Assembly (NCBI GenBank): GCA_963845755.1
Contig: CAWJTV010000011.1
Location: 512,001 to 576,000 of the forward strand
Origin: an uncultured Planctomycetota bacterium
GTDB taxonomy: Bacteria > Planctomycetota > Planctomycetia > Isosphaerales > Isosphaeraceae
Direction: 5' to 3'
Length of the DNA: 64,000 nucleotides
Positions 1 to 64,000 of this stretch are shown here, piece after piece (position 1 is the first letter of the stretch; the number at the start of each line of letters is the position of its first letter). Below the pieces are notes generated by a model, which saw nothing but the letters and a program-made list of their open reading frames with translations, ran no database searches and was not told the origin of the DNA. A program made the translations under genes and the position numbers.

Positions 1-165
1 ATCTCCAGTACCTGTTCAACCGGGCCTATGATACGGGTCCCTACCGGCGCGGAGCGGTCGACTACAGCGCGCCGCCAGCCCCGCCCGCGCTGGGCGACGA
101 GGACGCCGTCTGGGCCGCCGAGCGGACGCGTCCCTGGCGCGAGCGTTCGCCCGCGCCGTAGCCAG

Positions 166-724
166 TTAGCGCTTCTGGAGCGTCAGCGTTCCCAGGTCGA
201 TCGGCTGGGCCGATTCGCCCTCCTTCGCCTGCGGTACGGTAATCCGACGATCCCGCAAGATGAGAGGGCGTACTCCCTGCCGTTCGGTCCAAGCGCGGAG
301 CGAGTAGTCGCCCACGGTGGGGTTCCGTTGGGGACGACTGTTGAGGGGCGTCCGTCACGACCGGCCGTGACTCGAACCGCCGCGCGGGCGTTTCCACCCC
401 GACCGCGGCCATCCGCGGTTCTCCCGAAGGTTCGCTCGCGATCCGTTCGGGGACGCGAGCCACCGGGGACCAGGACGACAACAGGCTCGAAGGAGTCCAG
501 AGCGCCAGGGCGGCCGGGACCGTCACGACCACGGGGACCAGGACCTTGTGCGGGACCGGGAGGAACAGACCGTAGCCGACCTGCGGCGTGACTCGATTTC
601 GAATCACGAGCCATAACAGGCCGATCAACGCAAGCAACAGGGCGGCGTCCAGCGTCGCGGCGACAACCCACGCAACCCATCGGTCCCCGGCGGAATTGGC
701 ATATCCGATCATGACGTTCCTCAT
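166..724 (-). pseudogene. BlaR1/M56-family remnant: N-terminal membrane segment joined out of frame to a C-terminal tail; peptidase core absent
   Basis: N-terminus 'WVAWVVAATLDAALLLALIGLLWLVIR...YGLFL' lies directly after blaI. No HExxH domain. 313..166 reads GDYSL...TVPQAKEGESAQPIDLGTLTLQKR*, homologous to the C-terminus at 7901..8050. Confidence 0.65.
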
Positions 725-756
725 CAGTGCGTCCCCCCGTTGGAAACCCCGCCAGC

Positions 757-1164
757 CTATTGATCCTGAGGTGGCTTCAACGACTGCTTCTTGGCGTCGA
801 TCAGCTTCTGAAGCGAGTCGAGGTCGTCTTCGCTCAGCGTCATTCGTTCGACCATGTGGACCAGGAGCGGGCCCGTCACGCCTTCAACCGCATTGGTCAT
901 CAACGTGTCGGCGGCGGATTGGAACGTCGCCAGCGCCGTCTGGGCCGGCCGGTAGACGAAGCCGTTCCCGACCCGCGTCGTGGATAGGTAGCCCTTGTCG
1001 ACCAAGCGCTTGAGGATCGTCTTGACCGTGGCAGGAGTCCAGGAATACTGCTCGACGGCGATCGTGTAGACCTCGCGAGCCATCGCCTTGCGCAGCTCCC
1101 AGACGATCTTCATGACCTTCCATTCCGCCTTGGACAGGTCCTTCCGCTTCCCAGAACTCATCAA
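757..1164 (-). CDS. BlaI/MecI/CopY family transcriptional repressor
   Basis: LSKAEWKVMKIVWE...AREV...WTPATVKTILKRLVDKGYL winged-helix pattern; adjacent to an M56-like N-terminus. Confidence 0.92.
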   Translation of the reverse strand: MMSSGKRKDLSKAEWKVMKIVWELRKAMAREVYTIAVEQYSWTPATVKTILKRLVDKGYLSTTRVGNGFVYRPAQTALATFQSAADTLMTNAVEGVTGPLLVHMVERMTLSEDDLDSLQKLIDAKKQSLKPPQDQ

Positions 1165-1199
1165 TCGGCCTCGTGATTCGCAAGGGCAGCAGTCAGTAA

Positions 1200-1319
1200 G
1201 AGTCTGTCCCAGAAGGGCGAGCGGGGGGCGTCAGCTCCCTGTCCGGTGAGCGACGGACCTCCAAGACAGGGGGCTGACGCCCCCCGCTCGCCCGGACCGG
1301 CCCCTTCTGGGACAGACTC
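1200..1319. mobile_element. MITE-like palindromic element A
   Basis: TIR GAGTCTGTCCCAGAAGGG / CCCTTCTGGGACAGACTC flanked by TAA on both sides; inner inverted repeat GCGAGCGGGGGGCGTCAGC / GCTGACGCCCCCCGCTCGC. Confidence 0.8.
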
Positions 1320-1337
1320 TAAGCCAAGTCGTCGGGC

Positions 1338-1366
1338 ACTGTAATCGAATCGATTATCTTTGTCAA
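1338..1366 (-). promoter_or_regulatory. Putative sigma70 promoter for blaI with overlapping palindromic operator
   Basis: Minus strand TTGACA-17bp-TACAGT; palindrome TAATCGA-A-TCGATTA (1342..1356) across the spacer. Confidence 0.7.
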
Positions 1367-2006
1367 CGATTTGGCGAATTGATTCACCGGGTCCTCCGGA
1401 GGGCCGGTGATTCTCGTTCCACCTCGTCATCGGCTTGCTCCCACTCGGCGAGGACACGTCAACTGCAATTCGTGTCATTGAGCCATTACCAGGCGGAGAC
1501 CCGTCTCTCGAAGACTCGGAGAGAGTCCCTGTTCTTGAAACAGCCTAATTAAATGGGCGGGCATCCTCTTGACCATGCCGATTTACGCAGCTATCCTCCT
1601 AATTGTGTTTGATCGATTTCCTCAGGGTCGACTGTCGTCTTCGAAATCGGGTCGTGGAACTGGCATCCGGCGCCTCTGAGGACGATCGCAAGAGGTCGAT
1701 TGGCAGGGAGGACTAGAGGCATCCCTTCTGGATCATTGGTCCTATTCTGGTCTGTCGCGGGTGGTGGAAGTGCGGTCTACACTCCCGCGGTGAAGGTGAC
1801 GGACACCGACCTTCGGTTTGATCATGTCGTGGCATGGCCATCCCGTTCGCTCCTCGCGACGGCGGCCCCGGTCGGTCGGACACCATCCCGCCATCCGAAC
1901 GCAGACACGGCAGGCACGTCATCGACGGTTATTGATCCGGCGCACGGGACGGCCGATCGCCCATCGCACCTGAGCCCCATTGTCTTGCCCCCCAGGAGAA
2001 CCGGCC

Positions 2007-5000
2007 ATGGCATCTCGCAAGCGGACTCTGCGGCCCATCGGTGCCTTGCGGCGCAAGCGGCGATCTCACCTGCCACTGCTGGAAAACCTGGAGGAGCGGC
2101 TGGTCCTCTCGCAAGGGACCTCCTTGCCGGTGTCCCCCGACATGGCCCTCGTGCCCGTCGCGCTCGCCCACGGCGGGACCGCCTGGTTCGAGGCGCCCGG
2201 GGCTGCGGGTCCGGGGGGGCCGACGGGCTCGGACTCATCCCAGGGCACCGCGTCCCCATCGTTGCGACCGGCGCAGGCCGATCTCGGCGTCATCCTGGGC
2301 TCCCTGCCGGTCAGCTCCCCGATCGAATCGGCGGCCCAAGGGTCCCCCGGCCCCGCAGGCTACCTCCCGCAGCAGATCCAGGACGCCTACGGTCTCAGCA
2401 ACGGCAGTGCATATAATAACGATATCAGTTTCGGCAGCACGGAGGGGGACGGCACCGGCCAGACGATCGGCATCTTCGAGGAGGGGTATAATCCCGCGTT
2501 TGTTGACACCTCCGCGTCCAGTTATAGCTCCAGCGCCCTGGCGCAGTTCGACAGGACCTTCGGCCTGCCCGACCCGCCCAGCCTGACGTTCGTCAACCAT
2601 ACGGGCGCAGCGCTGTCGTCCTCCAACAATAGCGGCAACAATCCCGATTTCGACGACTACGGCACCGGCCTGGAGATCGCCCTGGACATCGAGTCGGCGC
2701 ACGTCATGGCGGCCGGGGCCAGCATCGTCGTCCTCTGCGCCACGCAGGATCCCGGCGACTACTACGAGGACATCCCGCTGGGGATCGCCACCCTGGCCGG
2801 GTTGCCCGACGTCTCGGTGATCTCGGCGAGCTACGGCTACTTCCTCGATCTCTTCGGCCAGCAGGGCCTGGAGCAGGGCTGGGACAGCAGCATCATCCAG
2901 CCCGCGCTGGCGGCCAACCCCGACGTCAGCATCTTCGCGGCGACGGGCGACGACGCGTCGGCCTACGGGCTGGTCTACCCGGCCGCCTCGCCCGAGGTCG
3001 TGTCGGTCGGCGGCACGAGCCTGACTGTCACGAAGGGCGGCCAGCGGATCAACGAGACGGGCTGGAGCGAGGGCGGCGGCGGCTACAGCCAGGCGTTCCC
3101 ACTGCCCTCGTACCAACAGGCTGACGGCTTCTCCGGCAATGTCTTGAATCGAGCGCACCAACCCGGACGTCGCCGCCGACGCCGACCCCAACACCGGCGT
3201 GGCCGTCTACGATCCCTACGACCTCGGCTCCGCCACCCCATGGGTTCGGACCGGAGGGACCAGCCTGGCGACGCCCCTCTGGGCCGGCATGGCCGCGATC
3301 GCCGATCAGGGCCGCGCCCTCGCCGGCGGCACGCCCCTCGGCTCGACCGCGATGCTGACGGACCTCTACAATCTGGCCAAGATCGCCCCCGGCGACTTCC
3401 ACGACATCACCCAGGGGAACGACGGCCACTTCGCCGGACGGGGCTACGACCTGGTCACCGGCCTGGGGACGCCCAAGGCCAACCTCCTCATCCCCGACCT
3501 CGCCGCTTATGGCCTGGCCAGCAAGGCGCTCATCCTCACCCAGCCGCCGCCCAGCGTCGCCGCTGGCGGCCAATTCGGCATCATCGCCCAGGACGCGACG
3601 TCGTACGGCGCCCTCGACCCCACCTACTCCGGGACCGCCACCATCTCGATGCTCAGCGGACCGGCGGGTGCCAGCTTCACGCCGGTGAGCGTCCCGGTCA
3701 CCGACGGCCGCGCGGTCTTCCAGGAGCTATCGCTGAGCACCAAGGGCGTCTATACTTTCCGGGTCGCGATGACCGGCCTGGCGTCGAGCCACACGAACCC
3801 CGTCACGGTGATCAACGCGCGGGCGGGGACGGGCTACTTCTATCCGCTCCCGATCGGCAACAGCCTGGGGACCGACGTTGCGGCGGCCGACTCGAATGGG
3901 TTTGCCAGCAACATCATCATGCTCTCCATCTCCAGCCTTCCCTATATGGTGACCGGCGGCCAACTCGTCGTCAACAACGGCTCGAGCCTGAAGAGCAAGT
4001 CGTTCACGATCGTCGGGCAGGGCGAGTCGAGCTCGGTCATCAACGCCGGGTCGACCAGCCGGGTTTTCGAGATCGTGGGGACCGGTTCGGGCCTCTCGGT
4101 GGTGTTTCAGAGCCTGGCGATCGCCGGGGGCCGCGCGACCGATGGCGGAATCCTGGGCAGCACCGTGGCGATGGGCGGCGGCCTGCTGATCGACGGCGGC
4201 ACCGTGGCGCTGTCCGGAGTCGCGGTGACGAACAACGAGGCCAGTGGCGCCGCCGGAGCGGTCGGGACCACCGGCCATTCGGCGACCCGGTCGCATGTCA
4301 CCGGCCCGCCCGGCGGTAACGGGGGTGCCGGCGGCAACGCCGAGGGCGGCGGCATCTACCTGGCCTCGGGCACCCTCACGCTGACCAACGACCTGATCCA
4401 GGGCAATGTGGCCCAGGGCGGGGCCGGTGGCGCCGGCGGCCGGGGCGGCTATGGGTTCACCGGGATCGAATCATCCACCGCCGGCAACTCCATCGGCCCG
4501 CCTCATGGGGCTAACGGCGGACCGGGCGGAAACGGCGCGGCGGGCGGAAACGGGCTGGGGGGCGGCCTCTACCTCGCCGGTGGTACCCTGGCGCCGCTCA
4601 ACAGCAGCGTAGTATTCGGCGACAACGCCTGCGCGGCGGCGCGGGGGGTGCTGGCGGGAACGGCGGCCGCGCCGGGATTTCCGGCCCGTACGTCGCAGGC
4701 AACGGAGGCGCCGGTGGGCCTGGAGGAAACGGCGCGGGGGGTGCGATCTTCCTGGCCGGCGGCAACGTGCAGTTCAACCGCCCGGCCAACATCGAGGCCA
4801 ATGTGGCCGCTGGCGGCGCGGGCGGTCGCGGCGGCTTCGGGGGCACCGGGAGTAATGGCTCCTTCGCAGGGTTCGCCCCCCCGGGCCAGGACGGCGGGCC
4901 GGGCGGCAATGGTGGCGCGGGCGGCAATGGCGGCGCGGGCGCCGCGGGGGGTTGGGGCCGCGGCGGCGGCATCTATCTCGCGGTCGGAGCGACGCTCACG

Positions 5001-7891
5001 CTGAACCAGGGGGGCATCCTCGGCGGCAATCAGGCGCTCGGGGCGCGGGCGGCCATGGGGGCACCGCCGGGCAAGGCGGCAATGGCGGCAGCGGCGGCCT
5101 TGGCGGCACCGGAGTCGCGGGAGCCGCGGGCGGTGGTGCCGGCGGCATCGGCGGCCACGGCGGGCCGGGCGGCAATGGCGGTGCCGCGGGGCGGGGCGGC
5201 CAGGGCGGAATCGGCGGCATCGGCGCCGGCGGCGGGCTGTACCTCGGCGGCGGGAAGGTCCAGGACAACGGCGGCGTCATCGCTTCCAATGCCGCGATCG
5301 GCGGCAGCGGTGGCACCGGCGGTTGGGGATACTTCGGAAGGAAGGGGGGATCTGCCGGCGGAGGCGGTCGGGGTGGCGCCGGCGGCATGGGCACGGCCCT
5401 CCACCCGACGGGTGGCGCCGGCGGTCCCGGCGGCATGGCCGGTACCCCCGGCCTGCCCGGGGCGGCCGGCAACGGCGGCAACGGCGGCGAGGGCGGAGCA
5501 GGTGTTGGCGGCGGGGTCTACGTCCAATCCGGAACGATCACCCTCAACCATGGCTCGATCAGCGGGAATCACGCCGACGGCGGTGCCGGTGGCCGCGGCG
5601 GTACAGCCGGCGAAGGCGGCACCGGCGGAGATGGCGGGCATGGCGGATACGGCGGATACGGCGGCACGGGCGTGTCGGGAGCAGCCGGAGGCGTCGGTGG
5701 TGTCGGGGGCGCCGGCGGCAATGGCGCTGAGGGCGCGGCAGCCGGCCGGGCCGGTCGGTGTGGCAACGGCGGCAACGGAGCAGGAGGCGGCCTGTATCTC
5801 GGCGGCGGCAACGTCCAGGACAACGGCGCCACAATCGCCTTCAATGTCGCGGGCGGGGGTATCGGCGGCGCCGGTGGTTGGGGATACCTCGGAGGGAACG
5901 GGGGAGGTGGCGGCCTTGCCGGCGGTGGTGGCACCGGCGGCCCGGGCGGCAACGGCGGCGCGGGTGGCGAGGGCGGGGCGGGCGGAGTCGGCGGCAACGG
6001 TAGATCCGGCCACACCGGTGGCGTCGGCGGTATCGGCGGAGCGGGCTACGGCGGGGGCGTCTACGTACAAGCCGGGACGATCGCCTTCAACAGCGCCCCG
6101 GTCACCAGCAACGAGGCCATCGGTGGTGTCGGCGGCCGGGGCGGTACCGGCGCCGAGGGCGGGGAGGGCTATATCGGCGGTGGTGGCGGCATCGGCGGCT
6201 TCGCCGCCAGCGGCATGGTGACTCCGAGCGGTGCTGGCGGCGCGGGTGGCACCGGCGGGGCGGGCGGGGCAGGCGGGGCAGGCGGCAACGGTGCGCCCGG
6301 CCAGGCTGGGGGCGCCGGTGGTGCCGGCGGAGCGGGGGCCGGCGGCGGCGTCTACGTCCAATCCGGGACGGTCACCTTCAACAGCGACTCGCTCACGGGC
6401 AATCAGGCGATCGGCGGTGTCGGGGGCCTGGGGGGCCGCGGCGGCAGCGGAGGTACAGCCAAGAGCGCCGGCGGGGGCGGCGACGGTGGTCGCGGTGGTC
6501 ATGGCGGGACGGCGGCGATGGGTGGCGTCGCGGGCAACGGTGGTGCTGGCGGCCACGGCGGCCGGGGCGGGGCCGTCGGCCTCCCCGGTCCGGCCGGGGC
6601 GGGCGGCGCCGGCAGCATCGGGGGACTCGGTGCCGGCGGCGGGCTGTACGTCGGCGGCGGCAAGGTCACGTTGAATTCCGTCCTGGTGAGTAAGAATCGC
6701 GCCAACAGTGGCATCGGGGGCTCGGGTGGCATCGGCGGTCATGGTGGCTCGGTGGCCTTCGGCGGGCCCGGCGGCGGGGGCGGCGCGGGCGGCAGCGGCG
6801 GCAATGCCGGCACCAGCGGCCAGGCTGGTAAGGGGGGCGCCGGTGGTGCCGGCGGCAGCGGCGGCCTCGACAATGCTGGCGGCAACGGGGCCAATGGTGG
6901 CAATGCCGGCAACGGCGGCAACGGCAATGGCGGCGGCCTTTACCTGGCCGGCGGCGTTGTGGTCTTGAATAGCCCCAGGATCAGCGGCAACTCCGCCTTC
7001 GGGGGCGCCGGCGGCGTCGGCGGCGCAGGGGGCATGGGTGGCTCCGGCGGAGGCGGCGGCAGCAGCGGCGGAAATGGCGGCGCGGGCGGTGCCGGCGGCT
7101 TCGCTTTCACCGGAGGCCAAGGGGGCACCGGCGGGCATGGCGGCAACGACGGCAATGGCGGCGATGGTGGCAACGGCGGCCACGGCGGCCACGGCGGCAA
7201 TGGGGGTTCGGGTGGGTCCGGAGACGGCGGCGGCCTGTACATCAACGGTGGCGTCGTCACGCTCAACGGCGGCAACGTCAGCGGCAACCAGGCCGGCGGC
7301 GGCGCGGGCGGACAGGGCGGCGCGGGCGGGCAGGGCGGCGCCGGATTCGAGGGCGGTGGCGGCCGCAGCGCTCCCTTCTTCAGCGCTTCCGCCATCCACA
7401 ACAACGGCGGCAATGGCGGCAACGGCGCCCCGGGTGGCTCGGGCGGCAACGGTGGCAACGGCGGTCAGGGCGGCAATGGCGGCGCTGGTGGCGACGGCGG
7501 TCAGGGCGGCCACGGCGGCAACGCGGCCGGGGCCGGCCTGTACCAGGGCGCCGGAGTGCTGACGATCAACGTCACCAAGTTCACCAGCAATACCCTGGCC
7601 GCGGTCGCTCTCGGCGGGGCCGTCGGCGCGGGCGGCGCAGGAGGTGGTATTGCCCGCACTTCAAACGGAGCCCCAGGCGTCGCAAAGGGCGGGTCGGGCG
7701 GCTCGGGCGGCTTCAGTAATGGCGGGATCGGGACCCAGGCGCCGTCGGGGGCCGCCGGCCTCTCCGGCACTGCGGGCCAATCGGGAGCAGCCGGTGCTTC
7801 AGGGTCCGTCGCGGGCGCCGGCGGCATCAACAGCAAGGACACCAAAAAGGGCGGCATCTACATCGCCGGAGGCACGATCATCATTCATTGA
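2007..7891 (+). CDS. Large extracellular protein: sedolisin (S53)-like peptidase domain plus long glycine-rich repeat region (frameshifts near 3150, 4630, 5045)
   Basis: N-terminal RKRR..LENLEERLVLS motif; EIALDIE, ATGDD, GGTSLATPLWAG and GYDLVTGLGTP S53 motifs; then GGxGGxGG runs punctuated by GGG(L/V/I)Y...GN.A motifs; AGGAGA RBS upstream. Confidence 0.8.
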
Positions 7892-7900
7892 CCACGACCG

Positions 7901-10900
7901 TCACGGCTTCTGAAGCGTCAGCGTTCCCAGGTCGACCGGCTGGGCCGATTCGCCCTCCTTCGCCGACGGTACGGTAAAGCGATGGCCGCCCAACTGGAAA
8001 TGGCCTCCTCCCTCTTGATCGAGCGACGCGGCCAGCCCGTAATCTCCCGCGGGCAGGTCGTCGATGCGGAATCGGCCGTCGCGGTCCACGGTGGACGTGC
8101 TGTAGACCCCCTCCAGGCGAACCTCGGCGCCTTCGCTCGCGGCCACGACCAGGGCGAGATTCCACCGAATCTTCTCGCGAGTTCCCTCCGGCGGTTGCAG
8201 CTTGCCGACGACCGCTCGACCGGATCCTCCCAGGTCGATATGAACGGTCTTTCCACCAGGGAAATCCGCCGCGATCATGCACGATGAGGCCACCTCCGCG
8301 GCTCCATCCTTCGACGTCATCCTGAGTTCACGACCGATCCGCCCACGGCCCGCGATCACGCGTTCGAAGACAAATCGTCCATCCGGCCCGGAGGTCACCT
8401 CGTGATGCGTGAAGATGCTCGGTACATCATTCCCGTGCGAACGGAGGCTCTCGACGCCGATCGTGATCGGCACGTTCGCGGCCGGCATCTTGCCGATCCG
8501 GAAGGTCCCCTCCACTCGGGCCCATGGCTCCAGGTGGATGATCCTGGCCCGATCCCATTCGGAAGGAGATTTGATGTGAGCATATCCAGAAAGATGAGTG
8601 ATCACGAGCTGAAAGGCCGTTTTCTGCGGCGGGAAATGGAAGCGGCCGGCGGCGTCGGTCTCGAGTCGCGTGCTGTACGTCGCCGTATCGTCGATGTCAC
8701 CGTTCTTGACGTTGATCTGCGATCCCGCGATGCCCAGCGCGACCTTGGCGCCCGCCGCGGGCCGGTTCGCGGGGTCACCACCTTGGCGATGATGTCCTGC
8801 CCTCGCTTCAGCGCGAAATCGATCGTGACATCGCCCTCGGTGCTCTTGATGTCGCGCGAGTCCGCCACCAGATAGCCGTCGGCCTCGATGCGCACCAGGT
8901 GCGCAAAATACCCGTGGGTCTCGCGGAGCTGGTAATGGCCGTCCGAGGCCGAAAACGTCTGGCTAGGGACCCAGTTCATGTGCGTTGGGCTGGACCGGAC
9001 GCCCGGCACCACGCGAAAAGCCTTGATCGGCTGCTTCGTTTCCGCGTCGATGACCTTGCCCGAAATGACGAGGGTGGGGGGCAGCCGGAAGACATACTCT
9101 TCCGGGCGTGCGATCAGCGCCTCGTTCCGACAGTGTCATCCCGTCGCCGGGGGAGTAGATATCGGCCTTGAACTCGTCCAGCGGGGCTTCGTTCCACACC
9201 CAGACGCCATTCGGGTCGGCGTATTCACTGATGTGGTCGAACTCGAAGTAATCGATGCGGCCGCGCCAATGCTGGAAGAAGATCCGCGCCCTGGCGGCCG
9301 GCTTCCCCTGATGATCCAGTACGCGGATAGTCACGGTGCCGCCTGGCTTCATCGTGAAGTTGACCGGACCCATATCGGCCTGGATGGGCAGCTCCTTCAT
9401 ATCGATGGCCCGGCCCTTGGCCGACACCACGATCCGGGCGGCCCGCGGCTCGCAGCCGGCGAGATGGTAGACGCCGTCTTGGCCCGTCCTGGCTTCGCGG
9501 ATGTCGTTGAGGAACTTGGTGCGGATCAGGGCCCCGGCGATCGGCTTGCCGGCTTCGTCGGTGACCTTGCCGGTCACCGTCAGGCCGCGTTCCAGGACGA
9601 TCTTCGCCGCCGATTGCCGGCCGCGCTCGAGGCCGAACTCGGGGCGAGTCGAGCGCCCGGCGCAGTGGTCGGAAGCCCGGGTGATTGATCTCCACGAACA
9701 CCTCGCTCATCGAAGCCGGCACGCTGTCAAAGTGCCAATGGCCCGCGGCGTTGGTCTTCCGTGCCGCGCCGACGCCGAACTGTCGATGGACACCAGGGCG
9801 CTTCTTGTATTCCATGCTGGGGCTGACCGTCACGCCCGCGACTGGCTTGCCTTCGGCGTTGACGACGAGCCCTCCCACGGACCAGCCCACCTCCAGCTCG
9901 GCCGTGAAGCGGGTCGGAACCGCCTCAGCATGACTCTCGGACGACCAGCCCGCCCAGTACGGGCCATAGCCCGGAGTCTCGATGAACACGTCGAAAGACT
10001 TCGGCGCCTGGGGGACCTCGATTGCAAGTTGCCCCTGGGCGTCCGTTGCCACGAACAGGCCGTACGGGCCCCGTCGGAGGAGCTTACCCTGACGGATGTT
10101 CTCGACCCTCGAGCCCGGGTCCGAACGAAACTCGACAACGGCCTCCGGAATCGGTTTCCCGTCCGGCCCCACGACGCGCAGGGCGAATTCCTGGCCGGCC
10201 TTGGCCGGCGTTTCACCGGCGGCGGCCTGAGGGGAACCGGCCAGGGCCCGGGGGTCGTCGACGACCAGGTAATGGCCGTGGTCGGACGAGACGAGCAGGA
10301 GGGATTCGTCCCAGTTGCTGTGGGCTTCGACCCATCGGATGATGGCGCGGACGGCCTCCTCGCCGCTGTAGATGGCGCCGACGGCATTATCGAGGTTATT
10401 CGCATGGAGGCCGAAGTCGACGTCGCCGGCCTCGACGAACAGGGCGAATGGCTGATCGGGCCGGGCGGCCAGGACGGTCAGGGCGGCCTCGGTCATCTGG
10501 GCCAGGGTCGGCTGCTCGAGCCGGTCGGTCGGGGGGTAGACCTCCGCCTTGGCCGCATGCCGCCAGGCGGCCGATGCTGGGCGCGGGGTCATATCGGCCG
10601 TCGGCGGTCCGGAACGGGAGATGATCGAGCCCCGCGCGGCCGAAGAAGCCGAAGAGGCGCGCGGAGCGCGCGGCAGCGTCCTTGGCGGCCCGGACCAAGG
10701 CCTCGCCACCGCTGGCCAATGGCTCGGTGTGGACCACGACGTACTTGCCGCCGTTCTTGACGTCGATCGCCGCGAAGTCCGGATCGGCGATGAAGGTATT
10801 CCCCGGCACCCAGTTCTTCCCCTGCGGTGCCATGGTCGACGCCTGGCTGGTGATCCCGAAGCCGGCGCCCATGACGACGTCGAGGCCCGGCAGGCGCGGG

Positions 10901-11999
10901 GCTCCGCGGGCCTGCTGGAGGATCCCCGGCAGGCCGAGCATCTCGCGGGCGAGGTCCTGGTAATCGTCGCGATCGACGTCCTGCGCGTACATGGCGGCGG
11001 GCGAGACGTGGTCGAACGGCACGCTCGTGACGGTGCCCAGCTTCCATCCCTGTTCCTGCAACTCGTGGAACAAGGTCTTCACCGGCCGGCCGCCGTCGGT
11101 GACGTTCACGCTGTTGTTGTACGACTTGACCCCGGTGACCATCTCGGCGGCGCTCTGCGAGGAGTCGGTGTACGCGTGCGGGACTCCGCCGACGGCCTGC
11201 ACGCCGGCCTTGTCGGCGGCATTCATCGATTGCCCTTTGAGATAGCCGGGGGCGCGCAGGCCGAGTGGCCCCGGCGTCCACGGGTTCGGCCCGGCGATCC
11301 GGGCATCGTATCCGCCGCCGAGGCTCTCCGGCGGAATTGACACGGTCTGGGCATCGACGTCCGGCGTGTTCTTGTCGTGGGTCGGGCTGGTGACCACGAA
11401 GCCATACTGCGACGCGCCCCCGGCCTGGTAATCCTGGAAGATCAGCCCCGACCCTTTGCCCTCCCGGTAAACCTTGCCCGTCTTGACGATCGCCGCGGCC
11501 TGGGTCGTGGGCCAGTCGAGGCCATCGAACCAGACGATGAACAAGTGCTTGACGCCCCGCGCGACCGCCTCCTTCTGCACCCGGTACAGGTCGCTCTGGT
11601 CGGCGTAGACGGCGCCGGGGTTGACGGTGTGCTCCGGCAAGAAGCCGTAGGCCGACTTGATCTTCCCGGCGTCGCGATACCGGCTGTTCTCGCCCATGAC
11701 GGCGCCCAGGTCGGCCTTCTTGCCGAAGACGTAGACCGGCACCAGTCGGTTCGAATGGCTGGTGTGATTGGAGAAGACGTCGCCGGCGCCCTGCGACCCG
11801 AAATGATAGGCCCGATCCGCCTTCTCGTCCCGGTTGGCCACGTAGGCGGTCTGGAGCGCCTTCAAGCGGTCCGGTGACTCGCCGTCTTGCGCCGGGCGAC
11901 CGCAAGGCTTGCCACGACGAGCACCATCGTCAGGGCGAGGGCCGCCCTCTCGATGAACCGAACCGTCCGCGATGCCGAAGCCCCATTTCGTCGAGCCAT
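7901..11999 (-). CDS. Alkaline phosphatase fused to multiple carboxypeptidase-regulatory-like beta-sandwich repeats (several frameshifts)
   Basis: Signal-like N-terminus; WFDG, TDSS..A..TGVKSYN, VEAGDVDFGLHAN and SDHGH phosphatase motifs; continues in frame into 'LRVVGPDGKPIPEA' and 'GKVTDEAGKPIAGA' repeats. Confidence 0.75.
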
Positions 12000-12214
12000 C
12001 CGCTCTGGTCCTCCCGATGGAATCCCGGTCCTCTCCATCCGACCCCTCGACTGCATTCTACAGACTTTAGTAGTGGCGATAGCCGGTGGCAAGTGGTGTC
12101 GTCGTGGTCGGTGGCCACTTGCCACTCCAAAGGGAGCGTGCACAATGGTAAAGAGCCCCCCTGTGCAATCGACGCTTTCGATCCCCCTGCCGAATCTCGT
12201 GCGGAGGTCTTCTG

Positions 12215-13449
12215 GTGTATCGAGACGTATTGGCCATCGTCCTGGCCGGGGGTCGGGGATCGCGCCTGGAGCCGCTCACTCGAGACCGAGCCAAGCCGGC
12301 GGTCCCGTTCGGCGGCATCTACCGGATCATCGACTTCACGCTCTCGAACTGCATCAATTCCGACCTGCGCAAGATCCTGGTGCTGACGCAGTACAAGGCG
12401 ACCAGCCTGAACCGGCACATCGACCAGGGGTGGAAGTTCCTCTGCCGCGAGCTGGGCGAGTACATCGAGGTGATCCCGCCGCAGCAGCGGATCGCCGAGA
12501 TGTGGTACCAGGGGACGGCCGACGCGATCTATCAGAATGTGTACACGATCGAGAAGGCGGCGCCCCGGGACACGATGATCCTGGCGGGCGACCACATCTA
12601 CAAGATGAACTACGCGCGGATGATCGATGAACACCGCGCGAAGCAGGCCGACCTGACGATCGCCTGCCTGCCGGTCGCGCGGGCCGAGGCGCGGGAGTTC
12701 GGCGTCATGGGGGTCGACGACGAGAACCAGGTGATGAGCTTCCTGGAGAAGCCGAAGGACCCGCCGGCGATGCCCGGCCACCCCGAGCTGGCGCTGGCCT
12801 CGATGGGGATCTACGTCTTCAACACGGACGTGATGTACGAGCTGCTGTTCCAGGACGCGGCGCGGAAGGAGGCGAGCAACCACGACTTCGGCCGCGACAT
12901 CATCCCGGCCATGCTCGCGGGTGGCTCGCGGGTGATCGCCTATCCGTTCCGCGACGAGAACCGCAAGGGGGGACCGCGTACTGGCGCGATGTCGGCACCC
13001 TGGACGCCTATTTCCAGACCACCATGGACCTGATCCAGATCGACCCGATCTTGAACCTCTACGACCAGGAGTGGCCGATCCACACGTATCAGCCGCCGTA
13101 CCCGCCTCCGAAGTTCGTCCACACCGAGGGCGACCGGCGCGGCGCGGCGTACAATTCGATCGTCTGCCAGGGGGCGATCATCTCGGGAGGCCAGGTCTAC
13201 CGCAGCATCGTCTCGCCGGACGTGCGGGTCCACAGCTACGCCCTGGTCGAGGACGCCATCCTGCTCGACGGGGTCGTGATCGGCCGCAGTGCCCGGGTCC
13301 GCCGCGCCATCATCGACAAGGACGTCCGCGTGCCGGCCCACTTCGAGATCGGCTGGAACCGCGACACCGACGAGGCCCGCGGCTTCATCGTCTCCGATGA
13401 GGGCATCACCGTCGTCGCCAAGGGGGAAGACCTGGAGCGGTTCGGGTGA
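12215..13449 (+). CDS. glgC: Glucose-1-phosphate adenylyltransferase (one frameshift near 12970)
   Basis: LAGGRGSRLEPLTRDRAKPAVPFGGIYRIIDFTLSNCINS, WYQGTADAIYQN, ILAGDHIYKMNY, ASMGIYVF. Confidence 0.97.
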
Positions 13450-13551
13450 GGGCCATTCCGCTCGGATTCTGGTAAAATCGTGACGGGGGCCGAGTGTCCG
13501 TGGACCACCGGATCGCGTCGCTCCCGATGCCCTGTTTCCGGGAGATCCGCC

Positions 13552-13815
13552 ATGTCTGGGACCGTGAGCAAACAAACAATCTTCGATGCCTTGCATCAGG
13601 TCTCGCCGGACCGATGGGGCGACGTATTGGCGTTCATCGAGTCTCTGCGAGCGGTGAACGAACCCGCCCGGGAACCGGAGAAGTGCGCCTTGACGGCCTC
13701 CGAACTCCTCGCGTCCGGCCTGGTCGGGCTTTGGTCCGATCGAACGGACATCGCCGATAGCCGGGAATTCGCCCGCCGGTTGCGACAGCAGGCCCAGACC
13801 CGGAGCCGCGGATGA
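13552..13815 (+). CDS. Putative antitoxin
   Basis: Small ORF overlapping the PIN toxin start (ATGA); 'ASGLVGLWSDRTDIADSREFARRLR' C-terminus. Confidence 0.7.
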   Translation: MSGTVSKQTIFDALHQVSPDRWGDVLAFIESLRAVNEPAREPEKCALTASELLASGLVGLWSDRTDIADSREFARRLRQQAQTRSRG

Positions 13816-14189
13816 TTCTGCTGGATACCGATGTCGCAATCGACATCCTTCGCGGTTTTCCACCGGCCGTGGCGTGGCTCCAGGGGCTCGGCACCTCGGT
13901 CCTCGGCATGCCGGGATTGGTCGTGATGGAACTCGTTCAAGGTTGCCAGAACAAGGCCGAACAACTGCGGGTCGAGCAATTCTGCCTACCGCATCCCCTA
14001 CTCTGGCCCACCCACGCCGACTGTCAGCGCGGCCTGGCGGACTACGTGGCCTTCCACCTGAGTCACGGTGTTGGCCTGCTCGATGTCCTGATTGGTCACA
14101 CAGCGGTCGGCCTGAACGAACCGCTGGCGACCTTCAACGTCAAGCACTACCAGATCATCACGGGGCTGAAGACGGTCCAACCGTATTGA
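13812..14189 (+). CDS. VapC/PIN-domain toxin
   Basis: MILLDTDVAIDILRG...ELVQG...DVLIGHTA...LATFNVKHY PIN pattern. Confidence 0.9.
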   Translation: MILLDTDVAIDILRGFPPAVAWLQGLGTSVLGMPGLVVMELVQGCQNKAEQLRVEQFCLPHPLLWPTHADCQRGLADYVAFHLSHGVGLLDVLIGHTAVGLNEPLATFNVKHYQIITGLKTVQPY

Positions 14190-14228
14190 GGTCGGGGCTA
14201 TCGACGACAGCGCCGCTTCACCGAGGGT

Positions 14229-14261
14229 GGCATCACCGTCGTCGCCAAGGGGAAGACCTGG
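14229..14261 (+). repeat. Direct repeat of the glgC 3' end (13402..13435)
   Basis: GGCATCACCGTCGTCGCCAAGGGG(G)AAGACCTGG in both places, differing by one G in a homopolymer. Confidence 0.9.
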
Positions 14262-14321
14262 TCGACCCGCGGACCGCCGAAGCTCTTGAGAGCGAACAGT
14301 TCGCCGAGAGTCTCGTCGATT

Positions 14322-14918
14322 CTATCGGTCGAAAACTCGGGGTTCAACCGGATGCGATGAGGAAATCCCGCCCTCGGCCCCCGCGGCGGCTTCGAGACGA
14401 TGGCGGTAATGCTCCAGGCCGGGGACGGCCAGGCCGGGCACCTTGGCCGTATCGTCCCAGTGCCGCAGGCGCACGGCGTCGCGATAATACGGGTTGGCCT
14501 CGAATTGCGCGCGCTCCTCGGCCTTCATGGGACCGCCCTGCACGTCGAGGCTGAGGCGCGAGGCGGGCGAGAGGCCCTCGAGGTAGGAGGGATCGACGGC
14601 GCAGAGATATCGCTTGGCGGCGACGTGCAGCCGGATCGGCGCCGTGACCGCGGCCCCGAAGTGCCGGGCCAGCCAGGCGCCGCCGGCCTCCTCGTGGCGA
14701 CCGTCGACCCCGCGCTCGGCGAGGTCCTCGTCCTGGCCGTCCAGCAGGTGCCCCACGTCGTGCAACAACGCCGCCACGATCAAGCGGTCCGGAGCACCTT
14801 CCCGGTCGGCCAGGTCGGCGGCCTGCAGCGCGTGCTCGGCCTGCGACACGGCCTCACCGTGATACGCCGACGCACCCCGGCGGGCGAATAATTCCAGGAT
14901 CTCCTCGACGATATTCAT
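14322..14918 (-). CDS. HD-domain protein, phosphonate-degradation (PhnZ-like) type
   Basis: YHGEAVSQAEHALQAA, AALLHDVGH, HEEAG, LHVAAKRYL, SPASRLSLDVQGGPM, LRHWDDTAK. Confidence 0.85.
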   Translation of the reverse strand: MNIVEEILELFARRGASAYHGEAVSQAEHALQAADLADREGAPDRLIVAALLHDVGHLLDGQDEDLAERGVDGRHEEAGGAWLARHFGAAVTAPIRLHVAAKRYLCAVDPSYLEGLSPASRLSLDVQGGPMKAEERAQFEANPYYRDAVRLRHWDDTAKVPGLAVPGLEHYRHRLEAAAGAEGGISSSHPVEPRVFDR

Positions 14919-14935
14919 TAGTAATATCCTAAATT

Positions 14936-16300
14936 TTAAATATTATCACTGAACTCAAAGCCCAGGTCGCCCTTGACCGAGACCGGTTTCGCCGATCGCG
15001 CCGGCCGGAGCTGGTCGACCAGGAAGAACGCAGCCGCGACGCTCGTCAACAAAGCGACGGCTGCCAACACCCAAAAGACGCCCTGCCAGCCCAGCGTGAC
15101 CGAGCCCTGCGCGATACCGACGCCGGCGAGTGCGCCTCCCAGATAACCGAGTCCATCGATGATCCCGCAGGCGGTCGCGGCGCCACGCTTGCCGCCCAGG
15201 TCGAGCGAGATCGCGCCCGCCAGGTAAGAATACGGCCCGATCAGCAAGAAAGCCACGAGCGAGAGCAGGATCAGGGCCGAGCGCGGCCGTCCCGAGAAGT
15301 CCGCCGTGCCGAGCACGATCAGGGCCAGTCCACAAAGTGTCATCCCGCCCAGGATCACCGCCGCGCGGCCGCCGCGGCCGAAGCGGTCGCCCAGAATCCC
15401 CGCGGCGATGACCGAGATCCCGCCGAAGAGGGGGAACAGGCTGCTCAGTCCGGCGCCCGAACCCTTGCTCAGGCCGACCCCTTCCACCAGGTAGGTCGGC
15501 GTCCAGTTGTTGAACGTCTCACGCAACAAGGTCATGCCGACCGACATGAAGCACACGATCCAGAAGGCAGGGCTCCGCGCCATCGTGTCGAAGAGCGGAC
15601 CGGCCGCATCGGGATTCGGGTCCTCGCCGAGCGCGCCGAACAGGTTGCCGGGATTCGACGGCGGCTCGGGCAGGCCGAGGTCCTTGGGCGACTCGCGAAT
15701 CCAGGCCACGTTGAGGATCCAGAGGCCGGCCAGGACGCCCGCCGCGACCCAGAAGACGCCCCGCCAGCCCAGCCCGGCGCCGATCAGCCGTGCCATGAAG
15801 GCGCGCGCCACCGCGTCGCCGAACAGGAAGCTCAGGCTGATGACGCCCATCACCGTGCCGTATCGCGAATAGGAGAACCAGCGTGAGGTGATCTTGATCA
15901 TCCCCGGCCAGCCCAGCGACTGGATCAGTCGGTTGGCGGACCAGGCGAGGGTGAAGACCGGCAGCGAGCCCCCCATCGCGAACAGCATCGTGCAGGCGAT
16001 CGCGCCGGCCATGCTGATCAGGTAGTTCCGGCGCCCGCCCAGCAGGTTGACCAGTCCTCCCGCGAAGAACTTGCCCAGCGCGTAGCCCAGCGTGCCCAGC
16101 GTGATCACCCAGCCGAGCCAGACCTTCGCCGAGTTCCGCTCGATCCCGCGCACCGCCAGGTCGTCGATGATCAAGGGGAGCGTGACCGACAGGTTCGACC
16201 GGCAGAGGTAGAACCCCGAATAACCCAGCACCATCAGCCCCACCATGAGGATCTGCCAGGTCCTCAATCGATCCGCGGTCGGGGTCATGGTCTGAGTCAT
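14936..16300 (-). CDS. MFS transporter, GlpT/UhpT (organophosphate:Pi antiporter)-like
   Basis: GYSGFYLCRSNLS, QSLGWPG, RYGTVMG, GIIDGLGYLG; many hydrophobic segments. Confidence 0.85.
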   Translation of the reverse strand: MTQTMTPTADRLRTWQILMVGLMVLGYSGFYLCRSNLSVTLPLIIDDLAVRGIERNSAKVWLGWVITLGTLGYALGKFFAGGLVNLLGGRRNYLISMAGAIACTMLFAMGGSLPVFTLAWSANRLIQSLGWPGMIKITSRWFSYSRYGTVMGVISLSFLFGDAVARAFMARLIGAGLGWRGVFWVAAGVLAGLWILNVAWIRESPKDLGLPEPPSNPGNLFGALGEDPNPDAAGPLFDTMARSPAFWIVCFMSVGMTLLRETFNNWTPTYLVEGVGLSKGSGAGLSSLFPLFGGISVIAAGILGDRFGRGGRAAVILGGMTLCGLALIVLGTADFSGRPRSALILLSLVAFLLIGPYSYLAGAISLDLGGKRGAATACGIIDGLGYLGGALAGVGIAQGSVTLGWQGVFWVLAAVALLTSVAAAFFLVDQLRPARSAKPVSVKGDLGFEFSDNI

Positions 16301-16530
16301 GGCCGGAGCCTCCTCTTCCCGAAGTCTAACATAGGCGGCGACGGACGACGATGTCGCATCATGAGTCAGAGACCCGGTCGAATCGCGACCACAGGCCGCT
16401 CGCGACGAAGTCCCGGGGCCGTGCCGGCTTGCACCGGCCGGTCCCCGAGACTCGGCTGTCTTCGCCATCCATCCCCCGCATCATCGGGGCGGCGAGGGCG
16501 ATCTGGGCAGCCTGCGCCTCGATCAATCAA

Positions 16531-17671
16531 TCAATACTGGTCAGAACTGACGATCTCGCCGCCGGAGCGAGTGATCATGTAGACGACAACCCGAGGGTCC
16601 ACGGTTTCCTTGAAGAAGTGGACCGACCCGTCGGCGAAGAGCATGTTGGCACCGCCGGGGTGGAACGAGTAGATCTCGTTGTTGCTGGTGCAGTTGATCA
16701 GGCAGATGCCGTTACCGCGGATGCCGTTGGAGGAGGACCCGTCGAGGTGGGCGTAGGAGAACGGGTCGGCCCAGGCGCCGCCGCCGCCGTTGACCGGGTT
16801 GATCACGCCGTCGACCGGTCCGTTCTGATTGTAGATCGTGCGGGAGTGGTTGTAACCGATGGGTCGGCCTGCGCCCTCGGCGATCATCACGGTGTTCGAC
16901 GTACCGTCGGTGATGCTGGCGATCCGGACGTGCGCGATCGGCGTGTTGACCAACCCGGTGGTCGGGTTGCCGGTCGAGATGTCGCAGATGGCCCCGCTGT
17001 CGGCGTTTGTGAGCGCCGTTGGCGGCGGCCTGGGAGTAGCCCAGGCTCAGCAGCAGGCTGGTGTGGAAGCCCGGTGTGGCGAAGTAATCCGTCCGGCCCC
17101 ACTCCTGGTCGGGCGGGTTGGGGACGGGGTTGCCGTGACCGTTGCCGAATCCGCTCCAGACGGTATTGTAGTAATTGATCCTGCCGGGGGCGGGCGACGA
17201 GGGGCAGAGGAACCCGTTGATCGTGATGGAGTACGCCGAGTTCTGGCCGACTCCGGGAAAGAGCCCCCCCGAGCCGCCAACGGCCGGCGGCACGTTCATC
17301 TGGTCGAGCGCCGCCAGGTTGAAATTGATCATGTTGTAGACGTTCTGTTGCTCCATGAACGGGAGGATCCGGGTGAAATTGCCCGCATTCTCCTGGTTGG
17401 AGCTGAAGACGGCCGAGGGATCGGAGTCGGGCAGGTAGGGGGGCACGAGGTAGTCGACATCGGGCGGCATCCAGCCGTTGATCGACTCGAAGTTCAGCGT
17501 GCCCAGGCCGATCTGCTTCATGTTGTTGACGCACTGGGCGCGGCGGGCGGCCTCGCGGGCCGATTGCACCGCGGGCAGCAGCAGGGCGATCAGGACCGCG
17601 ATGATCGCGATCACCACCAGGAGCTCGATCAAGGTGAAGGCCCGGCGGGGCCCCGTACGGACGCGGGTCAT
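16531..17671 (-). CDS. DUF1559 prepilin-type protein with H-X9-DG C-terminus (frameshift near 17000)
   Basis: [72 protein letters not shown]. Confidence 0.93.
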
Positions 17672-17772
17672 GGTGTGTACTCCTATTAGATGAGGGTTCG
17701 ATGCCGGAATTGAGGATGCGGGCACCCGAATGTGGCCACATCGGATCGACGGAGTTGATGGATCGAGTCGCG

Positions 17773-18291
17773 TCACTTGAGCGTGATTTCGAGGGTACCC
17801 AGGTCGGTGGAACCGGGTTTGATCTCGGCCTTGAGCTGGGGCTTGCTCGAGTCGGAGTACCGGCCCTTCAGGCGATCGGAGGGGACCGGGTCGAGCTTGT
17901 CGTGCTTGGCCACGACGACCTGCTTGCCCCCGACTCGTTGCGATCTTGGTCTTGCCGCCGGCGTCGGCCGCCGCGGAGTCGTCCGGCTCGGGCCACTGGA
18001 CAAGCACGTTGTACTTGCCGGGTGCAGCCCCGCGGCCCAGCGAGGCACTCTCGACGATGAAGGACCCGTCGTCGCCGACGGTCGCCGACGGGATGACGCC
18101 CGCCGCCGTGGTCGGGGCGCGGGCTCGCCGGGTTGGCGGTGGAATAACAGGATGGCCCCGGCCGCCGGCTGGCCGTCGCAGACGACCTTGCCCGTCACCG
18201 GCGCCAGGCCCTCGGCCGTCCCTCCGCACGAGGCGAGTGTCAGCGCCAGGGCCGGCACCACGATCACAGCAACCCGGAAACGAATCATCAT
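17773..18291 (-). CDS. Putative lipoprotein typical of DUF1559 gene pairs (frameshifted)
   Basis: LASCGG lipobox; [39 protein letters not shown]. Confidence 0.8.
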
Positions 18292-18615
18292 TTCGCCTCC
18301 TCACCGGGCCTAACCAAAGGCCCGGACCTCTCGCGTGTCCATGCCGCATACTGTATATACAGATTCGTCTCACGAACGAGAATGATTGTCGCCTCTATCG
18401 CTCCGTACGCAAGTGAATAATCGATGAATTCCCCGCATTAATTCGAAGAAGGGATGGTCACTGACGTGCAAACGTGATGGGACCGTTCGGAATTTCGAGC
18501 AAGAATCTGCGCTACACAGTTGTGCCTGGAACCCTTTTCGGCTACGATTGAGCCGGTTTCGATTCGAGTGATGGGGCTTGGGGTTGGGGTGTGTCCGAAC
18601 GGACTAGGGGGGTCG

Positions 18616-19735
18616 ATGTCATCCGCAACGTTGCCGAAATATCTGGATATTGCCCGCGCGATCGAGTCGCAGGTCGCGGGGCGGGACGGCGCCAAGGTGC
18701 CGAGCTCGCGGGAGGTCGCCGCGGCGTATGGCGTCTCGGTGGTCACGGCGTCGCGGGCGATCCAGGTGCTCAGGGACAAGGGGCTGATCCGGACGGTGGA
18801 ACGATCGGGCAGCTTCGTGACGCCGGCCGCGGCGGCCGAGAGTGCGGAGCGTCTTGCGCTGGTCCAGCGGAGCACGCCCGGGCCCGGCTTACCACGCGAG
18901 CCTCGCGTTCGTGCAGGCGGGGTTCGCGGCCCTGCGCGCAGGAGGGAATCAAGGTCGAGCACGATCGCTTCCACTTCGACGAGGCGACGCGCCCGGCCGA
19001 CTTGCGGCGGCAGGCCCGTCGCGCGGCCGAGGACGGGATCTCGGGCTTGATCTTCATGCCGTCGCGCTACGAGGACGACGGCCACGCGGCAGGACGAGGC
19101 GTTCCTCCGCGCCTGCCGGCGAGGCGGGGATCGTCGTCGTGCTGATCGAGCGCAACCTCCGCGGCCTCGCCCGCCCGCTCGAATACGACCTCGTCGCGGC
19201 TGACGACCTGGACGGCGGGCTGCGATGCACGCAGCACCTGCTCGACCAGGGGCGGCGACAGATTGCGTTCCTCACCGGATCGCCCACCAGCAGCCACGAA
19301 GCTCGCCTGGCCGGCTATCTCGCTGCGCTGCACCACGCCGGCCGCGGCCGCGATCCGCTCGTGCTCGAGCAGCCCTCGGGTCTGGCCACCAAGGAATCGT
19401 ACGCCAAGCTGGCTGACCGCGTCCTGGCGCAGCTGCCGACGGCGTCGTCTGCTACCAGGACTACACCGCGCTGGGATTGATCCTCGAGTTGCTCAACTCG
19501 GGGCGTCCGCGTGCCGGCCGACGTCGCCGTCACCGGCTTCGACAACCTACCGATCGGCAAGGCCTACTCGATCGGCGTGACGACGTATGCGTTCTCGTCC
19601 GAGTCGGTCGCCCGCCAGGCCACCCGGCTGATCCGGGCCGGCGTCGCCGGCGACACGGGGCCGCCGGTCAAGGTGCTGATCCCCGGCGAGCTCATCGTCC
19701 GCGAGAGCAGCCAACCGTCAGATCCGAAGGCATGA
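18616..19735 (+). CDS. GntR N-terminal / LacI-type sensor-domain transcriptional regulator (frameshifted)
   Basis: KYLDIA...VPSSREVAAAYGVSVVTASRAIQVLRDKGLI; HLLDQGRRQIAFL; PADVAVTGFDN; ELIVRESS. Confidence 0.85.
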
Positions 19736-19785
19736 GCGGGCCATGCCTGAAGCCCGTCGGCGGCACACTTAGCAGAGGACCGCCC

Positions 19786-22309
19786 ATGACCGGCAACGAG
19801 ATCGAAAGCGCGTTCGCGGTGCTTTGGCCTCCTGGCACTCGTGGCCGTCGCCGCGGGCATGGCGCGCTAGAGCCCGGTGTGGATGGGCCGCCAGACCGAC
19901 GGCAGCTTCCTCGTCTCCTCGGGCCAGCGGATCGAGGCGGGCTCGATCGCCTTCAACGGCCGGCCGATCGACCTGGCGGTGCATCCCCGCGACGAGGTCT
20001 TCGCCGTCCTGAACAAGTCCGAGGTCTTCCTGGCCGATCACGACGGGCGTCGGGCGGGGCGCAGGGTCTCGCTCTCCACCTCGGGAGGGCGAGACCTCGG
20101 CCGGGTTTCGCGGCCTCGTCTGGTCGCCCGACGGCACGCGGCTCTTCGCCAGCACCGATCGCGGCCATGTCCAGGCATTCACCTATGAGAGCGGCAAGCT
20201 CGAGGGCGCGGCGCCGCATCCGCATCCAGCCCGACGGGGACAACGAGAACCCGGTTCCCGGCGGGATGGCGATCACCCGCGACGGCACGCGACTGTTCGT
20301 GGCCGCGGCCAACCGCAACGCGGTCGCCGAGGTCGATCTCGACCACGAACGCGTCGTCCGCGAGTACCCGGTGCAGACCCTGCCGTACGAGCCGAGGCTC
20401 TCGGAAGACGAGCGGACGCTGGTCGTCAGCAACTGGGGCGGCCGGCTGCCGAAGCCCGGCGACCGGACCGCCAAGAGCCAGGATCTCGACATCGTGGTTG
20501 ACGACCGCAGGGGCCCCGGCGTCGGGGACGGTCAGCCTGATCGATCGCGCAGACCGGCGCAACCCGGCACGTCGCGGTCGGCATCCATCCCACGGCGATC
20601 GTCGTGCGAAGGCCGGCTGCGCCTACGTCGCCAACGCCATGAGCGACTCGATCAGCGAGATCGATCTCGACGCCGGCCAGGTCACGCGGACGATTCCCCT
20701 CCGCTGGGGATCGCTCCGCGTGCTCGGCGGCATGCCCAATGCGCTGGCCTTGCGCGGCGACACGCTCTATGTCGCCGACGGCGGCGACAACGCGCTGGCC
20801 GAGATCGACCTGGCCAGCGGGCAGGTCCGCGGGTTCCGCCACGCCGGGTATTTCCCCACGGCGGTGGCCTTCAGCCGCGACGGCAAGTCGGCCTTCGTAC
20901 TCAACACCAAGGGGAACGGCTCGGTGAGCAAGACCTCGCTCGGCAAGCCGGGCAATGCCCACGACTTTCAGGGCACGGTGACCATCGTCGACCTGGCGGC
21001 GGACCTGGTGAAGCGAGACCGAGCTCGTCGCCCGCAACAACCGATGGGAAGTGCAAACCCAGGCCGGCCGCCGCTGAAGGTCTACAACGGCGGGATCAAG
21101 CACGTCCTCTACATCATCAAGGAGAACCGCACCTACGACGAGGTCTTCGGCGACCTGCCCATCGGCAACGGCGACCCGAAGCTGTGCAGCCTCGGCGAGA
21201 CGATCATGCCCAACCACCGCAAGATCGTTCGCGAGTTCACCCTGTTCGACAACGGCTATGTCTGCGGGACCAACAGCGCCGACGGTCACGCCTGGTCGAC
21301 CCAGTGCCTGGCCAACGACTATCTCGAGCACTTCTACGTCGGCTACTCGCGCACCTACCCCGACGACGGCGACTGCGCCATGTCGATCTCCAACGGCGGC
21401 GCCCTGTGGGACGCCGCGCTCGAAGAAAGAGCGATCGGTCCGCGTCTGGGGCGAGTTCTGCGACGACAAGCTCGCGACCTACGACCCCAAGCCGAAGGAC
21501 TGGTTCGAGCTCTGGGAGGACCGAAAGTCAAGGGGACCCACCGGTTCAAGTTCACCGCCGACACCACGGTCGCCAGCCTCAAGCCGCTGATCAACCGCGA
21601 GGTCCACTACTGGCCGCTGCTCCAGAGCGACCAGTTCCGCGCCGATGTGTTTATCCGGGAATACGAGGAGTTCAGCCGGCAGGACAAGCGATGCCCGACC
21701 TGATGATCATGAGCCTGCCCTGCGACCATACCGAGGGAACCAACCCGAAGTATCCGACGCCCCGCGCGATGATGGCCGACAACGACCTGGCGCTGGGCCG
21801 GGTGGTCGAGGCCGTATCGAAGAGCCCGCAGTGGAAGGAGACGTGCATCTTCGTCGTCGAGGACGATGCCCAGTCGGGCCCCGACCACGTCGACGGCCAT
21901 CGCACCGTCTTCATGGCGATCAGTCCGTACAACCGCCGCAAGACGGTCGACTCGACGTTTTACACCCAGACGAACATGATCCGGTCGATCGAGATGATGC
22001 TGGGCCTCGACCCGATGAACAAGTTCGACTCGGTCGCCGACCCGATGGTCGCATGCTTCAGCGACCAGCTCGACCTGACGCCCTATCGCCCGGTGGCCGA
22101 ACAACGTGCCGCTCGACGAACGAAACCCCTCGGGCGCGGCCATGACCGACGCCGATCGCTACTGGCTGGAGAAGACCCTGTCGCTCGACTGGAGCCACCT
22201 CGACGCGCCCGACCCCTACTGGATGAACCGGATCACCTGGTACAGCCTCTTCAAGGGAACGCGCGAATACCCCGCGCGGCCGGGCGAGGGGCCCGGGATG
22301 CGCTCATGA
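19786..22309 (+). CDS. YncE-like beta-propeller plus phosphoesterase / alkaline-phosphatase-superfamily protein (multiple frameshifts)
   Basis: YVANAMSDSISEID repeats; IKHVLYIIKENRTYDEVFGD; NSADGHAW; EDDAQSGPDHVDGHRT. Confidence 0.85.
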
Positions 22310-22435
22310 CGACGATGACGACGATGACGAGCCCGGACATTGAAGACTGTCCGCGCCGGTCGCGGCGTCCGCCGTCCCGGGCGCCGGGGACGGTCTCCCA
22401 AATCGAGTAGCATGGGGGAACCGAGGAATTCTCGC

Positions 22436-22973
22436 ATGGGTTACTACTGCGTTTACACCCAGATTCCTGAGGGAACCCTCATGGACCTGGACGAGTCCGA
22501 GGTTTCGACTCTCATCGAGCAGGCGGGTGCGCCAGACAGCCGCGGGACCTCGTTATCGGTCCTGAAGTTGTACGAATCGCCGGGCATGCGGAACGAGTTG
22601 CCCCCGCCAGTGAGCCTGGAAAAAATGTGGCTGGCGCTCCATCACCTCCTGACGGGCGAGTTTCGGTCCGTGGCCTCGCCTCTCTCGCGTGCCATCCTCG
22701 GCGGAAAGACGGTCGGTGGCGGTTGCGCGCCGTTGTCTCTGGGCGGACGAGGTTTGTGAGATCGCGTCCGCGCTTTCCGCGCTGACGCACGAGGAGCTCC
22801 AGCGACGCTATGATCCGGCAAGCCTCAAGGCGGGTTGGCCCGAAACGCCAGTTGATGAGACCGAGGATGATGAACAGGTTTTCGGGGAACTGGTCGGCTA
22901 CTTCGACCTGCTTGTCACCTACTACCGATTGGCCGCGGCACGAGGGAACGCCCTGCTGATCGGCATCGTCTGA
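22436..22973 (+). CDS. YfbM/DUF1877-like protein (frameshifted)
   Basis: SLEKMWLALHHLLTG...AILGG...EVCEIASAL...RRYDP...YYRLAAARGNALL. Confidence 0.7.
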
Positions 22974-23027
22974 GTCGAACGGCTCGAATCTCGAGCTCCC
23001 ACGGCGCCGGCCCAATGCGACGCCTCG

Positions 23028-23355
23028 ACTCGAGCCCCAGATCGTCGTGTGTGCCGGTCCGGCCCAGGATCAAATCACCGGCCTTCCGCTTGTAGATCAG
23101 GACCCAGTCCGGTTCCACATGGCAATCCCGCCAACCCTTCCAATCGCCTTTCAAGCCATGATCTCTGTGCCTCGCGTCCAAGGGACGATGATGGCACAGC
23201 GACTCGATGATCGCGCGAAGCTTGTCCATATCCTTGCCGCGCCGCCTCTGACGCTCCACGTCTTGCCGAAATTTGGTGGTCGGCTTCGCCACGAGAGGCG
23301 GGGGCGGTGGTGGCGGCTCGGGAGTTGAGGTCTTCTTCGACTTGCGCCTGGCCAC
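23028..23355 (-). CDS. YafQ-family (RelE superfamily) toxin; 3' end uncertain, ORF reads on to 22915
   Basis: TTKFRQD...LDARHRDHGLKGDWKGWRDCHVEPDWVLIY...RTGTHDDL. Confidence 0.88.
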
Positions 23356-23356
23356 A

Positions 23357-23635
23357 TCAAATACCCAGGTCCTCGAACATGGCTTCCAGGCTCGGATAGT
23401 CGAGCAGGTTCTTGCCGGCATCGGCGTCGCGCAGGACCTGGGCGGTTTCCGCGTTGAAGGGAGCATCCTTCTCACGCGGCGCCTTCCTGCTGGCTTTCGG
23501 CTTAGACTCGCCCTTGGCAACCGCCCCCGGCCCGTTCGATCCGGTCCCCTCGGGCTTGGCCTTCTTCGGAGAAACTTTCTTGGGAGTGAGTGCCTCGCCC
23601 TTCGATCGCTTGGGCGTCAGCTTGTCCGTAGCCAT
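23357..23635 (-). CDS. Putative antitoxin with DinJ/RelB-like C-terminus and Lys/Pro-rich N-terminus
   Basis: PFNAETAQVLRDADAGKNLLDYPSLEAMFEDL; immediately upstream of the YafQ-like toxin. Confidence 0.75.
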   Translation of the reverse strand: MATDKLTPKRSKGEALTPKKVSPKKAKPEGTGSNGPGAVAKGESKPKASRKAPREKDAPFNAETAQVLRDADAGKNLLDYPSLEAMFEDLGI

Positions 23636-24022
23636 CGACGATCCTCTTTCTGCATCACCGGGGCAACCGCTGTCTTTCTCGCCGACTCCATCTTACTCAT
23701 TTCCCGGTCTTCCTCAATGTGAGGACCGCGCTTCGGCTGGCGTTCCCTGTTCCGGTCGCACCGTCTTGCGTGCCGTTTTGCCAGCCATGACTTCCCCCTT
23801 CCCGCCGAAAGGGACCTCGCACAACGAAGACCTTGCCAGAGTGCCGTGGCAGACATCTCGCCGCATGGCCTGGTCACGGTATAGGATGAGTCCCGGGATG
23901 CAACCCGAGATTCGGGGGCTCGATCCGACGACCCGGTGTCGGATTCCCACCGCGAGTCGGTGAGCGAACTCTGGGAGAGAGCCCACTCGGTCAGCCTCGG
24001 GATTCGATGGGGATCTGTGGCG

Positions 24023-24621
24023 ATGAACGATGTGACCCGGATTCTCGCGGCGATCGAACAGGGCGACCCGGGCGCCGCCGATCGGCTCTTGCCGCTGGTT
24101 TATGAGAAGTTGCGCAACTCGCCGCGGCGCGGCTCGCCCGGGAAAAACCCGGCCAGACTCTTCAGGCGACGGCCCTGGTCCATGAAGCCTATCTGCGACT
24201 CGTGGACGGTGACGACACGAAGCCGTGGAACGGTCGCGGCCACTTCTTCGGCGCGGCGGCCGAGGCCATGCGGCGGATCCTCGTCGAGAACGCCCGCCGG
24301 AAAGGTCGGGGCCGGCATGGCGGCGGTCTCAGGCGAGTTGAGCTCGACGCGGCATGTTCGCTGGCCGAGCCCCCGCCGGACGACGACCTGCTCGCGCTCG
24401 ACGAGGCGCTCGACCGGCTCGCCGCGCTCGACCCGAAGCGGGCCGAGGTGGTGAAGCTCCGATTCTTCGCCGGGCTGACCATGCCGGAGGCGGCCGACGC
24501 GATGGGCGTCTCGCTGGCGACGGCCGAGCGATACTGGGCGTTCGCCCGCACCTGGCTATTCGCCGAGCTGAAAGAAGAGCCTCCGTCCGACGCTCAGCCG
24601 AAAAAATCATCTCCGGCGTGA
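24023..24621 (+). CDS. ECF sigma factor 1, TIGR02999/ECF43-like (frameshift near 24120)
   Basis: MNDVTRILAAIEQGDPGAADRLLPLVY; HFFGAAAEAMRRILVENARRK; VVKLRFFAGLT; WAFARTWL. Confidence 0.92.
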
Positions 24622-24668
24622 GGGGTTTCGAGGGATTCCGTCGCACGGACAGACAGAACCCTGCATAA

Positions 24669-24736
24669 GAGGCTATTTCAAAAAGGGGACAGGCACCTCG
24701 AAGACTCGGAGCCAGTCCCCGTTTTGAGATAGCCAG
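24669..24736. mobile_element. MITE-like palindromic element C
   Basis: TAA | GAGGCTATTTCAAAA ... TTTTGAGATAGCCAG | TAA with inner GGGGACAGGC / GCCAGTCCCC; core CTCGAAGACTCGGAG also occurs at about 1507..1521. Confidence 0.65.
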
Positions 24737-24750
24737 TAAGGAGCCCCCTC

Positions 24751-27700
24751 ATGACTGACCTGTCCGCCATCGAGTCGATCTTCCTGGCCGCCCTGGAGCG
24801 GCCGACGCCCGAGGCCCGGTCCTCATACCTGGACGCCGCCTGCCTCGATCCCGGAAATCCGCCGGCACGTCGAGCGACTGCTCAATGCGCATCCCAAGGT
24901 CGGCAGCTTCCTCAATGCCACCGCCGAGGCCGGGGACCGCACCGACGATTATGCGCCGATTTCCGAGGGGCCCGGCACCCTGGTCGGCCCGTACAAGCTG
25001 ATGGAGCAGATCGGCGAGGGGGGCATGGGCCTGGTGTTCGTCGCCGAGCAGCAGCAGCCCGTCCGCCGCAAGGTTGCGCTCAAGATCATCAAGCCGGGGA
25101 TGGATACCCGGGACGTGATCGCCCGGTTCGAGGCCGAGCGCCAGGCCCTGGCCCTGATGGACCACCCCAACATCGCCCGCGTCCTCGATGCCGGTAAGAC
25201 CGAGAGCGGCCTGCCCTACTTCGTGATGGAGCTGGTCAAGGGGATGCCCATCATCGAATATTGCGACGTCCACCAGCTCGCTCCCCGAGACCGCCTGAAG
25301 CTGTTCGTCAACGTCTGCCAGGCGGTCCAGCACGCCCACTCCAAGGGCGTCATCCACCGCGACCTGAAGCCGTCGAACATCCTGGTGGCCCCCCACGACG
25401 GCGTGCCGGTGGTCAAGGTGATCGACTTCGGCGTCGCCAAGGCCGTCGGCCAGCAGCTCACCGACAAGACGATCTACACCCGCCTCCAGCAGATGATCGG
25501 CACGCCGCTGTACATGAGCCCCGAGCAGGCCGAGATCAACGCGCTGGACGTCAACATCCGCAGCGACGTCTACAGCCTCGGCGTGCTCCTGTACGAGTTG
25601 CTCACCGGCACGACGCCGTTCGACCGCCAGCGGTTCGCCACCGCGGCGTACGACGAGATCCGCCGGATCATCAAGGAAGAGGAGCCGCCGAAGCCCAGCA
25701 CGCGGCTCAGCACCCTCGGAGAGGCGCTTTCGCACCGTGTCGATGCGACGGAAGACCGAGCCGGCGAAACTCTCGGCCCTGGTGCGAGGCGACCTGGACT
25801 GGATCGTGATGAAGGCGCTCGAGAAGGACCGGTCGCGGCGGTACGAGACGGCCAGCGGGATGGCCAGAGACGTCGAGCGTTACCTGGCCGACGAAGCGGT
25901 CGAAGCCTGTCCCCCTTCGGCTTTGTACCGGTTGAAGAAGTTTGCCCGCAAGCACCGGGCCGCCCTGGCGACGGCCTCGGCGATCGCCGCCGTGCTGGTC
26001 CTGGGGATCATCGTGAGCGCCTGGCAAGCGGTCCGGGCCAGGCAGGCCGAGCGGATCGCTCGCGTGGAACGCGATCGAGCTGTCGTCGCGGAACGTGTCG
26101 CCGAGGTTTCTCGGCAGGAGACGGAGGCCAAACGGCAAGAGGCCGAGTCAGCCCGGCAATCGCTGCGGCGATCGCTCTACGTCTCGGACATCCAACGGGC
26201 GCAGGCGGCCTGGGACAGCGGCAACCGCGACGTGATGTGCGACCTCCTGGAACAGCAACGGCCGGGATCGGGCGATGACGACCTGCGCGGATTCGAGTGG
26301 CGTTACCTTCGAAGATTGGGCTCGACCCTCCGTGTGGTCGAATTGTCCGATCGTCTGAAACTTGGGACGATGAGCCGCGACGGGACTCGTTACGTCGCCA
26401 CCGCATATTCGCAATTGAAGAAGGGACCGCCCGACGCGTATGAACTCGAGCTCAGGCTGGCGGATGGTCTGAGCGGCAAAGAAGTGCGCAGGATCGATCC
26501 CTACCCTGGCGAGATCCAGACCATTGGCATCCCTTCGATCCAGTTTAGCCCCAACGGCCATCGCTTCGTCCACCGTTCGCAAGCCCGCGACGCGTCGGGT
26601 CGTCCGGTCAAATGGCGTGTCAAGGTCTGGGATTGGTTGACCGGTCGCGAGGTGTTTGCGCGCTCCGACCTCACCGGAGTGGTCTCGATGCCGGCGTTCG
26701 ACCCCTCGGCGACCCGGTTGGCAACGGGGATCGCCCGGCCCAGGGATCAAGCCGGTGGCGACTTGATCATCTGGGACATCGATGGCGGAAAACAGCTCCT
26801 GGCGATCCCGTTACCGGACCGCCAGTTCGGTGACTGGTCCTCGATCACATTCAGTCCGGATGGGACACGCATCGCCGCCGTGTTGCTGCCCGCCAGACTC
26901 CTATGCCGCCGACGCTCCGCGCGAGCTCCGGGCCTGGGACGCCGCCACGGGCAAGGAGTTGTTCCGCCACGATACGGGCCCCGGGGCGACCGCCCTGGCC
27001 TATAGTCCCGACGGGCGAACCCTGGCGGTCTCCGGCGACGGCGGGCCAATGCATCGGATCCGGGATGCCGGCTCGGGCAAGGAGATCCTCAAACTCACCA
27101 TGGGGGAGGAGGGCCTGATAAACTGAACGGCTCGACCCGATCGCCTTCAGTCCCGACGGAACCGCGCGTGGCCGGCACGGTCTGAGGACGGGAAAGTGCG
27201 GATCTGGGACGTGACCCCGGATGAGACCAGGGCGAGCCGATCGCCGGATCTGATCCTGAAAGGGAACAACGGACCAGGGTTTCGGATGTGGCCTGGAGCA
27301 CCCATGGCCAGTTCGTCTCGGCCACGGCCCAGGGCCGCAAGATCCTGACCTGGGAGGTCCTGGCCCAGGACGAGCACCTCACGATCAAGGGGACTGACGA
27401 GACGACCCGGGTTGGGCCGACCTCGACGGCGAGTGCGAATCGGTTCGCCGCCGCCTTCGGGACGGCGAGGGCCCGGGAAGACCGAGATCAAGGTCTGGAA
27501 TCAGGCGGGTCAGGTGCTGTTCCAGACGACCGAACCCGCCCCGGACGGTCCCAGGAACAGAGAGAGTGTTCGAGCGGTCAAGCTCAGTCGCGACGGCACC
27601 CGACTGGCGTACCGCGCGAATTATGACTGGTTCGAGCCGATGGGACGAAAAAAGCGGTCAGCTCAGGTCCGGGTCTGGGACATCGCGACAGGTCGAAGCG

Positions 27701-28489
27701 TGTTCCATCGCGACCGCGAGGATAACTATGCCCTCGACGTCTAGCATCTGGTTCGACGACGTTGCCCTCAGTTCCGATGGACGGCTTCTGGCGACGATTG
27801 CGGCCAGAGGATCCTTATCGGCGTCAAAGTCATTGCTTTCCGTCCGAGAGCTCGATTCGGGCGAAGAGCGCCTCCATCGAGATCTGGATGGGGAAATCCA
27901 TGTACAAGATCGTCTTCAGCCCCGACGGCCGCCGGGTCGCGGGCAACATCTGGCTTCGATCCAGGGAGTCTCTGGCTACTGAGCTTCGAGTCTGGGATGT
28001 CGCGACGGGCCAGGTGGTCCTGAGCCGTAAATGGGACGAGAGCCCTCCCCACGAGCCGTCCTATAGCGGAGACGGCCGATGGTTGGCATTGCCATTGGCG
28101 AAGAGAGACGGTGGCAGTGTGATCAAGGTTCTCGACGCCGCCAGCGGCGAGGAGCGTCACTCGCTCACGGGTCATGGCTTTCCGATCTTGGGGGTGACTT
28201 TCAGCCCCGACAGTCGGCGACTTGCCTCCTTCGACATCTCACGGACCCAGTACTTCCGACGTCAAGCTCTGGGACCTCGCTATGGGGAAGGAACTGCTGA
28301 CCTTCTCGACAAAAGCGCTCGAGCCATCTTCTTCGAGGGGGCCGCATGTTTGTTCCGACGAGGAGCCTCTCGTTCAGTCCGGACGGCAACCGCCTGTCCT
28401 ACGTCGTCGGGAGCCATGGTCGCGAAGCCAGGGTGCAGTTCTGGGACGCCACCCCGATGCCGGACGAGAAGGCCGAAGCCTCGCGATGA
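24751..28489 (+). CDS. Ser/Thr protein kinase 1 with TM segment and WD40 repeats (multiple frameshifts)
   Basis: [28 protein letters not shown]; hydrophobic [29 protein letters not shown] repeats. Confidence 0.9.
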
Positions 28490-28595
28490 CTACCCTGAAG
28501 CGGCCCGGTGGATTACCCTGGATGTCGACGTCCCGTGCTCTAGTGTCGATCCACGGCCGCGACGCCCTGGGATTGGTCCGGAACGGCCTCCACCG

Positions 28596-29168
28596 ATGAA
28601 CGAAGTGACGCGGATCCTCGAAGCGATCGACCAGGGCGAGCCCGGCGCCGCCGATCGGCTCTTGCCGCTGGTCTACGACGAACTGCGCAAGCTGGCCGCC
28701 GCGCGGCTGGCGCGAGAAAAGCCCGGGCAGACCCTTCAGGCGACGGCCCTGGTCCACGAAGCCTACCTGCGCCTGGTGGGTGGTGACGATGCCAAGCCGT
28801 GGAACAGCCGCGGCCACTTCTTCGGCGCGGCGGCCGAGGCCATGCGGCGCATCCTCGTCGAGAACGCCCGGCGCAAGGCGCGCATCCGCCACGCTGGCGG
28901 CCTGAATCGGATCGACCTGGACCGGATCGACCTCGCCGCGGACGAGGCATCGGACGAATTGCTCGCGCTCAACGACGCCCTGGACCGTCTGGCCGAGGAG
29001 GAGCCAACCGTCGCCGAAGTGGTCAAGGTCCGGCACTTCGCCGGGTTGACGATCGAGCAAGCCGCCGCGGCGCTGGGCATCTCGGTGCGCACCGCCAACC
29101 GCCACTGGGCCTATGCCCGTGCGTGGCTCTATCAGCAGTTGAATCCTCCCGACGGAACGACGGATTGA
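28596..29168 (+). CDS. ECF sigma factor 2, TIGR02999/ECF43-like
   Basis: MNEVTRILEAIDQGEPGAADRLLPLVYDELRKLAAARLAREKPGQTLQATALVHEAYLRL. Confidence 0.94.
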   Translation: MNEVTRILEAIDQGEPGAADRLLPLVYDELRKLAAARLAREKPGQTLQATALVHEAYLRLVGGDDAKPWNSRGHFFGAAAEAMRRILVENARRKARIRHAGGLNRIDLDRIDLAADEASDELLALNDALDRLAEEEPTVAEVVKVRHFAGLTIEQAAAALGISVRTANRHWAYARAWLYQQLNPPDGTTD

Positions 29169-29370
29169 GAGACTGTCTCGGAAGGTCTTTGTAGGGTGCT
29201 CTGTGAGCACCGATCTGGCGGACTGGGCCGAATTCGGTGCTCACAGAGCACCGATCCGGCGGACTGGGCCGAACTCGGTGCTCACAGAGCACCGATCTGG
29301 CGGACTGGGCCGAATTCGGTGCTCACAGAGCACCCTACGAGACGGCCGTTGAGGCTTCCGGGACAGACTC
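29169..29370. mobile_element. MITE-like element B containing a GTAG-type REP doublet and three 41-bp tandem units
   Basis: TGA | GAGACTGTCTCGGAAG ... CTTCCGGGACAGACTC | TGA; inner GTAGGGTGCTCTGTGAGCACC (29191..29211) inverted with 29318..29338; 41-bp units start at 29205, 29246 and 29287. Confidence 0.82.
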
Positions 29371-29458
29371 TGAGAGAAATCGCGAATCTGATGGCACGAT
29401 TCGCTCCGGGACGTCGCACTGCCCTCCAGAGAGATCAATTCAGATGGAGGACCGAGCC

Positions 29459-32400
29459 ATGAACGCGGAAAAGCCGAGCGTCAAAGCGATCTTCGACGAG
29501 GCCGTGGAGATCGAAGATCCCGGAGCGCGACGATCTTATCTGGATCGGGCTTGCACGAACGACGTCGAGCTCCGCCGAAAGCTGGATGCCCTGCTGCAAG
29601 CGTATGGCGACGCCGGTAGCTTCCTCCAGAAGCCGGCAATCGATGCGGACCTGACCGACCCGTTCACACCCTCTGCTCGCTCGCCCGCGACCGCAAGAGC
29701 CCCGGCCCATCACCGAAGGACCTGGGACCTGCATCGGTCCTTATAAGCTCTTGCAGCCGATCGGCGAGGGCGGCATGGGCATCGTCTACATGGCCGAGCA
29801 AGAGAAGCCGGTCCGGCGGCGCGTCGCGCTCAAGATCATCAAGCCGGGGATGGACTCCAAGCAGGTGATCTCGCGGTTCGAGGCCGAGCGCCAGGCGCTG
29901 GCCTTGATGGACCACCAGAACATCGCGCGCGTGCTGGATGCCGGCACGACCGAGACCGGCCGCCCGTATTTCGTCATGGAGCTGGTGCACGGCGTCCCGA
30001 TCACGAAATACTGCGACGACGTCCAGCTCAATCCCCGCGAGCGTCTCGAGTTGTTCATCCCCGTCTGCCAGGCGATCCAGCACGCGCACCAGAAGGGGAT
30101 CATCCACCGAGATATCAAGCCCTCGAACGTCCTGGTGACGCTCTACGACGGCAAGCCCGTCGCCAAGGTGATCGACTTCGGCGTGGCCAAGGCCACCGAC
30201 CAGAGGTTGACCGAGCGCACCATGTTCACCCAGTACGGTTCGATCGTCGGCACACTCGAGTACATGAGCCCCGAGCAGGCCGAGATGAGCGCCCTGGGGG
30301 TCGACACGCGGAGCGACGTCTATGCGCTCGGGGTCCTGCTCTACGAGCTCTTGACCGGCACGACGCCGCTCGAGCGCGCGTCGCTGCGCGAGGCGGGCTA
30401 TGCCGAGATCCTGCGTCGGATCAAGGAAGAGGAGCCGCCCAGGCCGAGCACCCGACTGAGCGAATCGGGCGACGCGCTGCCGTCGATCTCGGCCCAGCGC
30501 AAGACCGAGTCGGCGAAGCTGGCGAAGTTGATGCGCGGGGAGGTCGACTGGATCGTGATGAAGTGCCTGGAGAAGGATCGGACGCGGCGGTACGAGACGG
30601 CCAACAGCCTGGCCCGCGACGTCGAGCGTTACCTGGCCGACGAAGCGGTCGAAGCCTGTCCCCCTTCGGCTTCGTACCGGCTGAGGAAGTTCACCCGAAA
30701 ACACCGGACCGCCCTGGCGACGGCCACGGCGTTCGTCGCCCTGCTGATCCTGGGGACCATCGTGAGCGCCTGGCAGGCGGTCCGGGCCAGGGTTGAACGA
30801 GATCGAGCGGTCCACGCAGAACGTGTCGCCGAGGATTCCCGGCGCGAGACGGAGGCCAAACGGCAAGAGGCTGAGTCAGCCCGGCAATCGCTGCGGCGAT
30901 CGCTCTACGTCTCGGACATCCAACGGGCGCAGGCGGCCTGGGACAGCGACAACGGCGATGGGATGCGCGACCTCCTGGAACAGCAACGGCCGGGATCGGG
31001 CGATGACGACCTGCGCGGATTCGAGTGGCATTACCTTCGAAGATTGGGCTCGACCATCCGTGTGGTCGAATTGTCCAACGATCTGGCTTTTGGAACGTTG
31101 AGCCGCGATGGGACGCGTTACGTCTCCCCGGTGTATTCGCGATCGAAGAAGGGACCGCCCAACGCGGCTGAGCTCGAGCTCAGGCTGATGGATGGTCTGA
31201 GCGGCCGAGAAGTGCGCAGGATCGATCCCTACCCTGGCGAGATCCTGGTTTTTAGCCTGGATACGATCCAGTTTAGCCCCAACGGCCATCGCTTCGTCCA
31301 CCGCTCGCAAACCCCCGACGCCTCGGGTCGGCCGGTCAAATGGGGTTTCAAGGTCTGGGATTGGTTGACCGGTCGCGCGATGTTTGCGCGCTCCGACCTC
31401 ACAACAATGGTCTCGGCGCTGGCGTTCGACCCCTCGGCGACCCGGTTGGCAACGGGGATCGCCCGGCCCACGGATCAAGGCGGTGACGACCTGATCATCT
31501 GGGACATCGACGGCGGAAAACAGGTTCTGGCGATCCCGCTACCGGACGGCCATTTCCGTGGCTCGCCCTCGATCACATTCAGTCCGGATGGGACACGCAT
31601 CGCCGCCCTGTTATGGCCCGCCCGACCCTATACCTCAAGCGCCCCGCTCGAGCTCCGCGCCTGGGACGCCACCACGGGCAAGGAGCTGTTCCGCCACGGC
31701 ATGGCACCCCGGGCGACCGGCCTGGCCTATAGTCCTGACGGGCGAACCCTGGCGGTCTCCTGCGACGGCGGGACGATGCATCGGATCCGGGATGCCGGCT
31801 CGGGCAAGGAGATCCTCAAACTCACCATGGAGGAGGACCGGAAGGACCGGAGAGGGCCCGACTCGATCGCCTTCAGTCCCGACGGAACGCGCGTGGCCTA
31901 CGTGTCGGAGGGCGGGAAAGTCCACATCTGGGACGTGTCCCCGGATGAGACAAGGGCGACCCGAACGCCGGATCTGATCCTGAAAGGAAACTGGGCGCTC
32001 GTTTCGCACGTGGCCTGGAGCGCCGACGGCCGGTTCGTCTCGGCCTCGGGCCAGGGCCGCAAGATCTTGACCTGGCAGATCCAGGCCCAGGACGAGCATC
32101 TCACGCTCAAGGGGACTGACGAGGCGACCTGGGCCGGGCCGACCTCGGCGGCGAGTGCGAATCGGTTCGCCGCCGCCTTCGAGACGAAGCGAGGGCTCGG
32201 GAAGACCGAGATCAAGGTCTGGGATCAGGCGGGTCAGGTGCTGTTCCAAACGACCGAACCCGCCCTAAACGGTCCCAGGATCAGCCTTACTCGTCGAGCG
32301 GTCCAACTCAGTCGCGACGGCACCCGACTGGCGTACCACGCAACTTACCAGTCTCGAGCCGATGGGGCCGAAAAGAGGGTCGTTCAGATCCGGGCCTGGC

Positions 32401-33227
32401 ACATCGTTACAGGTCGAAGCATATTCCATCGCGACCGCGAAGAGATCATTGCCCGCGACCTGGATCTCAATTCCGACGTCGTTGCCCTCAGTTCCGATGG
32501 ACGGCTTCTGGCGACGGTTGCGGCCAGAGGGCCCTTATCGTCGGCAAGTTCAACGCTTTCCGTCTGGGAGCTCGATTCGGGCGAAGAGCGCCTCCATCGA
32601 GATCTGGATGGGGTCTTCCTGCAAACGATCGTCTTCAGCCCCGACGGCCGCCGAGTCGCGGGCACATTCTGGCCTCAACCCGGGGTGCCTCAGGCTTCTG
32701 GGCTTCTTCGAGCCTGGGATGTCGCGACGGGCCAGGTGGTCCTGAGCCGTAAATGGGACGAGCACTCTGCCGGCGAGCCCTCCTATAGTGGAGACGGCCG
32801 ATGGTTGGCATTGCCATTGAGGAAGAGAGACGGTGGCGGTGTGATCAAGGTCCTCGAGGCCGCCAGCGGCGAGGAGCGTCACTCGCTCACCAGTCATGGC
32901 TTTGGGTTCGGGAGGGTGACCTTCAGCCCCGACAGTCGGCGACTTGCCTCCTTCGACATCTCACAGGTCTTTGCTTTCCATCCGTCCGACGTCAAGCTCT
33001 GGGACCTCGCCGTGGGGAAGGAACTGCTGACCTTCTCGACGAAAGCGATCGAGCAACCTTCTCTGGAAAGGGCGATGTCTTTTCCGGCAAGGAGCCTCTC
33101 GTTCAGTCCGGACGGCAACCGCCTGTTCTACGTCGTCGGCAGCTATGGTCGCGAAGCCACGGTGCATGTTTGGGACGCCACCCCGCTGCCGGACGAGAAG
33201 GCCGAAGCCTCGCCACGACTACCCTGA
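29459..33227 (+). CDS. Ser/Thr protein kinase 2 with TM segment and WD40 repeats (frameshift near 29700)
   Basis: Complete Hanks kinase motifs, TM segment [16 protein letters not shown], long WD40 array. Confidence 0.93.
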
Positions 33228-33324
33228 AGCGACCCGGTGGATTACCCTGGATGTCGACGCTCCGTGCTCTGGTGTCGATCCATGGCCGCGGCGCCCTTGG
33301 GTTGGTCCGGAACGGCCTCCACCG

Positions 33325-33897
33325 ATGAACGAAGTGACGCGGATCCTCGAAGCGATCGACCAGGGCGAGCCCGGCGCCGCCGATCGGCTCTTGCCGCTGG
33401 TCTACGATGAACTGCGCAAGCTGGCCGCCACGCGTCTCGCCCGGGAAAAACCCGGCCAGACGCTCCAGGCGACGGCCCTGGTCCACGAAGCCTATCTGCG
33501 CCTGGTGGCTGGTGACGACCCGAAGCCGTGGAACAGTCGCGGTCACTTCTTTGGCGCGGCGGCCGAGGCCATGCGGCGGATCCTCGTCGAGAACGCCAGG
33601 CGAAAACGGCGCGTAAAGCACGGTGGTGCTCAGCATCGGGTCGATCTGAACGAGGCCGTCCTCTCGACTGACGGTCCGGCGGAAGAGCTGCTGGCCGTCG
33701 ACGAGGCGCTCGAGCGCCTCGCCGTCGAGGAACCGCAGGCTGCCGAGCTGGTCAAGCTGCATTACTTCGCCGGGCTGACCGTCGAGGAAGCGGCCGAAGT
33801 GCTTGGCGTATCGGCCAGAAAAGGCTATCGGATCTGGGCTTACGCGAGAGCCTGGCTCTTCCGCTACCTGGGTAGTGAGCAAGCGTGTGGAGACTAA
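33325..33897 (+). CDS. ECF sigma factor 3, TIGR02999/ECF43-like
   Basis: N-terminal half nearly identical to ECF2; LVKLHYFAGLT...WAYARAWL. Confidence 0.94.
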   Translation: MNEVTRILEAIDQGEPGAADRLLPLVYDELRKLAATRLAREKPGQTLQATALVHEAYLRLVAGDDPKPWNSRGHFFGAAAEAMRRILVENARRKRRVKHGGAQHRVDLNEAVLSTDGPAEELLAVDEALERLAVEEPQAAELVKLHYFAGLTVEEAAEVLGVSARKGYRIWAYARAWLFRYLGSEQACGD

Positions 33898-33989
33898 ATC
33901 CCGAAAACTCGGCTGACGTGGCAGTGATTCGTTCGGGATGTCGCACTGGGTTGGTGAGGTCATCAGAATCCCCTTGGGAGGACCAGACG

Positions 33990-36900
33990 ATGAATGCCAC
34001 CAGCCCCGATGTGAAATCGATCTTCGGCCGGGCCCTGGAGATGGAATCCGCGGCCGAGCGGTCCGCCTTCCTGAGCGCGGCCTGCGCGGCGGACCCCGCG
34101 CTCTGCGCAGAGGTCGAAGACCTGCTCCGCGCCATGGAGGGCGCCGGCGATTTCATGAACCGGCCGGCGGCGACGGGCTCGGTCACGATCGCCCATGCCC
34201 CGATCCTGGAAGGCCCCGGTACGAGGATCGGCCCGTACAAGCTCTTGCAGCAGATCGGCGAGGGGGGCATGGGTGTCGTCTACATGGCCGAGCAGGAGAC
34301 GCCCGTCCGGCGCAAGGTGGCGCTCAAGATCATCAAACCGGGGATGGACAGCGCCCAGGTCGTCGCCCGGTTCGAAGCCGAGCGCCAGGCGCTGGCCGTG
34401 ATGGACCACACCCACATCGCCAGGGTCTTCGACGCCGGCACCACCGAGACCGGCGCCCGTACTTCGTCATGGAGCTGGTCCATGGTGTACCGATCACCAA
34501 GTTCTGCGACGATGCCCAGCTCACACCACGCGAGCGCCTCGAGCTGTTCGTACCGGTCTGCCAGGCGATCCAGCACGCGCACCAGAAGGGGATCATCCAC
34601 CGCGACATCAAGCCGTCGAATGTGCTCGTGACGATGTACGACGACCGGCCGGTGCCCAAGGTGATCGACTTCGGCGTGGCCAAGGCGATCGAGCAAAGAC
34701 TGACCGAGCGGACGCTGTTCACCCAGTTCGGCGCCCTGGTCGGCACGTTCGAGTACATGAGCCCCGAACAGGCCGAGATGAACGCCTTCGGCGTCGATAC
34801 ACGGAGCGACATCTATTCGCTGGGGGTGTTGCTCTACGAGCTGCTGACCGGCACGACGCCGCTGGAGAAGCAACGGCTGCGCGAGGCGGCCCTTGGTGAG
34901 ATGGTGCGGCTGATCAAGGAGGAGGAGCCGCCGCGTCCGAGCGTGCGGCTGAGCAGTTCCGGCGACCTGCCCAAGATCGCCGCGGCGCGGAAGACGGAAC
35001 CAGCGCGACTGTCCAAGCTGGTGCGCGGCGAAGTCGACTGGATCGTGATGAAGTGCCTGGAAAAGGACCGGACGCGACGGTACGAGACCGCCAGCGGGCT
35101 GGCCAAGGACGTCGAGCACTACCTGCACGACGAGTCGGTGGAGGCATGCCCGCCGTCGGCCGGCTACCGGCTCCAGAAGTTCGCGCGCAAGAACAAGCGG
35201 TGGCTGGCGACCGCGACGGTCATCGCCGTGCTGCTGGCGCTCAGTGCGGCCGATGGCGCCTGGCTGCTCCTGCGCACCGCGCGGGCCGAGCGTCAAGCGA
35301 TGGAGGCCCTCAAGCGGGCGATGCAAGAGGCCGCCAACGCCGCCCAGGCCCAGAAGGACGCCTTGCGTCAGAGGGACCTGGCCACGGCCCAGCGTCAAAC
35401 GGCCGAGGACGCGAGGCAATCGGTGCGGCGGTCGCTGTACGCCTCGGACATGCAACTGGCCGAGGAAGCCTGGGAGTCGGGCGATATCCCTCGAATGCGC
35501 GACCTGCTGGAGGAACATCGGCCGCGGCCGGGCACGCCCGACCTGCGCGGCTTCGAGTGGCATTACCTGCGCGGGCTGGGCACGACCGTCCACATCGCCA
35601 AGCTGGCCCAGGACTCGACCTTCGGACAGCTCAGTCTCGATGGAACGCACTACGTCTACGTGGGCATGCTCTTCCCGCATCATGAGCCGGATGCGGGCAA
35701 GAAGCTCGAGCTGAAGCTGGTGGATGTCACCTCGGGCCGGACGGTGCGCCAGATCGTCCCCTTCCCGGACGAGACGATGAGCAACGTCCATGTTCCGCTC
35801 ACGTTCAGCCCCGACGGCAAGCGTTTCCTCGCCATGATGCGCGTCACCGACAAGTCGGGCCGCAGCGCTTGGCGGATCAAGGTCTTCGATTGGGAGACCG
35901 GTCGCGACATGTGCACGCTCGCCGATCTCGGCGGAGTGCCGGGCGCCGCGGCCTTCGACCATTCGGGCGGGAGGCTGGCCGTGGTGACCCTCCGGCAGGA
36001 GGGCCAGGCGGGTAGCGACCTGAGGATCTGGGATCTCGCCAGCGGCCGGCAACGCCTGGCGATTGCCTTGCCGGGCCGGCACATCGTACACCTCCATTCG
36101 GTGGCGTTCAGCCCCGATGGAACCCGCCTCGCGACGCTGACGAAGCCGGTCGGCCCCGAAGCCTCTCGGTCCGCGGGCGAAGTCCGCGCCTGGGACGCCG
36201 CTTCGGGTGCGGAGTGGCTGCGTTTCGAGACCGGGCCGGCCTCGGCCGGCCTGGCGTATAGCCCCGACGGCAAGTGGCTGGCGGAAATCAGCGTCGGCGG
36301 GGCCTCGCACCGGCTACGAGATGCCGGATCGGGGAAGGAGGTCCTCGAGCTCACCACGGCCCCGAGCGCCGGGATCTCCTTTTCGGTCGCCTTCAGCCCC
36401 GACGGCTCGCGGCTGGCCGTCAGTTCGCAGGATAGCAAGGTGCGGATCTGGAACGTCACGGACGTCGAGACCGGAGGCGGCCGCGCTGCCGACCGCATCC
36501 TGGATGGAAAGATCACGTTGCTGGACCACGTGGCCTGGAGTGCCGACGGCCGGCAGGTGTTCGCGTCCAGTGACAATGGCGCGGTCATGTCGTGGCCGGT
36601 CACCGCGCGCAGCCGCAAGTCGCGGTGAGGGGGTCGGGCCCGACCGAGCGGGTTACGGCGACCGCGGCCGCCGCCAACTCGCGGTTCGCTGCCGCGTTCG
36701 AAGCTCCCGGCGGGATGACCGTCCTGAAGGTCTGGGATGAGGCCGGCCATGTCCGTTTCACGACGGATGTCGCCTCGGCGGGCTACGGCTCGCCTCTCAT
36801 GGACCCCAAGAAGGTCGTGCTCAGCCGCGACGGTAGCCGTGTGGCCTACCACGGCTGGGATCCGCGCCAGGCGGACGGGCCGCCGAAGAAGATCGGCCGG

Positions 36901-37716
36901 CTGCGCGTCTGGGACGTCGCAACGGGCCGAGAGGTGTTCCACCGCGAGGGCGAACTCGAGAGGGGCCTCTTGTATCACGCGGCCTTCAGTCCCGACGGGC
37001 GACGGCTGGCCACGTCATGGAACGTGTGGAAAGACTCCCAGCCGGAGCGAAAGCACTGGGAGTTCCAGGTCTCGATCTGGGACATCGAGACGGGCCAAGA
37101 ACGGTTGCACCTGGATCTGCCGTTGCCGACGACTCTAGCGTTCAGTCCCGACGGGCGACGGCTCGCGGGCGGGCTGTCCTCTTCCTGGTCGAGCCCGGGG
37201 CGGGAGAGCGAGGTCCGGGTCTGGGACGCCGCGACGGGCGAGACGTTCCTGACCCGGAAGTTCGCGCACGGCCTGATCGACGCCGTGACCTACAACGGCG
37301 ATGGCACGTTGCTGGCTGCGGCCGTCGGCAACGTGGGCGACGCCGGAGTGATCAAGGTGCTCGACGCCGCCAGCGGCCGGGAGCGGCTGTCGTTCGCCGG
37401 TCATCGCTACATGATCTGGAAGCTGGCGTTCAGCCCCGACGGCCACCGGCTGGCCTCGCTGGCCTCGTTCCCGATGCAAGTGGCGGAGGTGAAGCTGTGG
37501 GACCTCGCCGGCGGCCGGGAGCTGTTGACCCTGAATCCGACCGGAGTCAACCTGGTCGGGAGCAACGGTTCCGGGAATAGCGGATTCGCCTTCAGCCCCG
37601 ATGGTCATCGCCTGTCTTATCTTCCCGGCGGGTCGAGGCGCGACGCCGAGGTGCAGGTCTGGGATGCCACGCCAATGCCGGACGAATCGGCCGCGGTCTC
37701 CGGTCGCCTGCGATGA
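33990..37716 (+). CDS. Ser/Thr protein kinase 3 with TM segment and WD40 repeats (frameshifts near 34455 and 36610)
   Basis: [33 protein letters not shown] linker; FSPDG repeats. Confidence 0.92.
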
Positions 37717-37808
37717 ACCACCGGCCGGAGACGTCTCGCCGCTCGATGATCTCCCGGGATAGAATGGAAGGAGAGACGATTTGCGGGTTAATGAGAGAGA
37801 CTCGATCC

Positions 37809-38107
37809 ATGAATGAGGCCACGACACTCGAACTGCCGGACGAACTCTACGAGGTCTTCCGACACCAGGCAGCCTTGATGGGAAAAACCCCGGAAGAGCT
37901 GGCGGCAGAATGGATGGCGCGCAATGGGCCGAAGCCTCGGCGACACCGGGACGATCCGGCGCACGCGCGGCTTTGGAGCAACTGCGGCGGTATGCGGGAG
38001 CGGTTGACAGCAGTAATCCCCAATCCGCCGATAACGAGGTGATCGACGCCGATCTCGCCCGAGAATCGGCCGGCCGGTGCGATTCCTCCTCCGAGGAACC
38101 GTCCTGA
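37809..38107 (+). CDS. Putative antitoxin (frameshifted)
   Basis: TLELPDELYEVFRHQAALMGKTPEELA ... ADNEVIDADLARE; TGATG overlap with the PIN gene. Confidence 0.7.
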
Positions 38108-38502
38108 TGCTCCTCGACACCTCGGGCTTGTTTTGCTACTTCGACGCCAGCGAGACGCGTCACCACGACGCCGTGACGTATTTTTACACGGCCCCGGCCC
38201 GGTTAGTGCACAGCGACGTCCTGGCCGAGTTCACCCCCTTTGCCAGGTCCGTGGCCTCGATCGAGTCAGAGCGCTGGCCTTCGTGGCGGACCTCATCGAT
38301 AACCCCGAGGTCAACATCGTCTGGGTTGACGAGTATCTCCATCGCGCCGCACTCGCGTTCCTGCAGGCGCGACCCGACAAGGCCTATTCACTTTGTGACG
38401 CTGTCAGTTTCTTGCTGATGAAGTCATGGGGAGTTCGACGAAGCCCTGACCACCGATCATCACTTCCAACAGGCCGGGTTCGTCCGACTCCTCTCCACAT
38501 AG
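38107..38502 (+). CDS. VapC/PIN-domain toxin (frameshifted)
   Basis: MLLDTSGL...HSDVLAEF...RPDKAYSLCDAVSFLLM...TTDHHFQQAGF. Confidence 0.85.
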
Positions 38503-38582
38503 GCATAGTTAACCGGCACGACATCGCGAACTCACTGGGCAGACCATTCGCGCCAATGGAGAATCCATGGGCTGATGAACGG

Positions 38583-38876
38583 CTTCAGCCCCCGACGGGC
38601 GGCGGCTGGCCTCGGTCCCCAGGCGAGCCGCGGGTGTGAATCTGTGGGACACTGCCGGAGGCCGCGAGTTGTTGACCCTGAAGACCGCCGGAATCGACCT
38701 GGTCGGGAGTAACGGCCTCAGCAATAGTGGCTTCGCATTCAGCCCCCATGGGCATCGCCTGTTTTATCTTCCCGGGGGCTCGCGCCGCGATGCCGAGGTC
38801 CAGGTCTGGGACGCCACGCCGCTGCCGGACCAGCGCGGCCGAGGACTCCGGTCCTCGCTGATGAGCCGCCGGCCGG
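38583..38876 (+). repeat. Decayed direct repeat of the kinase 3 3' end (about 37428..37728)
   Basis: [63 protein letters not shown] vs [63 protein letters not shown]. Confidence 0.92.
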
Positions 38877-39113
38877 TTACGACTCACCTCACTGCCAGGA
38901 CCGGGGCGGGATGATCGGCTGGTGATCTTCCCGAATGCGGCTGGCACGCCGTTGGCCAATCTACGGCTACCGCCGGCTGGGGGAAGGCTGTCCCCTCCAG
39001 GTCGTTTGTGCGAGAATTTGACCGGCCCGTCGCGCGACCCGGCTGGATGCCGCCGATGATGGTATGTCTCGAGATCCCGCCGATGCGCCGCGCCCCGGCC
39101 GGGAGACCCATCG

Positions 39114-42100
39114 ATGGCCGCCGACGCCGATCGCCACCTCCTCTTTGGTCTACTCGCCTTGCAGAACGGCCTGATCGACCAGGCACAGCTGGTGGCCGCC
39201 TTCCAGTCGTGGACCCGCGACAAGGACCGACCGCTGGCCGACCATCTCGTGGATCTGGGCTACCTCGACCGAGCGCACTGCCCGCTCCTCGAAGGCCTGG
39301 CCGCTGTTCACCTCGCCCGCCACGGCGGCAACGCCGAGCAGAGCGTGGCGGCCATCCCAGCCGGCAAGTCCACGCGCGAGAGCCTGGCCAGGATCGGCGA
39401 TCCCGACCTGGTCGGCACGCTGGCCCGGGTCGGCCCGCGCTCAACCCTGCAAGACGATGACGGTGATGCCGACCGCACGGCCTCGTACTCCGTCGGCGCG
39501 GCCACCAGCGACGGCCAGCGGTTCCGCGTGTTGCGGCCCCATGCCCGGGGCGGCCTGGGGGCCGTCTTCGTGGCGCTGGACACCGAGCTGCACCGCGAGG
39601 TGGCGCTGAAGCAGATCCTCGACCACCACGCCGACGACCGGGTCAGCCGCCAGCGGTTCCTCCTGGAGGCCGAGGTCACCGGCGGGCTGGAGCACCCGGG
39701 CATCGTGCCCGTCTACGGCCTGGGCAACTATGGCGATGGCCGGCCCTATTACGCCATGCGGTTCATCAAGGGGGACAGCCTCAAGGAGGCCATCGAGCAG
39801 TTCCACGCCGATGAGTCGTTGAAGAACCAGCCCGGGAGGCGCTCGCTGGAGCTGCGCAAGCTGCTCCGTCGTTTCACCGACGTCTGCAACGCGATCGACT
39901 ACGCGCATTTGCGCGGCGTGTTGCATCGGGATATCAAGCCGGGCAACATCATCGTCGGCAAGCATGGGGAGACCCTCGTGGTCGACTGGGGTCTGGCCAA
40001 GGCCCGAGGGCGCGCCGACGTCGCCGAGTCCAGCGATGAGCGACCGCTCTTGCCCAGCTCGGCCAGCGGCTCGGCCGAGACGCTGCCGGGTAGTGCGCTG
40101 GGCACACCCGCCTACATGAGTCCGGAGCAGGCCGCCGGCGAGCTCGACCGTCTGAGCCCGCGGTCGGATGTCTACGGCCTCGGGGCCACGATGTACTGCC
40201 TGCTGACGGGAAAGGCGCCATTCGAGAATGACGATATCGGCGAAATGCTCCGCCAGGTCCGCAAAGGCGAGTTCCCGCCGCCGCGAGCGATCGACCCGGC
40301 GATCGACCGCGCCCTGGAGGCCGTCTGTCTGAAGGCGATGGCCACGAAACCGGAGGATCGTTACGGTTCGTGTCGTGCACTGGCCGACGACATCGAGCGC
40401 TGGATGGCCGACGAGCCGGTCACGGCATGGTCGGAGCCGTGGACGCGGACGCTCTTGCGCTGGCTAACCCGGCACCGGGTCGGTGTGACGGCGGCCGCGG
40501 TGGCGGGCCTGGTCGCACTGGTCGGCCTTGCTGCCGTCGCCGCCACGCAGGCGCAAGGCCGCGCGGCACTCGAGATCAAGAACCGCGAGCTGGCCGATGC
40601 CAACGCGAAGGTGCAGGCGCGCTACGACCTGGCCGTCGACGCCATCAAGACGTATTACACGGGGGTCAGCGAGGATTTTCTCCTCAGGGAGGATAAGTTC
40701 AAGGACCTTCGCAACCGGCTCTTGAAGTCGGCTGCCGACTTCTACGGCAAGCTCGGCGCGCTGCTGGGCAAGGAGAAGGATTTCGTCTCGCGGCGTGCGC
40801 TGGTGGCCTCGAACTTCGAGTTGGCCGACTTGACCGACAAGGTCGGCCGCAAGGAGGATGCGCTAGCGGCACACCGCGCGGTTCTCGCAGCGAGGGAGAC
40901 GCTGGCGGCCGAGCCCGGGACGGACGCTGCGACCAAGGCCGAAGTCGGTTTGAGCTTGACGGCGATCGCCACCTTGCTGACTTCGACCGAGCGGACGGAC
41001 GAGGCGCTGGCGACTTTTCGCCGGGCGGAGTCGCTGCTGGCGGGCCTGGCGGAGTCCGAACCATCGGCGCGGGCTGCGCTGGCGGCCTGCCGAATTGAGC
41101 TAGGTTTTCTCCTGTACCTTACGGGCAAGTCGGCCGAGGCACTGGCGGTCTACAAGATGGCGCTAGCCGATCAGGAGGCGCTGGCCGCCGCCCATGACGC
41201 CTCGAACGACGTGCGCCACGGATTGGCGCACACGCACCGGCGCATTGGCGTCCTGCTCATGAACATGGACAAGCTGGTGGACTCGGAAACCGAGCTCCGC
41301 GCGGCCATGGCGATCTACCAGAAGCTGGCCGACGACAACCCCGATGTCATCGAATTCCGCAGCTCCCTGGCGTACAGCCACTACCTTGTTGCCACCGTGC
41401 TCATGAAAACGCACCGCCCGGCGGTGGCCGAGTACCGCGCGGCCCTGGCGATTCAGCAGGAGGTGGTCGCCGACAATCCCGCCGTCACCTCATTCCGCAG
41501 GTTCCTGGCGATGAGCCACCTCGACGTTGCCACCGCGTTGCAATTTGCGGGTGAGTCGAGCGCGGCGGAGGCCGAGCTCCGCACGGCGAGGGAGACTCTT
41601 CAGAAGCTAGCCGACGACAACCCCGACGTCACCACATTCCGCATGTACCTCGCGCAATCGTACGACAGCCTCTCCAGCCTGTTGTCGGAGGAGGGCAAGT
41701 CGGCGGAGGCGGAGGTCGCGGCCCGCACGGCCGTGGCGATCCTGCGAATGGTGGTCGACGACAGCCCCGACGTCGGCACCTACCGTTTCAACCTGGCGCT
41801 GAGTCACAACGGCCACGGCTGGCTGCTGTCGCAGACGGGCCGGCCGTCAGAGGCGGAGCCCGTGTACCGCGAGGCGCTGGCGATTCTTCAGAAGGTGGCC
41901 GATGAGGACCCGAAGGTCCTGAGTCATCGACAGAACGCAGCCAATGTCGGCAACAATCTCTCGACGGTACTCCGCCGGCTCGGCCGCCCGGCCGAGGCCC
42001 GCGAGCAGTGCGAGCGAGCCCTCACCATTATGGAGGACCTGGCCCGAGAGGACCCCGGGGCGACGAGATACCGCGACGGCCTGGCAGAGTGCTACCTCAG

Positions 42101-42653
42101 CCGCAGCCTGATCCGACGTGCCCTGGGCGACCCCGCCGGCGCCGCGGCCGACGCCCGTCGGGCGGTGGCGCTGTTCGACGCCCTGCCGCCGCGGTCGGGC
42201 GAGCGAACGTTCTTGTCCGCGTGTGCCCACGCCGCGCTGGCCGGCCTGGCCGGTCGCGATGGCTCGGGCGTGGCGGCCGCCGAGGCAACGTCCGAGGCCG
42301 AGACGGCCGTGGCCCGGCTCCACAAGGCCGCCGGCGTGGGCTACCGCAACCCCGACGCCTACCGCACCGAGGACGCCCTCGACCCGCTCCGCGGACGGCC
42401 CGACTTCCAGTTGCTGATCATGGACCTGGCCATGCCGGCCGAGCCGTTCGCCGGCCCCCACCGAGACCCGGCGGGCGGCTGGGAGACCTCCGGTCCGGCC
42501 CGCGGCGGCGACTCTTCGGGTACCCGGAGACCCGTGCCTAGCGCGGCGCGTGCGCAACGCAACCGATCGGCGCTCTCAATTCACTTTTCGGCCACCTCGA
42601 GGGCGACCGAGTCCAGCCACGCGCAACCCACTCCGACCAGCGCCAGTCCGTAG
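39114..42653 (+). CDS. Ser/Thr protein kinase 4 with TM segment and TPR repeats (true stop may be earlier)
   Basis: DRHLLFGLLALQNGLID N-terminus; HARGGLG, HRDIKPGN, DWG, GTPAYMSPEQ; repeated 'QKLADDNPDV..FR..LA' helices. Confidence 0.92.
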   Translation: MAADADRHLLFGLLALQNGLIDQAQLVAAFQSWTRDKDRPLADHLVDLGYLDRAHCPLLEGLAAVHLARHGGNAEQSVAAIPAGKSTRESLARIGDPDLVGTLARVGPRSTLQDDDGDADRTASYSVGAATSDGQRFRVLRPHARGGLGAVFVALDTELHREVALKQILDHHADDRVSRQRFLLEAEVTGGLEHPGIVPVYGLGNYGDGRPYYAMRFIKGDSLKEAIEQFHADESLKNQPGRRSLELRKLLRRFTDVCNAIDYAHLRGVLHRDIKPGNIIVGKHGETLVVDWGLAKARGRADVAESSDERPLLPSSASGSAETLPGSALGTPAYMSPEQAAGELDRLSPRSDVYGLGATMYCLLTGKAPFENDDIGEMLRQVRKGEFPPPRAIDPAIDRALEAVCLKAMATKPEDRYGSCRALADDIERWMADEPVTAWSEPWTRTLLRWLTRHRVGVTAAAVAGLVALVGLAAVAATQAQGRAALEIKNRELADANAKVQARYDLAVDAIKTYYTGVSEDFLLREDKFKDLRNRLLKSAADFYGKLGALLGKEKDFVSRRALVASNFELADLTDKVGRKEDALAAHRAVLAARETLAAEPGTDAATKAEVGLSLTAIATLLTSTERTDEALATFRRAESLLAGLAESEPSARAALAACRIELGFLLYLTGKSAEALAVYKMALADQEALAAAHDASNDVRHGLAHTHRRIGVLLMNMDKLVDSETELRAAMAIYQKLADDNPDVIEFRSSLAYSHYLVATVLMKTHRPAVAEYRAALAIQQEVVADNPAVTSFRRFLAMSHLDVATALQFAGESSAAEAELRTARETLQKLADDNPDVTTFRMYLAQSYDSLSSLLSEEGKSAEAEVAARTAVAILRMVVDDSPDVGTYRFNLALSHNGHGWLLSQTGRPSEAEPVYREALAILQKVADEDPKVLSHRQNAANVGNNLSTVLRRLGRPAEAREQCERALTIMEDLAREDPGATRYRDGLAECYLSRSLIRRALGDPAGAAADARRAVALFDALPPRSGERTFLSACAHAALAGLAGRDGSGVAAAEATSEAETAVARLHKAAGVGYRNPDAYRTEDALDPLRGRPDFQLLIMDLAMPAEPFAGPHRDPAGGWETSGPARGGDSSGTRRPVPSAARAQRNRSALSIHFSATSRATESSHAQPTPTSASP

Positions 42654-44806
42654 TCGATCCGCTCCGCATCCTTGGGAACATCCCCGACCATCTCAAACAT
42701 TCGCCATTCGGGTGTCGTGATGGGCCGGTCGGCCATGTCATCCTCGAACGCCAAGGAAGCCGGGCCGAATCCTGGCTTCTGGATGCGTAACCACAGATGC
42801 GCCTGGTTCCCTGGACCGGCTACCTCCGTACGAACGGCCGCGCGCAGCTTGATCCGTTTCCCCTGGAATGGCTTCGCGTCGATCGTTTGCCCCAGACCTC
42901 CGAAAGTCTCTCCGTATCGTGGGCCGGGCTTCGGGCGGATCAGCGCGCATCGCTGACCGGTATGGGGATGATCTTCACTCGTCACTGCCTCATAGCTCAG
43001 ACCGCTAATCCCGGACGAGCCCGTCCAATCGGTCGGCTTCGTCCCCGGATCGCCGCTCTCGAAACCGAGGTTGGCGGGTGCGGCCAGTTTCTGGACCTTG
43101 GGACGCCCTCCCGCTGCGTTCGGTCGAGCGGAGGTCGTTTTCTCGACAAAGAGCAAGGCATCGTAAATCCGAGGTACCCTCGACGGCGAGAAAAACTGGC
43201 TCGCGGACTGCTCGGAGTAACCGGCCCCGATACTTCGGGTCGTGCGGGGCTGGTCGAACCAGGCCGCGACCGGTCCGTCCTTGGGTAGTTCTCGCAGATC
43301 GATCGCCGCCAGCGCCAGTCCACTCGCGGCCAGTATCGCATCGAGACTACCCTCGGGTGCCGGCTTGACCTGGAACGGACGCAGCCGACCAGTTCCGAAG
43401 GGCATCTCCACGGCTTGAAACGATCCCTGGTTAAAGGCGAAGCCAAAAACGACCATGTCGGTGCTGTACATCTTGCGCAGGTGATGGCCCATCCATTCCT
43501 GGCCACTGGCCACCGAGGTAGCCACGTGACCGTTATGCGCCCAGACCACCATTTTCGTGCCCGGTCCTTCGTGTTCGAGGATCCAACGAATGTTGTCAGC
43601 CATGGCCCGATCGCGAACCATAAACGTGTCCCCGGGGTTTTTCATGGCCAGGGCCTGGGCTAGGACCTGAGCGTGCTGCCGCGCGACGGCCAACTCGCTC
43701 TCGCTGGTCCGTTTGACGTAATCGGTTCTCTGCTGATCCAGAAGGTTCAGGAGCCCTTGCGCCGCGGTCATCACCGCCTGTTTCTTCGCCGGCGCGAGTG
43801 CGTCATACGACCTCGCGAGGAACGGGTTGGCCAGAGGCGAGAGTGCCTCTTTCGTCCCGCCTGGAAGCTGGGCATCGACCTTGGAAACGTAGGCCAGGGC
43901 GACTCTGGCCGCGCGGCCCGGGAACTGCGCGTCGAAGCCGTAGAACTTGACTTTCTTCTCATGACGCGGGTCGGCGTTGTAATTCCGCATCCAGCGGATC
44001 ATCTCGAGCACCTCTTCGGTGTCCCAGGTCCAGAAATACATCCCTGCCAGCGCGCTGGCGGGATCGCCTTTTTCGGTGAGAACGAACTCGTTGAGGTCGA
44101 AGGCTTCGGGCATCGTGGCCTCGATGCCGAAAACGGTGAATCCCATCTCGGAGACGAGGAACTCGAGCATCCTGTGCTTGAGTTGAAAGAACTCACGGGT
44201 CCCGTGCGTGGCCTCCCCGAGTGCCACCAACCGCGCCTCGCCGATCACCTTCTTGAGCGGCTGCATGTCCTCGAATCCGTGGCCGGCCTCCACACCCTTC
44301 AGACGAATCGCATGTTCCGCCAGCCATTTCTTGACTCCCTCGACCTGGGCCTTCTCGGCAGCCAGCCGCTCCGCGTATTGATCGGCCGTAAGCAACTCCT
44401 CGATTTTCACCTGGTAACCGCCGCGCTTCGCGGTCTTCTCGAGTGCGCGGATCTCCAGCCGGTAGTCGCCGGAGGCCGCTGCGACCACTTGAGCGGGTTC
44501 CGGTCCTTGATCGCCGTTGGGACTGTCCACTTCGACAATCCGTTTGCCGTCCGGGCCGAGGATCCTCACCACCACATCAATGCCTCGCTGATCGACGACC
44601 ACGTGGAGAAACTGACCGGCCTTCACGAAAACCTTGTAGTCATGAGCCTCGTGACCGGCCATGGTGCGCTCGATGGCCTTGCGTGGCTCGAGAGTGGTAA
44701 CGGTCTGGCTTGGCTCCGATGGCTGCTGCCCGCCCCGAATCCCGGGAGCGAACGATAGCATGGCAGCAACGAACATGGTGGCAAGCAAGGGAATGAGTCT
44801 GTCCAC
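42581..44806 (-). CDS. Secreted erythromycin-esterase-family protein with an N-terminal PPC-like domain
   Basis: Signal peptide; VVVDQRGIDVVV...DSPNG; RLVALGEATHGTREF; RDRAMADNI; VVWAHNGHV; YDALLFV. Confidence 0.88.
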   Translation of the reverse strand: MDRLIPLLATMFVAAMLSFAPGIRGGQQPSEPSQTVTTLEPRKAIERTMAGHEAHDYKVFVKAGQFLHVVVDQRGIDVVVRILGPDGKRIVEVDSPNGDQGPEPAQVVAAASGDYRLEIRALEKTAKRGGYQVKIEELLTADQYAERLAAEKAQVEGVKKWLAEHAIRLKGVEAGHGFEDMQPLKKVIGEARLVALGEATHGTREFFQLKHRMLEFLVSEMGFTVFGIEATMPEAFDLNEFVLTEKGDPASALAGMYFWTWDTEEVLEMIRWMRNYNADPRHEKKVKFYGFDAQFPGRAARVALAYVSKVDAQLPGGTKEALSPLANPFLARSYDALAPAKKQAVMTAAQGLLNLLDQQRTDYVKRTSESELAVARQHAQVLAQALAMKNPGDTFMVRDRAMADNIRWILEHEGPGTKMVVWAHNGHVATSVASGQEWMGHHLRKMYSTDMVVFGFAFNQGSFQAVEMPFGTGRLRPFQVKPAPEGSLDAILAASGLALAAIDLRELPKDGPVAAWFDQPRTTRSIGAGYSEQSASQFFSPSRVPRIYDALLFVEKTTSARPNAAGGRPKVQKLAAPANLGFESGDPGTKPTDWTGSSGISGLSYEAVTSEDHPHTGQRCALIRPKPGPRYGETFGGLGQTIDAKPFQGKRIKLRAAVRTEVAGPGNQAHLWLRIQKPGFGPASLAFEDDMADRPITTPEWRMFEMVGDVPKDAERIDYGLALVGVGCAWLDSVALEVAEK

Positions 44807-45168
44807 GTAGCCCTCCTACATGCGTCAAGGTCTGGAAACGCTCAAGGTTCTGCGGCCTTGCTGAGCTCAATGAAGTCAAACGGTGCGATCGATTATCGGC
44901 CCCGGGGTCCAGCTTGTCATTAGGCCTCGCTTTGAAGGATGGGAGGGCGAGAGGTTCAGCCCACTTTCCTTGTGGGCGGCCACCGCGAGCGCTACAGGGC
45001 GGTGTCCGAGTGACCTGTTCCAGAACAAGTAGTGTCTTCCTCCTCACGATCCCTGCTCCATGCGCATTTGGGAACCCGACGTTAGAGCGCCTCTCGGTTG
45101 GGTTGCGCACTGCGCATGGCGCGAGACGCGTGATCGATCCGAGCCCGAGGCCAAGGCGACGCCCTCCG

Positions 45169-45411
45169 GCGGCCCGAAGGGTCGCAGGAACCCAGCCCGG
45201 CGTGAGGAACGCTGACGAAATAAGTTCCCGAAGTCACTGACACCCACTCGTTCCCACGCTCCGCGTGGGAATGCCGTCTGCGACGCTCTGCGTCGTCGGC
45301 AAGACCGGGAAGTTATTTCGTCAGCGTTCCAAACGCCGGGACTCGGATACCCGCGCCTGCGCCGGCACCCTGAAGAGGTGCTGGAGGGTTTCCTGCGGCC
45401 CTTCAGGCCGC
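45169..45411. repeat. Nested inverted-repeat (REP/MITE-like) complex
   Basis: Outer GCGGCCCGAAGGGTCGCAGGAA / TTCCTGCGGCCCTTCAGGCCGC; middle GGAACGCTGACGAAATAA (45206) / TTATTTCGTCAGCGTTCC (to 45330); inner TTCCCACGC-TCC-GCGTGGGAA hairpin. Confidence 0.8.
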
Positions 45412-45491
45412 TGGGACCGGGGCTTGCACCTCGGACCCCGAGTTTCACCCGCGGCTGGGCTCCTGCGGCCAAAGGCCGCGGATGAGCTCTA

Positions 45492-45536
45492 TTGACAATC
45501 CGGAATCCACCGACATAATACAGACAGTCTGTCTGT
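45492..45536 (+). promoter_or_regulatory. Putative promoter and palindromic operator for the second blaI
   Basis: TTGACA-16bp-CATAAT followed immediately by ACAGACAG-T-CTGTCTGT (45520..45536). Confidence 0.68.
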
Positions 45537-45568
45537 CTGTGATCATCAAGACCAGCAGGGGCGCCCTC

Positions 45569-45955
45569 ATGAAGAAGGAACCAGTCACCGAGGGGGAACT
45601 CTCGATCCTGGAAGTCATCTGGGAACAGGGAAGTCCAACCAGCCGCGAGATTGCGGCCGCGATCTACGAGAAGGTTTCCGACTCCAAGATGGCCTCGGTG
45701 CAAAAGCTGATCGAGCGGCTGGAAACGAAGGGCTACGTGAACCGCGATCGCTACGAACGGGCCCATCGCTTCGAGGCACGGGTGAGTCGGGAAGAGTTCC
45801 TGCGGCATCGCCTCCAGGGACTGGCCGATCGACTTTGCGACGGAGCCATCGTGCCGTTGGTGACGACACTGCTTCGATCGAAGAAAGGACTTTCCCGGAA
45901 GCAGGGAGAACAGCTCCGCCAGCTCATCGACGAGCTCTGGCCGTCGGATCAGTGA
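45569..45955 (+). CDS. BlaI/MecI/CopY family repressor
   Basis: VTEGELSILEVIWEQGSPTSREI...VQKLIERLETKGYV. Confidence 0.92.
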   Translation: MKKEPVTEGELSILEVIWEQGSPTSREIAAAIYEKVSDSKMASVQKLIERLETKGYVNRDRYERAHRFEARVSREEFLRHRLQGLADRLCDGAIVPLVTTLLRSKKGLSRKQGEQLRQLIDELWPSDQ

Positions 45956-46124
45956 TCCTCGACATTCATTCCATTCGAGAGGTATCCCATGTACGCCTTC
46001 TGGGAAATCATTGCCAGTAATGCCGTGGTCGCGACGATCCTGGCGATCGGCGTCATGCTGCTGGGCCGCATCTGGAAGAACGCCGCCGCGGTTCATGCGC
46101 TCTGGGTCGTCGTACTGCTGAAAC

Positions 46125-47545
46125 GGGTGTGACCGACGATTGATGTAGCATATTATCGGAAACCGCCCAGGGTTCAGGCTGCCACCGGAAACCCGCAGCG
46201 GTCGATCTTCGACCAGAACTGGTCCCACCTCCCGGTCGTGTGGTTCAAGCAGCGTAGACTCAGCACCGCCGCCGCTCCCGACTCCTTCCATTTCATCCCC
46301 GAACCGCAGAGACGTTGCTTCACGATCACCTTGCAGGCGGCTTCGGTCACGCCACTGCCGATCGGCTCGTTGTTGGCGACCCGCGCCGCATAGTCCATCC
46401 GTCCCGCGGTCGATTGGTTGGTGAAGTAGGTGATGGCTCGTTGTACGTCCTCATCATCCTTGGCCCACGGCCGCACTTTCGCCAGCGACTTCAATTGCTT
46501 GAGGATCGTGGCCGCGCCTCCGGGTTCGTGCTTCAACGTGTGACAGCTCGCCTCCGTCCACGACCGACGCGTCGCGGGCTGGCCCCGGTACAGCACCGCC
46601 GCCGCCTTGCCCAGATACTCCGCAGCATGCCAGAAGTCCACGACCTGAGTGTCAGTGTACCGTCGGAGGAATTCCCAGTTCCCCTTGGCTCCGTCGGCGA
46701 TCCCGGCGTAGTGGGCCTGAGGATACTTCGCCTTCACCTGGGACACCTCCGCCTCCAAGCGACCCAGGAAGGTCGCCTTGCCGTACTCGGGCGTCGCCGC
46801 CAGGTAGATCGTGTGCTGCCGCTGGCCCGCGCCGTCGTAGAAGCTGATCGTCCCGACCATCGTCTCCCGCCAACCGTCCTCGCACATCAGCGCGCAGGTC
46901 CCGTCCAAGCTGAGGGCCACGGTCGTCGGGGGCGTGTCCATCGTGGGGAGGTGGTAACTCCAGTCTTCCTCCTTGACCAGCGCCACGGCGGCCACCGCGT
47001 CGGCGACGTCCTGGATCAGGCAGCGCGAGACGTCCCGGCCGTGGTTGTCGCGCAGATCGCGCCGGACTCGCGCCGAGCCGAATTCGGCGTACTTACTCGC
47101 GACCATCTTGGCGAACTTAGGGGTGGAGCTGACGATGATCCGGGCGTCACGATCCAGGGGGCAGTAGGTGGCTCCGCCCTGGGGACTCTGGTAGACGTGC
47201 CGTTGGACCGTGGCCATGCCATAGGGCGTCTGGTAATCCTTGGAGGACTGACCCTTGCTGGTCAACGTGACCGAGCCGACGGTGAGGGGAGAGCCGTCGG
47301 TGTCGAATTGCCGCAGTCCTTCCTCAGTGGCCAGGACACCGGCGGCGTTGAGTTGGTCCTGGAGCGTTTCCTCGAACTCGAGCATCGAGCGGTGGTAGGG
47401 GATGGTGATCTGGACGGTGAAACCCGCCTCAGTGCGGCTGATGATCTGTGCGGACATCGTCGGGCCTCCGTGAAGAGAGAAGAGAATCCCCCAAAATCTT
47501 ACTGAGAAAGCTCCTCAAACTCTACATCAATCGTCGGTCACACCC
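46125..47545 (-). mobile_element. Complete IS element, ISKra4-family-like
   Basis: Perfect 24-bp TIRs GGGTGTGACCGACGATTGATGTAG / CTACATCAATCGTCGGTCACACCC; target GCTGAAAC duplicated. Confidence 0.92.
46174..47457 (-). CDS. DDE transposase (ISKra4-family-like), intact ORF
   Basis: YQTPYG, CPLD, LSLDGT, IADGAKGNW, DFWHAAEYL, PIGSGVTEAACKVIVKQRL..SGMKW. Confidence 0.92.
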   Translation of the reverse strand: MSAQIISRTEAGFTVQITIPYHRSMLEFEETLQDQLNAAGVLATEEGLRQFDTDGSPLTVGSVTLTSKGQSSKDYQTPYGMATVQRHVYQSPQGGATYCPLDRDARIIVSSTPKFAKMVASKYAEFGSARVRRDLRDNHGRDVSRCLIQDVADAVAAVALVKEEDWSYHLPTMDTPPTTVALSLDGTCALMCEDGWRETMVGTISFYDGAGQRQHTIYLAATPEYGKATFLGRLEAEVSQVKAKYPQAHYAGIADGAKGNWEFLRRYTDTQVVDFWHAAEYLGKAAAVLYRGQPATRRSWTEASCHTLKHEPGGAATILKQLKSLAKVRPWAKDDEDVQRAITYFTNQSTAGRMDYAARVANNEPIGSGVTEAACKVIVKQRLCGSGMKWKESGAAAVLSLRCLNHTTGRWDQFWSKIDRCGFPVAA

Positions 47546-49901
47546 GCTGAAAGCTGAAACTGTTCACACCACCCCTGATCACCGCGGAGCTTCCGATCGC
47601 CTCCGGCGTCTTGCCGGCCGCGGAGAGCGCCGGCCCGCAGAAAACGATTTTGAGCTCGCCCGCACGCCACGAGGCACAACCAGCCGCTCCCGTGGCCGTG
47701 ACGCATTCTCGCGGCGCCATCGCCGCGGGCAACCCGCAGCCCGAACTCGGGAATTGGTCCACCGAGACGGCCGGCCTCGAGCCGTGGTCGCTCTCCACGA
47801 TCCTCGCCGCCATCTGGATTGGCGGCGCCTCTTTTACAGCTCTGGCTCATGCCGTCCGCATTCGCCGTTTTGCCACAGTCATCCGCGAGTCCGAGGCGGC
47901 GCCGGAGAGCATTCGCACGATGGTCACCGAGATCTCGAGCCGGCTGGGCCTGAGGCGCGTGCCCGACGTGTTGATGACGTCGCGTGCCCTGCCGCCCCTG
48001 GTCTGGTCGCTCGGGTTCTTCCCGCGCGTGATTCTGCCTTCCGATCTGTTTGCCCGCCTGAGTCCCGACGCTCAACGCACCATCCTCGCCCACGAACTCT
48101 TCCATATCCGGCGCGGCGATGATCGCGTCCGGCTGCTCGAGCTCGCGGCGAAGACGGTCTTCTGGTGGCATCCCGTCGTGTGGTGGGCAAGCTGGCAGTT
48201 GCGCGAGCTTGAAGAGCAGTGCTGCGACGGCCGCGTCCTCGAACTGGTCCCCGATCAGCCGCGGACGTATGCCTCGGCCCTGGTGGACACCCTGGAATTC
48301 CTTTCCGAGCAACCGCGTCATCTCGTCCCCTTGCGCACGGCGATCGATCCCGCCGGCTCATTGTCCAGGAGGATCTTCATGTTGACCTAGAGGCGACCGA
48401 ATCGGTTGAGTCTCCTGAGCGCCACGCTCGTCGCCGGACTTGTTGCCGTTCCGCTGGCCGTGGCCTTCGCCGTCGATCCCCAGCAGGCGAACCAGCCGGC
48501 CGCCGGGGCCCAGGCGGCGATTCTGCGCGGTCACGTGAAAGACGAAGCGGGTGCTCCGCTGGCCGATGTCCGCGTGCGCGTGGCCATTCCCGCCGCGGAT
48601 ATGCGGTTTGTCGATTCCCACACCCCGCACAAGCAGGCGGAGGCCCGGACTGATGCGAGCGGCGACTACCGGCTGGAAGTTCCCGGGATCACCAAGCCCA
48701 CGATGATCTCGATCGACGCAATGAAGCCGGGCTATCGCCGGTTAGTGGGAACCTTGATGTCCGGCGGCGATCCGAGGGACGTCGAGGTCGCGCCGGGCAA
48801 GGACGCGGTGGCTCCCCTGATCCTCAGGCCCGCGCTCTATTTCGCCGGCATCGTCGTGGACCAACAGGGCAAGCCGATCCCGGGGGTGGAGATTTACGCC
48901 AATGTCGTCATCGGACGCGGCTCGGGCGGCATTGAGCAGATCGCGAGCCATGCGGATGGGACATTCGAACTGTTCAGCTATCCCCGGAAAGAGGGCCCTC
49001 TCGGAAAGGAGCTCGGCTTCGGGTACGTCGTTTTCTCCCATCCGGATTATATCGAATATCGGCTTAAAGACGTTTACGCACTTGCGGAGAACCAGCGCGA
49101 AACCCTGCGGGTCATCCTCGATTCGGGTCACAAGGTGACAGGCACGGTGTTCGACATCGCCGGGAAGCCGGTCCCCCATGCGATGATCGAGGCCATCCGC
49201 AAGGATTGGTCTCATCGCAAGGCGACGCTAACCGACGCGAACGGCAAGTTCGCGTTGCGCGGTCTCAGCGACGGCCTGACGATGGTGACCGCTCACGCCC
49301 TGGATATCAAGCAGAAGACTCAACTGCCGATGGCCCTCAGCAGCGACAAGCTCGACCTCGAAGTCCGTCTGAAACCGATGGCGATGCCCGCCAATCTGAA
49401 GGCGTACACCGTGCTCGGCCTGCAGCTCACGGACATGACTCCGGAATTGAAATCGGCCTATGACCTTTTCAATGACCGCGGAGCGCTGATTCTCGATCCG
49501 GGCAAGGATTCCGATCGCCTCAAGATCGGCGAGCTTGTCGAAGGGTATGTCTTCTGGATGGTCGGCCAGCGGCGCATTGGCAGCGTCCGTGAGTTCGTCG
49601 ATCATCTTCTCGCCGAGACCGCCGGTCAAAACGCCGAGGAATCCTCCGTGCGCATCGTCTACACCTTCAGGACAGCCGAGTCCGTCGGAACGAATACGCA
49701 GTATCTGAAACTGACGAAAGACGACCGCAAGCAGTTGCAAGTCCTGTCGGACCAGCTCAGGCCCGAGGAGGACTGATCAGTAGGGGCGGTTTTACCTCGA
49801 TCCAAGCCGGATAGCGAGCGCATGCGTGCGCCAGGCTCTGTTGGCAATCCATTGACAAAACCTGTCAATGATGGCACAATGGAGCCAAAGGAGGATCGGC
49901 T

Positions 49902-50165
49902 ATGGATACGATGAACATCGCCTTGCCCGAATCGATGAAACACTTCGTCCAGGAACGCGTCAGCGAGGGCGGATACAGCAGCGTCAGCGAATATGTCCGC
50001 GAGCTCATCCGCGCCGACCAGAAGCGGAAGGCCGAGGAGCGGATCGACGCTTTATTGCTCGAGGGGTTGGACTCCGGCCCGCCGATCCCCGTCACCCCGG
50101 AGTATTGGGAAGAGAAGAAACGCCGCCTGACCGAGCGGCTTGGCAAGGCCGTTCTCCCGCAATGA
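49902..50165 (+). CDS. ParD-like ribbon-helix-helix antitoxin
   Basis: MNIALPESMKHFVQERVSEGGYSSVSEYVRELIR...LLEGLDSG. Confidence 0.9.
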   Translation: MDTMNIALPESMKHFVQERVSEGGYSSVSEYVRELIRADQKRKAEERIDALLLEGLDSGPPIPVTPEYWEEKKRRLTERLGKAVLPQ

Positions 50166-50491
50166 CCGCCCGATATCGCGTACTGCCCGCCGCCGACCGA
50201 GACCTGGACCACCAGGCCGCGTACCTGGCAACACAGGCTAGCCTGGATACGGCCCTGCGTTTCTATGATGCCGCCGGCGCCACCTTCGCCAAGCTTGCCG
50301 ACATGCCCGGCATCGGCGAGCGGTGGCCCTCGACAAACCCGCGTCTCGCGGGGCTACGCGTCTGGCGGATCGAGGGATTCGGGAAGCACCTGATCTTCTA
50401 CCGCCCTGCCGCCGATGGCATCGAAGTGATCCGCGTCATCCACGGGGCGCGCGACATCGACAGCGTGCTGGAATCAGGACCTGTGGTGTGA
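50162..50491 (+). CDS. ParE/RelE-family toxin
   Basis: PAADRDL...A LRFYDAA...LADMPGIG...HLIFYRP...IEVIRVIHGARDI. Confidence 0.9.
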   Translation: MTARYRVLPAADRDLDHQAAYLATQASLDTALRFYDAAGATFAKLADMPGIGERWPSTNPRLAGLRVWRIEGFGKHLIFYRPAADGIEVIRVIHGARDIDSVLESGPVV

Positions 50492-50895
50492 CATCCCAGA
50501 ACGGTCGCTGGCGGATGATAGATTTTCGGTCTGCGGCGCGGGGCTGGTGGTGGGTCGGGCTCGATCGGTCTGGCGGGCTCGGGTGGGTCAGGCTCGACGG
50601 GCAGCCAGGGGAATCGCGCCGCACGGCGGTACTTGAGGGCCAGCCTTCGGTGGTGCTCCTTAAAGCGTTCGTTCCATTCGTTATGACGTTTGATTAATTG
50701 TATTTCGGCATCATTGGGGGGTCCGAACCCGGAAGCCCTGAGAGGTATGAGGCCTTTTTCTGCTTTGGATTCGCATTCCTGAGCCTTGGCGGCGAACGCC
50801 ACGGACCGTCGCCCGAGCGTGTAGCCCCAGGGCACGAGCGCGGCGACGGCGACGGCGATCATCAACACACGGAGGGTGAATCGAGGCCTTTTCAT
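50398..50895 (-). CDS. Small hypothetical protein with a hydrophobic N-terminus (3' end uncertain)
   Basis: MKRPRFTLRVLMIAVAVAAL... ending KYRRAARFPWLPVEPDPPEP; GGAGG RBS upstream. Confidence 0.7.
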   Translation of the reverse strand: MKRPRFTLRVLMIAVAVAALVPWGYTLGRRSVAFAAKAQECESKAEKGLIPLRASGFGPPNDAEIQLIKRHNEWNERFKEHHRRLALKYRRAARFPWLPVEPDPPEPARPIEPDPPPAPRRRPKIYHPPATVLGCHTTGPDSSTLSMSRAPWMTRITSMPSAAGR

Positions 50896-51326
50896 ATTTG
50901 ACCTCCGGGAGTCAGGCGGGTTCTCGGATGTGCTCGCCGGTCTATCAGAGTTGGAGATGTCAGTCAACTCGAATGATCGATTCGACGCACGCGGGATTCG
51001 GGCTGGGTCCGGTCATGGGAAAGTCAATCAGGCCCCTATGGAATCTCTTCGCCCATGACCTGCACCTACGAGAGCGCGATTGCCGACCTCCTCAGGTCGA
51101 AGACGAACTCGAGAACTCGATCCTGCCCTTGCCGAATCCCTCTCGCGAGTGCTAAGATCGGAAGATTTTCGGGCCGCGCCGCCTCCAATCGTCGAGGCGA
51201 GCGCGGCCCTTTGTCGCTTCGCTCCAGTTTTCAGTGTTAAGTGTTCAGTGAGTAGACCATTTATTACCTGAGCACTTGTGCGAGAAGACTCGAAGCCAGT
51301 TCCCTTTTCCTCCGGGGCTTCTTGAC

Positions 51327-54558
<3,232 letters not shown>

Positions 54559-54601
54559 CCTGGGCATCAGTCGAGTGGGAATCGGATAAGGGGGGAATCC
54601 C

Positions 54602-55661
54602 ATGGCAACCGTCACGACCCGAGCGACGTTGGACGACCTTCTCAAGACGGATGGCAAGGCCGAACTGATCGGTGGGAGGATCGTGCACTTCATGGCAAGC
54701 GGACATCTACCTAGTGTGGTCGCGCATGACGTGCATGAGTCGCTCGACGATCTGGAGGACCTGGACCAAGCCGATCTCAAGCACACCGCAGCGTCTACTG
54801 GCTCAACAGCCACGATCCCGACTTCGACGCGAAGGCTCTGGCGATTTGCAAGCTCTACCTGGAAGCACGAGTGATGTACGAACGAGGACGGCTGCTGATC
54901 TGCTGTGACGAGAAGACGGGGATGAAGGAGTTGGGACGGACTCATCGCACGCAACCGGCTCGGCCGGGCCAGCGCGCACAGCGCGAGCAAGACTCCATCC
55001 GCGATGGGACACGGGCCTTGATCACCTCGTTGATCGTGGCCACCGGTGAAGTGATCGGCGATTTGGGACCGACCCGAACCAGTGTCGATTTCGCGGCGCA
55101 TTTGGGACACGTCGCGGGCCAGTTCCCCGAAATCTTCGGGTGTGACTGGGTCGTGGACAACCTCAACACGCATTGGAGCCTGGACGTCTGCCAGCTGATG
55201 GCGGAACTCTGCGGTGTAAAGTTGCGCTCGAGATTACTGTGAGCCTACGCGAATATGCCCGGCGAAACGGCCGCGGTGTTGCTTATGCCGACGGCATGGG
55301 ATTCGCCGTCCCTGAGCTGCCATCCGGTCGTGAATCGTTTTCTCCCGATTCTTCCTATTACGTAGGGCCTCTGCCCGCGTGCCGGATGCGGTTCGTCGAA
55401 GGCCCGCCGACCCTGGCCGTCGAGGTGCGCAGCGAAAATGACTTCGGCGACGCCGCCGAGGCCGAGATCGTCGCCAAGCGTGTCGATTACTTCTCCGCGG
55501 GCACGCTCGTCGTCTGGGACGTCGATCCCGTGGCGGAGCAGGTCCATGTCTACCGGTCCACCGATCCGGGGCATCCCACGACCTACGCCCGGGGCCAGAC
55601 GGCCGAAGCCGAGCCCGCCGTGCCGGGCTGGCGGATGGCTGTTGATGACATCTTCGCGTGA
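54602..55661 (+). pseudogene. Uma2/DUF820-family endonuclease 1, interrupted by a transposase fragment
   Basis: TLDDLLKTDGKAELIGGRIV...PSVVA | insert | LEITVSL...FSPDSSYY...PTLAVEVRSEND...LVVWDVDP. Confidence 0.85.
54726..55222 (+). mobile_element. Internal fragment of an IS630-family-like transposase, no termini seen
   Basis: MSRSTIWR..ADLK..YWLNSHDPDF..LICCDEKTGM..RDGTRALI..WVVDNLNTHWS. Confidence 0.75.
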
Positions 55662-55740
55662 GCCGGCGAAGGCCGCCGTTGCAAACGTGGAACGTCTGAG
55701 CACGGGGAAGCTCGAAGTTGATGCATTATAGGATTTGCTT
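55662..55740 (+). repeat. Decayed direct repeat of the carB 3' end (about 54466..54546)
   Basis: KAAVANVERLSTGKLEVDAL*DLL vs car[25 protein letters not shown]. Confidence 0.9.
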
Positions 55741-55886
55741 CGGGCCGATCGAGGAAAGTAGGGCCGGTTGCAACCGAGGGGTTCAGCTCGGTGCGCAGCA
55801 ATTCCCATACCTGCATGGATCGGCTCTCAACCTCGCGATCAGATCGGCATTGACCCCACACTCGCCACGCTCCGCGCGATTCACGA

Positions 55887-56497
55887 TCACAGCCCATTCG
55901 GTCCAACCGTCGCTTGCTGGGCTTCCTCCGCCGGCCCGCTCGGCGGCAGGATCTCGCGCAGCACGCATCGGAAGCCAGGAATCACGTCCTCGCCCAGCAG
56001 CTCGTCGTCCTCGAACAGGCGGCTGACCGAGCCGTCGCGGCGGTTGACGATCGCCGTGCGCGCGCCGGGATAGATCACCCAGATGATGGGCACACCCGCC
56101 TTGCGGTAGTCCGTTAACTTTTCCTCGACATCCTCGGCCAGATCATTGGGCGAAACGACTTCAACGGCCAGGTCGGGGGGGAACTTGGCCCACCCCTTCG
56201 GGAGCTTGCCGCCGGGGAGGTGCTCTTTGCGGATGAATGAGACGTCGGGCTTGCGGAGCCGGTTGGGATCATGGGGGAAGCACTGGTAGCCAGTATCGGC
56301 CGGCAACGCCCGCCCAAGTCCGTGCTGCTTGCAATGCGGTACGAGGAGAGCGAGTAGGTCTCCCCCGACTCCGCTGGATTCCAGTCCCCTCTTGCATCCA
56401 GTAGTTCCCCGTGGACCAACTCGTAGTCCACCCCATCAGGCATGGCGAGCAAGTCCTCCGGCGTGTAGCGGGACTCGGTCGCAATCGCCGTGCTCAT
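55887..56497 (-). CDS. Uma2/DUF820-family endonuclease 2 (frameshifted)
   Basis: YTPEDLLAMPDGVDYELVHGEL; RKPDVSFI; PPDLAVEVVSPND; IIWVIYP. Confidence 0.88.
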
Positions 56498-56729
56498 GAT
56501 CCACCTCCCAATCGATGACGTGAAAGGCGCTGTCGATCTCCCGAATTGTACCACCTGTCCGAAACCCTCGCGAGACCGGCCGAAACCATGTCAACCGACC
56601 CGATCACGGACGCGCGAGACCCGTCGGTCCAGAGCCCCCTGACAACCGTCCGATCTTTCGGATAGAATGTCGCGGTGCCGTCGGCGAACGAAGGACATCG
56701 CGGGAATCATCGTGTGGGGAATCCTATCC

Positions 56730-58611
56730 ATGGCACTACGGGTCGGGCCGGGGCCGGTGTTCGTTTACGAATCGCTGATCCTGGCGCGGCGGCGGCAGGT
56801 TTATGCGGGCCGGGCCCTGTTCGTCGTCCTGATGTTCCTCGGCCTGGCGGCGGCCTGGTGGAACACGGGTGTCGAATCGTTCGCGAGCACGGGGCCCGGT
56901 ACTGCGGCGCTGTTCCGGGTTCTCGCGCGCGTCGGCGAACGGTTCTTCTACAACCTGGCCGGCCTCCAGCTCGCGCTGGTGCTGCTGGCGGCGCCGGCGG
57001 CGACGGCCGGGGCGATCTGCCACGACCGCGCGGGGGATCTTCGAGCAGCTCGCCATGACCGATCTCTCCAGCGCCGAGATTGTGCTCGGCAAGCTCGGCT
57101 CGCGGTTGGCTCCGATCCTGGGACTGCTGGTCTGCGCCTTGCCGGTGACGGCGCTCGCCGCGTTGCTCGGTGGGATCGATCCGCAGGCGTTGTTCAGCCT
57201 GTTCGCCGTCTCGGTGGCCATCGCGGTCCTCGGGTGCTCGCTGGCGCTGGCGATCTCGTTGCGGGCCGCGAAGACGCATGAGGTGATCATCGCGGTGCTG
57301 GCCCTCTGGATCCTCTGGCTGCTAAGCCTACCGATCTGGTCGGGCGCGTCGAGCATCAGCGGAGTCGTGCCGCCGCCCGACTGGTTCAGGAAGGCCAATC
57401 CGGTGCTGGTGGTCTATGCGCCCTATGCCTGGCCGGGATATGTGACTCCATCCGAAGTCGCCATCTTCGTGACGGCGATGTTTCTGCTGTCGGCCGCACT
57501 GGTCGCACGGACGATCGCCACCGTGCGTCGGAGCGTGCTCGAGCCGGCCCGGAGGGCCAGCGGTCGCGCGTTCCTCGACCGCCTGAGCTTCGCGCGGTGG
57601 CTGCCGGGGCCGTCGCTCGACGGCAATCCCGTCCTCTGGCGCGAGTGGCATCGCAACCGACCGTCGCGATTGATGCGGATCATCTGGGTGATCTATGTCA
57701 TCAGCTCGGTCGCCGGACTGGGGATCGGGATTCATGAAGCGATCGTCTACGGCGTCGGCCGGGCCGCCGGCTCCTTCACGCTCGTGATTGCACTGCACCT
57801 GCAATTCCTCTTCGGCCTGATGATCGTGAGCGTCCAGGCGCCGACCTCGCTGGCCGAGGAGCGGGTACGGGGCAGCCTGGACGTCCTCTTGACGACGCCG
57901 CTGTCCACGCGATCGATCCTCTGGGGCAAGTGGCTGGGGAGCTATCGGGTCGTCCTCGGGCTGGCGCTACTCCCCGCCGTGGGCTCCGCGATCGTGGCTG
58001 TCATGGCATCTCCATCGCGCGGGATGGGCCTCGTCGATCGCATCGTGGCGCCCGGCCTGGTCGTCGGCGAGATGCTCGCCTACGGGGCGGCGATCACCAG
58101 CATGGGCCTGGCGCTGGCGACCTGGACGCGTCGGCTCGGCCGCGCGATCGCCATCAACGTGGTCATCTTCGCCCTGATGACGATCGGCTGGCTGTTCTTC
58201 ATCGATTACGTCGTCTGGCAGCCGCTCGTGAGATGGCTGACGTTGAGAGGCGTTACCGACACGCGCTGGCTCGTGGAAGGTATGATGGTCATCAGCCCCT
58301 TCTGGGCGCCGATCGGGACGCTGAACTGGCTCCTGGAGAACCGTGGGGGTCCTGCGTGGAAGTTCTGGCTGCTCGCGGCGGCGTGGTGCGCGCTGGCCTG
58401 GGCGTTTGCCGCGGCGATGTTCTGGGCGACGCTCAGGACGTTCGACCGCTGCCTGGGGCGGATGCCGGAGACGAGCGTCCCCGAGGACGGCGATCCCGCA
58501 GTCCGATTCGGCGGTCCCGAATCGGGCGATCTCGACCTTGTGGTTTCGTCGGCCGCCCCATCGCCTCGCCTTGCCGGTGCGGCCGATGGGCGTCAGTATG
58601 GCGATCGGTGA
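56730..58611 (+). CDS. ABC-2-type transporter permease-like membrane protein (frameshift near 57030)
   Basis: GPGPVFVYE; IVLGKLGSRL; LDGNPVLWREWHR; EERVRGSLDVLLTTPLSTRSILWGKW. Confidence 0.85.
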
Positions 58612-58647
58612 CACCGAGACGCCACGGGCCGAAACGCGATCGATCGT

Positions 58648-59262
58648 CTACCCTGGTCCGTTCGGCGCGGCTGGCGCGGATGAGACGGGATCGGCCGGCT
58701 TGCGTGGCGGGAGGATCTCCCGCACAAGGCAGCGGAAGCCGGGAATGACATCCTCGCCGGAGAGTTCGTCATCCTCGCCCAGTTCGCTCGGTGGGCCGTC
58801 GCGGCGGAGGACTTTGACCTTGCGCTGCTTGGGATAGATCACCCAGATCAGGGGCACGCGAACTTTTCGATAGTCATCCAGCTTTTCCTCGAGTTCCTCA
58901 ACCCGATCGTTGGGTGAGACGACCTCGACCGCGAGGTCCGGCGGAATCCTGACCCAGCCCACTGGCTCGACATCTCCAGGCAAATGGCCGCGGCGCACGA
59001 ACGAGACATCCGGCTTGCGGACGAGGCCGGGATCGTGGGGAAAGCACTGAAAGCCATTGTCGGCCGGCCAGGCCATTCCCAGGCCGTGCTCTGCACAGAA
59101 CTGGCCGAGACGCAAGAAGAGGCGCCCTCCGACTCCGCTGGATTCGGCTCCCATGTTCCTCTCCACCAGTTGTCCGCGAACCAGCTCGTAGCTCTTGCCG
59201 TCGGGCAGGGCGAGCAAGTCCTCGGGCGTGTAGCGGGTCTTGGTCGCGACGGCCGTGCTCAT
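58648..59262 (-). CDS. Uma2/DUF820-family endonuclease 3
   Basis: YTPEDLLALPDGKSYELVRGQLVE; RKPDVSFV; PPDLAVEVVSPND; close paralog of copy 2. Confidence 0.92.
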   Translation of the reverse strand: MSTAVATKTRYTPEDLLALPDGKSYELVRGQLVERNMGAESSGVGGRLFLRLGQFCAEHGLGMAWPADNGFQCFPHDPGLVRKPDVSFVRRGHLPGDVEPVGWVRIPPDLAVEVVSPNDRVEELEEKLDDYRKVRVPLIWVIYPKQRKVKVLRRDGPPSELGEDDELSGEDVIPGFRCLVREILPPRKPADPVSSAPAAPNGPG

Positions 59263-59488
59263 GGTCGGTCTCCCGATCGATGAAGCGGATCGTGGGTCGG
59301 CTCAATACCGTCGATCTCGAAGATCGACGGATCGATCACCTCCGCTTCCGACGAAGTCCGTAGACGATCGTAAACCTCGGCTTTGATGATCAGGTCAGTG
59401 CGATGCGTTTCGGGATCGAGGATCGGGACAGGCACATCGTCAGCCTCGTCGACCGCGCAGTCGGAGCTCGTGAGTGAAGATGGCCATG
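59259..59488 (-). CDS. Small hypothetical protein upstream of Uma2 copy 3 (start uncertain)
   Basis: DVPVPILDPETHRTDLIIKAEVYDRLR; overlaps the Uma2 start codon. Confidence 0.45.
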
Positions 59489-59608
59489 ATCTCTGGATAC
59501 CCATTCAGCCGGTTGTTTCCATAACGAAGATTTTACAATCGGTGCGATCGCCACGCGAGACGAGTCCCGCTCCGGCTCGTTCCGGATTTGCGCCGGGGTG
59601 CCGTCGTC

Positions 59609-59696
59609 AACCGCCACATCGCCTCGCCTTGCCGGTGCGGCCGATGGCTGTCAGAATGGCGATCGGTGACACCGAGACGCCCCGGACCGAAACGTG
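59609..59696 (+). repeat. Direct repeat of the permease 3' end and downstream flank (about 58550..58637)
   Basis: CATCGCCTCGCCTTGCCGGTGCGGCCGATGG..GTCAG.ATGGCGATCGGTGACACCGAGACGCC.CGG.CCGAAACG in both places. Confidence 0.92.
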
Positions 59697-59708
59697 AGGA
59701 GTCCCTCC

Positions 59709-60372
59709 ATGGCCCAGGCGACGATCGAAGCTCCAAAGAACCGGACGCTGGCCGATCTTGTGAAGCGGCTTGGGAATATCCCGCTCGACCGGATCCGCAG
59801 CCAGCCTCCGCCCGGAACCGCCACGGAGAAAGACGTCATCGAGGTCGAACGGCGTGAGAACCGGAGCTGCGAATTAGTCGAACGGCACCTTGGTGGAGAA
59901 GCCCTTGGGTACGAAGGAAGGTTACATGGGCTGGCGGCTTGGCCACCTCCTGGGCACGTATCTCGATCAGAACGACATCGGAGTCGGTCTGGGCGCCGAC
60001 AGCATGATGCGGATCGCGCCGGGTCTGGTACGGATCCCCGACTTGTCGTTCGTCACGTGGGACAAGCTTCCGGACCGGATGCTCCCCGAGGAGCCGGTCG
60101 CCGGCTTGGTCCCCGACCTCGCCGTCGAGATCCTCAGCGAGGGCAACACCCCGGCCGAGATGAAGCGCAAGGTCGGCGAATACTTCAACGCTGGAGTCCG
60201 ACTCGTCTGGCTGATCGATCCCAGGAGGCGTGCGGCGCGGGTTTACACGGCTCCCAACCGATCGGTCGCGATCCGCGAGGACGAGTCGCTCGATGGCGGC
60301 GACGTCCTGCCGGGTTTCACGGTTTCCCTCGCCGAGTTGTTGCGACACGTCCCGCATCCGCGGAAGAAGTGA
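59709..60372 (+). CDS. Uma2/DUF820-family endonuclease 4 (frameshift near 59885)
   Basis: [18 protein letters not shown]...[53 protein letters not shown]. Confidence 0.9.
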
Positions 60373-60586
60373 CCGGCGTGCGTTCCGCCGGTTCGCAATC
60401 CTCGGCGGTCATCCGCGCTTGTCGGGAGACTTGTGCTATCTCGATAATAGAGGGATGGTTCGTCCGGTGAGGGCGTGTCCAGCCCATTCGGTCGCGGAGC
60501 GGCCCGAATCGAACTGGTTCGACCTGAGCGTCGAGCTGGGAGATTGCGCGCCGGACGAAGGGAGCAACGAGGGGAGAGTTCGAACC

Positions 60587-61903
60587 GTGAAGATTGCAGT
60601 CGTCGGGACGGGATACGTGGGGCTGGTGCAGGGGACCTGCCTGGCCGAGAGCGGCAACGACGTGGTGTGCGTCGACAAGATCGAGGCCAAGATCGAAGGC
60701 TTGAAGAACGGGCGGGTGCCGATCTACGAGCCGGGGCTGGGCGAGCTGGTCCACCGCAACATGCGCGACGGCCGGTTGACGTTCACGACCGACCTGGCCG
60801 CGGGGATCGCCGAGGCCGAGATCGTCTTCATCGCCGTGGGGACGCCGCAGGGCACGCACGGCGGCGCCGACCTGACCGGCGTCTGGGAGGTCGGCCGCCA
60901 GATCGCCTCGAACCTCCACTCCTCCAAGGTCATCGTGGTCAAGAGCACAGTCCCGGTCGGGACCAACGCCGAGCTGGGGCGGCGGATGGCCGAGGTCACC
61001 CAGGTCCCCTTCGACGTCGCCAGCAACCCCGAGTTCCTCAAGGAAGGTGCCGCGATCGACGACTTCAACAAGCCGGACCGCGTCGTCGTCGGCGTGCGGC
61101 GCGACGCGGTCGCCGATCGGCTGCACGAGCTCTATGCCCCGTTCCTCCGCACCGACCGGCCGTTCTTGATCATGACGCCCGAGAGCGCCGAGATGACCAA
61201 GTACGTCGCCAACTGCCTGCTGGCCACCAAGATCAGCTTCATCAACGAGATGGCCAACCTCTGCGAGGTCTACGGGGCCGATGTCAACGACGTGCGGCGC
61301 GGGATCGGCCACGACCAGCGGATCGGATTCCACTTCCTCTTCCCCGGCGTCGGCTACGGCGGCAGTTGCTTCCCCAAGGACATCCGCGCCGTGATCCACA
61401 TGGCCCAGTCGATGGGCCTGCCCGCGCGGATGATGGAGGCCGTCGACGAGGTCAACGAGGCCCAGAAGGATGTGCTCTTCCGCAAGATCCACCGGCACTT
61501 CGACGGCGCGCTCGAGGACAAGACCATCGCCGTCTGGGGCCTGGCGTTCAAGCCGCGCACCGACGACATCCGCGAGGCGCCCGCGATGGTCCTGATCGAG
61601 TCGCTCATCGCCGCCGGCGCGCAGCTCCGCCTGCACGACCCCGAGGCGCTGGCCAACGCCCGCCAGATCTACGGCGATCGGCTCGTCTACTGCGACCGCC
61701 CCTATGGCGCGCTCGAGCAGGCCGACGCCCTGGCCGTCGTCACCGAGTGGAACGAATTCCGCAGCCCGGACTTCGAGGTCATGCGCCGGCTGATGCGGCA
61801 GCCGGTCGTCTTCGACGGCCGCAATGTCTATGACCCCGCGCGCATGGCCGCACTGGGGTTCACCTATCACGGCGTGGGCCGGGCCTCGACCATCCAGGGA
61901 TGA
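60587..61903 (+). CDS. ugd: UDP-glucose 6-dehydrogenase
   Basis: [70 protein letters not shown]. Confidence 0.95.
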
Positions 61904-61928
61904 CGATGCAGCTCGAGCGAGCGAGCCC

Positions 61929-63594
61929 TCACGCCGCGCGCACCCGGCTGCCCACGACCTGGGCGGCCAGGGGCGCCAGCGCGCCGGCGACCAGCACAAC
62001 CGGGATCATCAACAGACCGGTCAGCCGCAGATTCAAGCCGATAAACAGTCCGGGCAAGATCATCGCGTAGAGGATCAAGAGCGGGACGGCGCCCAGCCAC
62101 GATGCGAGCAGAGCGACCGTCCCGCACCGAGACACCAGGAACGCCACGGCCTGGCCGGCCAGGATTCCGAGTAAGGGCCAGAGGAACGCGTAGCTCGCGC
62201 CGGGCAGCCAGAGCGAGGTCGCCACGGTCACCGCCAGCCACCAGCCCAGGATGCCCAGGCCGAGGCCCTCCCACGACCCCCGCCGGCTCGCCCGGACGAA
62301 GACCGCCCCCGCCACCAGCACCGCCACCATCGAGAAGATCGGCAGGAGCGGGAATTCGAGCCCGATAAAGGGCACACCGAGGTTTAGCAGGATGTCGCGC
62401 ACGACGAACCAGAAAAGGTCGGCCGCAAGAATCGCCGCGACCAGGGACAGGAGGAAGGCCCCGAACCCGATCACGATTTCCACGATTCGGACACGTCCCC
62501 GCGCCAGGCCCAGCGCAATCACGACCAGGTACGCCAGCACGGCGATCCCCATCAGGGGGATCACCCACCTCATGGGATAGATCGCCACAAATCGCTGGAG
62601 CACCGAGAGGTAAACGACATCGTCACGACGGACGTCGTCGAGGTCGAGCCGGACCAGGTGCCGGGCCATCTCCAGCAGGTTCTCACCTTGATGCTGGAGC
62701 GCGCGCACGTCGAGATTCGCGGGCGTGTCTTCGGGCGAATGATAGGAATACAGCCCATCAATGAACGCGAAATTCAGTCCCGGCATGCCGTGTTTCTTGT
62801 AGATCGTGAAATCGGTATCGTTGGGCATGATCCGATAGACGGCGCCGGTCAGCGAGGTCGCCATGGGATGAGGGAGCGCCTGCGCGAGCTGCTCGATCAG
62901 CCAGCCGTTGCCCTCGCTGGTCTCGAACATGTACGACGGGCCGGAATTCCCCCGGGCGTCGAAATTCATCGCGACGCCGACGTCCTTGGCCCAGGGATGC
63001 TCCGCGGCGAAGACGTCGGCCCCGAGCAGGCCGGCTTCCTCGCCGTCGGTAAGGAGGGCGATCACGTCGCGCTCGGGCGGAGGGCCGGCCTTCAGCGCGC
63101 GGAGGGATTCCAGGATCGCCGCGACGCCCGAGGCATCATCGGCGGCTCCCGGGCCGCTGATGCGCGAGTCATAGTGGGCCGAGAGCAACAGCGCCTTCTT
63201 CCCGGCCGGCCCCGTACCGCGCCATCGGGCGACGATGTTCCGCACGTCGCGCCGGGACGGAGCCGATTTCGACTCGGGACCGAGTCGGGCGGGCATCGCG
63301 CGGCTGCTGGATCTCCGGCTCGAAGCCCAGCGCCTTCAGCTCGGCCATGATGTAGGCGCGCACCGGCTCCGCCGCGTCCGAGCCGAGTGGGTGCGGCTTC
63401 TGGGCGATCGCCTCGACGTGCTTCATGGCTCCCATCGCGGAGAAGATATCCGTCGCTTTTGCGGCCGACACCGCCGCAGGCGGCTGCTGGGCGGAGAGCG
63501 CGATCCCGCACACAACCGCCACGAAGACGACGGTTGCGGTCGCGGGCAGGAAACGCCGGGTCGCGGACAGCCCGTCCGGAGTGTTGCTCGTCAC
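61929..63594 (-). CDS. Membrane-anchored M28-family metallopeptidase (frameshift near 63290)
   Basis: LLSAHYDS, GAADDASGV, TDGEEAGLLGA, NFDARG, NDTDF, YHSPEDT followed by multiple TM segments. Confidence 0.9.
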
Positions 63595-63634
63595 GGCGGC
63601 GGCCTCACGGTTCTGGAGTTTCGATACGCCTGCC

Positions 63635-63883
63635 CTAGGCGGACTGCGCCGGCGACGACCCGGCCGGCTCCACCCGCAGCACATCCGCCAGGGGGACGGT
63701 GGTCATCCGGTCGAACATCGGTTCCGGATCGCCGCGCCGCGCCAGGCCGACGGCCACCGTGGTCCGGCCGATCACGGCCAGCTCCGGATGGCGGACTTCG
63801 AACGTCCGGCCATCGGTCAAGATGAGGCGGAACGGCCGGAAGGGCCGTTTGCGAAGGTGGTCTCGAAGCTCTTCCGGTCGCAT
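63635..63883 (-). CDS. Small hypothetical protein
   Basis: MRPEELRDHLRKRPFRPFRLILTDGRTFEVRHPE; GGAG RBS and TACAAT upstream. Confidence 0.75.
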   Translation of the reverse strand: MRPEELRDHLRKRPFRPFRLILTDGRTFEVRHPELAVIGRTTVAVGLARRGDPEPMFDRMTTVPLADVLRVEPAGSSPAQSA

Positions 63884-64000
63884 GGGCGAGGGTCTCCAGG
63901 GCGTTGATGGTCGGGGACATTGTACGACAACGCCCGCCGGGCGCCCATCGGAGACGCGCGGTGCCTTCGCGCTCGGAGGTCGATCGGCCGGTCACTCGCT

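Follow-up and report, generated by a model that had tools for sequence, protein, structure and literature searches.

Cassettes with toxin-antitoxin (TA) or Uma2 nuclease genes were found behind resident genes of a large soil bacterium of the planctomycete type (genome 14.27 Mb), each placed between two copies of the 3' end of the gene upstream. A recombinase-free insertion with long target duplication is the probable origin of this arrangement (our estimate is roughly 0.6). Directly observed were the repeat layout, relatives with an empty site, recurrence of the cargo at further loci, undefined element ends and an enrichment of TA/Uma2 cargo.

Repeat pairs in the window

The window is the whole stretch of 64,000 nucleotides analysed here. 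The first-pass annotation had claimed tail-cargo-tail pairs at glgC, kinase 3, carB and the ABC permease. All four were located at their positions by local alignment and repeat search, and the four repeats are indeed unrelated to each other in sequence. The spacers measure 782 bp (glgC), 840 bp (kinase 3), 1118 bp (carB) and 964 bp (ABC), and each of them holds a PIN-type toxin module or a Uma2 nuclease gene. When the distal copies were compared with the whole 14.27-Mb genome, the top non-self match was the adjoining gene tail at all four loci (E 7e-9 for glgC, 3e-64 for kinase 3, 6e-8 for carB and 1e-30 for ABC). No runner-up was better than E 0.005, apart from weak matches to WD40 paralogs in the case of kinase 3. 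We relied on this search instead of a repeat scan against a block-permuted genome, since that null kept 1902 of 6454 matches and is unclean owing to repeats that survive within the blocks.

Gene calls were home-made. The many apparent frameshifts of the assembly, and one repeat pair (on contig C10) which ends exactly at the contig end, would fit an assembly artefact, but the copies differ by 3-25%, the empty sites align base by base, and the layout also appears, with 456-bp repeats, in the sister genome (G001), which was assembled independently. The chance of an artefact is negligible; duplication by the assembler is impossible, because the window copies are only 75-90% identical.

ABC permease locus

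The youngest insertion of the window lies behind a permease gene:

55887..56554, - strand: Uma2b gene in two frames, without bracketing repeats (sequence search)
56869..58611, + strand: ABC-2 type permease gene (PF12679, E 1e-9)
58546..58639, + strand: proximal repeat, comprising the final 63 coding nt, the stop codon and 28 nt beyond (alignment)
58648..59262, - strand: Uma2c nuclease gene, the cargo of this insertion (PF05685, E 5e-29; site empty in the sister genome)
59604..59697, + strand: distal repeat, running on into the native downstream flank (alignment with the sister genome)
59890..60372, + strand: Uma2d gene, the native downstream neighbour (found in the sister genome and two further relatives)

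The sister has a single target copy at this site, with the ABC gene body on the left and Uma2d on the right, and aligns base by base as an empty site. Both copies of the genome under study (G000) are 85/94 identical to each other and each is 80/94 identical to the single copy of G001. Being nearer to each other than to G001, they place the Uma2c insertion after the split of the two species.

Exactly this layout would also result if a small circle or tandem multimer with gene tail and cargo entered the resident tail through one homologous crossover and was later released again via the repeats. However, the derived changes of the two ABC copies (4 vs 4) are interleaved and do not form two blocks. 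Moreover, the donor must already carry the cargo behind the same gene, and thus the arrival at a new gene is left unexplained. Among public soil and wetland reads, seven runs match parts of the window region 57800-60400, the best of them covering a share of 0.22. From four of these runs only short contigs (about 150 bp) were obtained. None of them bridges a junction with 31 letters on either side, the two joints have sides of 20-22 letters, and no circle junction was seen; the reads are too thin to speak for or against circles or empty alleles.

Uma2b in front of the ABC gene and Uma2c after it are paralogous, and the tandem array of the paralogous kinases 1-3 includes a 4.7-kb duplication. 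Such neighbourhoods would suit relics of a tandem duplication of a whole gene (and its neighbour) whose second copy was later deleted for the most part. This origin is very unlikely, as the sequences upstream of the two Uma2 genes are dissimilar, these genes are 72-79% identical compared with 90% for the ABC tails, relatives show single tails and empty sites, and the distal copy at kinase 3 matches strongly the tail of kinase 3 alone.

glgC, kinase 3 and carB loci

At glgC the following features were assigned:

13024..13449, + strand: 3' part of glgC (hexapeptide-repeat domain) with native tail and stop (PF24894, E 6e-38; 5/5 relatives match through 13443-13451)
13391..13435, + strand: proximal repeat inside glgC, ending 11 nt ahead of the stop codon (alignment)
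13552..13815, + strand: small ORF without Pfam match, a presumed antitoxin judged by position only, with a 4-nt overlap with the PIN start
13812..14189, + strand: PIN-domain (VapC-like) toxin gene (PF01850, E 6.9e-7; also obtained in the genome-wide PIN search)
14218..14261, + strand: distal copy of the glgC tail segment, abutting a minus-strand gene remnant (alignment)
14261..14360, - strand: two 50-bp remnants of a gene that is intact in the sister genome (comparison with relatives)

The repeats are identical at 40 of 45 positions with one 1-nt indel. The proximal tail, through the stop, is present as a single copy in 5/5 relatives. Regarding the question which tail copy is ancestral, the five relatives identify the proximal one at glgC, and the ABC comparison does not discriminate. 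The distal copy is not continued by the native last codons; the remnant of another gene adjoins instead. Hence, a one-step target duplication at glgC requires a later deletion. The discontinuity with the native downstream sequence is also unlike the product of a crossover with a circle. A clean empty site was absent among the five relatives, in which the right flank is non-syntenic.

The longest repeats of the window belong to kinase 3:

36592..37716, + strand: Ser/Thr kinase 3, WD40 tail region (Pfam; kinase body 33938-36628 in a different frame)
37425..37740, + strand: proximal repeat, comprising the final 292 nt of kinase 3 including the stop and 24 nt beyond (alignment)
37713..38042, + strand: ORF without Pfam match, presumably an antitoxin
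38077..38639, + strand: PIN-domain gene over two frames (38077-38418 and 38133-38639; homologue search)
38581..38888, + strand: distal copy of the kinase-3 tail (alignment and genome search)

This pair is identical at 254 of 321 positions. The cassette ORFs gave no Pfam match, even at E 5. For the ORF 38133-38639, 67 homologues were obtained, mostly 131-aa proteins with a precomputed PF01850 match, and the cargo is therefore read as a PIN gene split by a frameshift. The distal copy is 78.5% identical to the proximal copy and 82.7% to the tail of G001, and is thus no closer to the proximal one. Relatives have a single tail and a non-syntenic right flank, and a clean empty site is lacking there.

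The carB cassette is composed as follows:

51728..54547, + strand: carB, carbamoyl-phosphate synthase large subunit (Pfam; N-terminal part upstream in another frame)
54466..54546, + strand: proximal repeat at the carB 3' end (repeat search and alignment)
54726..55220, + strand: secondary 495-bp insertion with a weak DDE_3 match (missing from the sister genome; second copy on contig C29)
55173..55661, + strand: Uma2a nuclease gene, 5' part displaced by the 495-bp piece (PF05685, E 4e-18; the sister has an intact copy at this position)
55662..55740, + strand: distal copy of the carB tail, immediately 3' of the Uma2a stop (not in the sister genome)

The carB repeats, aligned over 54466-54543 and 55662-55737, are identical at 59 of 78 positions. 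In relatives the tail is single; the distal copy is missing there, and the sister has Uma2a at the site.

Cassette ends and mobility genes

The four window cassettes encode no tyrosine or serine recombinase according to Pfam. The first-pass annotation had claimed the lack of any recombinase, and this holds for integrases and complete transposases detectable by Pfam but has to be qualified for the DDE_3 fragment in the secondary 495-bp piece of carB. Terminal inverted repeats were found in none of 11 cassettes (11/11 negative), the best end-to-end inverted match never exceeding the 95th percentile of shuffles. The cassette ends are ragged, with no fixed boundaries. A transposon or MITE was rejected, as there are neither terminal inverted repeats nor short target duplications of fixed length. 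REP/RAYT-linked insertion was also dismissed: REP-like sites lie within 300 bp of only 2 of 12 cassettes, both being source loci of the query elements, which makes the argument circular.

Gene 3' ends are established targets of integrative elements, whose insertion leaves direct repeats, and one cassette outside the window (L024) holds a tyrosine integrase gene beside its DUF433/DUF5615 pair. Integrase-less islets, integrated site-specifically by an integrase acting in trans with the repeats as att sites, could be imagined on this basis. The idea is scarcely credible, because the repeats differ from locus to locus (30-456 bp) and are unrelated, no shared core was found at the repeat edges of different insertions, the cargo ends are ragged and the four window cassettes are without integrase.

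Cassettes elsewhere in the genome and in relatives

Cassettes occur singly and dispersed, with repeats of 30-456 bp in the remaining genome and in relatives. The cargo domains are those of type II TA systems, namely PIN, PemK, HicA/HicB, RelE with HTH, DUF4160/DUF2442 and DUF5615/DUF433, with a small adjacent and overlapping partner gene; the toxins are predicted from these domains.

Clean pairs of filled and empty sites were obtained with relatives for ABC/Uma2c, HicAB and VapBC. For the HicAB cassette (L026), two relatives (G008 and G012) represent the empty site, with 125 bp between the flanking genes and one target copy. At the same host tail, G001 has a different 1.77-kb insert, apparently with an imperfect duplication of its own (about 40 bp as aligned); the repeat search was silent and this case was left uncounted. 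For VapBC, the gene tail of G015 is uninterrupted; the filled site is that of G001, where 1116 bp with vapBC are flanked by 456-bp repeats (97.1% identity). No clean empty site was found among the five relatives searched for the cassettes L002, L023 and the MNT cassette on C32. As at glgC and kinase 3, the right flanks of L002 and L023 are non-syntenic in relatives.

Mobility of the cassettes, which had been proposed before, was borne out by the same cargo at different loci in relatives. Three cassettes lie at non-orthologous loci: the PemK block is located on contig C6 of G001, with the orthologue of its G000 host gene on C15; the DUF4160/DUF2442 block is on C72 of G012, with the host-gene orthologue on C57; and a decayed vapBC block is on C33 of G001. 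The blocks common to different genomes end about 10-100 bp before the repeats and so do not include the gene tail, which speaks against a circle that carries tail and cargo together.

Other observations agree with such a circle. The vapBC units are permuted or stacked (C-D-A-B-C-D-A in G001; D-A-B-C-D behind a second insert in G000), which fits amplification or circle formation via the repeats. Between G000 and G001 the unit shows 96% identity, more than the neighbouring genes do (86-93%). The distal copies at kinase 3 and L002 are unlike young copies made in place; at L002, the C-terminal reading of the distal copy is nearer to that of G001 than the reading of the proximal copy is. On balance of these points, we regard integration of a circle by single crossover as rather unlikely.

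Genome-wide frequency

Recurrence of the layout across the genome could be confirmed, with 31 annotated tail-duplication spacers. The expected enrichment was also seen: TA/Uma2 cargo was present in 9 of these 31 spacers and in 1 of 40 control windows (Fisher one-sided p 0.0018), where 31 of 51 orphan-tail candidates had been annotated, and where the window, picked for exactly that feature, contributes four of the nine positives. With the window excluded, 5 of 27 spacers hold such cargo (Fisher one-sided p 0.035). Each control window covered the 1 kb that follows a random gene, and the sole positive contained only an HTH_37 protein.

The whole genome (14.3 Mb) has only 24 PIN and 68 Uma2 matches, and most of these cargo genes are unbracketed. 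Flanking repeats within 3.5 kb were detected for 6 of 68 Uma2 matches and 201 of 3538 control small genes (5.7%). For PIN the count was 4 of 24, just two of them being tight cassettes. Two candidates from the Uma2 list (L028 on C48 and L029 on C15) were dropped, one as a low-complexity coding repeat and the other as lying among tandem Uma2 paralogs.

Mode of insertion

According to the preferred reading, insertion with long target duplication would duplicate a target stretch of 30 to about 450 bp. The proximal copy would be the resident gene's own complete end, and the spare beyond the cargo would then decay or get trimmed. A replacement tail that displaces the original, as supposed in the first-pass annotation, is not supported by the proximal glgC tail, which is what 5/5 relatives carry, by the ABC copies, which are equidistant from the sister, or by the shared mobile blocks, which are without tail. 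Where it can be judged from the alignments, the resident gene appears to keep its own tail and the distal copy to be a decaying spare.

The joining step may be performed by host break repair or replication, that is by filling in of staggered breaks or by template switching. Insertions are probably observed at 3' ends because duplication there leaves every gene whole. Long direct repeats would invite precise deletion by homologous recombination, and the bias towards TA and Uma2 may thus arise because only addictive cargo survives this process; insertions which kill or harm cells that lose them would persist long enough for detection.

A wider scheme takes long-target-duplication insertion as the general life cycle of restriction-modification (R-M), TA and Uma2 genes instead of an accident of repair, with a cargo nuclease or toxin that provokes the entry breaks near gene ends and with repeats that amplify and release unit-length circles seeding new sites. 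We consider this scheme speculative and improbable.

Relation to known systems and significance

Integrative islands and phages that insert in the 3' ends of tRNA or protein genes require an integrase as well as a fixed att core, and they bring a replacement end. The cassettes share with them the direct repeats from a gene 3' end around foreign DNA and the gene that stays whole, but differ in the lack of integrase (L024 aside), core and defined ends and in the proximal end, which is native where judgeable. Insertion sequences of the IS1634/IS1549 type make long target duplications of variable length, encode a transposase and have inverted termini. Long variable direct repeats are common to both; no transposase or inverted termini were found in the cassettes. 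Campbell-type integration of a circle by single crossover, used for gene disruption in the laboratory, also leaves tail-cargo-tail and is reversible via the repeats; the circle must hold a target fragment, in contrast to the mobile blocks common to different genomes, which are without tails.

Insertion with long target duplication was reportedly described for R-M genes by Nobusato et al. in Gene in 2000. The first-pass suggestion of an undescribed route therefore fails, the scar being that of this known insertion (Nobusato 2000; Furuta 2010). In the available sections of the survey by Furuta, Abe and Kobayashi (2010; PMC2853133), the R-M scar has repeats of 46-423 bp, some overlapping gene 3' ends, and is without mobility genes; most species surveyed are noted as naturally competent, and the Discussion alludes to a 'transposon of Mycoplasma'. 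The available part of a review (PMC3874152) ascribes this mode to R-M systems only.

The survey took direct repeats of >30 bp, and those of the window span 45, 316, 78 and 94 bp. It further asked that both repeats align to a single copy in an insert-free relative with conserved flanks, which was found for ABC/Uma2c, HicAB and vapBC. Inserts were to be <20 kb without mobility genes; the window spacers are 782-1118 bp, and the sole Pfam exception is the DDE_3 fragment that is absent from G001. Instead of the R-M gene pair, the cargo is PIN-type TA and Uma2. This last criterion belongs to the survey of Furuta et al. and not to the mechanism.

As far as the sections cited go, the cassettes resemble R-M insertions as small selfish or addictive units without a mobility gene, in their long variable repeats (46-423 bp there, 30-456 bp here), which match a single copy in a relative, often overlap a gene 3' end and can support amplification. 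They are unlike them in the cargo, type II TA pairs (PIN, PemK, HicAB, RelE-like, DUF4160/DUF2442 and DUF433/DUF5615) and solitary Uma2 genes, and in the host, a 14-Mb planctomycete-type soil bacterium. No report of Uma2/DUF820 mobility was found in the titles and abstract openings of part of the literature using either term.

In general, the cassettes extend the scar known from R-M genes to TA and Uma2 cargo. How chromosomal TA genes spread in the absence of mobile-element machinery is poorly understood, and the same holds for the Uma2 nucleases, which are very abundant but unstudied. This genome illustrates one such route in a dozen dated cases, together with empty sites and recurrence of the cargo at different loci, and it suggests a testable reason for the cargo bias, namely that only addictive cargo would withstand deletion through the repeats.

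Results

Tail-duplication cassettes are real and recurrent in the genome under study (G000; 14.27 Mb, 64% G+C, 49 contigs, 88% completeness by marker genes). All four repeat pairs that the first-pass annotation had placed around toxin-antitoxin (TA) or Uma2 genes in the window, which spans C11:512001-576000 of this genome, were found, a few bases from the positions claimed. Each consists of a proximal copy, at the resident gene's own 3' end, and a distal copy beyond the cassette.

Repeat pairs in the window (proximal / distal copy)
13391-13435 / 14218-14261, glgC, 40/45 identical, spacer 782 bp
37425-37740 / 38581-38888, kinase 3, 254/321 identical, spacer 840 bp
54466-54543 / 55662-55737, carB, 59/78 identical, spacer 1118 bp
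58546-58639 / 59604-59697, ABC permease, 85/94 identical, spacer 964 bp

For 4/4 distal copies the best non-self match in the whole genome was the adjoining gene tail (E-values: glgC 7e-9, kinase 3 3e-64, carB 6e-8, ABC 1e-30). The glgC spacer carries a PIN gene and a small ORF without family. The kinase 3 spacer carries a frameshift-split PIN gene with 67 homologues, mostly 131-aa PF01850 proteins; a Pfam search of its ORFs gave no PIN match. In the carB spacer a Uma2 gene (Uma2a) was detected, its 5' part displaced by a 495-bp piece (54726-55220) with a weak DDE_3 (IS630-type) match. No inverted ends of this piece were seen. One further copy is present (C29:118077-118581, 95%), and the piece is not present in the sister genome of the same genus, G001. 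The ABC spacer holds a minus-strand Uma2 gene (Uma2c). Two more Uma2 genes, Uma2b (55887-56554) and Uma2d (59890-60372), lie close by without repeats. Four Uma2 genes are thereby found in 5.2 kb (55173-60372) around a single ABC permease gene. The relatives G012 and G015 have a Uma2c-like/Uma2d-like pair upstream of a UDP-glucose dehydrogenase gene, and no ABC permease match was found near it in the 8-kb stretches compared.

Reading frames are split in glgC (near 13024-13033), carB (near 51728; 51276-51728) and kinase 3 (near 36592-36628), and change in Uma2b (56114-56306) and the PIN gene of the kinase 3 cassette (38133-38418). With housekeeping genes split, the assembly either has indel errors or is indel-rich, or the genome has many pseudogenes; single frameshifts were not taken as decay. 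The planctomycete-typical Pfam families PSCyt, PSD1 and DUF1559 were found in random regions of G000. Kinases 1-3 form a paralog array, in which WD40 Ser/Thr kinase genes are part of a tandem duplication of ~4.7 kb (24955-28876 and 29705-33605). Between kinases 1 and 2, three tandem 41-bp units (29195-29334) each contain a palindrome of 17 bp with the pattern GGTGCTC...GAGCACC.

The ABC permease locus was compared with G001, where the 94-bp segment occurs once, between the permease gene and Uma2d, and directly adjoins both. This copy (G001 6408-6507) aligns with both G000 copies. Thus, the G001 locus is an empty site, exact to the base. The G000 copies agree at 85/94 positions with each other and at 80/94 each with G001, so the insertion postdates the species split. 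Among the nine differences, four are derived in one copy, four in the other and one is undecided. They are interleaved along the segment, so this is no blockwise chimera of donor and recipient. A tandem duplication of Uma2 together with the ABC gene is unlikely, since nothing common was found upstream of Uma2b and Uma2c and these genes are merely 72-79% alike.

For kinase 3, the tail is single and the cassette absent in G001 and in a further relative, G008. At the carB locus of G001, Uma2a is intact and its position unchanged, and the distal carB copy is absent (39 bp versus 229 bp in G000). This insertion is an old one, and one lineage has lost the spare tail. For glgC, 5/5 relatives match in single copy through the stop codon. 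Thus, the native tail is the proximal copy, and the proposal that an element-borne replacement tail displaces the original is not supported there. The distal glgC copy is bounded exactly by the PIN cassette on one side and by the 100-bp remnant of a minus-strand gene on the other. This remnant (14261-14360) consists of two 50-bp pieces of a gene found complete in G001 (C13:79128-80380), and the next G000 gene (HD-domain) is 66 kb from glgC in G001. Hence, later deletions reshaped the site. The stretch 14261-14360 is a hot spot of deletion or rearrangement.

Proximal copies were closer to orthologues than distal copies at carB (91.4% vs 72.2%) and at two loci outside the window, L023 (95% vs 85%) and L002 (87.7% vs 78.9%). 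This fits a native tail under selection and a neutral spare. The pattern would also be expected if a very close donor had supplied a replacement tail. To the contrary, the distal kinase 3 copy is 82.7% identical to the G001 tail and 78.5% to the neighbouring proximal copy, and the distal L002 copy reads '...ELEND...' as G001 does, the proximal one '...ELGSD...'; these contrary cases rest on small numbers (quartet counts 5, 2 and 1).

The whole of G000 was scanned for direct repeats 150-5000 bp apart (12-mer seeds, ungapped extension, score at least 40), which yielded 6454 matches, merged to 4464 pairs. Genes were called with a home-made codon-usage scorer (10,816 genes). Pairs with one copy over a gene 3' end and the other not at a paralog's end were selected; 51 candidates remained after filtering. 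The annotated set of 31 comprised 27 candidates with spacers up to ~2.2 kb and the four window loci, the remaining 20 candidates being left out. TA cargo was identified in 5/27 candidates outside the window, and three more TA cassettes came from a second set of 98 other cassette-like repeat pairs not of the tail class.

TA cassettes outside the window
L002, RelE-like + HTH
L019, DUF4160 + DUF2442
L023, PemK
L024, DUF5615 + DUF433, adjoining an integrase
L026, HicA + HicB
C1, vapBC, immediately 3' of a stop codon (second set)
C10, mazEF, at the contig end (second set)
C32, MNT-type nucleotidyltransferase (second set)

Including the window, 9/31 annotated spacers carry TA or Uma2 cargo. As control, 40 1-kb windows directly 3' of genes picked at random from 20 random 15-kb regions were searched under the identical ORF rule (116 ORFs). 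One of the 40 was positive (HTH_37 protein); no toxin or Uma2 was found in any of them. Such cargo is enriched between tail duplicates (one-sided Fisher test, p 0.0018; p 0.035 without the four window loci). The second set was scanned at lower sensitivity, with 89/105 called inner proteins covered; the 16 omitted were mostly the longest ones plus two duplicating scanned entries, and 24 spacers lacked a called gene. Two Uma2 genes in this set are tandem paralogs, and no TA cargo was detected at its 5'-end-type pairs. Seen from the cargo, the enrichment is weaker: repeats within 3.5 kb bracket 6/68 Uma2 matches, compared with 5.7% of control small genes, and 4/24 PIN matches. Hence, most cargo copies have no detectable scar.

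Empty sites were also found outside the window. At the HicAB locus, G008 and G012 have one target copy, with 125 bp between the flanking genes; a related hicAB is present in G015. The same host tail in G001 carries a different insert of 1.77 kb (L054 1731-3502, G001:C7). This insert apparently has its own imperfect duplication of ~40 bp, and its ORFs gave no clear family and a single weak DUF5678 match. The 3' end of the vapBC host gene is uninterrupted in G015:C55.

The cargo is mobile and its ends are ragged. The PemK block (L023 1764-2525) lies at G001:C6 with 87% identity, and its host gene orthologue, with a single tail, at G001:C15. The DUF4160/DUF2442 block is located at G012:C72 and the host orthologue at G012:C57; in G015 this host gene has a single target copy. 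A decayed vapBC block was found at G001:C33. These common blocks each end ~10-100 bp before the repeats, and no inverted termini were found at cassette ends. Thus, the insertions have the cargo operon in common, not the edges, which looks like fragment capture rather than an element with defined ends. In G000 the PemK-cassette host gene is separated from its next syntenic neighbour by ~17.8 kb (C39:252128-269912), a gap of 170 bp in G001. This far larger variable region has the tail duplication at its left edge. REP-like elements were not regularly near cassettes. These palindromic elements of ~60-90 nt (L026 1426-1490, L023 3131-3221, L002 1745-1786) occupy 208 distinct G000 sites, with many in G001, G012 and G015, alongside RAYT-like Y1_Tnp genes.

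On G001:C12 (L085 2635-4662) this host tail occurs twice (456 bp, 97.1% identical), one copy on either side of an 1116-bp stretch that contains vapBC. The corresponding G000 region (L082, C1:278977-284433) has the tail once (278977-279400), a 3.4-kb insert duplicating ~380 bp of the host tail, a second partial tail, vapBC and a third piece of 74 bp. The end of a single gene has here been duplicated in stacked fashion. Identity of the vapBC unit between the two genomes is 96% and exceeds that of the neighbouring genes. Single-crossover integration of a circle is compatible with this stacked, permuted unit and is a viable alternative where spread is from one orthologous site to another, but arrival at a new gene is beyond its reach.

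Discussion

Repeat-flanked insertions free of recombinases were observed at gene 3' ends or just behind them, together with empty sites. The first-pass annotation considered an undescribed route. However, the scar matches the insertion with long target duplication defined for restriction-modification (R-M) genes inserted without a mobility gene (Furuta, Abe and Kobayashi 2010, PMC2853133). Flanking repeats there exceed 30 bp (46-423 bp in its tables), and a related genome has a single copy with which they align. Repeat and gene 3' end overlap in two Haemophilus cases. Double-strand breakage was suggested to be linked to insertion, and a cycle of insertion, amplification via the repeats and release was proposed. 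A 2013 review (PMC3874152) attributes this mode to R-M systems only. No TA-gene case was found by title and start of abstract, paywalled work aside. In contrast to the R-M cargo reported there, the cargo here is TA and Uma2. The kind of scar is known; the cargo classes are new.

The duplication would be made by host break repair or replication, and 3' ends would be the sites where it leaves every gene whole. Flanking repeats would make the insertions liable to precise deletion. Survivors would then be biased to cargo that penalizes its own loss (TA) or encodes a product that may cause breaks (Uma2).

Follow-up and report, generated by a model that had tools for sequence, protein, structure and literature searches.

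Tandem membrane kinases of a soil planctomycete with exchanged WD40 sensors and fast-changing propeller loops

Planctomycetes encode membrane Ser/Thr kinases that combine a cytoplasmic kinase domain with periplasmic arrays of WD40 or TPR repeats (PMC11032199). The two kinases described here, K1 and K2, resemble them in having a Pkinase domain, a single membrane helix and a C-terminal WD40 array that is predicted to be periplasmic, and in their expansion within lineages by duplication and recombination. They are unlike them in that the sensor changes at about ten times the rate of the kinase domain and has been exchanged between tandem modules; PMC11032199 gives no rate analysis of sensors, and the term 'positive selection' does not occur in its main text. 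In the open-access literature we found no report of selection on, or exchange of, planctomycete kinase sensors. A second group of relevant systems consists of ECF sigma factors that pair with kinases, such as ECF43 and ECF59-62, of which EcfP is switched on by PknT through phosphorylation of a threonine standing in for the acidic DAED motif (PMC7826278, PMC8999054). As with ECF43 (EcfP/PknT, EcfK/PknS), ECF59-62 and ECF217, sigma and kinase genes of our locus lie side by side on one strand, and no anti-sigma gene was noticed between them. PknT and PknS are, unlike K1 and K2, not described with WD40 sensors in the available sections of these two papers.

WD40 propellers that vary on one face are known from two further settings. 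In the fungal NLRs HET-E, HET-D and NWD the variation concentrates on the binding face and paralogs recombine with each other (PMC4986451, PMC12222747); here, too, variation concentrates on the predicted binding face and paralogs recombine. The preliminary description of this DNA had leaned on the fungal analogy, but the architectures differ: K1, K2 and K3 have no Pfam match to NACHT or NB-ARC, their blades are only 21% identical where the fungal repeats are highly conserved internally, and a sensor with two or three paralogs is extracytoplasmic and feeds a kinase instead of a cell-death domain. The other setting is that of highly repetitive prokaryotic WD40 proteins, which are bacterial, often linked to kinases, and display diverse predicted hotspots on the top face of a conserved scaffold (PMC5587647). 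Their solved example, 2ymu, is the best fold match of the K2 sensor. That work compares repeats within a protein, whereas here paralogs and orthologs are compared and the internal repeats are old and diverged.

The source of the locus is a soil planctomycete, and the window, i.e. the whole stretch of DNA that was analysed, is 64,000 nucleotides long. It contains the following features:

24021-24669, plus strand: sigma0, an ECF sigma gene 5' of K1, a fragmented ORF as assembled
24751-28490, plus strand: K1, a membrane Ser/Thr kinase with a type-A kinase domain (Pkinase; protein-guided alignment to P0005)
25850-28870, plus strand: K1 copy of the exchanged tract (juxtamembrane region, membrane helix, coiled stalk, sensor and first half of sigma1)
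26313-28490, plus strand: K1 sensor, coding for a 14-blade double propeller (alignment to the K2 sensor)
28596-29168, plus strand: sigma1, an ECF sigma gene (PF07638, 8.6e-61)
29444-33227, plus strand: K2, a membrane Ser/Thr kinase with a type-B kinase domain (clean ORF 29751-33227; one frame break at about 29690)
29751-30605, plus strand: K2 kinase domain (Pkinase, 2.6e-42; motifs including SPE)
30708-30785, plus strand: single membrane helix of K2, ORF residues about 320-345 (Kyte-Doolittle hydropathy)
31041-33227, plus strand: K2 sensor, two seven-bladed WD40 propellers (AlphaFold2 model, Foldseek, Pfam)
31077-33081, plus strand: part of the K2 sensor that contains its 19 difference clusters (26349-28352 in K1)
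33325-33897, plus strand: sigma2, an ECF sigma gene (PF07638, 2.1e-61)
33938-37716, plus strand: K3, third kinase of the array with a diverged sensor (about 42-46% amino acid identity to K2), used as internal control
39114-42653: K4, a kinase of the TPR form (Pfam)

The architecture given in the preliminary description, a WD40 propeller separated by one membrane helix from a Hanks-type kinase and encoded beside ECF sigma genes, is borne out. A Pfam scan of 32 ORFs assigned Pkinase (PF00069, cut-off 31.7 bits) to K2 with 145.5 bits and to a K1 fragment with 150.6 bits (ORF 25001-26278, 7.1e-44), and the Hanks-type catalytic motifs (Gly-rich loop, VAxK lysine, HRD..N, DFG, APE/SPE) are present in both kinases. 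Kyte-Doolittle hydropathy of K2 exceeds 1.6 only in the 19-residue windows that start at residues 319-328. The AlphaFold2 model of the K2 sensor (pLDDT 82.3) comprises 55 strands in 14 blades, its top Foldseek matches are double WD40 propellers (2ymu at 1.4e-27, Aip1 1nr0 and Apaf-1), and Pfam reports WD40 (3.6e-17, 62.5 bits, cut-off 27) and PD40 (4.1e-15). Identity between blades averages 21.2% with a maximum of 40.8% (91 pairs), and a search for tandem DNA repeats in the sensor found none. K1 and K2 are single-pass receptor-type Ser/Thr kinases, each with an extracytoplasmic WD40 double propeller of 14 blades and an adjoining ECF sigma gene; the predicted layout would run from a cytoplasmic N-terminal region and kinase domain through the helix and a coiled stalk to the periplasmic sensor. 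The sigma genes lie 98-106 nt 3' of K1 and K2 and 41-276 nt 5' of K3 and K2. The sigma0 region matches PF07638 weakly (2.8e-5, ORF 23936-24454), is 80.4% identical to 33323-33813 over 24021-24513 and 87.8% identical to 28594-28870 over 24021-24296, and at 23841-24669 shares 97.2% identity with the corresponding locus of a related genome, G001.

Relatives of the kinase domain are plentiful and those of the sensor are few. K2 has 222 matches in this genome, mostly to the kinase domain only, and the sensor has as paralogs just K1, K2 and the distant K3, so that the receptor 'repertoire' of the preliminary description shrinks to two or three genes. Among 41 genomes (G000 and 40 relatives) the sensor occurs at E <=1e-60 in two, G001 being the only relative that has it. 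The metagenome relatives P0004-P0008 are intact full-length proteins of 1242-1259 aa; searches for DNA of close relatives returned only <=36% identity from metagenome contigs (4 loci) and one usable locus, L035, from genome contigs, and P0004-P0008 were consequently compared as proteins only. There was no RNA among the runs listed, and the 20 listed runs each hold <=12% of the sampled words.

The kinase domains of K1 and K2 are old paralogs, while their outer sensors have been exchanged recently. The kinase domains share 69% of their amino acids with a dS of 0.596, whereas the exchanged tract is 88% identical with a dS of 0.136-0.155 (sensor 0.136), and K1-K2 identity in 100-nt steps is 63-85% in the kinase part and climbs to 77-100% in 25850-28870. 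The boundary at the far end falls within the sigma genes: sigma1 and sigma2 are almost identical over residues 1-95 and about half identical over residues 100-190. In its kinase domain K1 is 94-96% identical to P0005, P0007, P0008 and P0011, and K2 is 95-97% identical to P0004 and P0006, the kinase tree separating type A (support 100) from type B (95). The sensor tree is drawn otherwise. The G001 protein (G001-K), which has an A-type kinase, groups with K2 and P0004 (99), and P0006 with its B-type kinase groups with P0007 and P0005 (100/100). The conflict between the two trees indicates that sensors were swapped between modules. Homologous recombination or gene conversion has carried the tract, which begins in the juxtamembrane region and ends about midway through the following sigma gene, from module to module, both here and in related lineages. 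A collapsed assembly of G001 as the cause of its intermediate sensor was rejected, as this genome (87% complete) holds no orphan B-type kinase; its best match to one is 81% identical.

From K2 residue 286 to the stop codon, 371 of 2657 aligned columns differ from K1, with 321 substitutions in 2607 ungapped columns (87.7% identity). The preliminary description had called the sensors 'otherwise near-identical', which is overstated given that identity outside the clusters is still about 92%, and had spoken of long identical stretches, of which the longest, 76 nt, lies within the range of permutations (mean 48, maximum 99). The differences are clustered, with a variance/mean ratio of 1.81 in 15-nt windows against 0.88 after permutation (maximum 1.26, 2000 permutations), and 188 of the 371 differing columns fall into 20 clusters that together take up 364 of the 2657. 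The 19 in the sensor start at K2 positions 31077, 31246, 31548, 31632, 31699, 31837, 31899, 31988, 32281, 32338, 32367, 32455, 32541, 32614, 32674, 32763, 32904, 32965 and 33063. All five patch pairs quoted in the preliminary description are present at their places, and each sits just before an FSPDG-type strand, one of them being FPILGV in K1 and FGFGRV in K2. Patchiness by itself is ordinary, since control pairs under purifying selection are equally clustered (1.63 for both sensor and kinase domain of the K3 orthologs, 1.62 for the K1-K2 sensor). What is unusual in the K1-K2 sensor is that the changes mostly alter amino acids and are restricted to one face of the fold.

That face is formed by the D-A and B-C loops, which we take to be the conventional top, ligand-binding face of WD40 propellers; loop faces were assigned by strand order in the AlphaFold2 model and WD40 convention. 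On this predicted propeller the variable sites are not scattered. At least half of the residues fall into D-A or B-C loops in 13 of the 19 sensor clusters (5.0 expected, maximum 12 in 5000 random placements), and none of the 19 touches an A-B or C-D (bottom) loop, where 7.6 would be expected. Across 14 blades and eight related sequences the most variable positions, with 3.1-3.6 distinct residues, lie 5-7 residues ahead of the final residue of strand A, compared with 1.1-1.6 at positions 0 to +9 from the strand end. D-A loop sites average 2.72 distinct residues in the eight sequences with 17% of them invariant, A-B loop sites 1.35 with 75% invariant, and the loops that vary between K1 and K2 also vary in six relatives.

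The rates of the two halves of the protein stand far apart. Kinase domains that are 95-97% identical carry sensors that are 66-82% identical. Kinase-domain omega between orthologs is 0.05-0.11, and sensor omega by counting is 1.01-1.13 for K1, K2 and G001-K; over the whole sensor the estimates are 0.87-1.06, the 0.87 being not different from 1. The K3 sensor and its G001 ortholog give 0.47 by counting and 0.23 by likelihood. By structural class, counting yields 1.4-1.9 for top loops, 0.47-0.56 for bottom loops and 0.76-1.1 for strands, and 0.36-0.47 everywhere in the K3 pair. If all classes share one synonymous rate, top loops have an omega of 2.10, bottom loops one of 0.27 and the remainder one of 0.65 (heterogeneity LRT 103.5), and a top-loop omega of 1 is rejected (LRT 22.8, p 1.8e-6); with separate branch lengths for the top loops their omega is 1.45 and not different from 1 (p 0.10). 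The site model, run on three DNA sequences whose recombination breaks its single-tree assumption, favours M2a over M1a with an LRT of 51.3 and places seven of ten sites with posterior >0.9 in D-A loops. Without K1 the LRT is 15.5, and top loops account for 17 of the 26 sites identified as selected (Fisher 1.6e-5). Removing the 62 of 688 codons that differ in two or more bases, 25 of which lie in D-A loops, brings the LRT to 0. An omega above 1 is significant only with a uniform synonymous rate or in a site model that depends wholly on multi-nucleotide codons. Of the diversification proposed in the preliminary description, the part that stands is a patch dN/dS that does not fall below 1 (1.4-1.9 in the counting estimate, 1.45-2.1 in the likelihood estimate), and the part that does not is an excess above 1 that holds across models. 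Neither of the two outcomes that the preliminary description had named as contrary to it, scattered variable sites and a low patch dN/dS, was observed. The receptor face is fast-evolving and recombining; diversifying selection on it is plausible but unproven.

We give an even chance to the explanation that we consider best overall, namely that K1 and K2 are exchanged receptor kinases whose top-face loops turn over because their ligand specificity changes. Strong purifying selection keeps the kinase domains, the D-A and B-C loops are replaced much faster than the rest of the shared scaffold, and the most likely cause would be diversifying or divergent selection on the predicted binding face. 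The data establish the architecture, the exchange, the contrast in rates and the position of the changes, whereas ligand binding on this face, an adaptive cause and phosphorylation of the sigma factor are inferred. The main competitor attributes everything to relaxed constraint, with the top-face loops as the least constrained part of any WD40 propeller, one or both copies drifting neutrally after duplication, K1 decaying and adaptive diversification playing no part, a reading that we judge to be possible but on the doubtful side. It fits a whole-sensor omega indistinguishable from 1, the top-loop value with own branch lengths, the loss of signal along with the multi-nucleotide codons, the 15 frame breaks of K1, and the K3 pair, in which top loops likewise vary more than any other class (dN 0.141, compared with 0.057 for bottom loops). 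It fits less well with bottom loops and strands that are still constrained in K1 and K2 (omega 0.27-0.65), with omega of 0.2-0.47 in the corresponding K3 loops, and with the intactness of P0004-P0008. The K2 sensor is likewise intact, yet 44 nonsynonymous and 13 synonymous single-branch codon changes map to its branch, and K1 itself has no internal nonsense substitutions and four frame breaks that short-read contigs contradict.

Recombination could also have shaped the patches more directly, if two old sensor alleles are being homogenised by gene conversion and the patches are unconverted remnants or short imports that require no selection on ligand binding. The tree conflict would be expected from this, as would patch variants that cross lineages in a non-tree pattern, PIL(G/A) being found in K1, P0005, P0006 and P0007 and GFGR in K2, G001-K and P0004. 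D-A loop dS is raised to 0.11-0.25, two to three times that of other classes, which suggests multi-base replacement, conversion or misalignment, and along G001-K the K1-like and K2-like sites form 118 runs compared with 139 at random (p 0.009). But 118 runs in 281 sites mean that the two kinds of site are almost fully interleaved, without long tracts; a search of the 14.3-Mb assembly for donors of the 20 cluster variants returned only chance matches of 13-19 nt (E >=0.012); and remnants confined to one face would still call for selection against converting that face. We regard the conversion mosaic as unlikely. The idea that K1 is a silent donor cassette for K2 was dropped because its frame breaks are doubtful and no tract structure is seen.

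An artefact of assembly, in which the long-read consensus of K1 mixes reads from paralogs or strains and so creates both patches and frame breaks, is very unlikely. As anticipated in the preliminary description, frameshift correction was needed: aligned to P0005, the assembled K1 shows frame breaks at 15 sites but nowhere an internal nonsense substitution, and K2 has one break (about 29690), where a short-read contig lacks one base at 29688 and the K2 N-terminus matches P0004 at 95% in another frame. K1 was translated by protein-guided reading, as projecting codons from the K2 frame misreads shifted patches. Thirteen of the K1 breaks lie in the sensor and ten of these inside difference clusters, and homopolymer errors are not supported as the source of the K1 breaks (20% of sites near runs of >=4 bases against a background of 15.5%); both observations would suit mixed reads, as would a short-read contig that over the 213 nt of K1 27221-27433 shows 10 base differences and 2 gaps, further contigs from the same run being identical to the window. 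Indel noise is general in this material: carB is split as well, K3 has two breaks (34447, 36606), and the G001 genes have 6 and 10. At least four K1 breaks are contradicted by short-read contigs that lack the extra bases at 26897, 27269, 27741 and 28245. One of these contigs is otherwise identical to K1 over 151 nt and, which speaks against mixing, spans the clusters at 26905-26983. Contigs with no other letter differing cover K1 25028-25157 and 26840-26991 and K2 30738-30944, 31399-31549, 31589-31739 and 32406-32621, which confirms that the clusters at 26905-26983, 31632-31710 and 32455-32554 exist. The loops vary in the same way in P0004-P0008 and G001, and the comparison of K2 with G001-K excludes K1 altogether. 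A caution for other work is that frame breaks in long-read metagenome assemblies concentrate where paralogs vary most. Hypermutation by a diversity-generating retroelement, whose usual target is a lectin-type fold and not WD40, is hardly credible and was rejected, as localised patches are all that it explains whereas the 284 sensor mismatches fall on all K1 bases (A 74, C 62, G 89, T 59) without adenine bias and Pfam identified no reverse transcriptase among the 32 ORFs.

In the explanation by exchanged receptors and changing ligand specificity, a ligand on the periplasmic propeller face would act through the kinase on phosphorylation of the sigma factor and hence on transcription. By analogy with EcfP, the kinase probably switches on the adjoining sigma factor by phosphorylation. 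At the presumed place of the acidic DAED motif, located by eye against the description in PMC8999054, sigma1 and sigma2 read QATA, which includes a threonine (...GQTLQATALVHEAYLRL...). That the receptors sense non-self or antagonists, as the preliminary description proposed, is speculation. A more far-reaching version, which we hold to be rather unlikely, is a polymorphic periplasmic receptor for a fast-changing biotic ligand, with two propeller faces kept diverse in the population by diversifying or balancing selection, exchange between tandem copies reshuffling the loops, and coexisting K1 alleles that differ in them; such alleles in the soil population would account for frame breaks of the long-read consensus at just these places. 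If true, it would be a bacterial counterpart of the rapidly evolving surface receptors of eukaryotes, the ligand being a competitor, predator, phage or kin signal.

The membrane kinases of planctomycetes that bear WD40 or TPR sensors number in the hundreds. At this locus a conserved signalling core is coupled to a sensor face whose turnover is about tenfold higher and which moves between modules. This points to the D-A and B-C loops of both propellers as the seat of specificity, and the natural loop variants at K1 and K2 provide material for binding and swap experiments. If the turnover is adaptive, it would show that bacterial receptor kinases can evolve like immune or recognition receptors and need no dedicated mutagenic system to do so.

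The source genome (14.3 Mb in 49 contigs, 88% complete) has an uncultured Isosphaeraceae assembly as its closest named relative in the collections. At ~24.0-37.7 kb a module is repeated on one strand, in which an extracytoplasmic function (ECF) sigma gene is followed by a membrane Ser/Thr kinase gene:

Sigma factor and kinase genes of the array
~24021-24669, + strand, sigma0, ECF sigma gene
24751-28490, + strand, K1, kinase gene
28596-29168, + strand, sigma1, ECF sigma gene
29444-33227, + strand, K2, kinase gene
33325-33897, + strand, sigma2, ECF sigma gene
33938-37716, + strand, K3, kinase gene
39114-42653, K4, a fourth kinase, with TPR repeats, after K3

The end of K3 (37458-37728) recurs at 81% identity ~1.1 kb downstream (38605-38876), before K4. 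Between sigma1 and K2 (29205-29334) lie 3.2 copies of a 41-bp unit, each a hairpin whose stem is made of two complementary 9-base words; since its pattern occurs 27 times genome-wide, the unit resembles REP-like elements that are dispersed. An ORF a short way upstream of the array (22915-23520, minus strand) encodes a YafQ-family toxin domain (2.5e-28), and a stretch of 75% G+C at 4000-8000, with internal direct repeats (e.g. 5050-5386 and 5608-5941, 74%), includes an ORF of 979 residues without a match in Pfam.

The architecture of the proteins is established. Pfam finds in K2 a Pkinase domain (2.6e-42) as well as WD40 and PD40 repeats; ORF residues ~320-345 form its one hydrophobic helix. 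Its 728-residue C-terminal part, the sensor, is modelled by AlphaFold2 as 14 four-stranded blades (pLDDT 82.3, pTM 0.68), and the best matches among solved structures are the double seven-bladed WD40 propellers of 2ymu, Aip1 and Apaf-1. In published passages on Planctomycetota proteins with such an architecture, the kinase is cytoplasmic and the array of WD40 or TPR repeats periplasmic (PMC11032199). The sigma genes match PF07638 at ~1e-61, and K1, K2 and the sigma proteins are ordinary members of the Hanks-type kinase, WD40 propeller and PF07638 sigma families. In residues 1-95 (the sigma-2 half) sigma1 and sigma2 hardly differ, and in residues 100-190 (the sigma-4 half) only about half of the residues match; an exchange tract ends inside the sigma gene, at a boundary common to the sigma genes. 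The diverged sigma-4 halves suggest that each module may use different promoters. Both proteins carry QATA at the place of the canonical ECF DAED motif, as positioned by eye.

The preliminary description had seen hypervariable patches in otherwise near-identical sensors of K1 and K2, and all five patch pairs that it quoted are found in the two genes. The K1 and K2 units align over ~4.1 kb at 84% identity; per 100 nt, identity is 63-85% across the kinase domain and 77-100% between the juxtamembrane region and a point ~270 nt inside the next sigma gene, after which it drops. The patches are real, but 'near-identical' is too strong for a region that, between residue 286 and the stop codon, has 321 differences in 2607 ungapped positions (87.7% identity). 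Identical runs extend to 76 nt at most, a length also reached in permutations. Twenty clusters of difference gather 188 of the 371 differing columns within 14% of columns, and clustering is above permutations, with no excess over purifying-selection control pairs, the orthologs of the diverged paralog K3 (variance/mean ratio 1.62 in the K1-K2 sensor, 1.63 in both the sensor and the kinase domain of K3 orthologs). Because these control pairs are equally clustered, the patchiness as a pattern of nucleotide differences is real yet ordinary.

Exchange between the modules has been domain-specific. In corrected frames the kinase domains of K1 and K2 differ by a dS of 0.596 (dN/dS, hereafter omega, 0.38), the sensors by a dS of 0.136 (omega 1.01). 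Among eight sequences, the kinase domains split into two tight types that are ~69% identical to each other: type A comprises K1, the kinase gene of the sister genome G001 (G001-K) and the metagenome relatives P0005, P0007 and P0008, and type B comprises K2, P0004 and P0006. Within one type the kinase domains are 94-97% identical, the attached sensors just 66-89%, and the kinase tree disagrees with the sensor tree at strongly supported groupings. G001-K pairs an A-type kinase with a sensor that joins K2 and P0004 (support 99); P0006 pairs a B-type kinase with one that joins P0007 and P0005 (100/100). The sister locus (L046, G001:C13:146000-165999, positions 9856-13996) holds a single kinase gene in place of K1-sigma1-K2, and no B-type kinase above 81% identity was found in G001. 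This hybrid, with its A-type kinase and K2-like sensor, fits an unequal crossover within the sensors in which one repeat unit would have been lost. Synonymous divergence of the window from L046 amounts to 0.19-0.29 for K3 but 0.09 for the adjacent K1 kinase domain (24751-25855), a lower value that may reflect a recent inter-lineage exchange around the K1 end. In another Isosphaeraceae assembly (L035, 8814-11733) a B-type kinase is joined to a sensor without a counterpart of 32248-32787, approximately blades 9-11.

The changes themselves lie on one face of the propellers. Strands were labelled A-D in each blade of the AlphaFold2 model, strand A ending in the FSPDG-type motif, and loops were classed as top (D-A and B-C) or bottom (A-B and C-D), the former named after the top face by WD40 convention. 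PMC5587647 cites a 2012 paper by Wu et al. on hotspots of that face. Thirteen of 19 sensor clusters fall mainly in top loops (5.0 expected; 0 of 5000 random placements reach 13) and none of the 19 touches a bottom loop (7.6 expected), while the other six adjoin top loops or occupy the long B-C hairpin of blade 9. A scatter of variable sites over the predicted structure, which would have told against the preliminary description, is thus not seen. Across the eight sequences, sites in D-A loops hold 2.72 distinct residues and 17% are invariant, those in A-B loops 1.35 and 75%; variability is greatest 5-7 residues ahead of the end of strand A.

A contrast in rates follows the same classes and is likewise established:

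Omega by counting (range over three pairs of K1, K2 and G001-K; value for K3 orthologs)
Top loops: 1.40-1.88; 0.47
Strands: 0.76-1.10; 0.43
Bottom loops: 0.47-0.56; 0.36

Kinase domains of orthologs have an omega of 0.05-0.11. By likelihood, with fits on the three-sequence tree (K1, K2, G001-K), omega is 0.87 for the whole sensor; it is 0.23 for the K3 pair. Top loops given their own branch lengths reach 1.45 (p 0.10 against 1), and one synonymous rate sensor-wide yields 2.10 for top loops, 0.27 for bottom loops and 0.65 for the rest, with a likelihood-ratio test (LRT) of 103.5 for heterogeneity and rejection of a top-loop omega of 1 (LRT 22.8, p 1.8e-6). After frame correction, dN/dS in the patches is therefore not well below 1 by either approach (1.45-2.10 by likelihood); a low value would have told against the preliminary description. 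Model M2a is better than M1a (LRT 51.3), with seven of the ten best sites in D-A loops; the signal is kept after masking around gaps (LRT 23.4) and without K1 (LRT 15.5; top loops contain 17 of the 26 sites selected), and wholly lost once the 62 codons with two or more base differences are taken out. In D-A loops dS is also 2-3 times higher. An omega above 1 in the top loops is not established from these three DNA sequences of noisy assemblies: the signal could also come from replacement of several bases at once, from short conversion tracts or from misaligned loops.

Frame breaks, counted by protein-guided alignment permitting frame changes, number 15 in K1, one in K2 (~29690), two in K3, and six and ten in the G001 orthologs; the same alignment revealed no internal nonsense substitutions in any of these genes. 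The gene for the large subunit of carbamoyl-phosphate synthase (carB) is split in two, and its frames, 51276-52211 and 51728-54547, overlap, which points to indel errors of assembly and not to a broken essential gene. As carB, K2, K3 and the G001 genes are broken too, indel noise is general in these assemblies, but K1 carries ~10 times the load of its neighbours. Among public short-read soil metagenome contigs compared with the K1-K2 region, one equals K1 over 151 nt except for one base fewer at 26897, a K1 frame break, others are without the extra bases that K1 has at 27269, 27741 and 28245, and at the K2 break (29688) one is a base short. It is concluded that several K1 breaks either stem from consensus errors or have not reached fixation in the population. 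Six contigs from one run have 0 other letters against the window over ~1 kb, clusters of both genes included, and the cluster differences that they cover are therefore real. Ten of the 13 sensor frame breaks of K1 fall within difference clusters, with no link to homopolymers; mixed reads at exactly those places would fit.

Private changes on the three-sequence tree amount to 28 sites in G001-K, 94 in K2 and 147 in K1, so that both window copies are long branches, in synonymous changes too. Faster change after duplication is one explanation of these branches and reticulate ancestry another; K1-like and K2-like states are finely interleaved in G001-K (118 runs in 281 sites, 139 expected). Intragenic repeat shuffling as in fungi is unlikely here because the blades are only 21% identical to one another. 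Patch donors were not found elsewhere in the genome. Retroelement-type hypermutation was rejected, the mismatches having no adenine bias and the 32 ORFs scanned no reverse transcriptase.

K1 and K2 do not belong to the fungal NLR class, whose propellers the preliminary description had invoked. In the most likely reading, ligands would bind the D-A/B-C face and thereby control the cytoplasmic kinase via helix and stalk, and the kinase would then activate the adjacent sigma factor by phosphorylation. Such activation is described, in the passages concerned, as demonstrated in ECF43 members and as a proposal for the planctomycete groups ECF59-62 (PMC7826278, PMC8999054). The closest statement found, in a passage of PMC11032199 citing PMC5587647, is that cyanobacterial kinases have strongly divergent interacting residues in their WD40 domains; no report of the combination described here was found in the open-access literature searched. 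Taken together, conservation of the kinase, exchange of the sensor between tandem modules and a fast turnover limited to the presumed binding face appear to be new for this class of proteins.
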